Assembly (NCBI GenBank): GCA_951406725.2 | Contig: OX597818.1 | Span: forward strand, 26,288,001-26,352,000 | Source: Octopus vulgaris | Taxonomy: Eukaryota | Direction: 5' to 3' | DNA length: 64,000 nucleotides | Part shown: positions 1-64,000 of the stretch, piece by piece | Layout of the letters: the number at the start of each line of letters is the position of its first letter | How positions within the stretch are numbered: position 1 is the first letter of the stretch | Position numbers and translations under genes: made by a program | Notes under the pieces: generated by a model | Seen by the model: the letters and a program-made list of their open reading frames with translations, nothing else | Told to the model about the DNA's origin: nothing | Databases searched by the model: none

Positions 1-1537
1 TAAGGTGCCTATGTAAAAAATGCTATCAGCTTTAGGGAGCTGTCCAAGTATTTGAGATAATCTATTTCACATGCTTGTGTCAGGCCATTTATGTTACTGG
101 TTGGATGTAGTCCAGGACAACCTACTGCAAGGTCAGGTCACTGCTAACTAAACCAGCTCCTTCATAGGCTTATCTAGTGAGATGGGTTGCTACAAACCCA
201 GCAGAATAAGAACAATACCTATCAAAAAGAGATAAATTTAACATAGGAACAATATCTAGCATTAGCACAGGGACTTAGAAATTCCAGGTTAGTGTTCAGT
301 ATGATGTAAAACAATAGAGAGTAGGGTGCTCTTTAGCATTTAAAGCATGTCTCTAAGAGAAAGTACTACTATGTGCAATTACACCAAAGGATAGGCAGTC
401 TGGACTCAGCATCCAAATTAGGAAGATTTGAATATAAATGAGGCTTAGGAGTACTTGCAAAAAGGTAAAGTCTACGAGAGTCAACCTGACAGTAAATTAG
501 GCCAGAAAAGGATTCAAGCCCTACTGGCTCTATCAAAAAGAGAGCATAATGATGCAACAAATGAATGATAGTTGGGTCTGAAACACCCTAACTCTCAGCC
601 ATAAGGATGAGAATATTCATTTATTTCACATGTGTTATGCTATATATACTGCATACAAAGTTAACCTTCTCTATTAGTTTGCCTGTGATCCCACTATGCT
701 TTTTGTGTGTCCATAGTTTACAATGGGTACACCATATAAAGTTTCTAATGTTTCTTTTTCTGCATTACAAGTAAAGCCCTTTCCCTGATGGCAGCAGAAT
801 TTTTAAGTCATAGGTTTACTCCACTGAGCTAACATGGGGTGATATGGCATATATTCATGTCAATGAAAATAAAGTGTAGATTGAATAATACATAAACTGA
901 AACAAGGAAAATTTTTTTTTAAATCAAGGAAGGAACATAACTAAACAAGCTGACATTGTCATTGTTTTGAGAAAGAGCATCTATGTGGTCACTTGTTCTA
1001 CTAGAAATAGTAGTCACACATCCCTCAGATCATCTTTGCACATATGTGTGTATGTATATACACATAAATATAGATAGATATATAGATATACACACACACA
1101 CACACATACATCAAAACTTCAGCATCTACCCACATCCACTGAAATAAACTGAAGATTAATCAACAAATAAACCAAAACAAGAAAGTAAAAAAATTAAAAG
1201 TGTTCATAACTAAATTATTTGATGATGAAGTTGTTTAGCAAGAATGTTTCCAAGTGGTTGCTCAAAATATGAGAAATACCACCTACAATAGACACAGGTA
1301 TGGTTCAGAAATGTGTGATGACTGAGTGACTGCAGGGCATCTGCAGTGATTAGAGAAGAAGGTTCAGGTATAGAAGATAATGGAAGCACAGAACATAAAC
1401 TGAATTTAAAAAAACAAGCAGAAAATGTTAAACTGATTCAAACATCATGTAAATTCAAACTAGCAATTCCATTATTTCTAGTAGAAAGGGAAGAGCTGTC
1501 ATTTATGGTTTAGTGTTAAAAAAAAAAAAAAAGTAAC

Positions 1538-1687
1538 CTTTTATTTCTAGAGGAGTAAGTTCATCTTCCTTCATTTCCTCCCCTTTAGAATTCACGGCAT
1601 CAGCTGTGTGATCAGTATCAGGAAAATTAGCTGAATCAACATCTGAATTGAGATCTGCTGTATTTAAAGCTTCATTGGACGGTTCAT
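1538..1687 (-). CDS. Gene A (secretory-pathway protein, possibly SEL1L/Hrd3-like), coding exon 3; gene continues left of the window
   Basis: Minus strand: TTTTTTTGCTTAG acceptor, AAG|GTTACT donor, 150 nt phase 1-1, open frame (H)EPSNEALNTADLNSDVDSANFPDTDHTADAVNSKGEEMKEDELTPLEIK joining the 2396-2758 exon in frame. Confidence 0.8.
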
Positions 1688-2395
1688 CTAAGCAAAAAAA
1701 AAGAATTTTAATAAATAAAAAGTCAAAAATTTTTTACCAAAAATAAAAATAAAATTAGTTTGGTTTGATTTGCTTTGGATTAATGGTGATTCCTAATTGA
1801 CCATTCTAATTTCAGAGTCTAATTTGTTTAATCTTTTTAATATCAATTTGCATGAGACTCTCATAAGAAAGCTAGTATACGATTGTCTGTGTGATCCTGC
1901 AAGCTCATACAAGGATGGCTTAGCTATGACTGGAGTCCCTTTGATAGTAGATAGGCTTGATCAGGATTGACCTAGAGCTGAAGAAGAATACATGCTCAGC
2001 AGCATTTAACTCAGCTTGCTAGCTAATCCACTGTCATGTAGACTCAATTTGCAAAACATCTGCTCCCTTGCAAGATGGAATTTTGAAAGGGGAGGGGGGC
2101 ATTGGAGGAGGTGATCTTGTGTCAGATGATGGAACATTAGAGTGTGACAGAGAGACAGAAACAAGAGTCAAGAGGAGGTACATGGTTATCTGACAGAGAG
2201 AGAGAGCTTTTTATCAATAAACATATATTTGTAATTTATCCAAGACTTCAGAACTTCTCCCTAACCAAACATTGCTTTTAAAGAATGAAAATATTTTTTC
2301 AGCAAAGTATTATTTATATAAACTTTCTTTTCATATATGATGGCACAAAATAACAGACATCCAACAAAAATAAAAAAATTAAAATTCTATATTAC

Positions 2396-2758
2396 GTGAA
2401 ATTTCATTGGTATCTTGATTTTGTTGATTAACTACAGTTTCATGCAGTGTTTCAGAGTCTGGATTGAACTCAGAACGAAATTCTTGGCTATCTGAGGGAA
2501 GTTGGGAATCTTGAAAGATTTCAAATTCTTTATGAACAGCTGTGTTCTGGTGGTCTGATATTTCTTGTTGATCTGGTTCTTGTTGATCTAAATCTTTTTG
2601 GCCTAATGAGTTCTGATGAGCAATAATATCTTCAAAGTCTTCTGTATTTTGAGGGTTATTATGACTATTATGAGAATCTTGTTCATGAATTGTATTTAAA
2701 TTAGCTTCTTTATCTTCAAAAAATGTATTTTGTTCAAATTTTTGGTTTTGTTTTTCAC
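2396..2758 (-). CDS. Gene A coding exon 2, acidic/Gln/Asn-rich low-complexity segment
   Basis: TTTTATATTTTCTTAG acceptor, CAC|GTAATA donor, 363 nt phase 1-1, no stops in AT-rich DNA: GEKQNQKFEQNTFFEDKEANLNTIHEQDSHNSHNNPQNTEDFEDII...QDTNEIS. Confidence 0.85.
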
Positions 2759-3117
2759 CTAAGAAAATATAAAACCCATAAAAAAATACATTAAATAGAT
2801 TTTTAAAACAAATGTAATTTCATAATGTTGGAACATCATTAAATCTAACTTGTTATAATCAATAAGCATTTAGTATTTAATCTTTCATCACTTAAATTTA
2901 TTGATTTAACTAACCAGGATTTCAATTTTAGGGTTTTTGTTAACTGAATCCCAGTAACTTTACTGCTATTTATTTTGAGGACTGGAGAGAAATGACATGC
3001 AAAGTTAATCACCACAGAATTTGATCATATAACTAAAATATTTAGATCTACAATATAAATAAATATATTAAGACATATCAATACACATTCTTGGCTATCT
3101 TCACTATGTATTATCAG

Positions 3118-3760
3118 ATCATCATCATCATTTACTATCCCTTGTCCATGCTGGCATGGTTTGGATGGTTTGACCAGGGTTGAAAAGCTAAGAGGCTGCA
3201 CCAGACTCCAGTCTGATTTAGCATGGTTTCTATTACTGGATGCCCTTCCTAATGCCAACCATTAATATAAAACAAAATATAACTAGTCACTAAACATGAA
3301 TAAAATTATTTAAAAATAAAATTCAACAGCAGCAGCAGCTGCCGCCGCCATCATCATCATCGTTTAGCGTCCGCTTTCCATGCTAGCATGGATTGGATGG
3401 TTCAACTTGGGTCTGGGAAGCCAGAAGGCTGCACCAGGCCCAGTCTGATCTGGCAATGTTTCTCTGGCTGGATGCTCTTCCTAACGCCAACCACTCCGTG
3501 AGTGTAGTGGGTGCTTATTACGTGCCAGACGAGGCTGGCAAATGGCCACGATCGGATGGTGCTTTATACGTGCCACCGACACGAGGCCAGTCGGGACGGT
3601 GCTGGCAATGGCCACATTCAGATGGTTCTCTTACATACCACCGGCACTGGTATCACAGCTGCAATTTCCACTGATGTTGATCGATTTTGATTTTGATTTT
3701 GGATTTTCACTTGCCTCAACAGGTCTTCACAAGTAGAGTTTTGTGTCCCAAGAAGTAGAT
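3118..3760 (-). mobile_element. Two 5'-truncated RTE LINE 3'-UTR copies with (GAT)n tails
   Basis: (CAT)n followed by CGTTTA.CGTCCGCTTTCCATGCTAGCATGG...GGATGCCCTTCCTAACGCCAACC, the same sequence that follows the RTE ORF at 56160-56580. Confidence 0.8.
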
Positions 3761-4699
3761 ATGAATTTATAGCTTTGTATCAACAAAAAGAAGTGTAATA
3801 TGACTATGTAAAAAGCAAAATATTTTCCTTAACTACTGCCACTTCCATGCCAAATAACTTTTCTTTGCCATAGACTACAAGGATGCATAGAATGGATACC
3901 CAACAGTACTTTCATAGGGTTAAGTAAATGAGAGATAAATGTTTCACTGGATAGGATGCTGGAATGTTACAAATAACTTTTTCTATACAATGAATTGAAC
4001 TTCAAGCCAACAAACTACAGTGTTGCCACTCCTTACAATAACAAGCCACACAATCTGAGACACCTACTTAAAGCTAAATGAACACCTTTTTTGAGTATGA
4101 GATGCTTTTATCACAAATGTGCTAATGACAATGGCATAATCTGTTGAATTCCCTGGCAGTTAACTACAACCACATCAAATTAGCCATTCATGTTCTTTTA
4201 GAACACTTGACAAGAATGCCAAATACTAGGGTAATATATAAGTGTTCTCATCATGAACCAACATTTGTTTCTCCATTCTGATACTGGGTTGATTGATTTT
4301 CAAAGGAAATCTTTTCTCACGTCCATCATTTGTTGGTATTTGCTTGGATCATCTGAGTAGTGTCCAATCAGTCCCCATCTCTGTAAGATGCTTCCTCATC
4401 TGCCATGACCAATGTGACATGTGACCAACCAACGCAAGCTATCACCCCAACCAGATCCTTAGAGAAGCAAACATTAATTGAAAGAAACAGAGTATCTCAA
4501 CAGGAATATGGTCACAAAAGGGTTAAAGAGTTATCTTAACAATTTATGAGTCCTTCTATAACTGACTATGCCTATACATTTGAAATCCTGAACCTCAGTC
4601 GGATTGGTAAATATACCAATTACTTGCACTGAGTATACAGCATTGATTTGTTATCATATTTATATATTTCTACATATTTAGCAAAACCACTTCTAAGAG

Positions 4700-5130
4700 G
4701 ATGCTAAGATTTTGTGCTCTCAGTTACCCAGTACAAATTGTCTATTCATATTATAACAAAAAATATATATTTTTTACAAAATGTTTTAATACATTTGTTC
4801 AATTCATACTAGAATATACCTCTCAAGTTTGGTCCCCATGTTTTAAGAGAAATATTCATATAATCCAATGTATCAAAAACCAGTTTGCTCACAGAATTTC
4901 TCAAGTAAAATATGAGTCACACCTATTTCGTTTGTTTAACAACTAAATCAGGATATGTTAGATTCAGCTGTAAAATTAAAGCAGACCTTTTCATGGTCTA
5001 CATGATTGTATATGGTCATATCAACTAATGGAATTAAATTAATTCAAGAATATAATTATTTAAACAATTGAAAAAATTACTTTTTCCCTTGATCACTGAA
5101 AATTTGGAATGCTTTGGAATTTATTGTAAT
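4700..5130 (+). mobile_element. Decayed CR1/L2-like LINE 3' fragment
   Basis: FNTFVQFILEYTSQVWSPCFKRNIHIIQCIKNQFAHRI resembles the post-RT motif Y..FVRP.LEY...VWSP....I..LE.VQ of CR1-type LINEs. Confidence 0.7.
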
Positions 5131-5418
5131 TTTAACTTCAACATTTCATAAAATTCTTATTGAGTTGGTCTTCTTTGGAGCAAATGAGTTGGGGTGTTTC
5201 CATTACATGGATTGCCTTTGACTCAAAGTGTGCATGTGTGTGAAGGGTTTCTACCAAATTCACCTCACACATTATTGGTTGACTAGAGGGCAAGACACTA
5301 TGCAGTGGAATCAAAATACAATGTATGATGATGATGTATTCTTTGAATAATTTTTTCATTTGGTAATTTTTTTTTTTTTTTTAAGATAATGAATTAAAAT
5401 TTAACAAACTCTACTTGC

Positions 5419-5593
5419 CTTCATCTACTTCTGGTTTAACATTTTCTGAATTTTTAGATTCTGCAGGAGTGTGTAACTGATCATCTTGATGAAGGTGTCT
5501 GTGTGCATTATCTGCACAAACAATGATTTCACAAAGCACAATATATAAAACTGTGCCAAGGAAACACTTGAGACGTAAACTGGTTTTTAACAT
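5419..5593 (-). CDS. Gene A coding exon 1 with signal peptide (exon acceptor at 5619)
   Basis: MLKTSLRLKCFLGTVLYIVLCEIIVCA-DNAHRH... has a basic n-region, hydrophobic h-region and V-C-A cleavage-like motif. Acceptor TTTTTCTTTAG at 5620; phase-1 donor AAG|GCAAGT matches the phase of the next exon. Confidence 0.8.
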
Positions 5594-5687
5594 TGTATCA
5601 GCTAGGGAAATCAGGAACTCTAAAGAAAAATAGATATAAAATTTATATACAATATATAAAATATATATATGTTATAATTATTTGCCA

Positions 5688-6210
5688 GATTCAATTGAAT
5701 CAAGGTATTTTAATAACAAAGGCACCAAGGTAGAGTCAAGGACAGCATACTCATATATCAACAGTGTGTACAGACTCACGTACTTACTAGAGCATGTGGG
5801 AATTTGTCCTTCCAGTTACGCATACATCCACAAGTATTGACCAAGTACACTCAATGTATACATAAAATCACACAAGGGTATATTCCAGCATGAGGTCCAC
5901 TGTAGGCTCAAGATCCAATGCAGGGAAGGTTCCAAGTGTGGTGTAATATAAATGAAAATGCAAATGGGCTGAGGTTCACTACAGCTGATTCAGATGTATT
6001 TTTTATTGATGAGCAAATCAATTACAACCTGTAAAAAAAACGTTTCCTTCAGGTGAATTATAATTAAAATTAGATTTAACATTTAGGATTTTTCACACAA
6101 ACAGTATAGAATGCACATTAACTTGCACATCTCAGTGCTGGTTGAAAGAAATGTTAAAATTATTTTTAATTCACCTGAAAAAAATGTTTTTTTTTACATG
6201 ATGTATATAT
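5688..6210 (-). mobile_element. Hammerhead-bearing repeat (Penelope-like/retrozyme-like), same family as 18810-19305
   Basis: About 330 bp similar to 18810-19135; degenerate hammerhead at 6057-5975; partial inverted duplication near 6165-6200. Confidence 0.6.
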
Positions 6211-6611
6211 TATATCTATATATATTTTGGACATCAGTGTAAAAACATTTACATTTGGTTACATACACATGCACTCGCCTCCTCCTCTTTGCTTTAATGT
6301 CCAATTTTCCATGCAAGCATGGGTCAGACAAAATTCACCAAGACAACTTTTCTACAACTAGATGCTGTCTTTGTTGTCAACCTTCACTTGTTTCCAAGCA
6401 AAGTTAATATCTCCCCTAGTTCTTCAAACAGGATCAGTACAAAGATCGGACATATTTTTGTAACAGATTGCAAACAAACACCACCATTCATTTCACAGTG
6501 ACACTTATTTACAACTGGCATGCAATATCAAGGCAAGAAGACACACAAACTTACACTCAAATATACAGTAACATACTCATACACAGGTGCACGTGCACAC
6601 AGACACACACA

Positions 6612-7345
6612 AATGGCTTCTTTCAGTTTCCATCTACCAAATCCACTCCTAAGGCTTTTCTTGGCTTAGGGCTTTAATAGAGACATTTGCCCAACATGCT
6701 GTACACTGGAACTAAACCTGAAACCCTGTGCTTGCAAAGTAAATTTCTTAACCACACAGCCATGCCTGTGCCTATAACAAGGAAAAGTTGCATGTGTGTG
6801 TTTGAGAAGATGTTATTTTTATATTCATCCATCCATTTTTTCCGTTCGCTATTCGTAGAAATCAAGCTTCTTACCATACAACCATGCCTAACATAGAAAG
6901 CATGAACTTTTAGAATATTACATTTCAAACTTATCTTCATAAAACATGTATTTCAGAATATACAACAATTAACCAGACATGGCTGTGTGGTAAGAAACTT
7001 GCTTTCCAACCACATAATTCCGGGTTCAATCCCACTGTATCGCATCTTGGGCAAGTGTATTTTACTATAGCCTCAGGCTAACCAAAGCCTTGTGAGTGAA
7101 TTTGGTAGAAGGAAACTGAAAGAAGTCTATTGTGTATGGTGTGTGTGTGTGTGCGCGCGCATATTTATGTCATCATTACTTGACAATCAGTGTTAGTGTG
7201 TTTACATTCATGTCAGCAAGAGAGGCTAACAGAATAAGTACCAGGGTTAAAAAAGAAAAACGTACTTGGGTTGATTCACTTACACTAAAATTCTGCAAGG
7301 TGGTGCCCCAAAATGGCCACAGTCTAAATATTGAAACAAGTAAAT
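6612..7345. mobile_element. tRNA-headed SINE family 1, head-to-head pair (6612-6770 -, 6977-7345 +); other copies near 8150-8305, 9700-9800, 10690-10800, 18097-18240, 32857-33010, 48285-48380, 49960-50115, 61570-61700
   Basis: Recurring GGCATGGCTGTGTGGTAAGAAG (A box)...GGTTCAATCCC (B box)...TTGGGCAAGTGTCTTCTACTATAGCC...CCAAAGCCTTGTGAGTGGATTTGGTAGA. Confidence 0.8.
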
Positions 7346-8308
7346 ATACACATGTATGATACGAGTAATTTTGTGTAATTTACCTGCGTTACTGATGACA
7401 TTAAAATTCAAATATATGACAAACAAATATTTGAATTGGAGAAAAATATGGGCTGCTTCTAAGAGAATCTAACTAAATAAGGAATTAAATATTGAAATTT
7501 TCTTTTCTACATTACAGTGAGAATGTTCAACAAATTGACAGGATAATTGCAGCTCAAGTAACAGGGAGATGAATATAAGTGGTACAGAGGATTGGACAGA
7601 GTGAGTGGGCAGGTAAGTTTGTGGGGGTATTAAAGGAATGTAGGAGATTGAGAAGAAGGGAATGCTACAAGTGAACACAGGCAGACAGAGATAGTGTTCG
7701 GAAGATGAGTTATGGGGTGGAGAGATTTGTTAGGGACAGATTGTGTGCAGGTAAATTTTAGGTTGTCCCACTGCACAGAACTTTAGGTATGCATCTCTTA
7801 TTATAACCTCTGGCCAGCCAATACTACCAAGTGACTTTTGTAGATGGAAGCAGTAGGAAACCGTTGTTTATATAGCATCATTATCATTAACATCACTTTA
7901 GTGTCCACTTTTTCATGTTTGCATGGTTTAGACAAAATTAGTTGAGGCAGATATTTTATGGCTGGATGCTCTTCCAGTCACTTACCTTCACCTTTTTCAA
8001 AGCAAAACTGAACATGTTTTCACATGATTTTCCAATGGCTGAACATGTTTTCTCAGAACTTTGGGTATAAAGGACACTGCTGTATGACAGTAATGCTTGT
8101 ATATAACTAGTGTACAATGTCAAGACAAAGACACACACAACACACATACACTAAAGGCTTCTTTGAGTTTCTGTCAACCAAATCCACTTACAAAGATTTC
8201 ATAAGCTCAGCACTATAGTAGAGGACTTGCTCAAGGCAATGCAAAGTGGGACTGAATCCAAAACCATGTAATTGGAAAGCAAACACCTTAACCACAGAGC
8301 CATGCTCA

Positions 8309-8311
<3 letters not shown>

Positions 8312-8359
<48 letters not shown>

Positions 8360-8400
8360 GCTCAGATATATGTGCATGTGTATATACACACACACATACA
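8312..8400. repeat. (GT)n/(TA)n/(CA)n microsatellite; similar tracts at 20168-20220, 23268-23289, 35349-35372, 56582-56608
   Basis: Directly visible dinucleotide runs. Confidence 0.95.
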
Positions 8401-8879
8401 CATTGTTGTATTGAACAGTGTTTATTATAACTGCACACAATCCTTTAATCTCAAAACTTTACAACTGAATACCCAAGCTGTGACAGTGAACTTATATACA
8501 CTCATACACATAAATATACATGGATATGCATATACATATTTACATATACATACATGCATTACAGACACATACATACTCAAGCATATATACATATACACAC
8601 AGAGTCATGTGAAAACAATGTTTATTCAAATACAGTTATATCCACATGTAATTCTCTTTACACACAGAAGTTTTATCAACTAAATAGCCAAGCTGTTACC
8701 TTATACCTAGACTGATGAATCATTTGTAAGCACAGAATGCATACAGAACATTAGCTTAAGAATAGTATCTAATCTCCAGAAAACAAATTGGTTTCATTCC
8801 TTTCTTTATTGATGAACTAATCTAACACCATTTACTATGCTTGTTCCAGAATCCATTGTCAAATCACACTCCATATTAA

Positions 8880-9099
8880 TCCTTTAGCATTCAGATTACT
8901 CTGTCAAATGTAATACTTATTTATTCACACTGTTTTGAATTAATCATACATCATCTTGGAGGTTTGAGATTTCAACGATGTGATTGTTTAATTTTAGAGT
9001 GACCTTACTGGTTAGGTGTGAGAGGCTGGATCTGACCAGTTTGAACATCAAACAGGCAGAATATCTGAGCCAGATATGGCCAGTATAAATGCGAAAGAG
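8880..9099. mobile_element. piggyBac-type MITE with TTAA target sites; inverted sister copy at 10271-10435
   Basis: TTAA|TCCTTTAGCATT...AATGCGAAAGAG|TTAA; the internal sequence is the reverse complement of 10271-10435, also TTAA-flanked. Confidence 0.7.
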
Positions 9100-9133
9100 T
9101 TAACAGAGTATGAAATATCATTTAAAAGCTTAC

Positions 9134-9318
9134 AGAATTGATTCTGCATTTTGTTCGCTCTGGATATTGTGTTATCTAATTTTACCAGGTGGCATTCTCA
9201 GTTTACCCTTAAGTGTTATTGTTTGCTTGAGATATAAATCTATCTTGCTTTGGTTTATTGTTTCTTCTACACTGATACCAAACTGTGCAGCAGTTACAGG
9301 AGACATTATTGTTTTTGC
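9134..9318 (-). other. Putative upstream exon of gene A (5'UTR or alternative N-terminus)
   Basis: Non-repetitive island between repeats. Acceptor CTTTGACAG at 9319; candidate donors TCT|GTAAGC (9134) and CTG|GTAAAA (9186). Confidence 0.4.
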
Positions 9319-11159
9319 CTGTCAAAGCAGATGAACTAAGAAGTTTCCTGAGTTAAGGATTGTTCAATAACTCAAAAGCATGTCGCTTAAAAATGCTATA
9401 ATAGAACCCTTATTCAATAAATCATCATCATAGTTTAATGTTTGCTTTTTCATGTTTGCATAGTTCAAATGGAATTTGCTAAGGCAGGCTTTTCTTGGCT
9501 GGATGCCCTTCCTGTTGCTAACCTTCAGCTGTTTTCAAGCCAGGTAATATTTCTCCAATGGATAGATATGTTTTACATGGAAAACTGGAAACAAAAACGC
9601 TTGTATAATAGTGATACTCATTTACAGTCATCACATGATGTCAAGACAAAGGTAAACACACATAATACATATACATACATATATGATAAAGTTTCAATCA
9701 GGTCTATAGCAGAAGACACTTGCCCAGGGTGCTGTACAGTGAGACTGAACCTAAGACCACATAGTTGGGGAAGCAAGCTTCTTAACCACACAGCCGCCAT
9801 TTTAACACTTGCAAACCTTTCTCTCTGAAATTCTATTTGGTTTTTGGAAGATATGGTGATATTTTTGTTTTGTTCTTCATTTGACCTTATTAAGCCATTG
9901 ATTATCACAAAATTCACAGGCATTGTTAGACATCCATTCTTCTGGGATATTGACCTGCTTACCTGTTTCTTTTTTTATTCTTAACTCCAATTACTTTTGG
10001 CCACTCACAGTATGTATTAATGAATATTAAGAACAGTTCATAATTCTTTACATAAGCATAAGCCATAAGAACACATCAAAACTTTAGTTTCTTTAGGCTG
10101 TGTCTGCACCATGTGAGGAATCCTGCTTATATTCTAACAGCCATCCTCACCATAACCTGGCCACCATGCATCTAATTTCAATCCATTCCTTTTAACCACA
10201 GAGCTACAATGTACCTCATTAAACAGGTTGATCAAACAATTCTCCTTCCACCCATTTTCCAATGACTTAACCATTTTACATTTAAACCAGCCAGATCCAG
10301 GCCAAATATTCTGTTTTATGTTCAAACTGGCCTGGTCTGACCTCTCACACCTACCCTACAATGTCATTCTAAAACAATATCACCAAACTCTCAAAGCTAT
10401 AAGATATTACATTTAGCAATCTGCATCATAAAGAGTTAAATGGCCTTTCAAAAACAGAACAAGTACTTCAATTATTTTTTTGTTTTTACTTGTTTCAGTC
10501 ATTACACTGTGGCCATGCTGGAGCACCACCTTGAGGAATTTTAGTCACATGAATTGACCTCAATACTTTTATTTTTAAGCCTGGTACTTATTCTATTGGT
10601 CTCTTTTGCTGAGCCACTAAGTTTTGGAGAGGTAAACACACCAAGATCAGTTGTCAAGCAGTGGTGGGGGTCAAACACTCACACGCACACAAGAGGCTTC
10701 TTTCAGTTTCTGTCTACCAAACCTACTCACAAGGTTTTGGTCAGCCCGGGGATATAGTTGAAGACACTTGCCCAAGGTGCCATGTAGTGGAACTGAATTC
10801 ATATAAGATTTTAGGGGCTCCATACAGCAAAATAGTAAATTAGGAATCCACAATAATACTTTAAGGGCCCTTGAAAAAAAACTTTTGCTTTAGATATTGG
10901 TGTGTATTGCAAGAAACAGCTAGGTTTCTTTCTCTAATATTTTACATAGTTCAACCTACACAAGTTAATGTAAAACAAAATAGCAATTTTGAAAGACGTT
11001 TCTATAAAACTAGTTTTTAAATATCGAATGGCTATGAGTCCACCAGAATAGAATAGTAATTTAAAAGGATTCATAGATAAAAAAAAATGATAAAGAACTT
11101 TTGCTTTGGAGGAACCATAATTTCTTGCCAAAATAGTAGCTATGGTCTGAGACAAATTT

Positions 11160-12680
11160 TAATTTCTGGTTAAGCAGTAAATGGCATACTCTTCAAATAT
11201 ACCATACAATCACCAAGCTTCCTTTCCAATATTTGAATATCTTATTTCATCTGTGGTTGATGCCTTTGACAAATACAATATGGCTATCTTACAAAAGTAT
11301 TCCTGATTCCTGACATAGCCTTTTTACTTGCATCACTTATTAAGGTGCTTCTTTCACCTTCACAGCATCATAAATCTTGCTCACTGGCCTCTATCCAGAC
11401 TTCAGCTTTATATGCTAAAACACCTTCTATTGTTGGATCTTCCATGAAAATTGTACATCATGCTTACAAAGTGGAGATATGAAATCTAAATAATGATTGA
11501 TAAAATTTAAACAAAAATTAACAAAACTAAGAAAATATTCAAATTGCTTTTTGTTCTGTTCTTAAGTAGTTTTTACATCCATAATTCTCACTACTAAATG
11601 ATGATCTAATGATATACACTCTTTTGTAAATCTATATTTCAGAAAGAAACACAAGTCATCAGTCCATCAGATTTAGTTCAATTGATTGCCATATTTGATA
11701 CTTACAACCTTTTTTATGACCTTATCTATGTAGGTTTTCAAGAGTTTTAGCCTCAATACATCAACCAAGTTGATAAACAGTCACATTACCTCATTCCTAA
11801 TATGTTCAACTGCTCTCCAAAAGATAGCACAAGTTGTCATAATTCCATATAGAAGAGATGTCCATCTGATAAGACCCAAGAACTTCTTAAAGACCTTTGT
11901 TAATTAGTTACCTTAACTTCACTTCACTAATAGTTTAATGTATATTGCTAATGGTCTTGTCTCAAAATAGCTTCCTTTGAGAAGAATGTACACCTTAAAA
12001 CTTTTCAATATCTCAAATTGACCTGTAGCTTCAATCATAAATTACTGTTAAATTATAAACATTCAAGTCCATACTAACATGATTTTGTGGGTTTCTTTAA
12101 TGAACAGCAACAAAAATATTCACACCCTCAATTCTCTTATCAATTTCTATTAATGAGTTTAATTTTCCAAAAATTTTAAAGAATGATCCACCAATTTGTT
12201 TTAAATCACACTTTCTTAGTTTTGGTTTATTTAAATTTACCAAAAATTTCTGAGGTATGATAAAGTTGACTACAAATTCACAAAAACAAATTGACTGTCA
12301 CTTTTTCACTCTGTCAAACTACAAACAGCCATGATATGCTTATATGGAAAACTGGAAACAAACATCATCAAAATTAGCCATTCTCTTAATTTTGCATTCT
12401 TTCTCCTCCTAATTCCTCTATAATCACCTCTCCATTAGTAATTGTTCCCCTCATTCTCTATGTCAGTATTGATTGTGAATGTTTGTCCTACTATTGCATT
12501 TGCTAATCATCCTTCCAAAGAGAATGTTTGGGGTTTCCTACATGAAGATACTTGTGAATCATGCTTCATGAGAGTTGATATTTTTGTAGATACACTTCTT
12601 GTAATATTGCCTTATTATGTACATCAGTTTGCATGATAAGCATTAATACATCGACCATTCACCAAAGTTTTGAAATAGCT
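11160..12680 (-). pseudogene. Very decayed LINE-like coding relic
   Basis: Only faint RT-like fragments (e.g. IAILYLSKA, compare LD.SKAFD) among many stops. Confidence 0.25.
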
Positions 12681-12769
12681 GCAAAGATTTATTTACAAGT
12701 TGTAATACATATATATGTAACATCTCATATAAATTGATTCCTTCTATCTATAATTGTTTACCAATCTTG

Positions 12770-14090
12770 AAGGTTGATCTCAAGATGTTGAACCTCACAG
12801 AGGAGCCAACAAAAGACCAAGATGACTGGTGATTTGCTGTGCTTGATAAGATTCATCTGTTTTGATGAAACTGAGATTCTAAAAGCATTTTAATGTGTAT
12901 ACACTTACAGGACCCAGCTTCTATCCCCAACAAGCTTTCCTCACTTATCTCCCAAACACTACTACTCAGCTACTTTAATCATAAAGAGTAGAACATGCAT
13001 ACATCCCATCCTCCTTTGTGCTACTAGTTACCTTCCTTCTCTCTAGAACCACTTCCTTTTAAAATCGATCCCACATTTTCAATATCATCCCTTCCCACTT
13101 TATTTTCTACCAATCACCCCTGAGCCTTCATGAGATACATTTTAAGACAGCAATTATCTTATCTCTAACACCTTTTATCTGCAATCATTCTCATTATCTT
13201 GATATATCTGCTGTCAATGGCCTCACCTTTGTCTCCCATTCACTATAGCCACCCCTGCATATCTCTCACCCCACATATTACCTTTACTCTCTCTCACCCC
13301 ACATTATCTACTTAATTTCTTATCAACCTACAGATTTATTATACTGCTGCACTCCACCCCCACCGCCATATACTGACATTTATCATCCACTATATTTACC
13401 CTTACCCCCATCTCTCATCATCTGTCAATTTCCTCTTACACTTAGGAATTTACCCATCCATCCTTCCCATTCCTCCTCTGTATTCTCTCTTATACTCACC
13501 ATTTTATACCTTGTAAGTACTCTGACACCTTTTCACCACCATATTTATCTTCCTTCCACTTACTCTCACTTTTATGTAATGCTGGGAAGTGATGCTTCTC
13601 CTCCATAGCAAGACACCTGAACCTGCTCCTTATAGCCTTACAATATCTGGCATAAAGCCATCTCCCTCTCTACGACCTCCTCCTTCCTAAGCCACACTTA
13701 TTCTTTCACCTTACCCCCACCACACTGATATTTGCTATTGACCACACCTTAACCCTTGTTCCACTTATTACATTCATCTCTACACCCCTCTCTAAGAATC
13801 TACTACCCTCCTCTCTCATTCTGATGAACTTATCCATCCACTCTTCCTGATTCTTTGTCCATATTCCCTATATTTACATTCTTGTATCTTGAAAGTACGT
13901 TCCAATACCTCATCACCATCATCATTACCCTCATTCCATCTAGCCCGCATCCACCCTTATGTAATGCAGGCTAGTCATGTATCTCTTCTATAGCAAAACA
14001 CTTGTCCCTTCCCTCTTTCATACTTCAGCGTCTCAACATCAGGCATAATGCCATCTCCCTCTCTAATACAACCAAACCCGGTCAAGGATC
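12770..14090 (+). mobile_element. Older RTE-type 3' end with long pyrimidine-rich 3'UTR (related pieces at 2080-2200 -, 35800-36230, 48940-49540)
   Basis: KVDLKMLNLTEEPTKDQDDW*FAVLDK matches the RTE ORF end; followed by CT-rich DNA with a recurring TCTTCTATAGCAAGACACCTG motif. Confidence 0.55.
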
Positions 14091-14202
14091 TTTGAATTTA
14101 ACTCATTTGGGATTACCTTGATAACATTGTGTTAGCATATATTTTCGGATATATTAATTTGACTGGTATTTTGTACCTTTTTTCTATATCTAAATATACT
14201 GG

Positions 14203-15583
14203 TGTAGGGAAGGATTCGTAACAGACAAACTGTAGACAGATACTTCGCTGTGGGCTAGCTAGGAAGTTGGTCAGCAGGAGGAAAAAGGACTTCTGGCAGG
14301 AGAACAAAAACAGAAGAATGTCTGCAGCGAGCATGGAACAAATCTGAGTGAACTATACAAAAATAACTGATGACTTAATCCATGGCTAGCAACAAAACAC
14401 CACTGGGGCTACCAGGGTTCTGGTCTAAGAGGGCTGAGCTATGGTTCACGCAGGCGGAAGCTCAATTCGATATAAACAAGATAACAGCCAACCAAACAAA
14501 GTACTCACACGTGGTGGCACTAGACGAAGACACAAGTAGGGTGGTGGACATTTTAACCCATCCCCCACCAATAGAAAAATACACCATATTGAAAGATAGG
14601 ATAGTGAACACATTCCGACACAGTGAAAGAGAAGCGGCAGTCAGGATACAGGAGGAGGAATTAGGTGATTCCAAGCCTTCAGAACTGATGGACAGGATGT
14701 TGGCATTAGTCCCCTCTGGTGAGTCACCTTCCTTTTTGTTTAAAGAAATATTCCTCCACAAGCTCCCACCCCAGGTCCAGGCCCTCATAACTCAGACGTA
14801 AATCAAGGACCTGCGGCAATTAGCAAAGGCAGCTGACAGGCATTTTTATCCAGTGGTGTCCTGGTCAACACCATAGGGTTGGCCCTAAGACAGGGTAGGG
14901 TTAAGCATGATGATCTGTGCTTCTACTATGCAAAGTTTGGAAAAAGGCAACAAAATGTAAACAACTATGTAGCTTCAGGGCTCCTTCACCAGTGACTCAT
15001 GGACACTCCAGGGCCAATGGGTCCACAATCGAGACATACGGTCCTCAACAACAACACATATGCTTCCATGCCTCTTGCAACATCTGCACATGCTGCCCCC
15101 TGCAGAGCAACCATCATGCAGACCAAGAACGAATTTTTGGATCTTCTTGTTAGTTGCCCCAATCTCACCAGTCCGACATTCTCCAAACCTACAGCCCGCC
15201 ACGGGATGACACACCACATCTCCACCACCGCCCCCCCCCCCCAGTGCACAACCACATATGTCATCTATCACCAGACAAACTTGCAATCGCAAAGGCCGAG
15301 TTCAACAATATGGAGGCATTGGGTATAGTTCACCAATCAAGCAGTCTCTGGTCATCACTCCTGCATGTGGCCTCTAAATCCAATGGAGGGTATCAACCCT
15401 GCGGAGATTACCACCATCTCAATGCAGATACGACACCTGACCACTACCCCATTCCAAATATACAAGATTTTTCAGCCCAGCTAGCCAGGTGCTCAGTTTT
15501 CTCCATGGTTGACTTCATCCAGGGATACCACCAAATACCAGTACAAGATGATGATGTACCAAAAACCACTGTGATCACCCCAG
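14203..15583 (+). mobile_element. Ty3/Gypsy LTR retrotransposon relic (short putative 5' LTR, gag, internally deleted pol, truncated in RT)
   Basis: Gag LPGFW..RAELWFTQAEAQF...ELGDSKPSELMDRM (14382-14801); RT AKAEFNNMEALGIV..SSS.WSS.LH...CGDY..LNA.T.PD.YPIPNIQDF...FS.VDF..GYHQIPV...DVPKTTVITP. TG...CA block at 14203-14359 with a PBS-like CTGATGAC; no protease visible. Confidence 0.9.
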
Positions 15584-15744
15584 TAGTTGTATACTGTCAA
15601 CTTAATGTGACAGTCTTATGAAGGGAATCACACCACTGCTATTTAGCCCTAGGAAGCAGCAACGCTTCCTGTCAGCCTTAACACATTTCCTGTGTCCTTA
15701 TGTTTACAGTAGGGAGATAAGCACCTCCACCCAGCTAAGCCTGC

Positions 15745-15790
15745 ACCCAAAGACTAGTTTCTGAGTCTTTGCTCATCATCAGTCTGGAGT
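15745..15790 (-). ncRNA. Minimal type-I hammerhead ribozyme, core intact, in a ~250-bp repeat (15584-15835)
   Basis: Minus strand: ACTCCAGA-CTGATGA-TGAG caaaga CTCA-GAAA-CTAG-TC^-TTTGGGT. Stem I CCAGA/TTTGG, stem II TGAG/CTCA, palindromic CTAG stem III, GUC cleavage triplet (cut 15752/15751). Confidence 0.75.
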
Positions 15791-16228
15791 AGCATGGCCT
15801 GCTAGTTGGAAATGTCCATCTAGCCCCTGTAAATATATAAGAATTCTAGTGAAATAAATCTACTGATTACAAAAATAGAAATATTACATTTCTAAATATC
15901 TCAGAGAGATATAAGCAGAGTACGATAGAGTAGCAATTACAGAAAGATAGGGGGGATACAAAATAAAACGTGGAGCCTCTCGTTCCTCTGTCTCCCCGCA
16001 AAAATGATTCATAAAACACAAATAGATAACTAGAGGGAAAAGACAAAAAAGCTGTCCAAGGAAAAGGTTTAAAGTCTGATAAACTAATAGTAATTTTTTT
16101 TTTTCACTGTTAAAATAAGGTAGTTTGATCCTGTTAAGAATTACAGCACAATGTTTGTTTTGATTCTGTGAACCGGATTTAATGAGTGTGGATAAGACAG
16201 TGAAAGAGATCTAGCAATGAGTATTGGT

Positions 16229-17660
16229 GTGAAATTATCGAATTTGGCGATCTTTCGATTAAAATAGGAAGTCTATCAAAATTTCCAGTTATTTGTTCGG
16301 CAATTTCCGTAAAGAATATTTATTTACTTTTGTTTTCATGTCCAGTTAAAGCCGACATTTGCTTTGAAGTCTGTAAGGGAGGTGAAAAAGTGAAACACGC
16401 TCCCCCCCACACACCAATTATCTTTCATATACAATATACACACCGCTCGGTTCAAAGTCTCTCTTGACCAGAAATGGCCTGAACTCTTTGTATGACCACC
16501 CTCCCTGTACATAACTCCCTGTCACCCTTCATGGCCTTGCTTTTGCTTTTTGAGCCAATAAAAATTGAATTAAAAATTAAATTAAAATAAATATGGCGGA
16601 GGTAAAAAAAGATGTTTTTTTTAAATTTTTTTTTTTTACAGGAACACACTATATCGAGGACGGAGATTCCGAATCTGCAAAAAAAAAATCTGCATTTCAG
16701 AATTTAAATACCGCCCCCACCCCACCCCGCATAAATTTCTTAAACTTTCACTTTTAAAAAAAATTGGGGCGAAATACGTAGAAAAATACAGAGATTATGA
16801 TTCTGAAAAAAAAATTCTGTAAAATTTTAATTTTTCAAAAAAAAAAAAATTAAAATAAACACCCCTCTCCTTCATCCTATGACAAGAAATGAAATTAAAG
16901 TGTTTTCTCTACTGTTTCATGACGAACATAACCCAACATGTTGTGGTTGAGGGTCTTTTGGAATTAAGAGAGGCATGAAAAAATTAGATTTTTTGCACAC
17001 ATAAACACAACAAAATGACGTTTAAACAATTTTTTTTTCTCTTTTGGTAATTCGTATTTAGAAAGTTGATCCTCGGTTTGGCTGTTGTTTCTAGCTTGTC
17101 AAATTTCCGGTTGGGGCGGATTTAAATTTTGAAATGCAGATTTCTTTTTGCAGATTCGGAATCTCCGCCCTCGATATAGTGTGTTCGTGTAAAAATAAAC
17201 CCCCCAAAAAAAATCCCAAAGAAGGTGCGGTCCATGATCTTTAACCTCCGCCCATAAATACATACAAGATCTATGTATATGTATTTATGTGTGCGCGAGT
17301 GTTTCACTATTCAACTCATGGACATGAAAGTCAATGGGTGTGTGAATACAAATCTGAACGCGCTCGCACACATTATCTTTCATATACACGTACATACTTT
17401 GCATACATACAAAAGATGTATATATATATGTGTGTGTGTGTATTTATGTGTGTACGTGAATATCAAAGATAATGGGTGTGTGTGAGTGAATGTGTGCGCG
17501 TGTTTCACTTTTCACCTCCCTCACCAACTTCAAAGGCAAATGTCGGCTTCAACCGGACATGAAAACAAAAATAAATAAATATTCTTTACGGAAATTGCCG
17601 AACAAGTCAACTGGGAATTTTGATAAACTTGCTACTTTAATCGAAAAGATCGCCTCGAGC
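16229..17660. repeat. Outer inverted repeat (16229-16400 vs 17498-17660) enclosing the MITE
   Basis: GGCGATCTTTCGATTAAA...TTCGGCAATTTCCGTAAAGAATATTTATTTA...GGGAGGTGAAAAAGTGAAACACGC has its reverse complement at 17498-17655. Confidence 0.85.
16593..17255. mobile_element. Non-autonomous DNA transposon (MITE) with ~125-140 bp terminal inverted repeats
   Basis: GGCGGAGGT...GAACACACTATATCGAGGACGGAGATTCCGAATCTGCAAA...CCGCCCC (16594-16718) is mirrored at 17113-17253. Confidence 0.75.
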
Positions 17661-18255
17661 TTTAACATAAAACTCAGAACTTTAATTGCATTAACAGTTA
17701 CTGTTATTTTCATTAAGCATCGGGTTGACTCTTAACGAGAAGACGCATGACAGATGTTTCATCCGTGACCATCACTTTTTTTTAAAATATTTTTACTATA
17801 GTATAGTTTAAGGAAGATTTAGCTGCTATTTCGAGCAGGTCAAAGGACCACGTAAAGGCTGGCGTTAATCCTTACTTTTAAACTTTGCTCTCTTGAACCC
17901 GGAATTACTGAACTTCTGTTAATTTACAATTCAGGTATTTAATTACAGCAACGTCCGGTTTTCAATTATTCAATGTCAACACACGATAAAACTTATCTGT
18001 GGTACAATACTAGTTGTATTTCTCTTTCACCATACATAAGGACAAAACGAAAATTTGTGGCCCTTCACACTTGCACTCTGTTCTGTCTGTTCCACTTATG
18101 CATATAGGCATGTGAGTATGGTTAAGAAGCTTGCTTCATGACTATGTAATTTCTTTATCAGTCCCACTGCATTATATCTTGAGTAAGTGCTACAGTCATG
18201 GACTAACCAAGTGGATTTGATAGAAACTGTATAAAGCCAATCACACACACACACA

Positions 18256-18788
18256 TCTATATATATATAAAACTGTAGTTGTGTGAGTGTCTGTCCCCTT
18301 CGATTTAGATTCCTAACTACTCCCACATTTTGCGGTGCAGTTTAACCAAATTCGGGTATCTTATAGTCGTAATTCATATCGAGCCCGTCTGGCTATTAGC
18401 GCGCATCTACGATGAGTCTACGATTTTTAAAATAATTTAACATCATTTTTTATTCCATTTTAATGCATAATTTTTCGTGTGTCGATGGCGGCGGAGTTGG
18501 CGTCCACGGTCACACCTGCACCTGTTTGCTTCTCCCCCTTCTTACCTCCCTCGTGAAGCTGTGGGGAAGGGAGTGTAAGGAAATCAACGTCGTAAAGCGT
18601 TGTCAAGGAGACCAGTGTTCTTTTAGAACAAAGACACTGAGTCAACGATTTAAAAAAAAAAATTATCATCATTTTTTATCATCATTTTTTATTCCATTTT
18701 TAATGCATTTTTTTTGCTATAACTCTCTAAAAATGCTTATATAGTTATTTCCCTTACAAACCCGAACAACGCCGGGCGATACTGCTAG
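18256..18788 (+). mobile_element. Non-autonomous Helitron
   Basis: A|TC 5' end, subterminal hairpin CCCG-aacaacgc-CGGG (18761-18776), CTAG|T 3' end, no TSD; CpG-rich, so probably young. Confidence 0.85.
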
Positions 18789-18809
18789 TTATATATAAAT
18801 ATAAATCTT

Positions 18810-19305
18810 CTGGATTCAAAAGAATCGGGTATTTAAATAGTAAAAGCACCAAGGTAGAGTCGGGGATAGTGCACCTGTGTACCAACAATGTATACTAACG
18901 TATACGTACTTATTTAAGTAAAAACAGATTTACCCTTCCAGTTATGCATACTTCACAAGTAACTAACTGAATACACGTGTCATCAAAGTCATACAGGGGT
19001 GCACATTCAACTTCGACTATAGACATCAGATCCAAACGTATGGAAGGTTCCGAGTTAGGTGGAGAATAAATAATAACACAAATGGGTGCAGTTCACTACA
19101 GCTGTTTCAGACGTGCTCTTTATTGATGAACCAAAATTATTCAACCTGGCACTATATCCTGTTTTGTAAGAGGTTTTTATTGTTAATTCATACATGTATT
19201 CACCTGATGAAAACAGTGGGGGGGGGGGTTGCATTATGTAACACTTGTTTATCATTAAAGAATACATCTGAAACAGCTGTAGTGAACTTGCAACCCATCT
19301 GTGTT
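18810..19305. mobile_element. Hammerhead-bearing repeat with ~60-bp internal inverted arms (19075-19135 / 19245-19305)
   Basis: Arms CAAATGGGTGCAGTTCACTACAGCTGTTTCAGA.../...TCTGAAACAGCTGTAGTGAACTTGCAACCCATCTGTG; homologous to 5688-6210. Confidence 0.65.
19199..19286 (+). ncRNA. Type-I hammerhead ribozyme motif, core intact, large poorly closed stem II
   Basis: TTCAC-CTGATGA-(59 nt)-GAAAC-AGCT-GTA^-GTGAA; stem I TTCAC/GTGAA, palindromic ACAGCTGT stem III. Confidence 0.6.
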
Positions 19306-19815
19306 GTACATGAACATGAACGTCGAAATAAATATCAATGGAAATAGTAGTTATGATGCCTGTGCCGGTGGCACATAAAAAGCACTATCTGATCGTGGCC
19401 GATGCCAGCGCCGCCCCGACTGGCTTCTGTGCCGGTGGCACATAAAAAGCACCATCCGAACGTGGCCGATGCCAGCGCCGCCCCGACTGGCCCCTGTGCC
19501 GGTGGCACATAAAAAAAAAGACCATCCGAACGTTGCCAGCGCCGCCTTGGCTGGCTTCCGTGCCGCTGGCACGTTAAAAGCTACAACCAATCGTGACCGA
19601 TGCCAGACCCCCCTCCCCTGGCACCTGTGCAGGTGGCACGTAAAAAGCACCCACTACACTCGCGGAGTGGTTGGCGTTAGGAAGGGCATCCAGCCGTAGA
19701 AACTCTGCCAGATCAGACTGGAGCCTGGAGCAGCCCCTGGCTTCCCAGACCCCGGTCGAACCGTCCAACCCGTGCTAGCGCGGAAAATGGACGTTAAACG
19801 ATGATGATGATGATA
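19306..19815 (+). mobile_element. RTE 3'-UTR copy containing five ~67-bp tandem units
   Basis: GTGCCGGTGGCAC.TAAAAAGCAC units start at 19362, 19429, 19496, 19560, 19627; ends GACGTTAAACGATGATGATG then (TA)n. Confidence 0.85.
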
Positions 19816-20084
19816 TATATTTATTTGTATCGTTTGTAGAAATACATAAATACGTGGGAGAGGCACACTCTAAGATGTAGAGCAGTTGAATCCGCAAGGC
19901 GACACTACAGCCAGGGGCCAATAGCCAAGGCCAAATGGAGACAATTGTTTACCTTAGTGGTTCTTGGGTGGCAGTGTAGCCAAAGCTTGATGACCGATAG
20001 CAAAGGGAGATAATCACCTAGTGTTTACTTTTATAGAGGCATTTCCATCTCCATATTTTGAAGGGGTCTTAGGCCAGTAGTGTT

Positions 20085-20147
20085 TGGGGTCTGAAGATAC
20101 GCAGTAAGGCTAAACCCCTTATGAGCAAGAAACCCAGAGCAACCCCA
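20085..20147 (+). ncRNA. Degenerate type-I hammerhead motif in a ~340-bp element (about 19826-20166)
   Basis: TGGGGT-CTGAAGA-(stem II TAAGG/CCTTA)-GAAAC-ccaga-GCA-ACCCCA; U16.1 replaced by C. Confidence 0.55.
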
Positions 20148-20166
20148 TAAACCGGCCCCCATTACA

Positions 20167-20203
<37 letters not shown>

Positions 20204-20319
20204 CGTGTATATATATATAAATGTGAGTGCATGTGATTAGCCCAGAAAAATTGGAAACTGTATAGTCAAGAAAAAAGAATTTGATTTTTGAAATCTGCAT
20301 CCTAAAGGAAAGGCTGTCC

Positions 20320-20590
20320 ATCATCATCATCATTTAACGTTCACTTTCCATGCTAGCATGGGTTGGACGATTTGACTCAGGACTGGCGAACCAGATGGCT
20401 ACATCAGGCTCCAATCTGATCTGGCATAGTTTCTACAGCTGGATGCCCTTCCTAATGCCAACTACTCCGAGAGTGTAGTGGGTGCTTTTACATGCCACCG
20501 GCACGAGGGCCAGTCTGGCAGTACTGGCAACAGCCACGCTCGAAATGGTGTTTTTTACGTGCCACCTGCACAGGAGTCAGTCCAGCTGGC
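20320..20590 (-). mobile_element. RTE 3'-UTR copy, inverted relative to 19306-19815
   Basis: (CAT)n-TTAACGTTCACTTTCCATGCTAGCATGGG...GGATGCCCTTCCTAATGCCAAC. Confidence 0.85.
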
Positions 20591-21417
20591 TGTCCATAAA
20601 TAATATAATTTTCTATGAGAACTTAACTTATAGATTGGCACAATCTTTCACCACCAGTGTATCTATATATATTTACCAAATTCTTTGACACTTGCTCTCT
20701 TTGTATACATAATCTCTAATGTTTATTTTCATTTTATAACAACTATTTTTTTTTGATTGTATGAAATTGATCAAACTTTAAACCTCTGTAACATCCTTCT
20801 GGAATAAATGAATCACAAACTTGGACTCACCATGAAAAGTACATCAATATACCAAATTTGAGGATTTTCACGTAATTTAACAATTTCAAAATCTGTGACA
20901 ACAGAAAAGATCCTTCTCTTTTCTCTCTCCCTTTCATTTTTCACTTTTCTCACGATAAATTTTCCCTTTCTACACACATTTTTACAATACTCTTGCTCAC
21001 TCTCTATAAAAGTATATCGCTCGTGCTGAGTTTCTGTGCATGTGTTTGTCAGCATGTATGCATACATGTGTAAAGAATGTCATTAGGGTGATGGAGTGAC
21101 TTAAAATGGTATGTAAATGATAATTTATTTTAATAGCATACTTTTCAGTAAGTAAACAGGTTTCTTTCTTACACACACACACACATGGACTCGCTTGTTG
21201 CAAGAAGGGATTAAAAATTTAAAATGCAATTTCTTTCTTTTTGTTCCTTATATACGAGCAATGGACTACCATATCATCATTCTAGAAAATATCTATGGGA
21301 AGAAAAAATATTAATACATGTCAGAGTGACAAAGAAACAAGTAAGGTAGCAAGTGGTTGTAGGATGTGCAAGAAACACCAGCTAAATCACATACCTCTCT
21401 GCATGAAAGTTATTTTA

Positions 21418-21725
21418 AAATAATAATAATAAAAACATTGTGTACAGTGCTCAGGTGCACTACAACTCATCTAAAGTGTATGTATAATCAGGTGTAGTTT
21501 CGGCGGATTTCAGAAAGCATGAGGGCCTTAAAGGATGCAGTGTCATGGCAGTCAACAACTGACACAGGCAGTTTGTTCCATGCTTCAGCAACTCTGAGCG
21601 TGAAAAAATGTTTCCGAAAGTCATGGGAGCTGTGTTGTTTTCTGACTTTGTAGGCATGTCCACGTGTGTTAGACACATGAAGATCAAAAAGGTGTTCAGT
21701 GTTGTAATTTTGAAATTATAAACAG
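21418..21725 (-). mobile_element. CR1-like LINE 3' end
   Basis: NTRGHAYKVRKQHSSHDFRKHFFTLRVAEAWNKLPVSVV...FK is the canonical CR1 ORF2 C-terminus (TRGH..K...R..FF..RV...WN.LP); (TTA)n tail. Confidence 0.88.
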
Positions 21726-22425
21726 AAACAAATTGCAAATTGAGACTGTCTGATTTTAAAACTATGATAAAAATATTTTTTTAAAAAGCCAAAATTTTAG
21801 GATTTATGGCAGGGCAGGGTTAATGAAAAAATTTTAAAAAAGACTTCACTATTGTTTCCAAATTTCATTTCATTTTCTGTTTAAATATAAAGGAAGTGGG
21901 AACTGTGATGATGATCACCATTTTATTTCTCTTTTTAAGCCTTCAAGACTTCTCCCATCGTTATTAAGTATGTAGTTCAAAAAGAAAAAAAATCTGAGTT
22001 AGGGAGAGGGATTTGAACAATTTGTAATTTTTCAAGAAAGACTATTTTTTTCTACCAAAAAAACACCTTCCATTGTTTGTAAGTGCACAGTGCAAAGAAA
22101 ATATTGAACAAAATTAGTCTGGAAGGGGTGAGGAGGAGAACCATAAATTTTCCAAAAATATTTTTGCATAAAAGTTTTCCCCCATCCTTTGCAGTGGAAA
22201 AAAAATTTGTAAAGTCCATGTCAAAATGGAGAGTCATTCCAAAAGTCTACCAAGCCATTCTATTGTGAAAATTACCTGGCAAGGACAAAATATTCAACTA
22301 ATATATATATATATATGTATGTATGTATTAATAATAATATGACAACAAAAGAATGAAAGAGGCCGCGATATTATGTAAATAGAGGAATTTATCTGTAAAT
22401 ATATGTCATAATTAGTTGGTTGTCA

Positions 22426-22488
22426 TAATAAAACACAGAGTTTCGGATGCTGGGGCTGAAGTCTGCTCCAGCATTTCATCAATTATTA
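22426..22488 (-). ncRNA. Type-I hammerhead motif (C3->U) within an inverted-repeat element (arms 22400-22455 / 22533-22588)
   Basis: Minus: TAATAA-TTGATGA-aATGCTGG...CCAGCATcc-GAAAC-tctgt-GTT^-TTATTA. The mirrored arm reads GAAACTCTGAGTTTTATTA. Confidence 0.6.
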
Positions 22489-22597
22489 AGAGAAACAAAA
22501 ACACTATGAATAAAACCGTTGAATAAAGGGAACCCCAGCATCCGAAACTCTGAGTTTTATTATGACAACCAACTAATAGTCACATATATATATATAT

Positions 22598-23267
22598 ATC
22601 ATCATCATCGTTTAACGTCCGTTCTCCATGCTAGCATGGGTTGGACGGTTCGACCGGGGATCTGGGAAGCCAGAAGGCTGCACCAGGCTCCAGTCTTATC
22701 TGACAATGTTTCTACAGCTGGATGCCTTTCCTAACGCCAACCACTCCGTGAGTGTAGTGGGCGCTTTTTACGTGCCACCCGCACAGGTGCCAGGCGAGGC
22801 TGGCAACCGCCACGGTCGGATTGGTGCAATTTGTGCCACCAGCACGGAAGCCAGTCGAGGTGGCGCTGGCATCGGCCACGAGTCGGATAGTGCTTTTTAC
22901 GTACCACCAGTCCAGGGGTCCAGGCATCTGCCGGGTGCCAGTCATAGGATTGGTTCAATTCGATTTCACTTGCCCCAACATGTCTTCGCAAGCAAAGGGG
23001 GTTGGCATGGGTGCCTGTCGTCGGATGAGGTTCTATATCGACTTCGCTTGCCTCAACAGGTCTTGGTGTCCAAGGGAGGAAAGGCATGCATAAGTGGGCT
23101 GGGCTCACTTGTCCTGCCTGGTCTTCTCACGTACAGCATATTTCCAAAGGTCTCGGTCGCTGGTCATTTCCTCAGTGAGGCCTAAAGTTCGAAGGTCGTG
23201 CTTCACCACCTCGTCCCAGGTTTTCCTGGGTCTACCTCTTCCACGGGTTCCCTCAACTGCTAGGGTT
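22598..23267 (-). mobile_element. Young 5'-truncated RTE LINE inserted in a (TA)n tract
   Basis: LAVEGTRGRGRPRKTWDEVVKHDLRTLGLTEEMTSDRDLWKYAVREKT* plus 3'UTR and (GAT)n; (TA)n on both flanks; CpG retained. Confidence 0.92.
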
Positions 23268-23289
23268 ATATATATATATATATATATAT

Positions 23290-23610
23290 TTGAGTGATAA
23301 CAAGTGACTGAGACTGCTGGTGATTTGCTGTGCTTGAGAAGACATGTCAAATTTAGTAAAATTTATGTTGTGGGCAGTGCCAGTGACACATAAAAGACAC
23401 CTGTGCCAGTGATGTGTAAAAGGCACCTGTGTCACCGACACGTAAAAGGCATGCAGTACACTCTGTGGAGTGGTTGGCATTAGGAAAGGCATCTAGCCAT
23501 AGAAACCATGCCAAAACAGACTGGAACCTAGTACAGCTCTCTGGCTTACCAGTTCCAGTCAAACCCATACCAGCATGGAAAACGGATGCTAAATGATGAT
23601 GATATATATG
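23290..23610 (+). mobile_element. Older RTE 3' end, head-to-head with the previous copy
   Basis: ...GACTGCTGGTGATTTGCTGTGCTTGAGAAGAC (ORF end), GGTTGGCATTAGGAAAGGCATC, (GAT)n(TA)n tail. Confidence 0.8.
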
Positions 23611-23699
23611 GTCATGCAGACAGCAGAGAAGGAGGAAAAGAATGAAAAGCACTTTTATGAAATGACTAACTAAGGAAGTCCAATTTTTTACTGAAAGCT

Positions 23700-26600
23700 T
23701 CAGGGTTGATAATATTTTTCTTCACATTTGATTTATAGATGCAGTAAACTTTGTCTTTTATTAACCCAGATACCAGCTCACCATGCAGCAAGGCTTTTGG
23801 AATATGACCATCAGCCATACAATTGACATGTCCAAGCTACTGAAGTTGTCACTGCTGCAAATGAGTGAGAGTGGCAGGAATACCACCACCCTGCTTAATA
23901 TGTTAAGATTGTTAATTCTATCCTACCATTTCATTCCAAGGGTTCTGTGCAGACACTGCATATGAGACATGTGAAGTTTCAGTTCTTGTGAAGAGTATGC
24001 TGGCCTTAGAAGTGTACTGAGAACATAGGCTTTGTACACCTTAACCTTAGTAGACATTCTGAGCTGTTTATTCCCCAAAACTTTCTAAAGGAAGTCTTGA
24101 GAGAGTACTAGCTGTTTTGACTCTGTGCTTCTTGAGTTCTGCATCTAGGACAAAGCTGTCTGATGCAGTGAGGTCAAGATACTGCTGTGCCACATCCACT
24201 TCCTTACCTCTGATCCTAACGAAGGAGGTGCTGGAGTGCCTTGTTCCAAGACTCAAATCTTTATGCGATTGATGATGAAACTAAATTAGGTTGCGAGCTC
24301 TTGAGAATCTATCCACAAGGTTTAGTAAGCATTCCAATAGAATTGAGGAGTTAGATGCATCAACAAACAGCATAACAGTAATTTTCTTCATTTTCCATCT
24401 AGCTATATTGAAAGCCAGCTACTAGATCTTGAGTGGAAGTAAACACTATCTGTTGTGAAGACACATAGCTTAGTGGTTTGGGTATTCAGCCCATGAGCAA
24501 AAGGTTGTGAGTTTGATACCTAGCAGCACATCGTGCTAGTGAGCAACACAATTTATTTCCCATTGCTCCAGTTTACTCAGCTGATAAAAATGAGTTGTAC
24601 CCGTAATTCAAAAGGAGCCAGCCAGGTCACATTCTGTGTCATACCGAATCTCCCAGAAGATTATGTTATGGGTATGCGTGTTTGTAGAATGCTCAGCTAT
24701 TTGCCCATTAATTTCATGATTAGGCTATTCTGTTGATTGGATCAACTGGAAACCTTGTTGGCATAACCAATGGAGTATCAGATCGGGATTCAAATGTGTT
24801 TCAAATATACCAAAAAGTTTTGGAACAAGGACTCAACTCTTCATTTCAGATTCCCTGGACATAGATTCTTCATACTGCACAGTGCTTATCATACCATCAT
24901 AGAAAACCATTATAGTGCTTAGTAGGTTAGGTAGTCAAGCAATAAATGATAACATGTTAAACAAGTCAGTTCTACTGATGAACTTAAATGCTTTCATTAA
25001 GTTTATGAAAGCCAGCTACAATGGTTGATTCTGCTCTTGGCACATTTCTTAAAAGTGATGCAATGATAACATTGTCTTTGGTGGATCTCTTGGAGCAGAA
25101 GCCACACTGCAATTCAAATTTCTAAAACCTTTACAGAACCAGTCAAGTAATAAGTTTGCCAACTATACTAAAAGATATTCCTCTCTAACTATTGCAATTA
25201 CTTCTGTTCCCTTTGTTTCATAATGTAGCAATGTCAGTATCCTACACATCCTTTAGAAAAATACTCTCTTCCCAACATTGACAGGATTTATGGGGTTCTT
25301 CCAGCAAGACTAACTTACCACTTACCCAAACATCAGCAGGAATATAGTTTTTTCCAAGTGCTTTGCCTGTTAGCAAATTTATGCAGCCTTCATGAATTTT
25401 CCTATGGTAAGGAATTCAACTAGTTTGGATATAACCAGATGTTAAATAGCATCCAAAGCTTGAGTAAAAGTTATAACAAACATTCTACACATGCTTCCAT
25501 CTGTAGTTCAGTTTCCTTGATGCTCCATCAAACAGCTTTCAATATACCACAGTACAACTTGATAGTGCCTGTGTCTGCAGCTTGTTGAACAAAGCTCAGA
25601 GGTTCAGCCAGTAGTTATTAACACACGTACTGATCATTTCCTGAATTCTGCCATCTAACTGTCTTAAGTATTTAATAGTTCTCTGTAAGTGGCAAATTTT
25701 TGTAAGCATTATGCTTGGCAACAATGAGAAGAAGTAAACTTTCTGAGATGGCTGGCTACCAGCTGTTATCCTGCAGACCTTTCTTTCTCCCAAAAGTTTC
25801 TATTATAGTAGTGAGATTCATTGTTGTGAGGTAGTGCCAAAGCTGAATCTGGAAGGCAAAGGGAAGCAATGATCTGATGTGAGCTGACTTTTCTGGATTT
25901 GCAATCTTTCTTATATCTATAAGTAGCATCCCCTTTGGCTTGGCTCTATGAAATCTCTTGTTATAGACTGACCATAATGCAGACAAGTGAATGTTCTGTA
26001 TTACAAACTGCACTATGTAATGCTCTTGTCACCAAAAAGTTCTTGAGATGAGATCACCTGGCTATGACAAGGTCCTATTAGTGCTACTGTTTAGCTTGTG
26101 GGTGTTTGCAGGATACTCTATAATAGGATTTAGAGCCAAAGTAAGTATTAGTAACACATAAGTGTGAAAGGAGCACAATTCTAGGAGGTGCTTGTTATTG
26201 TTATTGGGTCACTGTAGTGACCCAAGCAAAATATCTAAGCTTCATTTTAGTAGTAAAAGTTTTCTTTAATAACAACAGTAGAAAAGATTGTTAGATCATC
26301 AAAGATGGCATAATGCACTCAGCATTTATTTCTACCAATTTCTACAGCTTAGAAGTGTCTGCTTGATAGCAAACCCAACACTTTGTTTACAAGTTTCATC
26401 TTCCTTCTTACCTTGCTTAAAGAAGAATGAGTAGTGTAAGCTTCTTTTATGTTTCTGGAATCTGCTAACCAGGTGCCTTGGAGAGCAACAATGTCTACTT
26501 GCAAGAAGGAAAGATTGCTGATTACGATGACTATTTTGTGCCAGCACCTGACCCTTGTGCTCTTTTGTTCTTTCTGCTGATGTTGTTGATGCTTCATTGT

Positions 26601-26750
26601 TCCCAATGCATTTGTTCATTTTGGCAAGAAGTACCTAATGTCGCACACAACCAATGAAGCATGTTAACACAGTGGTAAGGCAACACCTGTCCAATGAGAA
26701 CCTCCACCACCACCACCAGTGCTTAGCTATATGCTGCTCTAAATGGAAAC
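23700..26750 (-). mobile_element. Decayed near-full-length RTE-1/BovB-like LINE (APE endonuclease + RT), interrupted by a SINE at 24460-24780
   Basis: VDIVALQGTWLADS (compare IAALQETRLA), QSVGFAIKQTLL, LAFINLMKAFKFISR (compare AFIDL.KAFD.VSR), QYLDLTASDSFVLDAELKKHRVKTASTLSRL, YKACVLSTLL. Confidence 0.8.
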
Positions 26751-27790
26751 TTGTAACTTGTTCCCTGTGTTGCATTTGTAGTTTGTGTCAAAAGGATGGT
26801 TGTGATATGTCTAGTGTGTAGATAAAGGAAGTTATGTGTTTATCACCTTCCTACCTGCAGCTTTTCTCTACTGGTTAACAGTAATGTGTAGGAGACAGAA
26901 AGTGAGTAGGTCTTTTACTTATACATAACTTCTCCGGCAAAATGTACCTCTCCCTCTTTATAATGAAACATAGTAACTTGGTGCTTTGCAGCCCAAACTT
27001 AAGTTCTCGGGGACTTGTAGGTAGAATGCCTCCAGAGATACCTGTAGGCTCAGCAGCATGAAAAAATGCTTTAGTCTCTAGTGTGATCCTATAGACAGCC
27101 CAGTATTGTACTCAACCCAACTACGGTAGCTAATTCAGTTGGCCTGGTATCAAACGTATTGGTTCAACTTTCCTTTGCATATTACATAGAACGAAAGGGA
27201 GATATTGACGCTTGGATAGCCCATACTCTCTATATCTCGAACACACAAACACTCATTAAACATACACATTCACGGCTTTATATCTACAGCAACAGGCTGT
27301 TTTAGAGATTCGAAACTCACCATAAAGAACATACTTTTCAACTGCTAAATTGTAACATGTTGATTAAAAAAAATACACTATTATTAACGTTGCACTGTTT
27401 TGATTCGTGTGTGTGTTTAAACTACACTTGTGCGATCAGTATCCATAGCAGTTAAAATATTGAATAGTAATCACCAAATTCTTAAACAAGTAGTTTGTTT
27501 TAATCTTAAAACAACTGCATATATATTCCTTGGTTATATACTGCAGCAATATAGAAAAAAATGTCAATTACTGATGCGTATATTTTACAGATTATAAGAT
27601 GTTAAACTATACAAATCCAATAAACTAACAACTTATTGAAGTTGTACTGTTATAGCTACACAGAGATTATTGTCCTTACAAATAACTTATAGTGATGCAT
27701 TTTACAAATGAATAACTTCATCTTATATCTGTTTCTCATGTAAACAAATATACGTTGGTGTATATGTATTTTGAAAGGGGTTAAACATAC

Positions 27791-28200
27791 CTGTGTAATT
27801 TCACGGGAAATTCGTAGAAAAGAAGTTCTTTAGTTTCCTTTAACAGTAACCAAAGGTAATGATAACACTTCTGATGTTACCCGATTGAACAGTATCATCT
27901 AATAACGTTTCTTCTCGTGTTTTTCTCCTAGCATGCCACGTAATAACCACTTTTATGTTCCGCCGGTGAATATCATCGCCATTGTAAATGAATATTTCTC
28001 TGAAATTTTTTCCTTTTTATGTATCTTCTTTCTTTCTACATGCTTTCCATGTATTTTCCCCCTTTTCTTCGATTTTAATATTTTCCGAAAGTAATAAAAT
28101 TTACTCAAGGTATTCGTATGTATTTTTTTTATCTAAAGCTGTCACTAGGGTGCCGATCAAGCATACCTCAAATTCGTTAAATTAGCTGATGCTTTTCAAC
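27791..28200 (-). other. Putative non-coding first exon / promoter-proximal region of gene A (5' boundary unknown)
   Basis: Strong donor CAG|GTATGT at 27791/27790, locally raised CpG, and only short ORFs in the frames examined. Confidence 0.45.
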
Positions 28201-28229
28201 AGCTGGAAGTACACTCGCTCCAACTTCCG
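27934..28229 (-). promoter_or_regulatory. Candidate promoter motifs: XBP1/CREB3/ATF6-like TGCCACGTAA (27934-27943) and ETS-like CGGAAGT (28223-28229)
   Basis: Motifs read directly from the sequence; function inferred from position next to the donor at 27791. Confidence 0.35.
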
Positions 28230-28698
28230 TTCTAAATAAATTTATTCCTCTCTATAAAGTCTGTGTCTTCCCTCCTCTTTCTTTAGCTCAATCACTAACT
28301 AACACTACTACTTCCTTTTCGGTGAAATAAAAATATGACTGCTAAGATAAATATTTCCTTTACTTTCTTTTGAACACATTCATGTATATCGTCTCATTTA
28401 ACTAATAGTAGTCCTCGAAAATAGTCTTCACATGTTTTATTTATATTTTATTGGGGAAATCCTGTTTACAAGAATATTAATTACTCTAACCACGAAGTAT
28501 CTGGTGGTAGACTTAATACATTGCTTAGTTTAAGACCACCGCTTACACCTTTGGTGTCTCTTTATTATAGTCCATTCTGTTAACAGCATTTAGGAGAATG
28601 TGGCGTGCAGCATGTCCTCCTGTGATTGTGCTATTAAAAAGCGTCATCCAATTGTAGTAAAATTCATTTTCATTTATATAGCACTAAAAGTAAATGCT

Positions 28699-29495
28699 TT
28701 AATAATTTAGTATGATTTTATTGATTTGGAATACAAGTCTAGCTTGGGTTTCCTCTGCAATTCTTACCTGCAAGGTAGTTAGAAAAATAATGAAGTTAAA
28801 ATCAAGCTATATTAACTTCTACAAAAATTAGCCTTGTACCTACTTGTAGCAGAGCTACATATTACATAGTAATATGTGAGTTGACCTGCACTGCAGACGA
28901 ATATATCAATGAGGTGACTAGCCTCGCTTTGATACAGTAGCCTCGTTCTGAGCTATACTGTAGACATTCTCAGTTCCTGCCAAGCTTTGATCAAAGATAC
29001 ACGTCTTCTCTATAGCTCTACATGCGATCTTCCGTGTGCAACTCACATGTCTATTCACCTTGACACAAGATATATGGTTCATAAACGAACATATTTTATC
29101 ACACACACATTCTCAATATGACTGTTCTCATTACACACATGCATACATACTGTAATACAAATATATGTTACTTCTTTCAATGCAAAAGTAAAAATCAAAA
29201 CTTTCTTTGCATGTAAACACATGTTTTTGTATCATACTATATGCTTCCACCACAAAAGGTGAATACAGAATAAACAATATATTTATACACAAAAAATGTC
29301 TTATGGTGATTCATACTAACTGTTTTTCCATTTAATAAAATGCACTTGAACAGCCAACGACTGCCACTATATATTAAAATAAAATAATTTAAAGCTATAT
29401 ATGGTTTTCAAATATTATACCTTCAACATGTTCATGTTGCAAATAACTCTCAGCTGTTGATTCAAGAATTCAATTTCAGCTTCTACTGATTGCAT
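28699..29495 (-). CDS. Possible spliced 47-aa microprotein (exons 29495-29421 and 28767-28699)
   Basis: TTTTGCTAACAG acceptor (29501), AAG|GTATAA donor (29421), TTTTTCTAACTACCTTGCAG acceptor (28768). Phase-0 join gives MQSVEAEIEFLNQQLRVICNMNMLKVRIAEETQARLVFQINKIILNY*; AATAAA at 28447-28452. No homology recognised. Confidence 0.3.
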
Positions 29496-30519
29496 TACTC
29501 CTGTTAGCAAAAGGTGTCAATAATAACAGATCACTGATATAGGCTTAAATGAAAAGTAAACCATAGACTATCATATCCATGAAGTGCTGGTATGTCAGAT
29601 GCAGCATTTATAAAACTGAATGGCATTTAAAGAAACAGGAAAAGGCCAAAAGGAAGTGTAACAGATTTGTAGGGAGAGCAACAGTTTATATGTTGAAAAG
29701 GCTATAGTTCTTAAGTTAGGTCTCACCAATCACAAAGTGTAATTGGTAGTTAGGATATATAGTAGATGTTAGGTCACCAAGAATGCAATGGCTGCATTGG
29801 TTATCTTTGAAATCCTTAGAAGAAAATAATAGTTGAAACAGCCTTTATTTTATCAGTACACTTCACTCTTCAACAGTCTACTTCTGTCACTTTCTAGCAC
29901 TTTCACTGAGATACAAACCAACTTTTCATATGTGCAAACCTTACTATTATTATCATCCTTTCACATGAAAACATCTGGTTGCTACAAGTCTTTATGTATT
30001 ATACATCAGACACAATGTAAAAGTGAAAAATCAATTGTGACAGTTGAATAAAATCTGTGATAAGTATTTTTCTTTTGTCAGTTTATTTTGGTACATATCT
30101 TATTATCACACACAGGCTCCACTAAACCTCTTACTGATACCAATCATACATACAGCTGTTGCAGATGCTTACAAAGTTCTGATTATATAATTATATTTAA
30201 TAAAACTCTAATCAGCAAAAGTAACTGAAAAAGAGAAAATGCATATTTCAGATCTTTTAAATTTTTGTACCCATGCATAATGTGCATCACACTTTTGGAA
30301 GACAGAAAAGTAGACTTCCGGTAATGCAGATGCAATGATATACAGTAACTGAGCAAATTTAGCATCAGCATGCCTACACATATATGCTCTAATGAATTTC
30401 TTTCCTCATAACTTTCAGAAAAAGGGGTATTTTTTAATGAAATTTTCTACAAATATACTTCAGATTCTGATTATATTGGAATTTGCTGTGAAATAACAAC
30501 AATACAACTTTTATGTTTG

Positions 30520-31860
30520 ACTCACACAGCGGCCACATCTTGACAATTTCAATTTTCAGGTCTCCATGTTTGTTGACTTTTTTTCTTTCTTTCATGACAA
30601 TATGTTAATCTCCTGGCACTACCACATCAACTATTAGGCACTCTTGCTTGTCCTCTTTGGTGCTCTAACACCTTGTCTATCTGAAAGTCAAAGTCCTAGA
30701 GGATATTTGTCTTCCTAATTTAGTCCATTACCTTTTTCCAGTGTATGGTGGTACAAAGCACCCTTTACCTCATATCCATACTTTCATAGCCAGTGAAAGT
30801 TTAGAGCTACCTTGTTGTGTCTGCACTGGTACTCTTTCTGTGCAAGACTTTCACAAGCGCTTACTATGTGAATCATGCTTTTGACCTTCTTCCCACACAT
30901 TCTGCAGAGGTTTGTTGCGCTTGTGTGATATATATTCCTTTTCACTGACTTGGTATTCAATACCTGGTCCTGAGCAGTGATGATCAAGCTTTCAGTCCTC
31001 TTTTTAAGGTCACCTTCACTGAACTACATCCATGATGCTTCTTGGTCTTTTAAGTTGATGGCAGTCACGAAGTTCCTTGCACTTAGTTTTGACTTCAAGA
31101 GAAGTTTGAGGTGCTTCAAATATTCAAGGTGAACTTGTCAGAGCCTTCATCAACAATGTTGTCTTTCCATCTACCATCCATTCCAGAACCTCACCATTCT
31201 GTAGACAATCATCTAATTGCAGGCCAATTCATTTGTATGTTGAATTAAACCACTTGAGCCAGTAGTCTTGGATTTCATCTGGCCCTGCTGCTCTCCAGTT
31301 TAACAGTTTTGATACCTGTGCAATTATATCTTCTGATGTTATGGATACATAATCCTGCCTTGGAGCTTCAGCGTGCTGAAGTTCAGATTTTATGGAATGA
31401 ATCCATTCAGCACTGTGGTTGTGGGAAAGCTATTGCCCCCAGATTTTATTCCAAGATTGGTGGGTTTCCTCTGCTGTCTCCACCCAAGTTTTCAAAAGAC
31501 TGCCTCTGGTTATTTGTGAATTGTCTGTTTTGATGGAAATGCAATATGTGTTCAGTGTAGTATTGCTTCTTCAATGTTTTTGCCAGAATACATTGTTTTA
31601 GGGTTTTGATAACAGTTTCTTTTCTATATGGTATTTTGTTTCAAGATAGGCCTTCTCACCTTCCTTAGTATGTTTTCATTGCCCTTTGGACTGTTCTATG
31701 CAACTCAGATTTTTACACGCAGTTTTAATATCACCATTGATTCTCCACTGCCACCATGACTCCTTCTGTCCACTTGATTTCCTCTTTGTTTTTCTAACCA
31801 GCTCACCAACTAAAATTGAAACAGATTTAATCAAGTACCTTGTTTCCAATAGATCTTCCA
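30520..31860 (-). mobile_element. R4/NeSL-like (restriction-like endonuclease) non-LTR retrotransposon relic, RT core largely deleted
   Basis: IITAQDQVLNT...CRMCGKKVKSMIHIVSACESLAQKEYQCRHNKVA (CCHC knuckle + RHN), later DFDFQIDKVLEH and IVDVVVPGD; upstream WWQWRINGDI and NWRAAGPDEIQDYWLK. Confidence 0.85.
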
Positions 31861-31974
31861 TTGGAATATTACATACAAAAATGCGAGCAAGAGAAATAAT
31901 ATTCTTAAGATTATAAACCTGGAAAATTACAGAATAAGTTATTACCTTGGATCGTAGGGTGACCTGCTGTGCTA

Positions 31975-32335
31975 GAGGAGACCTATTGAGTCAAGTATAT
32001 CAACATCAAAATAAATATCAAATGGAAATTGTAGTTGTGATACCTGGGCCGGTGGCATGTAAAAAGCACCATCTGAACATGGCCGATGCCAGCGCAACCT
32101 TGAGTGGCTTCTGTGCCGGTGGCACCAACCAATCGTGGGCACTGCCAGCCTGCCCTGGCACGTAAAAAGCACCTACTACACTCACAGAGTGGTTGGCGTT
32201 AGGAAGGGCATCCAGCTGTAGAAACACTGCCAGGTCAGACTGGAGCCTAGTGCAGCCTCCTGGCTTCCCAGGCCTCAGTTGAACCATCCAACCCATGTTA
32301 GCACGGAAAACGGATGCTAAACGATTATGATGATG
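31975..32335 (+). mobile_element. RTE 3'-UTR copy
   Basis: GGAGACCTATTGAGTCAAGT...GGTTGGCGTTAGGAAGGGCATCCAGCTGTAGAAAC...(GAT)n. Confidence 0.85.
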
Positions 32336-34094
32336 TTGCTCTGCAATCACTTTGACACCTGATGCATGATACATCGTGCACCTCTTCAGGTAATGTCAAT
32401 TTAATGGAGAGACTGAGCTAATGTGTGGCAGAATGAACATTTGAGCAGGATGTTCAGCTGTTCAGCAAAAGCTGAGTGCTCATACATTGTCTTCAACAGG
32501 AGAGTCCACCATATATATATATATAAACGGCAAAATGTCTCTGTGTGTTTCCTTTATACAAATTCACAATTTTTCAGTTTCTATGGTCATTCAAAACTGT
32601 CCAAGGGTGGTCGCGCACATCTTTACATTTCTCCAGTCACCCCGCAAAGCCATTAAAAAATCAATAGAGGTGACTTTTTTTGTGAATTTTCTATCCAAAA
32701 CCCAATCAAAATGCCCGAAACTTGATACACCAATTGAATGCTAGCTAGCTGTATGTGATTGGTCAGAGATTTGGACAGTACTCATGTGTATGTGCGCATG
32801 CAAGCAGCTGTATATGCACTAGCACTATGACCCGGTGTGTGTGTGCGTGCATAGGTGCAGGCATGGCTACATGGTAAGGAGTTTGCTTCTCAACCACATG
32901 GTACTGAGTTCAATTCCCCTGTGTTGCACCTAGTACAAGTGTCTTGTATTATAGTGCTGGGTTAACCAAAGCCTTGTAAGTGGATGTGTTGGACAGAAAC
33001 TAAAGAAAGACCATTGCAACATGCATATATATATATTTATATACACTAGATGAACCTGTAAAAACTTCATGGCAAACATAAAAAATTTAAGCATCTGTAA
33101 ATTGTGTACTGGCGCCATGAGAAATTTTTCTATATGGTGACAGTTACAGAATATAGAAAGAAGAGTAAAACTGATAACTATATAATCCAACTAAAATATC
33201 TCAGTTACGCAAATGTAAACAGAATTACTATTAAGCCTTAAAATACATTGTACATATTTAAAGAACCTTCTTGGTTTAGTGGTACGGAATGTTCTTCTGG
33301 CATTCTTTTATTCTTTTACTTGTTTCAGTCATTTGCCTGTGGCCATGCTGGAGCACCACCATTTAGTTGAAGAAATCGACCCTTGGACTTATTCCCTGTA
33401 AGCCTGGTGCTTAATCTATCAGTCTCTTGTGCTGAACCGCTAAGTTATGGAGACTCAAACACACCAACACTGGTTGTCAAGTGATGGTGGTGGGGGGACA
33501 CAGACACAAACACACACACATAAATACACACGCACACACACAAATATGTATGATGGGCTTAGCAGAAGACATTCTATGAAGTATAGAGTTGAATTTCGTG
33601 TAGCCACCTGTTGGCAACTTTTCTCCCCCACTCATTTTGTAGTGGGTATTACCCATTTTTCTGGGCTCTTTTCACAGCTATACCCCATTCGAAATTTGCA
33701 TTAGTTTTTGTATGAAAAAAAAAAGAAGGGAGGGGGAGCAGTTTGTTTGTAATTTGTAAAGAAAACGTTAAACATGTCTGATAAAAAAACATGATGTTTT
33801 TACCCAACTAAAAGACATGAAGAACTATGAAAGAAGGTGAATAAGTACCGGAGGTGGGGCAAAGAAGAAAGAACTAACACTTGATCCTTCTAGAACTCCC
33901 AAATGAAAACCTAAACGCCTGAAAGACTTTCCCTTTCTATTCATTGCTAAATCTCTTTCCCACTTCTTCATTGTAAAAGTAAAGAAGCTAGAAAAGATCA
34001 ATCATATTTCAGTCTAATTGTCATTTTAAATGACTGAGGCTTTCCTTTCTCTGTCTCTGTCACTTCACTCTTTTTCTCTCTGGTTAAGAGAGTG

Positions 34095-34415
34095 AAGGTG
34101 CATGGCTCAGTGGTTAGGGATATACGGCCCATGATCATAAGGTCATGAGTATGATTCCCGGTAGCGTGCTGTGTTCTTGAGCAAGGCACTCTACTTTACC
34201 TTGCTGCAGTCCATTTGGCTGGCAAAAATGAGTTGTAGCTGTAATTCATTGGGGCCAGCCTTGTCACGTTCTGTGTGAGGCTGAATCTCCCTGAGAACTA
34301 TGTTAATGGTATTCATGTCTGTAGAGTACTCAGTCACTAGCTCGTTAATTTTACTAGCAGACTGTTCTGTTGATCAGAGAAACAAGAACCTCATCGTTGA
34401 AACTGATGGAGTGTC
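34095..34415 (+). mobile_element. tRNA-headed SINE family 2 (also 24460-24780, 34720-34880, 53652-53960)
   Basis: GAAGGTGCATGGCTCAGTGGTTAG (A box)...GATTCCC (B box)...GTGTTCTTGAGCAAG.CACTTTA core. Confidence 0.75.
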
Positions 34416-35431
34416 ATTTTTTAAAAAGAGTGAAAGAAAAGGAAATGTTTTATATCGTAAGGCAAAAATGTCATGTGTTTAGTATAAGCAGTGAAAGCTA
34501 AGACGAAATAATTGCTATTCCATTGTGTAGTGACTTTGCCCTCAACTCATGCTCAATTTGATAACAACAGCCTGCACATCAGTGTTTATTTGGGGGCTTG
34601 GCCTCCAGATCTGTGAGACCTACAAATGTTGGTATTAAGACTGGTATTAAGAATGGCTAAAAAGATTTTCCTGCCTCTATATAGGATCTTTTTTCATTTT
34701 CTTCCAACCACTTGAAGGTTTATCTTGCTCCAGTCCATGCAGTTAGCCAAAATGAGTTGTAGGTGTAATTGAAAGGGGCCAACCATGTCACATTCTGTAT
34801 GAGGCTGAATCTCCCAGAGAACTATGTTAATGGTATGCATGTCTGTGGAATACTCAGCCACTTGTGCATTAATTTTATCCTTGTGTGGTAATGAAAAGTG
34901 AAAGTGACATCCAATATTTGCTGTAGTTATTTGTCTTTGATTTAACTATGTGTGTATGTATCTACTTTTCTTTCAATCTATGTATCCACTTTGCTTTCGA
35001 TGTATGTATCAGTCTACTCTGAAAATACTGATAAACATTTAAAAAGATAAAACGAACGCCACCTTCCTTTCAGTCACCACTCACTGTCTCTCTCTTTCTG
35101 TGTCACTTCCTCTTTGTCCCTCCTCTCTCCTGCTTTGCCACTCACTTCTAATATACCTCCTCTTTTATTTCTTTTTTTCTTTGTACCTTTCCCTTTTACT
35201 TTTTAACCCCTTCCTTTGAAGTAAATGTGGTACACACCACAGGTATGTATGTAAAAAAACAAAGATTAGCATATCAATATTATTGATGTTGATGTATATT
35301 TGTTTGTATACATACATAATACATATATGCATACAACTTACACACATGCACACACACACACACACACACACAGATGCACACAAAAACACACATATATATA
35401 TACTTTATTGGAAAGCAGCAAAAATATCACA

Positions 35432-35477
35432 AAAACTGTTACTCAGAGTTTTACGTTCCTGTTTGTCAGACAGTTTT
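35432..35477 (-). ncRNA. Inactivated minimal type-I hammerhead motif
   Basis: Minus: AAAACTGT-CTGACAA-acaggaacgt-AAAAC-tctga-GTA^-ACAGTTTT; perfect 8-bp stem I, G8->A and G12->A. Confidence 0.65.
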
Positions 35478-36305
35478 GTTTAGAATGGAACAAAAATAAG
35501 GTTATATGCATAAATATACAATTGGTTTGATAGATACATATTTGATAATGGTTTTGTTTTATTGGTTCTTTCAACTAATGGTCTTTTCAATAACCGGTTG
35601 CATGCAATAACAAATTGCAGTTTAAAACCATATTATTATAAGAATCGAAGAAAACCTTAAATCAAAAAATAGCTTATAAAGAAGGAAAAGGCCTGAGTAC
35701 CCAGGGTAAATAATTAGCTGTAAAATATTAATAAATTAAAAGAAATATCTGTTTAAAAAAATGTTCATGCTAGTTACATATACATTTAGCAGTATTTGCT
35801 TTTTTAATAATGTCCCTCTCCACCCACATTTTACAGTGATCATTCTTCTGTGCTACCAAACTATCTCTCACTCTCCCCATGCAATATGCCTGCCTCTTTC
35901 TTCACATTCCTGCAACCACCTCAATTACACAGTATTTCTCTTTATCTCATCCTTCCCCTGTTTAATGTATCATTATTACTATTCTATGGCTCTTCACCCC
36001 TTTCTGTACCATTAGTAATTTCCTGTACTCTTCCACCTCCCCTATCCCACATTACTTGAAAGGAATATTACTAATAGCAGTCAGTATATTCTATAAAGTG
36101 GTTGGTGTTAGGAAAAGCATCTGATCATAGAAACAATGCCAAAAATTGACTTTGCCACAAATTGAAGTCTTTGGATTTGTTGGATCCTATCAATCCGTCC
36201 AGCACATCTATAATGGAGTGGAAGGTTTATGATACCTGTGAAGTATCTTCTTCTCCTATTATAATTATTTTTGTAGTTTCAAGGAGCTGGAACAGGTCAC
36301 CAATT

Positions 36306-38380
36306 TGTAACATCTGTGCGAAGTGAGGAGACAAGAATGGCTCCTTAGTACATCACACGGTCAATACAATAAATATAAATAGAACAATGCATATATGTGC
36401 CAGAGGGAAAAAAGAGACACAACCGGGTAGAATGTTTAAGAGAAGATTTATTGATACGTTAACATGTGTGATTGTGTGTGCGTCATATATACAAAATAAA
36501 AGACAGGCCGTCATAAGAATAAGATGCATGCATGTGTATGTAGGCATAGATGTATGCGTGTTAAGAACATACAAGGATGGCAATGAAGAAGAGACAGTGA
36601 ACGAGTCTATAGCCATCAACGTGAGGAGTAAGTTCATAGACACAAGGATGATAAATACCAATTCGTAGTCAATTGTACATGATAGTTGAAATACTGTATC
36701 AAGATTGTGGCTATGATGCAGAGCTGTATGTGAAGTTGTGATGCTGCTGTCTGGGTCACTTGGTACAGGAGTTCTCACAAGTTGTATATTCGCTGTTGAT
36801 TCATGGTGAAGTAATTCACGAACAATGCAGTGTTGTAACCAGGGCGAGTTGCTTGTTGAGTTGTGTACACAGAGAGATGTTGACGTTAGGACGATAGTGG
36901 CGATGAAGATGGAGGTCACCAAATGCTGTTGAACGAAGTTGGTGAGTCTTAACGTGGCTGCTGTTGTGTTGTCACTGGCATTGGCTGTCTTGTGTGGTCA
37001 GTTGCTAGACCTTTTAAAGGTCTGGAAAGAATTTCTTTATTTACCTATGAAAGGTATACATAGAGGGGACATAACAAGGGACAGACATTTACATTCTTAC
37101 AAAACGGTTTTGGTTACAATGAGATGAAAAAATTATACAATCGAATGAGGATGATTTAATAAAATTATATACAATTAAAAATAAAATGATGTTCCGGGTT
37201 ATTTTACAAGGTTAACCCGCCAGTATTTTTTTTCCTTCCTTTTTATTTTGACTGGCTATGCTAGCACGGCCCCATTCATTCTCAACTTTCTTACTACTGT
37301 CGTCCATCTTTTCCAAACATACTTTGCGACAGACTCCTCTCCAGATGGATTTTTCGTGACAGGTGGTAGTTGAAATAATCTATCAGCCCGCGTCCGGAGA
37401 TGAACTGGCTTGTCGCAATCCCTTTCACTCAAGTCGTCCATACCGTCTCTTTCAGTATGGCTACTACACAGAGAAATGATGCCTTCTTTTCGTTGTTGAA
37501 CGAAGAAGGTGGTACGATCTTAATCATGGACTCAGTCGAGAGCCATACTCTTTCCGCATCCGACATCAGCTGTTCGACATAGGTTATCAACTCCCTCAAC
37601 TCCTCACAGTGTATGAAGACGTGCATGACCGTTTCACTGGCATGCCCGCACCTCGGGCATGTGGGGGAGGTGTCAAAACCATGTTTAGACAACCTCTCTC
37701 GAACCGGTAAGGCCGATCTGTAGCACAATCAGACCAAGGATTTCGGAAAGTTATCCAGACACCTCAGCACGAAAATTCTTCCGAACAGGTTAGTCAGCTG
37801 CTCCTCATCGAAGCCCAGAGTTTCCCATAGGACTTCGTCGGACTTATGCTCTACCAACCCTCTATAAAAGTCCGCAGCGGTAACCCTGCTGCCGGTGTTG
37901 CTCACCCGAGAGAAAAGAGTGAGTGTTTGTCTGCACTCCCTCTGCCATTCTTCCGCCTTAGGTTTCCGCTCGATCCATGTGCCTAAGTCCCTGAGGGACT
38001 TCAGTTGTGGAAAGAGCCCCTTGGCATGCGGTGACCACACCTGCTCACCATCCAGGTAGCACTGGAGATATCTCAGCCTCAGCGCGTACTTGTGCATCAT
38101 CAGCCCACCCTTTAACGGTTTTTAGCAGCAGATCGAGCGCCTCACAAGTGGCGTTTTCCCTCTCCACAAAAAGTGGAAAAGGATCTGCTCCAACTTGTTG
38201 AACCACAAACCGGGGCAAGGCACGACACTGATGCTATAAACACCTGTGTAACCTCGGCTCTTCCTAACAAGGATAACATCCTCCCAGACTAAGAGGTCTG
38301 GATAGACCTCTAGACGAGGAGAAGTTGGGTTTTTATAAGGAGTTGTAGGCTCAAAACTGAGTTGAGAACAGGCTGTCACA
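36306..38380 (-). mobile_element. Probable solo LTR interrupted by a Tx1/L1-like LINE
   Basis: Minus strand TGTGACA (38380) ... TATAAAAA (about 38331-38338) ... AATAAA ... TGTTACA (36306); no matching TSD seen. Confidence 0.45.
37027..38293 (-). mobile_element. 5'-truncated Tx1/L1-clade LINE with 9-bp TSD
   Basis: SGRMLSLLGRAEV, LEQILFHFLWRGKTPLVRR, zf-RVT-like ALPVRERLSKHG...CPRCGHASETVMHVFIHC; AGGTCTGGA at 37018-37026 and 38294-38302. Confidence 0.85.
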
Positions 38381-38692
38381 CATGACCTTATTTAGGGGCT
38401 TCGATTGGTTATACGCTGCATATTGGCACGATAGAGTAAGAGACAAATTGCGCCAATACCAACCAATTTGAGTAGTGGACAGAACGGAGTCCAAAATGTG
38501 GCCAAAGGCTAGCTGTTATCTACCACTTTTGTATGTATGTATATATGATAGAGAGAAGAAGAATTTCACATAAGTGTACGCTACACATCCTATCATGGAA
38601 CATGGGCATTAAAGATGATGATGATGATGGTGATTTATGTCTACTTTTGTAAAAGACTGCATCACTATATGTTGCTATAGTAATGAGATCAA

Positions 38693-38760
38693 CCAATGAA
38701 AATATATTACGTCACAATTATCTCCCTTGGACTCCATTTGATAACTTTGAAAGATGGCGG
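38693..38760 (+). promoter_or_regulatory. UBR7 proximal promoter: CCAAT (38693-38697), ATF/CRE-like TTACGTCA (38707-38714), YY1-type AAGATGGCGG over the start codon (38751-38760)
   Basis: Motifs visible in the ~120 bp of unique DNA between a repeat tail and the ATG. Confidence 0.55.
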
Positions 38761-38903
38761 AACACGAGAAAATGTCGCGGGAAAATGTTGATCAAGAAGA
38801 AAACATCACTATGGTAGATTTCCTTGCAGAAGAAGAAAAACTAGAAGCCGATGCAAAAGCTGTTCTAGGTGGCAGTGATCCCAAAAATTGCACTTATCCT
38901 CAA
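38754..38903 (+). CDS. UBR7: UBR7 exon 1
   Basis: MAEHEK...AVLGGSDPKNCTYPQ, donor CAA|GTAAGT. Confidence 0.95.
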
Positions 38904-41900
38904 GTAAGTTTTAAGGCAATAAATATATGCTCATAATAAATAAAATTGCATTCGTTATACATCATTTTGTCTTTTTATACACAAACTTGAAATTACTTTT
39001 TTGCATTCTTTTATATAATTCTTTTTACCAATAGTCTTTCTTGGAATGGTAAAATATTAGTAATTGTTTTGAATGTACTTTTGTTTGCATCGTTTCTTTT
39101 GTAATCTGTAGGGTAATATGCTAAGTAAATTGTTGCAAAATGTACTAGATCTGCTATGTGTCTTAGTTTACAAATTGTTGATCAAAATAAAAATAACAAT
39201 TGTTGATTTGGATGATAAGCGATACCTATTTCATTCATTGCTCATGTTTATTCGAAATTATTACAAGTGGAAACGTTCGTAATGTGTTAAATTCTGTTTT
39301 ATTGAACATGATCCACTTTTATTACATTTGATGTTTTTCTCCATTTAAAATGTAGAAAACTATTTTTTTTTATTGAAATTTCAAAGCTAATACATCCTGG
39401 TAAATACCACCTGTTTTTTACTCGGAAAACTTCAAATTTTCAACTCCCTTTGTTACGGGGTCTTAAACTGTATCAAGTAGCACCAGCATCAGGCTCAAAG
39501 AATTCGTCTGCTATATATCAAACGGCTTGCTACTTTACTGTTAAGCTTGTATTTTCAATTGGATTTCTGTTTCTGAGAACAAATGTCGTCTTCAAATGAA
39601 ACAATTTCATTAAATGTCAACAAATTTAATATTCATAAATTTAACAGCGGCTTCTCCACACAAGGCAGCTGTCATCTTATTTTAGTTTTTTATTTATTTG
39701 TTTTTGATTTGGATGAAGTGGGTTGTGACCGTTGTCTTCGCAAGTCCGTCTAAATAGTGAAATCGACGCAATTCGATTAAATTACTCACTACTATTCAGA
39801 AATTTTGTTATTGCTATGTTAATTATAATAAAAGGAAGTCCAGGAATTATTCCAGGTCCTTACTTAGTTAATAAGGTTGTAGTTGCAATGGCTGGCTTGG
39901 AATATTTAATAATGCATTAATCTACCATTTATTTATTGCTACAATAGCGAAACAAAGGGTATACACTATAGGAAAAGGTAATTTTTCTATATAGGAAATG
40001 AAACTAATTGAACAAGCCGTAAAAAAGTCAACTTATTGCAATCAATAGGTTGATCCTTGTATTGTAGATTGAATGTATTCGTCTTGAAGATTACCAAAAC
40101 CTCTAAGTATCAAAGTCATGACAAAGCAAGACATGTAGAAAGGAAGAGGATACAAACTCAACATATACCAATATGGAATGTGTTTAGGGATTTTGGGTAG
40201 ACTGACCTGGAAGTACACTTTTAGGTGTGAGTGACCGTGATCCTGTCATGTATCAAAAATCTTGTAATATTTTCAAGTAACCCAATGATGAGGCCACTTG
40301 AAATATATATATAAATCTAAAATATTCTGGTTCAGCATCCTTTTATTCTTCATTTTCAGGGTTACCTTTCTCGTCAAGCTCTTTATGCTTGTTCTACATG
40401 TACTCCTGATCCAGCCCAGCCTGCAGGAATCTGTCTTGCATGCAGTTATGAATGCCATGAGGGTCACGAACTCTTTGAATTGTATACAAAGAGGTATGTT
40501 TCTGTATCCTGTATCTATCAGTGGTTTTCTTTTTTTTTTAAATATAGATTTTATACTTAAATTTTCTTAATTTAAATGTCATTTATTCTATGAGACTTTT
40601 GGTAGTTTTTATCTTTGTGTGTTTGTTAATTTTCAACCAGCATGAAATTTTAACATTTAAATTCTATTGTGATTGTAACTAGTCATGACATATTAACTTT
40701 GAGAATTTTTTCCCTCTGTTTTTCTTTCTTAAGAAAGGCGGCAAGTATTAAAGTTATCAGCTCTAACAAATCTTGTAAAATATCTGAATGTTGTAGAATT
40801 GTTTAACCCATTGGTACAAAAGTACTTTTAAAAGATATCATTTGAACATCAAAAAATTGTCTAAAATTATTATATAATTCTATTCAAGGACATGAAGTCA
40901 TCCTCTTAATTTTAATTTTATTTCAACTACCTTCTTTATCACTCTAATTATGGTTTGAATGCTCCAGTTTGTCATACTGAAATAGAGTGAAAATCTTTGA
41001 GAATTCCTAATCTTGCAGGTTCATGGGTGCCATGTACACTTTGTAAAGTGGTTGGGGCTAGGAAGGACTTCCAGTTGTAGAAACTCTGCCAAAACAGACA
41101 TGGATCCCGGGCAGCTCTCCAGCTGACCAGCTCCTGTCAAACTGTACAACTCATGCAAGCGTGAAAAACAGACGTTTGATGATGATGATTGTGTATCATC
41201 TAATCTTTGAAGCTCAATATTCCAAGTTCTTCCTTAGTTTGATTATATTTGTGTTTGAATTTCAGTTTGAAACTTAGATTAAAATATTCATGTTTTATTC
41301 CTCTTATTATTGCATTCAAAGCATGTTTTCTATTTCAAAAGTGGAGGCAAGCTGAGTCACTTATCTAGATTTGATTCCTGATGGTAGCTGTTTCACTTCA
41401 CTTATATTATTATTGTCTTTGGGAAAGACACAAAACTAATAGTTTTCTCATTCAATTACATTTTCAACATTATTTTTCAGTTGCATATAGATCTTTTATT
41501 ACAATTTAATATTATTTGTTTTTTCTTTTGTTCCAGGAATTTTAAATGTGATTGTGGCAATAAAAAATTTCCAAACCGCTGTAAACTGTTTAGTGTAAGT
41601 TGAGTATTCCAACTATTTTGTACTGTTTATTATCTTAAAATTTTACATATATTTGCAATTTTAAATCACTGATGAGAATAAAAATAGAAATAACTGTTCA
41701 TTTGAAAATTGAAATGTTTAGGGTTATTACATCTTTCTTTTTTTTTTATATTCTAGCATAGGTAGTTTTTGTAAATTTGAATATTTGCATTTGTTTGTGC
41801 AATGGATTTCATCATTGGATATGTTTTTTTACTGCTGTCCTCAATGGTGAAAAAGTAGAATCCAGATATTATCAGACAAATGAATTGAGACTAACAAAGT

Positions 41901-44900
41901 TACTTGCTTTGTCCAAAGAAACAATGGCTGCAGTATTCTAACCTCTTAGCCATTTATGTCTTGGTTTATATTATTTGATAGTTTTCGAAAAGAAAAGAAT
42001 GCCACTTTATGCATTAAAGTGATTAGTTCTTACTCTGTAGTTGTGAAATTATCATATAGTTTTGCTGAGAACAGCTGTTAGAGTAAAGCATTTTGCTTTT
42101 TTGAACAAAGGTAGTCTGTAATACCTTCTGTATTGTTATTCATTTCTTCTACTGAAAACCAACCTTATTAAATATTGTATTTAGTAACTAACAGAATACT
42201 TATGTTACTAATGCAGAATTCAGATATTTTAAATACTTTCGTTTTTATTGTCAATTAGTAGAGTTTGTCTTTTTAAATCCTACTTATGTAATTATTCATT
42301 TCTACAATATTCATACTGTTTTCTTTGGATATTACAGTTTACAGCAAATGATAGTTAAATGTTAATCATCTTGTAGGTATTAGTTATATTTCCCACTTGT
42401 TTTGATATAGAAGGAATTAGAAAATTTCAGATTCCAGGTTATTTGGATGTAGATCGATATGTAGACCTTATTTCAACAATTTACTCTCTGTAAAGTTTTT
42501 CTTCTCTTCATTAGTTTTCCCATTTTTATATTTTCTTTTATATAGGAAAAATCTGATTATAATGAACTTAATCAATACAGCCAAAATTTTGTTGGTAAAT
42601 ATTGCACTTGTAAGAGGCCTTATCCTGACCCTGAGGATGATGTAAGTCAATTCTGTTTAATAATGTTAAATTGATATGTTAGTTAGGATGCACATAAAAA
42701 ATACAGGAAATGGATAAACAATATAACTGGTTTTTCACTAATGCAATTCTTAGACTCTGGAGTACTGAGTAACACTTGTCCATTAGAAAATGATTGGTGC
42801 AGTTAAGATCATTATCATCATCATTTTTGCATGGGTTTACAGTGTCTTGCTACTCACTGTAGTCCTTCATTATCTGGCACACAGAACATCTTGGCTAACG
42901 CTGTTGTACATGTCATTTTTGGCATGGCCTTCTATGGCTAGATGCTCTTGACTATCAACAACTCCCTTGTCAATGTAGACTGAGTGTATTTTATTGTGTT
43001 GTAAGCACTAGAGAAGTCGTTTGCAACAAAAGTATAAGTTCCTCTCCACTTCATATTGTTTCTATTGGTTCTTTCCTTTTTGGCAAGGTTTCTACAGCTG
43101 GATGCCCTTCCTAACTCAAACCATTGTACAATGTGGACTGACATTTTATTGTGCCATCTGTATGCAAAATAAATGTGAAAAATTAAGAAGTATTGGCTGT
43201 GTAGAGTAGATAGGTATGAAAAATTTAGGAAGAAAATCTGTTTATGTACAATTTTGAAGTGGAATTATTAACCCTTTCGTTACCAAACCGCCTAAAGCCG
43301 CCCGAAAAAATTTTTAGTTAATGTGACCAAACCGCCCGAAAAAAAAGTTTAGTTAATGTGACCAAACTGCCCGAAAAAAATTTTAGTTAATGTGACCAAA
43401 CCACCCAAATTTACCTATTCATATTTAAATGAGAATATCAGAGCAAATCTCTTTAGTACATTTGTGAAAACATGTGATTATGCTTCGTAAACAGTTAATC
43501 TACAGTTTTGTACAAAGATCGACGTGTAATTTTAATTCCCTGAATATTGGGAAATTTTTTTCCACATTTTTTTCGGCATCGATTTTTCTTCAACTTTGAA
43601 AATAGATGGGAGTTTCATGTTATCAAGCATTGATTCCGAATTGGAAAATTTGTGAAACAAATACTGGGTACTTTTGTGGATTTAGTTTTTATACAGGGAA
43701 ACTAATGTTAGTCAGCATGGCTTAGGGTATGATGTGGTCTAGAAGTTATTGTTTGAAGCGATCAATGCGGAAATAAACTTATGCAGAACGTAAACAAACA
43801 CAAAATGGGGGTTCAAATTTCGGAAAATTTGTGAAGCAAATACTGGGTACTGCGTGGATTTAGTTTTTATACAGGGAAAATAATGTTAGTCAGCATGGCC
43901 TAGGGAACGATGTGGTCTGGAATTTATCACTTCCATACCATAACCAGGGCCGTATATTATTTTTTGATGGATTTCTTTAGTTCGGTCTAACTTACGGTGG
44001 ATTCCAATATTTCAGTTTATTCCACCTTTATGGTTCACCTGTTGTGCATTAAATTCAACTGATGGTATAGTGATGTGCACAATTCTTCTTTATCAAAATT
44101 TTGTTGCATACCCATTTGAATATTAGCTGATGATTCATTTTCTATGGTGATGTTTAAACAAAATTTTAATATTTTTACCTTTTGCTCATTTTAAAATTTT
44201 AATATTTTTACCTTTTGCTCAATTTACCTGGATTTACCTGTAATTAAAGTCACTTTGAGACAAAAGTTATGCAATAGAATTGATTAAGAACCCTTTCTTT
44301 AATTATGTTCCAAATATCACATTAATATGTTGATAAGTAAAAAAGTTACAGTTATTTAATGAAACAAGCCTAGATTCATGATTATTTTAGAATTTAATTG
44401 AAACTCATGAGGGGTGTATTTTGGTCAGAAATATAGTAACGAAAGGGTTAAGGGAAGACCTTAAAACTTTGTGGAAAATAGGGAGAGTTTGTTTCAAGTA
44501 GATTGAGCCTTAATTGTTAGTGAAACAATAGTAATTGAAATAACTAAGTAATAAAAGATTTGTGGAAAAAATTGCTTCACAACACTGAGTATACATGTGT
44601 GTTGGTTGTGGTCCATAATAATGACAGTTATTTATCTGTACAGATATTTTTATTTCTTACTTTTGGCATGTGGAATGATATAATTATGCTGATAGAGGGA
44701 GGTAATAAGATAGCAACTAGAATAAACCAAAGGGAAGAGAAAGGAGGAAGTGTGTATGCTTCTTAAGTCATTATTTTCATATCGTGAATATTGTCTAAAC
44801 ATGACTATTTTACTTCAGATTGATGATGAGATGTTCCAATGTGTTATCTGTGAAGATTGGTACCATCAGAGAGTAAGTTGACCTCTTCTTTGTCTTTTGT

Positions 44901-47900
44901 GTGTGTGTTAGGCCTCAAAGAAAAAGCAGATGTTCAATTAGAACGTGGAAATTTTAATAATTGATTCAGTAGAATGTTTTAACTAACTCATTTGATCCAT
45001 TCATTATTTTATATGTGAGATTTGGGGGTTAAGACTTCAAATTCAGGTGTGATCAAATCCAGTTCCTTTTTTTTCTAAAAGTATTATTGCTGTTTTTATT
45101 GTGAGACCAGGTTTATTTAGTAAATTTAAGCACATCATTAAATATTGATGATTGTTGCTCTCTATCTCTCTTAAAATAATCTTACCAAAGACCAAACGCT
45201 TCCAACTAGAGTTCTTAAACCATGTGTCAAACATTTTTTTATATAAATACCTGTGTTGATTCTTGAACCAGTTTAACCAGAATATTTTGTATGGCTTGAC
45301 AACATGCACTTAAGTATCCGTTAAGTAAAAGTAGGAAGCATCATAAAAGCTTTCTTCTAAGATTATTATCTTTCTATATTCTGGGGAAATTTATATTTCT
45401 TTTATGATTTGGAATTAAAATTCATTACGTATTAAGTGGTTTCATTTATTTTTATTGTATGCAGTTGTTAATATTGTTGTCAGATATTTTTTGCTGAAAT
45501 AAAGTTCCAGTAGGCTTATCACTAGTTCACTGCATTTCACATGCTGAGAATGGCTGTGCACTCAGCTTTTGAAAGCTTATGCTTGCTCAGCTGAGATGGC
45601 CCTGATTGGTGTTTCAGGAAGTTTGAAACATATTTGATCGGCAAGTATGAATAGCTCCTGTATATATAGTGATGGGAAGGTGTGCACATGCATGTACATA
45701 ATATATTTCAGTGATAGAGAGAGAGAGAGAGAGTGTCTGTCTGTCTGTCCTTAACCATGTTTATAGGGCTGGATTTAGCAGAATAAAATTTTGGTTTGTT
45801 CTGCAATATTTTTACTTTTCACTTTTAGTAGTCTATCAATAAGGTAACATCAGTCTTGGCTTGATTAAAATTTAAAACTTCAGAAAGAGTTACACCACAA
45901 CACTCATTATCTACCTGTTAGTTTAGCTCAGTGCACCACATATTGAACCTTTTGGAATCTGATTGCATTCAGTCCGGTTCAGTGTAGCACTAATTGAGCG
46001 AAGTGTAGTGCTTCATCATCATCATCGTCATTTAACATCCACTTTCCATGCTGGCATAGGTTGGACGGTTTGACTGTCTGGTTTCTTTTTAATGTTCAAT
46101 ATCATCTTTCTGTTACCTTTTCTTTTAAAACTGATTGTTCTCTATATCAAGTCAAAATAAATGTAAATCAGTTTTTAAAGTATAGTATAATTACTGGAAT
46201 TTGAGGAGACTACTTGTAATCTGCATTATCTGAGAAGCTGTTTTGAATTTTTTTAACTTAAGGTATAGAGGTTTTCTCTGATATATAATCTTGAAGTTAT
46301 AAATTTAAGCTTAAGTTTCAGTGTAAGATCTTTTTCATTTTACCTTGGACCCAAGTTAATTAAGAGCATGTGATGAGGAATCAAGTTAATGTATTTTGGT
46401 CTCCTGAAACTCTTCTAAGGCCCATTATATCCACTTGACAGCACAACTATGTTTATATACACATAGTACATTGTGTCATGTTTTGTGTTTTATTTATGAC
46501 ATTTTTATAATTTACTAGTGTCATTTTTATTATTTGTTTTTCTACTAAATTTTCTAGCATTTGAATGCTGATTTTCCTGAACATGATGATAGTGTAGAGG
46601 TTGTATGTAGTAGCTGCATGAAAAAGTGTCCCTTCCTCTGGGCATACCAAGCTGCTAATACAGGTGAGTTACCTAAGCTTTTCAATACTTTAGAAAAAAT
46701 ATACTATTTAAAAAAATCTATTTACACGAACTGTTGTTGAATTATTCTGTTATATTGAACAATAAACAGTATATAATTGTTCCTGATCCATAATATTGAC
46801 ATTTTGGCTTGTGAAAATGGACATTTTTTTTTTGAAGACTTTTAACATTTCTCAACGTTTTTATTAAATATTTTCTATAGTTTATTTCTTAATCACACAT
46901 ATGATAATTTTATAATATAAGATTGCCATATGTGTGATTAGAAAATATAAATCTATAATAATTATATCATACTAGACCCATTTTTATAATCTCTACTTCT
47001 ATTTTATCCTTCATTTTGAAGATGACAGAAAGAAACATTTAGAAAACCCCTTAATTATGGTGCATTATTTCTTCCCCCAAATTGTCTCTTTCCATGTTTT
47101 TTTTTATCCCAGTCCTTTCTCTCCAGATCATTGATTCTTTGGAATTTCTTCCCTGCCCATAATTTTTCCACAGATTCACTTAACTGCATCAATCTGACCA
47201 GTTTGAGGGAAGCTTGTAGAAATCATAGGTATTACCTTTCCTTCTTGGCTATTAGGTCTTATTCAGATGTGGATATCAATTAATTGCAACACTGGAATGG
47301 TTTCCTGAATACATACCATGGAATCCTAATGTTGTTTTGACATAAGGATTGCCTTAGCTTCATGGGTGTAACCCAAAAGAGTACAGAGTGCAACATTTAG
47401 CATGAGAATGGTTACAGAAGTTGGCAAAATAACAAATTTAATTGTCTTAGTGGTTCTACTCCTTGCAGTATATATGTCTTCTTACACAAACAACTCTTCA
47501 TGTAACAGAAATCTCAGATTTTACTGTGGGAATGATTTTTTTGTAAACTACTAAAATGTTACTTTTGCTAGTTTTAGTCAGATATTTTACCCCTTAATAT
47601 AGACACAGTCCTGTTATGAAAAACTTTATTCAATTGTTTTTTTTTTAATGTTAAAAGCCTTGTATATCATAGTATAACTTTTGTAATAAATGATCTTGTA
47701 GCTGTAAAGATAGAAAAATGCAATGAAAATGTTGATGTAGATGTGGAATCTCACAAAAACAAACCTCAGTCTGATGGTTGTGCTGACACTAAACAGAAAA
47801 AAGACCCCGAAGAAAAGAAATCAACACAGTCTGGTGAGTCTTTTCAGAAGAAGACTGAAGATGGTAATCCTTCTGACAAAGATAATAACTTGGTGAGTTA

Positions 47901-50900
47901 CTTAATATTAAAATTTTCTTTGTGATGCCCATATTTTCAGGTGTTATTTGCTGAATCAGGAATTTAGAAAAAATACCTGGAATATTATGTTAGTGAAAAT
48001 TTCTTGTAAATGTGGAAATAACTTAATCATTTACCTGTGTAATTAAAGCATAAATAACAACTCATAAAGAAACATTTTTTTTGTGATATTAACCATGTAT
48101 TTCAGGGGTTTCGTTAATATTTAACAGGTTGGCAGAATTGACTTTTAATGAGAAGATATAACTGCTTTTAAATTATGATAAAATACAGGAAAGAAAATGA
48201 AAAACAAATCATAGGTAGTTACTATAATGAGCGTTATATCATGTCAATGTTATGATATAAATAGCTTCAATAATATGTGCAAGCATACCTGACTAACATG
48301 ATTGCTTCCCAACTTCCTTGAGTTCAGTCCCACTGCATGGCACCTTCTACTATAGCCATAGGTTGACGTGGATTTGGTAGCATATATGTGTGTGTTTGTG
48401 TCTCCTTGCCTTGATTTCATGTTATAGTTGTAAATCAATGTCACTATCATGCAAGTTGGGCTCTTCATTTCCAGTCTTCCATGGAAACATATCTGGTTAT
48501 GGAGAAATATTACCTTACTTGGAAACAGGTGAGGATTAGCAACAGGGAGAGATCTTGCTGTAGAAAATGTGCCTCCACAAATTCCATCCAACTTATGCGA
48601 GCATGGGAAAGTGGATATTAAACAATGGTGATGAAACATCATAACTGAATTATTTAGAAATCTCAACTTTGTTAATAGTCAGATTATTCTTTTATTGACA
48701 CTAGAAATAAGTTCACGATCTATGAAGGTGCCCTTCTTTCGGTTGAAGGGATGACAGTTTGTATCCTGTCTTTATCACTGCAGTGTCTATGGTCAAGGTA
48801 CTTAATTCATAATGACTCATACCACAAAGCTGCAGATTGTTACCATAGGTAGTCAGATCACAACAGTAAAGAATAAGAGCACTATATAATTTATCAACTA
48901 CTTTAAAGCTTTCAGCATTTAATTTTTTCTGTGGATTCTAATCCTCATCCCTTGTGAGTATACCCAGCACTTTGCCACCATCTTGCTGTCTCCCCCTCTC
49001 TCTCTCCTTCTGCTCTTCCCTCAGTTTGGGTAACCGTGTATCTCCTTTGCGGCAGCACACCTGTTTCTGTCTTCGTTCTTGATTTTTCTCTCCAGCTGGG
49101 TAACCTTGTACCTCTTCTACAGCAAGACACCTGTTTCTGTCTCTGTCTTACTATAACCTTTCATCGTCTGAGACAAGATCACCTCCTCCAATGGTCCCCT
49201 CCCCTCTCAAAAGATTTTTTGTTTGTGTAAGGTACTTGGTGACCCTGCCAGTGCAGGTGTCACTTAAAAAGAATCCAGTTCACACTGTAAAGTGGTTGGC
49301 ATTTGGAAGAGCATCCAGTTGTAAAAATCTTGCCCCAAACTCATCTCACCTCTGCTTGTGCCACATAAAAAGCACTAAGTCCACTCTGCTGAGTAGTTGG
49401 TGTTAGGAAGGGCATCCAGCTGTAAAAATCCTGCCAAATCAGTCACAGAAGTCTGGTGCTGGCTTCTGCCTGACAGGCTCCTGTCAAACTGTCCCACCCA
49501 TGCCAACATGGAAGGCTGACGTTAAACAATGATGATGATTTTTCAAGAACAATTTGAAATCTTTATAGATACCCAATTTGTCAGCCTTGCTACTGGATTC
49601 AAGTTCCAGTTCAGATCTAGGATGTGTATGATGGCTAGTTGTTTGCCATAGTCTGTCACATACAAAACATCTCGTACATAGTCATACACCATAACTATCA
49701 AAGATATCATGGTGTATGACAATGTGTATGAAAGGATTTCTTAATGAGTAAGCATTAACTTTCACCAGTTCAAGTTTTTATTGGCTATGTGTGTTTTAGT
49801 TTAGTCATGTTTCTTAGAATAGATATTAAATGTTATTTACTTTCAATGCATCCTGTTGTCTTCTTGAAGGCGTTGTAACTGTATATCTATAGATCAGCTT
49901 ATGGTCAAAGACATTCCAGCCTTGACAGTTCCATTGTATTTTCAAATGTAATATAAGAACAGGCATGGCTGTGTTGTAGGTAATTTGCTTCCCAATTGCA
50001 TGGTTCTGGGTTTAATCCTACTGCATTCACCTTGGGCAAATGTATTCTGTTATTACCCCAGGCACACCAGAGGCTTGTGGGTGGATTTAGTATATAGAAA
50101 CAGAAAAAAGCCCTTTATATGTGTGTGTATATCTACACACACAAACATATATCATTGTTGTCGTTTAACATCCACTTTCTATGCTGGCATGGGTTGGATG
50201 GTTTGAGAACTGGCAGGCCAGGAGGCTGCACCAAGCTCCAGTCTGATTTATCAAAGTTTCTAGAGCTGGATGCCCTTACTAACTCCAATCACTCCAAGAG
50301 TGTAGTGGGTACTATTTACATGCTACTGGCATGGGAGCCAACCAGGCTGCACTGGCATTGACCACACTCGAATGATAATTTTTATGTGCCAGTCAGGTGG
50401 TACTGGCATTGACCACGACTACGATTTCACTTGGTTCAAAGGTCTCGGTTACCTGTCGTTGCCTCTGAGGCCCAACATTTGAAGGTTGTGCTGCACCACC
50501 TCACCCCATGTCTTGTCCACAGGTTCCCTTCACTGTTAGAGTGTGATATTCACACAGCTGTCCTCGTCCATACACAACACATGACCTCTTGCACACCACA
50601 TTTGATGCTTCTTATGTCTAACTTTTCTCTCAGGGTGCTTACACTCTGTATGCACACTGACATTACACATCCAGCGGAGAATACTAGCTTCATTTCTTTC
50701 AAGCCTATGCATGTCCTCAGCAGTCACAGTACAGTCCATGTTTCCCTGCTGTGTAGCATGGCTGTTCGCACACATACAGTCTACCTTTCACTCTGAAGGT
50801 AGACTATGTTAACAGCAAAAGAAGGAGCTGTCTGAACTTTGCTCAGGCTATTCTTATTCTCACAGTTTCATTCTCAGAGCATCCAACCTGGCTACTGACT

Positions 50901-53900
50901 TGGTCACCTAGGTAACCGAAGCTATCAACTACTTTTAGTTTTTCTGCTTGGCATGTGATGGAATCTGTTTTCTGTATATCTTCAGTGTTTATTGCCTCTG
51001 TGCACACAAACACTATCTTCCCAGTTAGCCTTCCTTTGATATTACTGTACCTCTTATGTGTCCATAGCTTACACCAGGTACATATTTTGGAGTTTCTACC
51101 TATGCCTTTTCTACAGATCAAGCAGGGCCATTTACCTGAAGAGATTTGCGATTTGTTTGCCTTCCTACTTACTAAAACTTTTTGCTAAGTTGAACCAAAG
51201 GCCCTTCAATTCTAGACCTTGCTTCCACACATGGAACTTCTTCTAGTTCCAATAGTAACTCCGCTATTAGAGCAAGATCATCAGCATAGAGGAACTCCCA
51301 GGGGCAGCCTGTTTGAATTCCTCTGTTATTGCCTTGAGGACTATGATGAAAAAGAGGGGGCTGAGAACTGATTCTTGGTGAACCCCCACTTCTGCCCATA
51401 ATTCTTCACTAGTTGCCAACCCTCACCTTAGTGACAGCATCTCTGTACATGGCTTGAACAGCTCTCACCAAACATTCAGCTATCCCTAGTTTTTGCATTG
51501 ACCACCAAATAAGGGATCGGGGGACCCTGTCAAAGACTTTCTCCATGTCAACAAAAGGCAAGTACAGAGGTTTATCTTTGGCTGTCTCCTGCAGCTGTCT
51601 TGCCAGAAATATAGCATCAGCGGTGCTTCTCCCTGGCACAAACCCAAACTACATCCCATCTAAACTAACTCTCTCCCTAATTAGTTGAGCTGTGACCCTC
51701 TCCATGACTTTCATCACCTGATCGAACAGTTTGATTCCTCTACTTATGCCTGTCTAGTGCATCACCTTTACATTTGTAGCAGTTGACTATGGTGCTGTTA
51801 CACCAGTATTGGTGTATTACCTGGTTTACAATACAGGTGACTAGGCTATAGCCTGCACTGCCAGATATTTTAAGCATCTCAGCAGTGATTCCTGATAGGC
51901 TGGGGGCTTTCCCTGTCTTCATATCCTTAATTGCAACCCATGCTAGCATGGAGAACGGACGTTAAACGACGATGATGTACTGTCAATTCGAATAGGTAGT
52001 CCCTCTGTTGAGTCAATATGTGACAAGCTCTCCTCCCATTCATTCTCTTCATTTAGCAACCGTTCATAGTTGTGTTTCCAAGTCTCTCTTTTTGCAGCAT
52101 CATTAAAGGCAAGTGAGTCATCATACATGTGGACACATTTCTCTTCTATGACATCATCATTTGCCTTTATACACTGTCTTGCAATTCGAAATACTTCAAG
52201 TCTCTGGTCCTCATGACTCAGAACATTGGCAAATTTGTTCTTATTTGCTTCTCCTCTGGCTAAGTAAACCTGTCTCCTAGCTTCCCTTCTGGGAATCTGA
52301 TACAGTTCCCTGCTACCACCACTTTTCCAGTCCTTCCAAGCCTGTTTCTTTTCCATAATGGCCCTGTCAACTACATTGTTCCACCACCATGTTATCTTCT
52401 AGTCTTGCTGAAGACTAGCCTGCTTCTCTAGTGTTGGTGCAGTAATAAAATGCACCCAAAGCATCCTGTGATGTAATTTAATGGAAATTAGGTTGCTATT
52501 TCTAGCAAGTTGAGCCACCATATAGAGGCTGGTCTGTTGGCTCATCTGAGACAAAATTTTTGTGGTAGGAGGTATTTCTTATAGAATGCAAAAGAAACAT
52601 AAATTAATAGTGATAGAATTTAATAATACAATATCTTTGTTATCTTAGTTTTGGTATAAAACATCTTTCCATTGTATTGTGGGTCCAGTTAGTCTGATTG
52701 AACCACTTTCTAAGTTTTCCTGTGTCTGAAGCTTTTGTTCTAGACAAATAACTATTCTTAAGTCAGCTATCAATCATGTACATCTTACTGATGTAACTGT
52801 CTCTTGTTAATATCAGCCAATGTACTTTTGATGCCCATTTACTTTTTCTCATATTTGTCAGATTCCACAGCAGTTGCTGAAATTCCTTTTTGTTGCTTGC
52901 TTTATACTTGTTATAGCATAAAATTAGTTTACATGACATGAAAGAGTTAAATAATATCAAGCTTTAAAATATCTTAATTTTCATTTAATTTCATTCAATT
53001 TTTTCTTCTAATAAGAATCCTGCTGAGGAAAAATGTGTGTACAGACAACTACAAAATGATGATGTTATCTTGAAAGAGCATTCAACATATTGGAAAGAAG
53101 GTTGGCGTTCTTATCTGTGTTCATGTTCAAAATGCCTGGTATGTAATTTATAAAGTATTATATTTAAAGCAATATCATTCATTATGTAGAGTGAATATTA
53201 TTTCATGAAAGATGGGGCTATATAGCCCCTCTCTCAATAACTATTGCAAGTGACTAAAACATTAGTGTTAGAACACGTACATTTTTGAATAAATTTTTTA
53301 TCAGATGTTCCACTTGAATATTGGTGTGAACTTAGAAGTGTGGGGCACTTTTCTTACTTTTAGTTACCTGTTGCTGTTGAATACTTATCCTCTACAAACA
53401 AGGCTGGGTTCTGCTAAAATAAGCTAAAAATCATTAACCATTTAATCTAAATTTTCTATCACTGTGAAAAGATTAATTGTTAAATTTTTACTGAAGAAAT
53501 ATATTTACTTTATTTAAACAGATTTTCTTGCAAAAAGAAATGAAAGAATGGTTACCTTTCTCTTCATGACATAACAGTTAGTATGTTAGTGATGGGACAT
53601 ACAGAAATACACAAATGTAACCATATATACATTGATAGGTGATTATCTAATGAAGGTGCATGGCTCAGGGTTAGTGAGTTCAATTCCCAGACTGGGCTGT
53701 GTGTTGTGTTCTTGAGCAGGACACTTTATTTCACATTGCTCCAGTTGACTCAGCAGTAGAAATGAGTTGTGATGTCATTAGTGCCGAGTTGTGTTGGCCT
53801 TTGTCTTTCCCTTGGATAACATTGGTGATGTGGAGAGGGGAGGCTAGTATGGATGGGCAACTGCCGGTCTTCCATAAACAACATTGCCTAGACTTGTGTC

Positions 53901-56900
53901 TCACCGGGTAATTTTCTAGGTGCAATCCCATTGTCATTCATGACTGAAGAGGGTCTTTGCTCTGATTATCTAATAGAAGCATGTATATGAATAACTAAAG
54001 TTTTCATAGTACCAGCTGACAGATGTTTTTTTTTTTACTGTTAATATTTATCAAGTTATGTCATTGTTTCTTCCTTTTATTTTAACTATCAGGAGATGTA
54101 TAAGAGCCACAAGGTCGCTTTCCTGTTAGATGAGAAGGATCCTATTAGTGTTTATGAAGAACAAGGGCAACAGGTTAACTCTAATGCTCCAACTGGAATG
54201 GATGCCCTCTCCAAAATGAACAGAGTCCAACAGATGGAAGTGATCCATGGTAAGAATTTAATGATGATTAATGAAGAATGTTTATGATTCAGTTTCAATT
54301 TAGAATCTGTATTTATTTGTGTGATAACTAAATGTAGGATGTGTTATTTTTATTTCATCAGTATGGATTGTTGACCTTAATAATCTATCACTAGATTCAA
54401 CTTATAGCTCAACATTTGAGTGGTTTGTGATAAGAGAAGTATGCATTTGTGAACGCTATTTGCCCAAGAAATATGTAGCAGTATAGGAATTTGATATACA
54501 ATAAAAATTTAAATTGTCAGAAGTAGAAGTTTTTTTTTAGACAATACAGTTTTTTGAATTTTGATTCAATTTCTAGCAATTAAGGGTATGAAAACAGGGA
54601 ATGCCCCTGGCCCATCAGGAATTACTGCGGAGATGCTTAAAATACCTGGCGATGTCGGCTATAGTCTAGTTACCTATATAGTCAATCAGGTGATACATGA
54701 TGGAGTCATACCCAATGACTGGTGTAGCAGCACCATAGTCAACTGCTACAAAGGTAAAGGTGATGCATTAGATACGAATAATTACAGAGGTATCAGGCTT
54801 TTGGATCAGGTAATGAAAGTCACGGAGTGGGTCATAGCCCAATTAATTAGGGAGAGAGTCAATTTAGAAGAGATGCAGTTTGGGTTTGTGCCAGAGAAAG
54901 GCGCTACTGATGCTATGTTTCTGGTAAGACAGCTGCAGGAAAAGTACCTAACCTGAGATAAACCTCTGTGCCTGGATTTTGTTGACACGGAGAAAGCCTT
55001 TGACAGGGTCCCCCAACCCTTATCTGGTGGTCAATGCGGAAACTAGAGATAGATGTGTCGTAAGTGAGAGCTGTACAAGCCTTGTACAGGGATGCTGTAA
55101 GTAAGGTGAGGGTTGACAATGAGTATAGTGAAGAATTCCGGGTAGGGGTCCAACAAGGATCAGTCCTCAGCCTCCTCTTTTTCATCATAGTCTTCCAGGC
55201 AATAACAGAGGAATTCAAGACAAGCTGCCCCTGGAAGCTTCTCTATCCTGATGACCTTGCTCTAATAGCTGAGTCACTATCAGAACTAGAGGAGAAGTTT
55301 CAGGTGTGGAAGCAAGGTCTAAAATTGAAGGACCTCAGAGTCAATTTAGCAAAAACCAAAGTCTTAATAACTAGGAAGGCAGACAAATCACAAATCTCTT
55401 CAGGTAGATGGCCCTGCTTGATCTGTAGAAAAGGTGTAGGTAGAAACTCAATAAGATGTACCCAGTGTAAGCTATGGACACATAAGAGGTGCAGCAATAT
55501 CAAAGGAAGGTTAACTGGGAAGATAGTTTTTGTGTGTGGCAAATGCTCAGGGGCAATAAACACTGAAAATACATAGAAAACAGCTTCCATCACACGCCAG
55601 GGGGAAAAACTAGTAGTTGATAGCTTCCATTACCTAGGTGACCAAGTCAGTAGCGGGGGAGGGTGCGCTGAAAGTGTAGCTGCTAGAATAAGAAAAGCCT
55701 GGGCAAAGTTCAGAGAGCTCCTACCTCTGCTGGTAACAAAGGGTTTCTTGCACAGAATGAAAGGTAGATTGTATGACGCATGTGTGTGAACAGCCATGCT
55801 ACATGGCGGTGAAACATGAGCTGTGACTGCTGAGGACATGCGTAAGCTTGCAAGGAATGAAGCTAGTATGCTCCACTGGATATGTAATGTCAGTGTGCAT
55901 ACACAGTGTAAGTGCTCTGAGAGAAAAGTTGGACATAAGAAGTATCAGATGTGTTGTGCATGAGAGACGACTGTGCTGGTATGGTCATGTGTTACATATG
56001 GATGAGGACAGCTGTGTGTGGCAGAGGTAGACCCAGGAAGACCTCGGATGAGGTGGTGAAGCACGACCTTAAAATGTTGGGCTTCACCAAGGTGATGACA
56101 AGTGACCAAGACCTTTAGAGATATGCTGTGCTTGAGAAGACCCAGCAAGCTAAGTAAGACCATAACCATGGCCTATGCTAGTGCAGCATAACCGGCCTAT
56201 TGAAGAGTATCCTTCAATCATTGGACAATAAACTGCACTTGCAAAGACCTGTTGAGTCAAGTGAAGTCATTGTTGTGGCTGATTGACACCCATGCCAGTG
56301 GCACGTAAAAAGCACCATTCAAGTGTGGTCAATGCCAATGTCGCCTGACTTGCTCCCGTGCTGGTGGCATGTAAAAAGCACCCACTACACTCTTGGAGTG
56401 GTTGGCATTAAGAAGGGCATCCAGCTGTAGAAACTATGCCAGATCAGATTGGAACCTGGTGCAGCCTTCTGGCTTGCCAGTCCTCTGTCAAACCATCCAA
56501 CTCATGCCAGCATGGAAAGCAGATGTTAAATGACGATGATGAGGATAATGATGATGATGAGGATAATGATGATGATGATTGATATATATATATATATATA
56601 TATATATAGCTAGTTAGCATTTCCTCCATCTTTACATTCTGAGTTCAAATTCCAATGATGTCAACTTCACCTTTCATCCTTTCAAGATTAATAAAATAAG
56701 TGGGGGTCAATGTAAGCGACTTATCCCCTCCCCCACATTAGCTGGCTTTATGCCAAAATGTTAGACCAATATATATATAACTACAACTGAAGAGTAATTG
56801 TATATTTAGATTTTTTAAGTGAAGTACTTTTGTGCTGATACACAAAGCCCATATCATAGCTAATAAAATTGAGGACTTAAGCACCCGCTACATTCTTGTA

Positions 56901-59809
56901 GTGGTTGGTGTTAGGAAGGGTATCCAGTTGTAGAAACCATGTCAAATCAGATTGGAACCTGGTGCAGCTTACCAGTTTCAGTCAAACCATCTAACCCATG
57001 CCAGCATGAAAAATAGACGTTAAATGATGATGGTGATAATTCCTTTGTTAACTGATCAGTGTCATTGCTGTATATTTGCACACAAATTATTGGTTTTTAA
57101 AAGATGTGAACATTCATTCAACATTATAATTCTCTAACATTCATTGTCAAATATCAAATTTCTTAATATCAAATTGGTTGCAAATAATGAATTCGTTTGG
57201 AAGTGATCTGTGAAGATGTCATAATGAAGTAATGTCTTATTGTCGTTGTTGAAACTGTTTTGTTGTTGCACTTGGTTTATTAAATACTCTTGTTGTATAT
57301 AAGGTTGCTTACTTAAAATTGAAATCATTTTAGACAGTATCATCATTGTCATTTAACAGCCATTGTCCATCCATGCTGGCATGGGTTGGATGGTTTGACC
57401 AGAGCTGGTAAGCTGGAGAGCTGCACCAGTCACCAGTCTGATATATGCATGTAAATAGAATAAAATCAAATCAAAACTAGTCAAAATGCACTTATATAGT
57501 AACTGAATGGACTGAAACTTTAAGATAACACTGCTTTTTATGTTACAATATTAGAAGTTATCTTAAGGTGGTGAGCTGGCAGAAACGTTAGCACACTGGA
57601 GAAATGCTTAGTAGTATTTTGCCTGTCTTTACGTTTTGAGTTCAAATTCTGCCAAGGTCGGCTTTGCCTTTCATCCTTTTGGGATCAATAAATTAAGTAC
57701 CAGTTGCATACCCCTCCCCAAAAATTTTGAGCCCTGTGCCTAGAGCAGAAAAGAATATTAAAAGTTATCTTGTTTTAAAAATTGTTATGTTCAGTAAACT
57801 TGTGATCTTATTGCTTGGATGTTTCTAAATTCACTATGTTCACTATTCAAGCCACCTACACTGTACATTTTATCTGTTATAATCATCTATGAATATTTGT
57901 TTTATGTGAAACATCATCAACTACTTGCCCACTTGATTTATTACTTATTTTCTCTTTTAACTAAGAGAAGTGTTGTTCTGCTTAAAAGCAAGAAATCTAG
58001 AATCTAATTCTGCTGAGCTAAGACTTTGTACAGGAATGTAATGATTTCACAAGTAAAACCAATTTTAATTTGCTGTGAGTTAAGTTCACAGCTTGGTTTA
58101 CAACATTCACTGCAACAATCTATTGCAGTGAATGATTGCAGGTGTAACCACTTTATACAATAGTCATTGGTGATGGATTGGAAGAATCATTAGAGGGTTG
58201 GAAAAAACTGCTTTACAGTGCTATTTGCATTCTGAGTTCAAATCCTACCAGGCTCAACGTTACCTTTCATTCTTCCATTCTTCTTAGGTTTGATAAAATA
58301 AAGAATCAATCATGTATTGGGGTTGTATTATTGACTAAGCCCTATCCTTAATTTCAGGCCTTGTACCTATGTTAGAAACAGTTATTTATAAAAGTTCACA
58401 GTTAATTAGTTTGACTTAATGTTTCATTTCTCTCTTAGCTAATATACTTGTATATTAACAAAGATACCTGACTGTATTATCATGCATCCAGCACTAGCAC
58501 CCAGGTAGTCAGCACTCTAAGCCAATCTTATAGCATGTGCCTTATCCTCTCAGTCTCCTTCACCTTTTCCCAGTCCTACAATGTGTACTTATCTAATTTT
58601 TTTACAGCTAACTCCAGCCATTATTCTCTTTTACAACAGTTGTAAAATTCATTTTTAAAAAATTGATAATTAAATTGCAAACCAGAAATCTAGTTTTATG
58701 AGCTTGTGTATCACCAAGTAACTGTTATTTGGCAATGTTTGAACTATTTCACATTAAACCATGTCCTTCCTAATTACCCCACCAACCCACCCTTATCCTC
58801 TATCTTCCTATATTCAGGAGTTCTCACTTTGCTCTCCTTATAACTAGGTTTTTCATGTTTTAAGTTGGATTAAGAAATGTCTAAGTTGTTCTGAGGTTGT
58901 GTGGTGCCCTAAGCAGTGCTTCATACATTCATAAAAAGGAATGAAGATCCTTAAGAATATTTTAAAAATGCATTTACTAAATTACAATGTTATTCATCTT
59001 TGCCATTGTAAACAGATGTTGGGCAAAATGTTTTAAGGTATTTAGTTATGAATCTTTACACTTTTAGTTCAAATCTTGCTTAGGTTAACTTTGTCTTTTG
59101 TTGTCTTGTTGGACAAGATATGTGTGTGTACGCGTGTGGGGGGGAAATAAAGTACCAACCTACAACTGTATTACTTTGTTTATATTAACTACCTATTACA
59201 TGTCTTTGTTTATAATGGAACCTTAAAATAATGCTTTATTTGTAAAAAGAAGGTTTTTTTTTTTTATTCAAGGATATAATGACTTAAAATCTGAGCTGAC
59301 AGACTACCTAAAGAAATTTGCCGATTCCAAGAAGGTAAGATTAGATACTTGTTAGAACTTATAAATTTCATTGCTCATTATTTATACATAAATATTTTAG
59401 GACCTGATCAAATCTATTATTTGGATGTACATAATTTTAAACTTTTTTTTTTAACATTATTTACAATAAATATCTTATGAGCTACAAAATTAACTGAATT
59501 GCCACTAAAGATTAAAGGGAGATGTGATTTTGTAGTCAAGAGATAAGGTTTAATAGCTGAGTTAGTGTTAACTTATTGAATGTAGGGAACATAAAAAGCT
59601 AATGAGAAATAATTGCAGTCAGGAAGTAAACTATCATCATTTGTCACTACTCTCCCTAACTTCACTTGTTTTCACTTGTAAACATAGACTTTTTAAATAT
59701 TTTTATTTTTTAGGTTGTAAGAGAAGAAGATATCAGAGAATTCTTCACAGGTTTAGAAGCTAGAAAACGCCAGAGGACCAATACTATCCCTTCCCATTTC
59801 TGCAAATAA
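38754..59809 (+). CDS. UBR7: Putative E3 ubiquitin ligase UBR7 (UBR-box + atypical PHD finger), 11 exons, 1227 nt, 408 aa
   Basis: All 11 exons join in frame with GT-AG introns. Diagnostic motifs: AVLGGSD..C.Y.QGY..RQALYAC.TC, AGICLACSYECH..HELFELYTKRNF.CDCGN, YC.CKRPYPDPED, EM.QCVICEDWYH, CMKKCPFLWAY, NRVQQME, YNDLKSEL..YLKKFA, VVREEDIREFF. Confidence 0.97.
40360..40493 (+). CDS. UBR7: UBR7 exon 2 (UBR box)
   Basis: TTTTCAG|GYLSRQALYACSTCTPDPAQPAGICLACSYECHEGHELFELYTK(R)|GTATGT. Confidence 0.97.
41537..41594 (+). CDS. UBR7: UBR7 exon 3
   Basis: TTCCAG|(R)NFKCDCGNKKFPNRCKLFS|GTAAGT. Confidence 0.96.
42546..42641 (+). CDS. UBR7: UBR7 exon 4 (PHD start)
   Basis: TATAG|EKSDYNELNQYSQNFVGKYCTCKRPYPDPEDD|GTAAGT. 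Confidence 0.96.
43272..44447. mobile_element. Non-autonomous piggyBac element in UBR7 intron 4
   Basis: TTAA|CCCTTTCGTTAC...GTAACGAAAGGG|TTAA (perfect 12-bp TIRs); three ~35-bp subterminal tandem units and a ~100-bp internal direct repeat. Confidence 0.93.
44819..44872 (+). CDS. UBR7: UBR7 exon 5
   Basis: CTTCAG|IDDEMFQCVICEDWYHQR|GTAAGT. Confidence 0.96.
46558..46663 (+). CDS. UBR7: UBR7 exon 6
   Basis: TTCTAG|HLNADFPEHDDSVEVVCSSCMKKCPFLWAYQAANT|GTGAGT. Confidence 0.95.
47702..47892 (+). CDS. UBR7: UBR7 exon 7 (variable charged linker)
   Basis: CTTGTAG|(A)VKIEKCNENVDVDVES...DKDNNL|GTGAGT; phases match exons 6 and 8. Confidence 0.88.
50152..52395 (-). mobile_element. RTE LINE (RT with PHD insert, 3'UTR), decayed, in UBR7 intron 7
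   Basis: AIKDMKTGKAP..SGITAEMLK, PGRSTADAIFLARQLQE, FVDMEKVFDRVPR, FLYADDLALIAE, VVDSFGYLGDQV; a ~40-bp plus-strand RTE tail is inserted at 51936-51977. Confidence 0.93.
53016..53138 (+). CDS. UBR7: UBR7 exon 8
   Basis: TTCTTCTAATAAG|NPAEEKCVYRQLQ...YWKEGWRSYLCSCSKCL|GTATGT. Confidence 0.92.
54093..54249 (+). CDS. UBR7: UBR7 exon 9
   Basis: TATCAG|EMYKSHKVAFLLDEKDPISVYEE...MDALSKMNRVQQMEVIH|GTAAGA. Confidence 0.95.
54576..56580 (+). mobile_element. RTE LINE (RT with PHD insert, 3'UTR, (GAT)n tail), decayed, in UBR7 intron 9
   Basis: MKTGNAPGPSGITAEMLK...NNYRGIRLL...QFGFVP...GVQQGSVLS...LLYPDDLALIAE...NLAKTKVL; ORF end RYAVLEKT, then 3'UTR. Confidence 0.95.
57565..57760 (+). mobile_element. 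tRNA-headed SINE family 3 (also about 56590-56770, 58170-58380, 59015-59110)
   Basis: AAGGTGGTGAGCTGGCAGAAACGTTAG...GAGTTCAAATTC...GGTCGGCTTTGCCTTTCATCC...AAGTACCAG. Confidence 0.75.
59273..59334 (+). CDS. UBR7: UBR7 exon 10
   Basis: TTATTCAAG|(G)YNDLKSELTDYLKKFADSKK|GTAAGA. Confidence 0.95.
59714..59809 (+). CDS. UBR7: UBR7 exon 11 (terminal)
   Basis: TTTTTAG|VVREEDIREFFTGLEARKRQRTNTIPSHFCK*. Confidence 0.95.
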   Translation, partial: VVREEDIREFFTGLEARKRQRTNTIPSHFCK

Positions 59810-60084
59810 ATTTCTAGCACCCATTCTCAGGTCCAGGATACCAACATCTTGTAATATCACATAAATTTTTGAAATAATCAGTCATTTCTTCCAAAACTTA
59901 ATTGTTTTTCTTATCTTGTACTTTTTTCCTTTTATTACATCTGTTTATTTTTATTTTCCCATTTCAACTATCATACGAAATTGTTACAAAAATAATTACC
60001 TTCTTCATTGCAAGTTTTTAAAAGAGGTTATTTCATTTTAATTTTTTTGTTTCTTGTTCTTTTCCATTCATGAAGTTAAATGAA

Positions 60085-60090
60085 AATAAA
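60085..60090 (+). terminator. Candidate UBR7 polyadenylation signal AATAAA (second candidate at 60181-60186)
   Basis: AATAAA about 275 nt after the stop in a U-rich 3'UTR. Confidence 0.5.
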
Positions 60091-61326
60091 AACCAAAATT
60101 GGTATTTCATCTTCGATTTCAAAGTTGTCTGTACAGTGTGAAGAGATTAATTTTGATGATATTGAGTTCATACAAAAGGAAATAAAAATGCAGTCTAAAA
60201 CCTGTATATATCTTCACAAAATGTCTAACATTAATAGATAGCTCTGACTTTTCACCAGAGATATATTTCTGTAAGAGTTCTTTTAAAATCTAATAATGTT
60301 ATTTTGGTTTTGTATGTGTGTGTAAAATATCAACAGTACACACTAGTGTAGCTGGGGGTGGTGGGAGGGGCGGCACTTTTCATCCTGTTGTAGGCTATTG
60401 CTGTAGACAATATGTTTTTTGTAGGGGTCCAGGGGCGGCAAATGGAAGGGCTGCTCTGGGTGGCACACACACTAGCTACACTAGTAACAGTACATTCTTT
60501 TCTTTTACTCTGTTACTAGTTTCAGTCAAGGGACTGTTGTCATACTGGGGCAACACCTTCAAGGATCTTAGTAATAGTGGTCCAATTACCTGTATGCCAA
60601 TCTGGATATATTTTATTGATTGGTTAAGTTACCATTTTAACACATGCATGCAAACATACATCATTGTCATCATTAGTTTTATGTCTGCTTTAAACACACT
60701 GGCATTCGTTCATCAAGCTTATTGAGACAATGCTTTACAGGCAGAGGCCTTTACTCACCTGCTTTTTCTTATATCTGAAGTATGGTATTTGTATCCTATT
60801 GTCACCCAAACAGTGTCAAGGCAAAAACCTAAATCTGTGAAAGTATACACTTTTACACACACCAGTACATTTCACATTTGTTTTTCCTTGCTAGTATGGG
60901 TTGGATGTGATCTTAGGTATAGGATTTTCATATCTCTTTCTGTTGCCAACCCTTCTTTTGCAAGTAAGGTATTTTTCATTCTACAGGTCTTCAAAAAAGG
61001 GTAGTGCAATTATCACAAGAAATGTAAACAAACATCATAACACCACTGATGGTAAGTGAAGCTGTAGAATGTCAGTATTCATATACATATATATATATAT
61101 ACATACACAAACAGTTACATACAAAGGGTTTATTATAGTTTCATCATCATCACCATCATTTTAACAATCACTTAACTTTATTTGTATTGGCCAGAGAAAT
61201 CATTAAAGCAGATTTTCTGTGGTTGCCAGCCCTCACCTGTTTTCAAGCAAAGTAATATCTCCTCATAGTTGTAATAGTGGAAACAAATGATGCTACCCAT
61301 AGGACAGTGATGTTTGTTTACAATTA

Positions 61327-61526
61327 TGAGGGGGTGCTGAAAAGTTCCTAGCTGTAAGGGTATCATGAAAGAACTGGTTGGAGTTCTTTTATAGGGCTTA
61401 GAAAAACTGACAGACTGCAGCAACAAGTGTGTATCTGAGAGGGGAATATGTTGAATAAAATCATAATTAACTGATCCTCCTGTATGTTCTTTTACTCAAA
61501 ACCTGGAACTTTTCAGCACCCCCTTG
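61327..61526. mobile_element. Tc1/mariner-type MITE
   Basis: TA|TGAGGGGGTGCTGAAAAGTTCC...GGAACTTTTCAGCACCCCCTTG|TA; ~22-bp TIRs with TA target duplication. Confidence 0.9.
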
Positions 61527-62873
61527 TACTGCATGTTGTCAAGACAAGGAGGGACACATAGACATATGTAATGGGCCATTTTTGGTGTCCCTCTACCAAA
61601 TTCATTCACAAGGCATCAGTTGGGCCAGAGCTACAGAAGACACTTGCCCAATAAGACTGAATCCAAAACTATATGGTTGTGAAGTGACTTGATCACACAA
61701 CAGGCTTTGGTACAGTTTCTTTTTACAGAGTTTCTCTCACAAGGCTGAGGATGTATGTCAAAAAAAAGAGAAGAATCATCACTATCTTCAATCAAGTAAT
61801 TCTTTCACTGTCAACTTTAGCTACAACGCCATGTCAACTACCTTTTATGTCACTGATGACCAAAGATTCAATTACTAACAGGCTTCAACCACTAACTTAC
61901 GGATGTGCTGTTTTTTTTTTTCTTCCGTCACACTCACTATAACAGCTTTTGTTCCTATAAACTAGCTTCCTGCATACTCTCTCCATTTAGACCCACTTAT
62001 CTTTCCTTCTTTTATTTATTATGTTCCAGACCCTCTACTAAAATCTCTACCCAACTTTCCTTCCTGTACTAGTGGCCTTCTGGAAATTCTTTCCCCTCCT
62101 ACATTTTTTTTCTAAATACACACCCAACAAATGTTTACATTAGTAAAATTGATATTCAGTCAGGGAGCACTTGCAGAAGACTTGGTCACCATCCTCTCTC
62201 CTCTGATTATCATATTGAAATAACATAATACTTTAATTATATTTGTTAAAACTTCTAAAATTCAATACAATGCAAATTAGATATAAAAGAGTGAAAAGAA
62301 AGAAGCAAAACAACAGCTTACACCTTATACTTTGATTTTTTTTTGTGGTTAAAATTACACCCCCATTATTGATACAGGGATTTTAAACCCACAAATATGG
62401 GGATGTGTAAATTGTTCTTTTGACGTCTATATTCCAATGTTTCATTCAAACTACACTAATTGGTTAACAACAATCAAGTAGCAGACTATTGACTATATGA
62501 TGTTGATCCAGCCAACTTCATGATAGTGGGGAAACTATGTATTTGCCTCATTCTTCCATCACCAATGACTCAGTATGCTGCACTAAACATGTTGGTGTAT
62601 ATAAAATTATTACACAAACATTTAACTTTCAACAACTAAATTAAGAAACAGTATGATCTTCAACAAACAAATAGTTAACACTATGGAATTGATATTCCAT
62701 TGGTATATAAGCACAGACACATTGAGAAATGAATCAAGAGTTGGTTTAATCAAATTTGAGGAAAAAGATTAAAATATTACTGATTCAGTTTACCCAATTC
62801 TTTACTGATATCCCTCAAATGAATCTGCATAAGCCATTCCTAGTTTAAAATCAAATTTTATTTACCTTTTTTT

Positions 62874-64000
62874 TCAATTGTCTAAATTGATATGCACTGT
62901 GCTTTCCAGTAGTTCATGGCATTTCACTAGACTTTGCTGCCATTGGCTGAGGCAGTTTTGTTGTATTTCTGTGAACCAATTACTGGCTAATGCAGTGGCA
63001 ACTAGAACATGTACTGCATTATCATAAAGGTGTGAACTAATTGTAAAATCATCATAAAATTTCTGGATTGCTCGAAACACTCTGCGACTGTCAATGTATG
63101 TTGGTTTGTTAAGCAAATAACGGAAAATGTATGCTGCCATCTTGGTAGCCGGAAAACTTGGTGGTGTTGAGTATGAATGAGTTCTGTTACCATCTTTATT
63201 GATAGAATGTTCAAACCAGTGTAATCCTGAGCAATTAGATTTGCTATTGTTATCACTTTGGGTTGCCACTGTGTTTCTTGATGATTCCTGACGAGAAGTT
63301 AGTGTATTATCTATGAATGACTTTGGTCTTTTCTTGTTGACTCTTTTTACTTTGCTGCAGTGTTTTGAGCCTTGCACAGTGTCATTAGCATCTGGCAAGT
63401 CTGTTTCGAAGATGTCCATTTGTTCTTGCATAATTTTAAGAAGTTGAGCAAACTCCACTGATGTGTTTTTATCTGTTACTGGTACTTTTGATGGTGTGTA
63501 TTCTTGCCTCTCATAAGAATCATCACTATCTTCAATCAAAGCTGCTAAACTTTGGCACTTGATTTGGTGCTCAGCAAGATTTACCATGCGTACTGTTGTT
63601 CCACAGCTTGCACATTTCACAGGAGAATGTGGGCATTTTGACTCGTGGTTTTCAAGTTGTTCTAATTTAGTCATTACATAACATCCATTTTTTCTAAATG
63701 GACAGAACATGTAGTAACCATTGATAAGGTTTCGTAAAGCAATTTCAGGTTTGGCCTCATTTGGATGCACTGGCTTGCGACATTCTGGACATGAAGCTGT
63801 TACAGGTGACAGACAAGTTGAGGGAAAGGACCTTGGTCGCCTATATTGTAGCTGTAATAACTGTGATGGTGGTTGTTCTTGCGTTAAAGATGTTTTCAAC
63901 CAAGTTTCCAGGCATATCAAACAAAAACTATGTCCACATGGCGTGAGTACAGGATTCTCAAAAACTGATCCACATATACTGCACACTAAATTTATATCAA
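62874..64000 (-). CDS. RING-HC (C3HC4) + TRAF/SINA-type zinc finger E3 ligase (RNF151/NRDP1/PDZRN-like N-terminus); start lies beyond the window
   Basis: Frame is open to the window edge (..DINLVCSICGSVFENPVLTPCGHSFCLIC...CPEC), followed by CPFRKNGC...HESKC...CASC...HQIKC, a low-complexity linker and a helical C-terminal block (LLNKPTYIDSRRVF...VHVLVATALASNWF). The GTG start in the ORF track is an artefact. Confidence 0.9.
   Translation of the reverse strand, partial: DINLVCSICGSVFENPVLTPCGHSFCLICLETWLKTSLTQEQPPSQLLQLQYRRPRSFPSTCLSPVTASCPECRKPVHPNEAKPEIALRNLINGYYMFCPFRKNGCYVMTKLEQLENHESKCPHSPVKCASCGTTVRMVNLAEHQIKCQSLAALIEDSDDSYERQEYTPSKVPVTDKNTSVEFAQLLKIMQEQMDIFETDLPDANDTVQGSKHCSKVKRVNKKRPKSFIDNTLTSRQESSRNTVATQSDNNSKSNCSGLHWFEHSINKDGNRTHSYSTPPSFPATKMAAYIFRYLLNKPTYIDSRRVFRAIQKFYDDFTISSHLYDNAVHVLVATALASNWFTEIQQNCLSQWQQSLVKCHELLESTVHINLDN

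What the first reader, a model, noticed from the sequence alone, without database searches (positions are those of the whole stretch)
5975..35477. Cluster of six type-I hammerhead ribozyme motifs in about five different small repeats
Seen: CUGANGA / GAAA / NUH cores closed by a stem I at 6057-5975(-), 15790-15745(-), 19199-19286(+), 20085-20147(+), 22488-22426(-) and 35477-35432(-). Stem I sequences differ between families yet still pair. Stem III is always short, and palindromic in some (CTAG, ACAGCTGT). Known: minimal type-I hammerheads of this kind mark Penelope-like elements and non-autonomous retrozymes, and often cleave as dimers. Inference: this genome carries a diverse, probably unannotated set of ribozyme-driven non-coding retroelements, about one per 5 kb here. 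No Penelope RT/GIY-YIG ORF is visible in the window.
Basis: partly seen in the sequence, partly recalled or inferred. Interest (0 to 1): 0.8.

Follow-up and report, generated by a model that had tools for sequence, protein, structure and literature searches.

The report
Octopus retrozyme plus decayed Penelope hammerheads
Six hammerhead (self-cutting RNA) motifs sit between two octopus genes; four have broken cores, one intact motif belongs to a very common 350-base non-coding repeat that occurs head-to-tail elsewhere, and all are likely leftovers of Penelope-type jumping elements, a kind already known from other animals.

Summary
All six motifs are at the stated coordinates, in five families, between the SEL1L and UBR7 genes of an octopus. 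Only S2 (15788-15746) and S3 (19199-19286) keep a perfect core. S4 and S5 have one core change; S1 and S6 have two. Perfect and one-change hits exceed shuffles; two-change hits do not.

S2 is the substantive result. It is one 347-nt unit plus 5 nt, ORF-less, inserted in a Gypsy remnant. Public contigs show a high-copy family with head-to-tail joints. The hammerhead tips a roughly 50-bp rod (z -5.1), and other copies' letters strengthen that rod, with one clear and one probable compensatory pair. This fits a metazoan non-LTR retrozyme.

S1, S3 and S5 are fold-back stubs with an inverted partial copy; S4-S6 end 25-37 nt before (TA)n. That is the Penelope-type insertion footprint; whether these are retrozymes or ends of coding elements is unresolved. 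Cleavage, circles and the mobilising enzyme were not shown.

The kind is known from coral, mussel and vertebrates; my searches found no cephalopod paper. This scan reported the same kind many times on other octopus DNA.

The parts
15582..15933 (-). S2 element: one 347-nt retrozyme-type unit plus a 5-nt terminal redundancy, no ORF, inserted into a Gypsy RT remnant
   Evidence: Depth jumps at 15582 and falls by about 15935; joints go back 327-338 nt from 15910-15918 to 15581-15585; same 5 nt at both ends and longest sense M-ORF 14 aa
15746..15788 (-). S2 type I hammerhead, intact core; predicted cut between 15752 and 15751; palindromic stem III
   Evidence: other copies turn both stem I G-U pairs into Watson-Crick pairs (15750 in 98-99%, 15746 in 68-78% of summed depth in X1/X4)
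15699..15837 (-). Long rod (about 50 bp) that extends stem I of S2, with the hammerhead at its tip
   Evidence: Predicted fold z -5.1, 0 of 100 shuffles; majority letters -136 vs -98.7 +/- 6.2 kcal/mol for random changes, 0 of 300; pair list
14379..15581 (+). Decayed Gypsy-type LTR retrotransposon remnant (gag-like DUF7041, RT fragment); target of the S2 insertion
   Evidence: Pfam DUF7041 E 2.5e-16, RVT_1 E 6e-4; Gypsy assignment from the protein's look (recalled family knowledge)
5690..6205 (-). S1 element: fold-back stub; minus arm with hammerhead and about 290 nt downstream ending in TA-rich DNA, plus an inverted partial copy at about 6155-6205
   Evidence: Inverted arms 6033-6072/6155-6194; 68% identity over 371 nt to the S3 minus arm; alignment
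5975..6057 (-). S1 hammerhead, decayed (A9 and A15.1 changed)
18806..19305 (.). S3 element, same family as S1: minus arm about 19170-18806 with the 3' half of the hammerhead, inverted plus arm about 19180-19305 with the whole hammerhead, followed by a SINE-like repeat
   Evidence: Arms 19090-19131/19247-19288, 88% complementary; summed depth about 4,000 at 18904-19139
19199..19286 (+). S3 hammerhead: intact core and stem I, 8-nt palindromic stem III, stem II region 59 nt and poorly paired
   Evidence: hammerhead fold not the predicted minimum, z 0.17
19917..20165 (+). S4 element (left end not fixed): hammerhead 20085-20147 with U16.1 changed to C, extended stem I, 25 nt before (TA)n
   Evidence: another copy laid over 19917-20137 with 32 other letters and 13 gaps (X4 record 21)
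22390..22598 (.). S5 element: 209-nt fold-back stub with TA-rich ends; minus arm carries the hammerhead 22488-22426 (C3 changed to U), plus arm 22533-22598 its 3' half and tail
   Evidence: Arms 66 nt, 89% complementary; 93% (X1) and 97% (X4) of depth at 22482 carries the letter that gives C3; cut site 27 nt from (TA)n
35402..35477 (-). S6: probable decayed hammerhead 35477-35432 (G8 and G12 changed, 8-bp stem I) with 37-nt tail to (TA)n
   Evidence: shares the 7-nt stem III insert with the S5 plus arm; family not tested

Best explanation
The six motifs are insertion relics of five hammerhead-bearing repeat families, likely all written into the genome by Penelope-like reverse transcriptase/endonuclease enzymes: S2 is one unit of an abundant non-coding tandem family (a non-LTR retrozyme), and S1, S3, S4, S5 and S6 are older stubs that keep only the ribozyme-bearing end of a Penelope-type element. 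Shown: motif anatomy; core damage in 4 of 6; head-to-tail joints and high abundance of the S2 family; inverted partial copies at S1, S3, S5; (TA)n next to the ends. Predicted: the S2 rod, which holds stem I in register. Inferred from known families: tandem S2-family copies are transcribed; the hammerheads cut once per unit, probably as dimers through the palindromic stem III, because the monomer's stem III is predicted not to form; monomers of about 350 nt are ligated into circles; a Penelope-type enzyme nicks AT-rich DNA, copies the RNA and often adds an inverted second piece. The copies then decay, so most motifs here would no longer cut.
For: S2 family: summed contig depth mostly 1e5-5.6e5 over the unit (1.6e4-4e4 at 15804-15879) against about 45-60 for single-copy contigs; 5 of the 15 joints shown (of 34) go back about one unit, the main one in 6 contigs of X1, 10 of X4 and 1 of X14; loose ends behind 15918 (13 and 21 contigs) run into the unit's own start, not into an ORF. 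No ORF. Fold z -5.1. Nineteen majority letters of other copies give -136 vs -109 kcal/mol, random same-type changes -98.7 +/- 6.2, 0 of 300; pair 15709/15827 is C-G here and U-A in the majority; pair 15718/15818 changes on both sides at matching shares. With majority letters the outer stem I pairs reach probability 0.93-0.97 vs 0.02-0.27 in this copy. Unit size and self-pairing match mussel retrozymes of about 350-390 bp (PMC7229834). Inverted arms at S1, S3, S5 match the inverted 5'-truncated copy and 30-40-bp tail of PLEs (PMC8557442; PMC3846280) and the opposite-strand hammerhead pairs 100-700 bp apart reported for truncated PLEs (PMC4209133). S4, S5, S6 cut sites lie 25, 27, 37 nt from TATATA/ATATAT; background chance of 40 nt or less is 0.067 per site. 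S5's broken C3 is intact in 93-97% of other copies' depth. O. vulgaris has 31 recently active Penelope-like families (PMC13282606).
Against: Contigs show junctions, not whole dimers with two hammerheads. Summed depth is not a copy number (tool caveat). Variant letters are unphased, and those at 15804-15860 come from a low-depth subfamily. Several minority variants break predicted pairs. In RNA-guess run X14 one contig changes two GAAA letters (21% of depth). In S1 and S3 the inverted arm stops short of the family's shared 3' end, unlike the textbook two-3'-end layout, though at S3 a SINE-like repeat follows and may have cut it. S1, S3, S4, S6 regions show no unusual fold (z -0.2 to -0.7), and 1 of 4 control stretches reached z -2.5. 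Eight of nine predicted Xenopus retrozyme dimers did not cleave in vitro, so an intact motif is not activity. S2 itself sits in a Gypsy remnant, not in (TA)n.
Confidence: 0.65

Rival explanations
1. All five families are non-coding retrozymes; S1, S3, S4, S5, S6 are truncated or two-armed insertions of small circular RNAs rather than ends of protein-coding Penelope elements.
For: No coding remnant near any site. The S1/S3 family is 370-400 nt as far as it can be followed, a retrozyme size. The S2 family also shows opposite-strand joints at varied places (6 of the 15 joints shown, one contig each), so inversion does not separate the two kinds.
Against: No tandem joint was seen for these families (15 of 1,769 joints shown, none within S3, S4 or S5). 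No unusual fold. S1 and S3 end at the same point about 290 nt after the cut site, as a fixed element end would. Most single minimal hammerheads were assigned to truncated PLEs in PMC4209133.
Confidence: 0.2
2. The S2 family is a satellite-like repeat born from a Penelope pLTR. It was spread as part of Penelope transcripts and amplified in tandem at the DNA level by unequal crossing-over, with no circular RNA stage; the window copy is a collapsed array.
For: One unit plus 5 nt is also what collapse of an array leaves. Li et al. propose pLTR origin and local tandem amplification. An inverted repeat in DNA gives a rod without any RNA selection. No RNA evidence was obtained.
Against: Compensatory changes in the rod and an invariant core in the two DNA runs suggest selection on the RNA fold. 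Dispersed insertion into an unrelated Gypsy remnant needs transposition. Homologous kinds in coral and mussel are abundant circles.
Confidence: 0.12
3. Some listed motifs are chance matches in AT-rich repetitive DNA, above all S6 (and my extra candidate S7).
For: Two-change cores are not enriched at 5 or more pairs (6 vs 4.45; 4 vs 2.6, 71 of 300). S6's class is reached in 21 of 300 shuffles. No Rfam hammerhead match.
Against: S2-S5 exceed chance. S1 is homologous to S3. S6 shares S5's 7-nt stem III insert and the short tail to (TA)n. The confidence given is for S6 alone being chance; for the whole set it is near zero.
Confidence: 0.15

Closest known systems
Metazoan non-LTR retrozymes (Cervera and de la Pena 2020, PMC7229834; abstract and sections 13, 14, 17 read), especially the Mytilus family of about 350-390 bp
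   Same: S2: one type I hammerhead per unit of about 350 nt, no ORF, GC under 50%, head-to-tail copies, very abundant, highly self-paired fold with the ribozyme left free, mollusc host.
   Different: Cephalopod host; window copy is a solo unit permuted relative to the cut site; cleavage, expression and circles not shown; tertiary loop contacts not tested.
Minimal hammerheads in pLTRs of endonuclease-bearing Penelope-like elements (Cervera and de la Pena 2014, PMC4209133, parts 1-2 of 4 read; insertion anatomy in PMC8557442 and PMC3846280, passages read)
   Same: S1, S3, S5: short stem I, long stem II, palindromic stem III, opposite-strand partial copies about 100-200 bp apart, TA-rich flanks; S4-S6: 25-37-nt tails.
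   Different: No RT/GIY-YIG ORF attached; clade (Neptune, Poseidon, Hydra) not determined; inverted arms of S1 and S3 stop before the shared 3' end; S3 has a 59-nt stem II region.
Animal retrozymes as non-autonomous PLE derivatives (Li, Clavereau and Pollet, bioRxiv 10.64898/2026.07.22.740005; parts 1-3 of 5 read, supplements closed)
   Same: Retrozyme and PLE-type hammerheads occur together; solo monomers are common; intergenic bias, as here between SEL1L and UBR7.
   Different: Their 35 genomes were 31 vertebrates, 3 insects and 1 anthozoan, no mollusc; the sequence link between unit and pLTR that they show in Xenopus could not be tested here.

Membership tests
Type I hammerhead ribozyme | Conserved core C3-A9, G12-A15.1, U16.1-H17 | tested here: met
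   Met in S2 and S3 only; one change in S4 and S5, two in S1 and S6; S5's change is absent from 93-97% of other copies' depth
Type I hammerhead ribozyme | Stem I closes the motif; stems II and III form | tested here: inconclusive
   Stem I 5-8 bp in all six. Stem II predicted for S2, S4, S5, not for S1, S3, S6. S2 stem III probability 0.0 as a monomer, as expected for dimer-type motifs
Type I hammerhead ribozyme | Match to an Rfam hammerhead model | tested here: not met
   No hammerhead among 34 matches at E<=5 or 4 matches at E<=10 on S2; minimal motifs in print were found with RNAmotif descriptors
Type I hammerhead ribozyme | Self-cleavage after H17 | not testable with these tools
   Needs an assay; no raw RNA reads were listed
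Non-LTR retrozyme (S2) | Unit of about 150-450 nt with one type I hammerhead, no ORF | tested here: met
   347-nt unit, about 351 in other copies; longest sense M-ORF 14 aa
Non-LTR retrozyme (S2) | Head-to-tail tandem copies in the genome | tested here: met
   Joints going back 327-338 nt in X1, X4, X14 and loose ends into the unit start; whole dimers with two hammerheads not seen because contigs are short
Non-LTR retrozyme (S2) | Many copies; highly self-paired unit | tested here: met
   Depth hundreds to thousands of times single-copy level (rough); z -5.1, 66% paired; compensatory pairs
Non-LTR retrozyme (S2) | Expressed as linear and circular RNA | not testable with these tools
   Only contigs of a guessed RNA run (X14) were laid; they cannot show strand, ends or circles
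Non-LTR retrozyme (S1/S3, S4, S5, S6) | Tandem units and self-paired fold | tested here: inconclusive
   No tandem joint among 15 shown of 1,769; fold z -0.2 to -0.7 for S1, S3, S4, S6; copies are decayed
Endonuclease-bearing Penelope-like element insertion | Inverted truncated copy next to the element end | tested here: met
   S1, S3, S5; not seen at S4, S6; seen in other copies of S2
Endonuclease-bearing Penelope-like element insertion | Short tail after the hammerhead and (TA)n target | tested here: met
   S4, S5, S6 at 25, 27, 37 nt; S1 and S3 minus arms end in TA-rich DNA about 290 nt on; S2 not in (TA)n
Endonuclease-bearing Penelope-like element insertion | RT plus GIY-YIG ORF linked to the pLTR | tested here: inconclusive
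   None in 18 ORFs and 145 of 208 segments near the sites, expected after heavy truncation; full-length copies elsewhere could not be searched
Plant-type LTR retrozyme | Type III hammerhead in two LTRs, PBS, PPT, 4-bp duplication | tested here: not met
   S2 is type I; it has no second copy in the window, so it is not the LTR of the flanking Gypsy remnant; no target duplication of 6 nt or more

The most novel reading that the evidence does not exclude
The S2 insertion is a direct print of a circular RNA: it starts 182 nt before and ends 170 nt after the predicted cut site and is one unit plus 5 nt, as a Penelope-type enzyme would write when it goes once round a ring and just past its start. 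The compensated rod shows that the family is selected as an RNA. Five hammerhead families in 33 kb would then record repeated births of such RNA rings from Penelope ends in cephalopods, a group with no published retrozyme in my searches.
Probability: 0.3. Interest if true: 0.55.

Novelty: new member of a known kind. Interest (0 to 1): 0.33.

Why it matters
It extends retrozymes and Penelope-type hammerheads to cephalopods; my searches found no paper on them, and the main text of the 2026 O. vulgaris repeat annotation does not mention ribozymes (its supplements and repeat library were not seen). The S2 family is abundant, structurally conserved and has a defined unit, so it is a usable substrate for two open questions: whether Penelope enzymes mobilise retrozymes, and whether they copy circles. 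The cluster itself is mostly decayed debris and says little about host function. The same kind was already reported many times in this scan from this and another octopus genome.

Tried and rejected
Whole-genome search: no genome held, so no family consensus, copy count or link to a Penelope ORF.

Rfam: no hammerhead match.

Pattern for the S1/S3 hammerhead in viral contigs: 0 hits. Its 3' half in metagenome contigs: 7 hits, none with an upstream core within 120 nt and none similar beyond the 19-22-nt match; 6 of 7 loci are ORF-dense and look bacterial; rejected as chance.

Earlier findings by place or by sequence for S2, S3, S4, S5: nothing.

Sequencing runs: no RNA holder listed, which says nothing on expression. 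Raw DNA run X22 was too thin and filtered at repeats to count copies (110 and 5 reads laid). S1 and S6 were not covered by either read-laying run.

Idea that S2 is an LTR of the flanking Gypsy remnant: rejected, no second copy and tandem joints elsewhere.

Coding remnant near the sites: none. The 63 segments not sent were mostly SINE or microsatellite stretches, or had been scanned.

Seventh candidate S7 (8063-8003 -, one core change): made of a short direct repeat between two SINE-like pieces, no relative in the window, fold z 0.1; not accepted.

Stem III motifs of these sites were not found in the supplement of PMC8557442. PMC10886601 was not relevant. No tandem array of any hammerhead unit in the window.

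Full report
Setting. The window is octopus DNA. Exons at 5593-1539 (minus) match O. bimaculoides SEL1L at 95-97% and exons at 38754-59806 (plus) match its UBR7 at 83-100%. All six sites lie in the 33 kb between the two start codons. S1 and S6 were not covered.

The observation. I call the sites S1 (6057-5975 -), S2 (15788-15746 -), S3 (19199-19286 +), S4 (20085-20147 +), S5 (22488-22426 -) and S6 (35477-35432 -). Each has a stem I of 5-8 bp round a hammerhead-like core. Only S2 and S3 have a perfect core. S4 lacks U16.1, S5 lacks C3, S1 lacks A9 and A15.1, and S6 lacks G8 and G12. Against 40 shuffles, perfect cores were 2 vs 0.0, one-change cores 4 vs 0.58 (0 of 40 reach either), and two-change cores with at least 5 Watson-Crick pairs 6 vs 4.45 (14 of 40). 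With 300 shuffles and a stricter stem, cores with at most one change were 3 vs 0.24 (0 of 300), and S6's class was reached in 21 of 300. The four one-change hits are S4, S5, a doubtful S7 and a microsatellite hit. Rfam found no hammerhead. The sites form five families; only S1 and S3 are related. The density is 6 per 64 kb, 2 intact.

S2 belongs to a retrozyme-type family. It interrupts a Gypsy-type RT remnant at 15581 and runs 15582-15933, with the same 5 nt at both ends. In two DNA runs the summed contig depth is mostly 1e5-5.6e5 across the unit, 1.6e4-4e4 at 15804-15879, and about 45 just beyond it. The tool warns that this is no copy number; I read it only as 'very abundant'. Five of the 15 joints shown (of 34) go back 327-338 nt from the unit's right end to its left end. 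The main one is in 6, 10 and 1 contigs of X1, X4 and X14, with 14 letters between, giving a unit of about 351 nt. Loose ends at 15918 also run into the unit's start. So other copies are head-to-tail, though no contig spans two hammerheads. Six further joints shown change strand at varied places, one contig each. The unit has no ORF, and folds as a circle at -109 kcal/mol, z -5.1, 0 of 100 shuffles, with the hammerhead at the tip of a rod of about 50 bp.

Other copies support that fold. I used 35 of the 40 variant rows shown (41 in all). I left out two rows outside the unit and three (15754, 15759, 15761) that pass 20% only in X14 and are under 1% in X1 and X4; two of these lie in GAAA and come from one contig. 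The 19 majority letters lower the energy to -136, while random changes of the same types give -98.7 +/- 6.2 (0 of 300). Both G-U pairs of stem I become Watson-Crick. Pair 15709/15827 is C-G here and U-A in 94-98% of other depth. Pair 15718/15818 changes on both sides at matching shares (0.35/0.35, 0.43/0.42), probably one subfamily, but unphased. Several minority variants break pairs. Stem III is not predicted to form in the monomer (probability 0.0) and is palindromic, the arrangement for which dimeric cleavage is proposed (PMC4209133). Size, lack of ORF, tandem copies and self-pairing match the non-LTR retrozymes of coral and mussel (PMC7229834).

The other five carry Penelope-type footprints. 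S1, S3 and S5 each have an inverted partial copy next to them. S5 is a 209-nt fold-back with TA-rich ends, and its broken C3 is intact in 93% and 97% of other copies' depth. S1 and S3 share 371 nt at 68% and end at the same point about 290 nt after the cut site, in TA-rich DNA. S4, S5 and S6 have 25, 27 and 37 nt between cut site and (TA)n; the background chance of 40 nt or less is 0.067 per site. An inverted 5'-truncated copy, a 30-40-bp tail and microsatellite targets are described for PLEs (PMC8557442; PMC3846280), as are opposite-strand hammerhead pairs 100-700 bp apart (PMC4209133). Depths of about 4,000-9,500 show that S3, S4 and S5 are repeated, far less than S2. Against a simple reading: the inverted arms of S1 and S3 stop short of the shared 3' end, no RT or GIY-YIG remnant was found, and none of these regions folds unusually. 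I cannot tell whether these families are ends of coding PLEs or retrozymes.

Mechanism. Shown: anatomy, decay, abundance, tandem joints, inversions, TA targets. Predicted: the rod. Inferred: tandem S2-family copies are transcribed, cut once per unit (probably as dimers), closed into circles and copied back by a Penelope-type enzyme that nicks AT-rich DNA and often adds an inverted piece. The S2 copy begins 182 nt before and ends 170 nt after the predicted cut, so it is not a copy of the cut linear monomer. A ring copied once round plus 5 nt fits; so does a truncated copy of a tandem transcript, or a collapsed array. Activity is open: 8 of 9 predicted Xenopus dimers did not cleave.

Comparison and novelty. 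Both kinds are known, and their link is argued in a 2026 preprint that sampled no mollusc. Searches for 'hammerhead ribozyme' with 'octopus', 'retrozyme' with 'cephalopod', and 'self-cleaving ribozyme' with 'cephalopod' returned no paper on cephalopod hammerheads, judged from the listings and from passages of two papers. The library lacks most subscription papers, and supplements of the preprint and of the O. vulgaris annotation were not seen. O. vulgaris has 31 recently active Penelope-like families and that paper's main text has no mention of ribozymes. Lunse et al. 2017 on dimeric PLE hammerheads is recalled, not read. Earlier notes of this scan describe octopus retrozymes of 310-534 nt and fold-back Penelope ends on other DNA, including this genome; none matched S2-S5 by sequence. 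They led me to test S2 for tandem joints and to two papers; they are not counted as support.

Verdict. Real motifs, mostly decayed, and one well-supported new retrozyme family. New member of a known kind; interest 0.33.

Noticed in passing
window 5593-38754: All six hammerheads lie between the divergent start codons of SEL1L and UBR7; no credible one lies in the 21 kb of UBR7 or within SEL1L's coding span. Post hoc, but in line with the intergenic bias reported in Xenopus.
   Followed up: partly
window 5594-5700 (-): The SEL1L ATG is preceded by a pyrimidine run and AG, like a splice acceptor, so S1 (ending about 100 nt upstream, same strand) may lie in a 5' UTR intron; its core is doubly broken.
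   Followed up: no
window 15638: Five raw reads of X22 (2 start places) leave the S2 unit here into sequence that, in the sense direction, reaches a second hammerhead-like 5' core about 22 nt on; possibly a shorter-unit variant.
   Followed up: no
window 15804-15860: Depth drops about tenfold and 29 and 37 contigs carry another sequence behind 15805: most of the S2 family has a different segment just upstream of the hammerhead, so there are subfamilies.
   Followed up: partly
window 8063-8003 (-): Seventh hammerhead-like match with one core change and a palindromic stem III, built from a short direct repeat between SINE-like pieces; probably chance.
   Followed up: yes
window 14379-15581 and 15934-16001: Gypsy-type remnant breaks off at the S2 insertion and does not resume in frame after it; the following 70 nt are single-copy by depth and end in CA after an AATAAA-like stretch.
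   Followed up: no
window 18196-18790: Very high-copy repeat (summed depth over 1e6) abutting the TA end of S3; its end looks Helitron-like (recalled motif, not tested).
   Followed up: no
window 37429-38121 (-), 50843-52398 (-), 54558-55576 (+): LINE remnants: a zf-RVT fragment 600 nt upstream of the UBR7 start, and RT/PHD-like fragments inside UBR7 introns.
   Followed up: no
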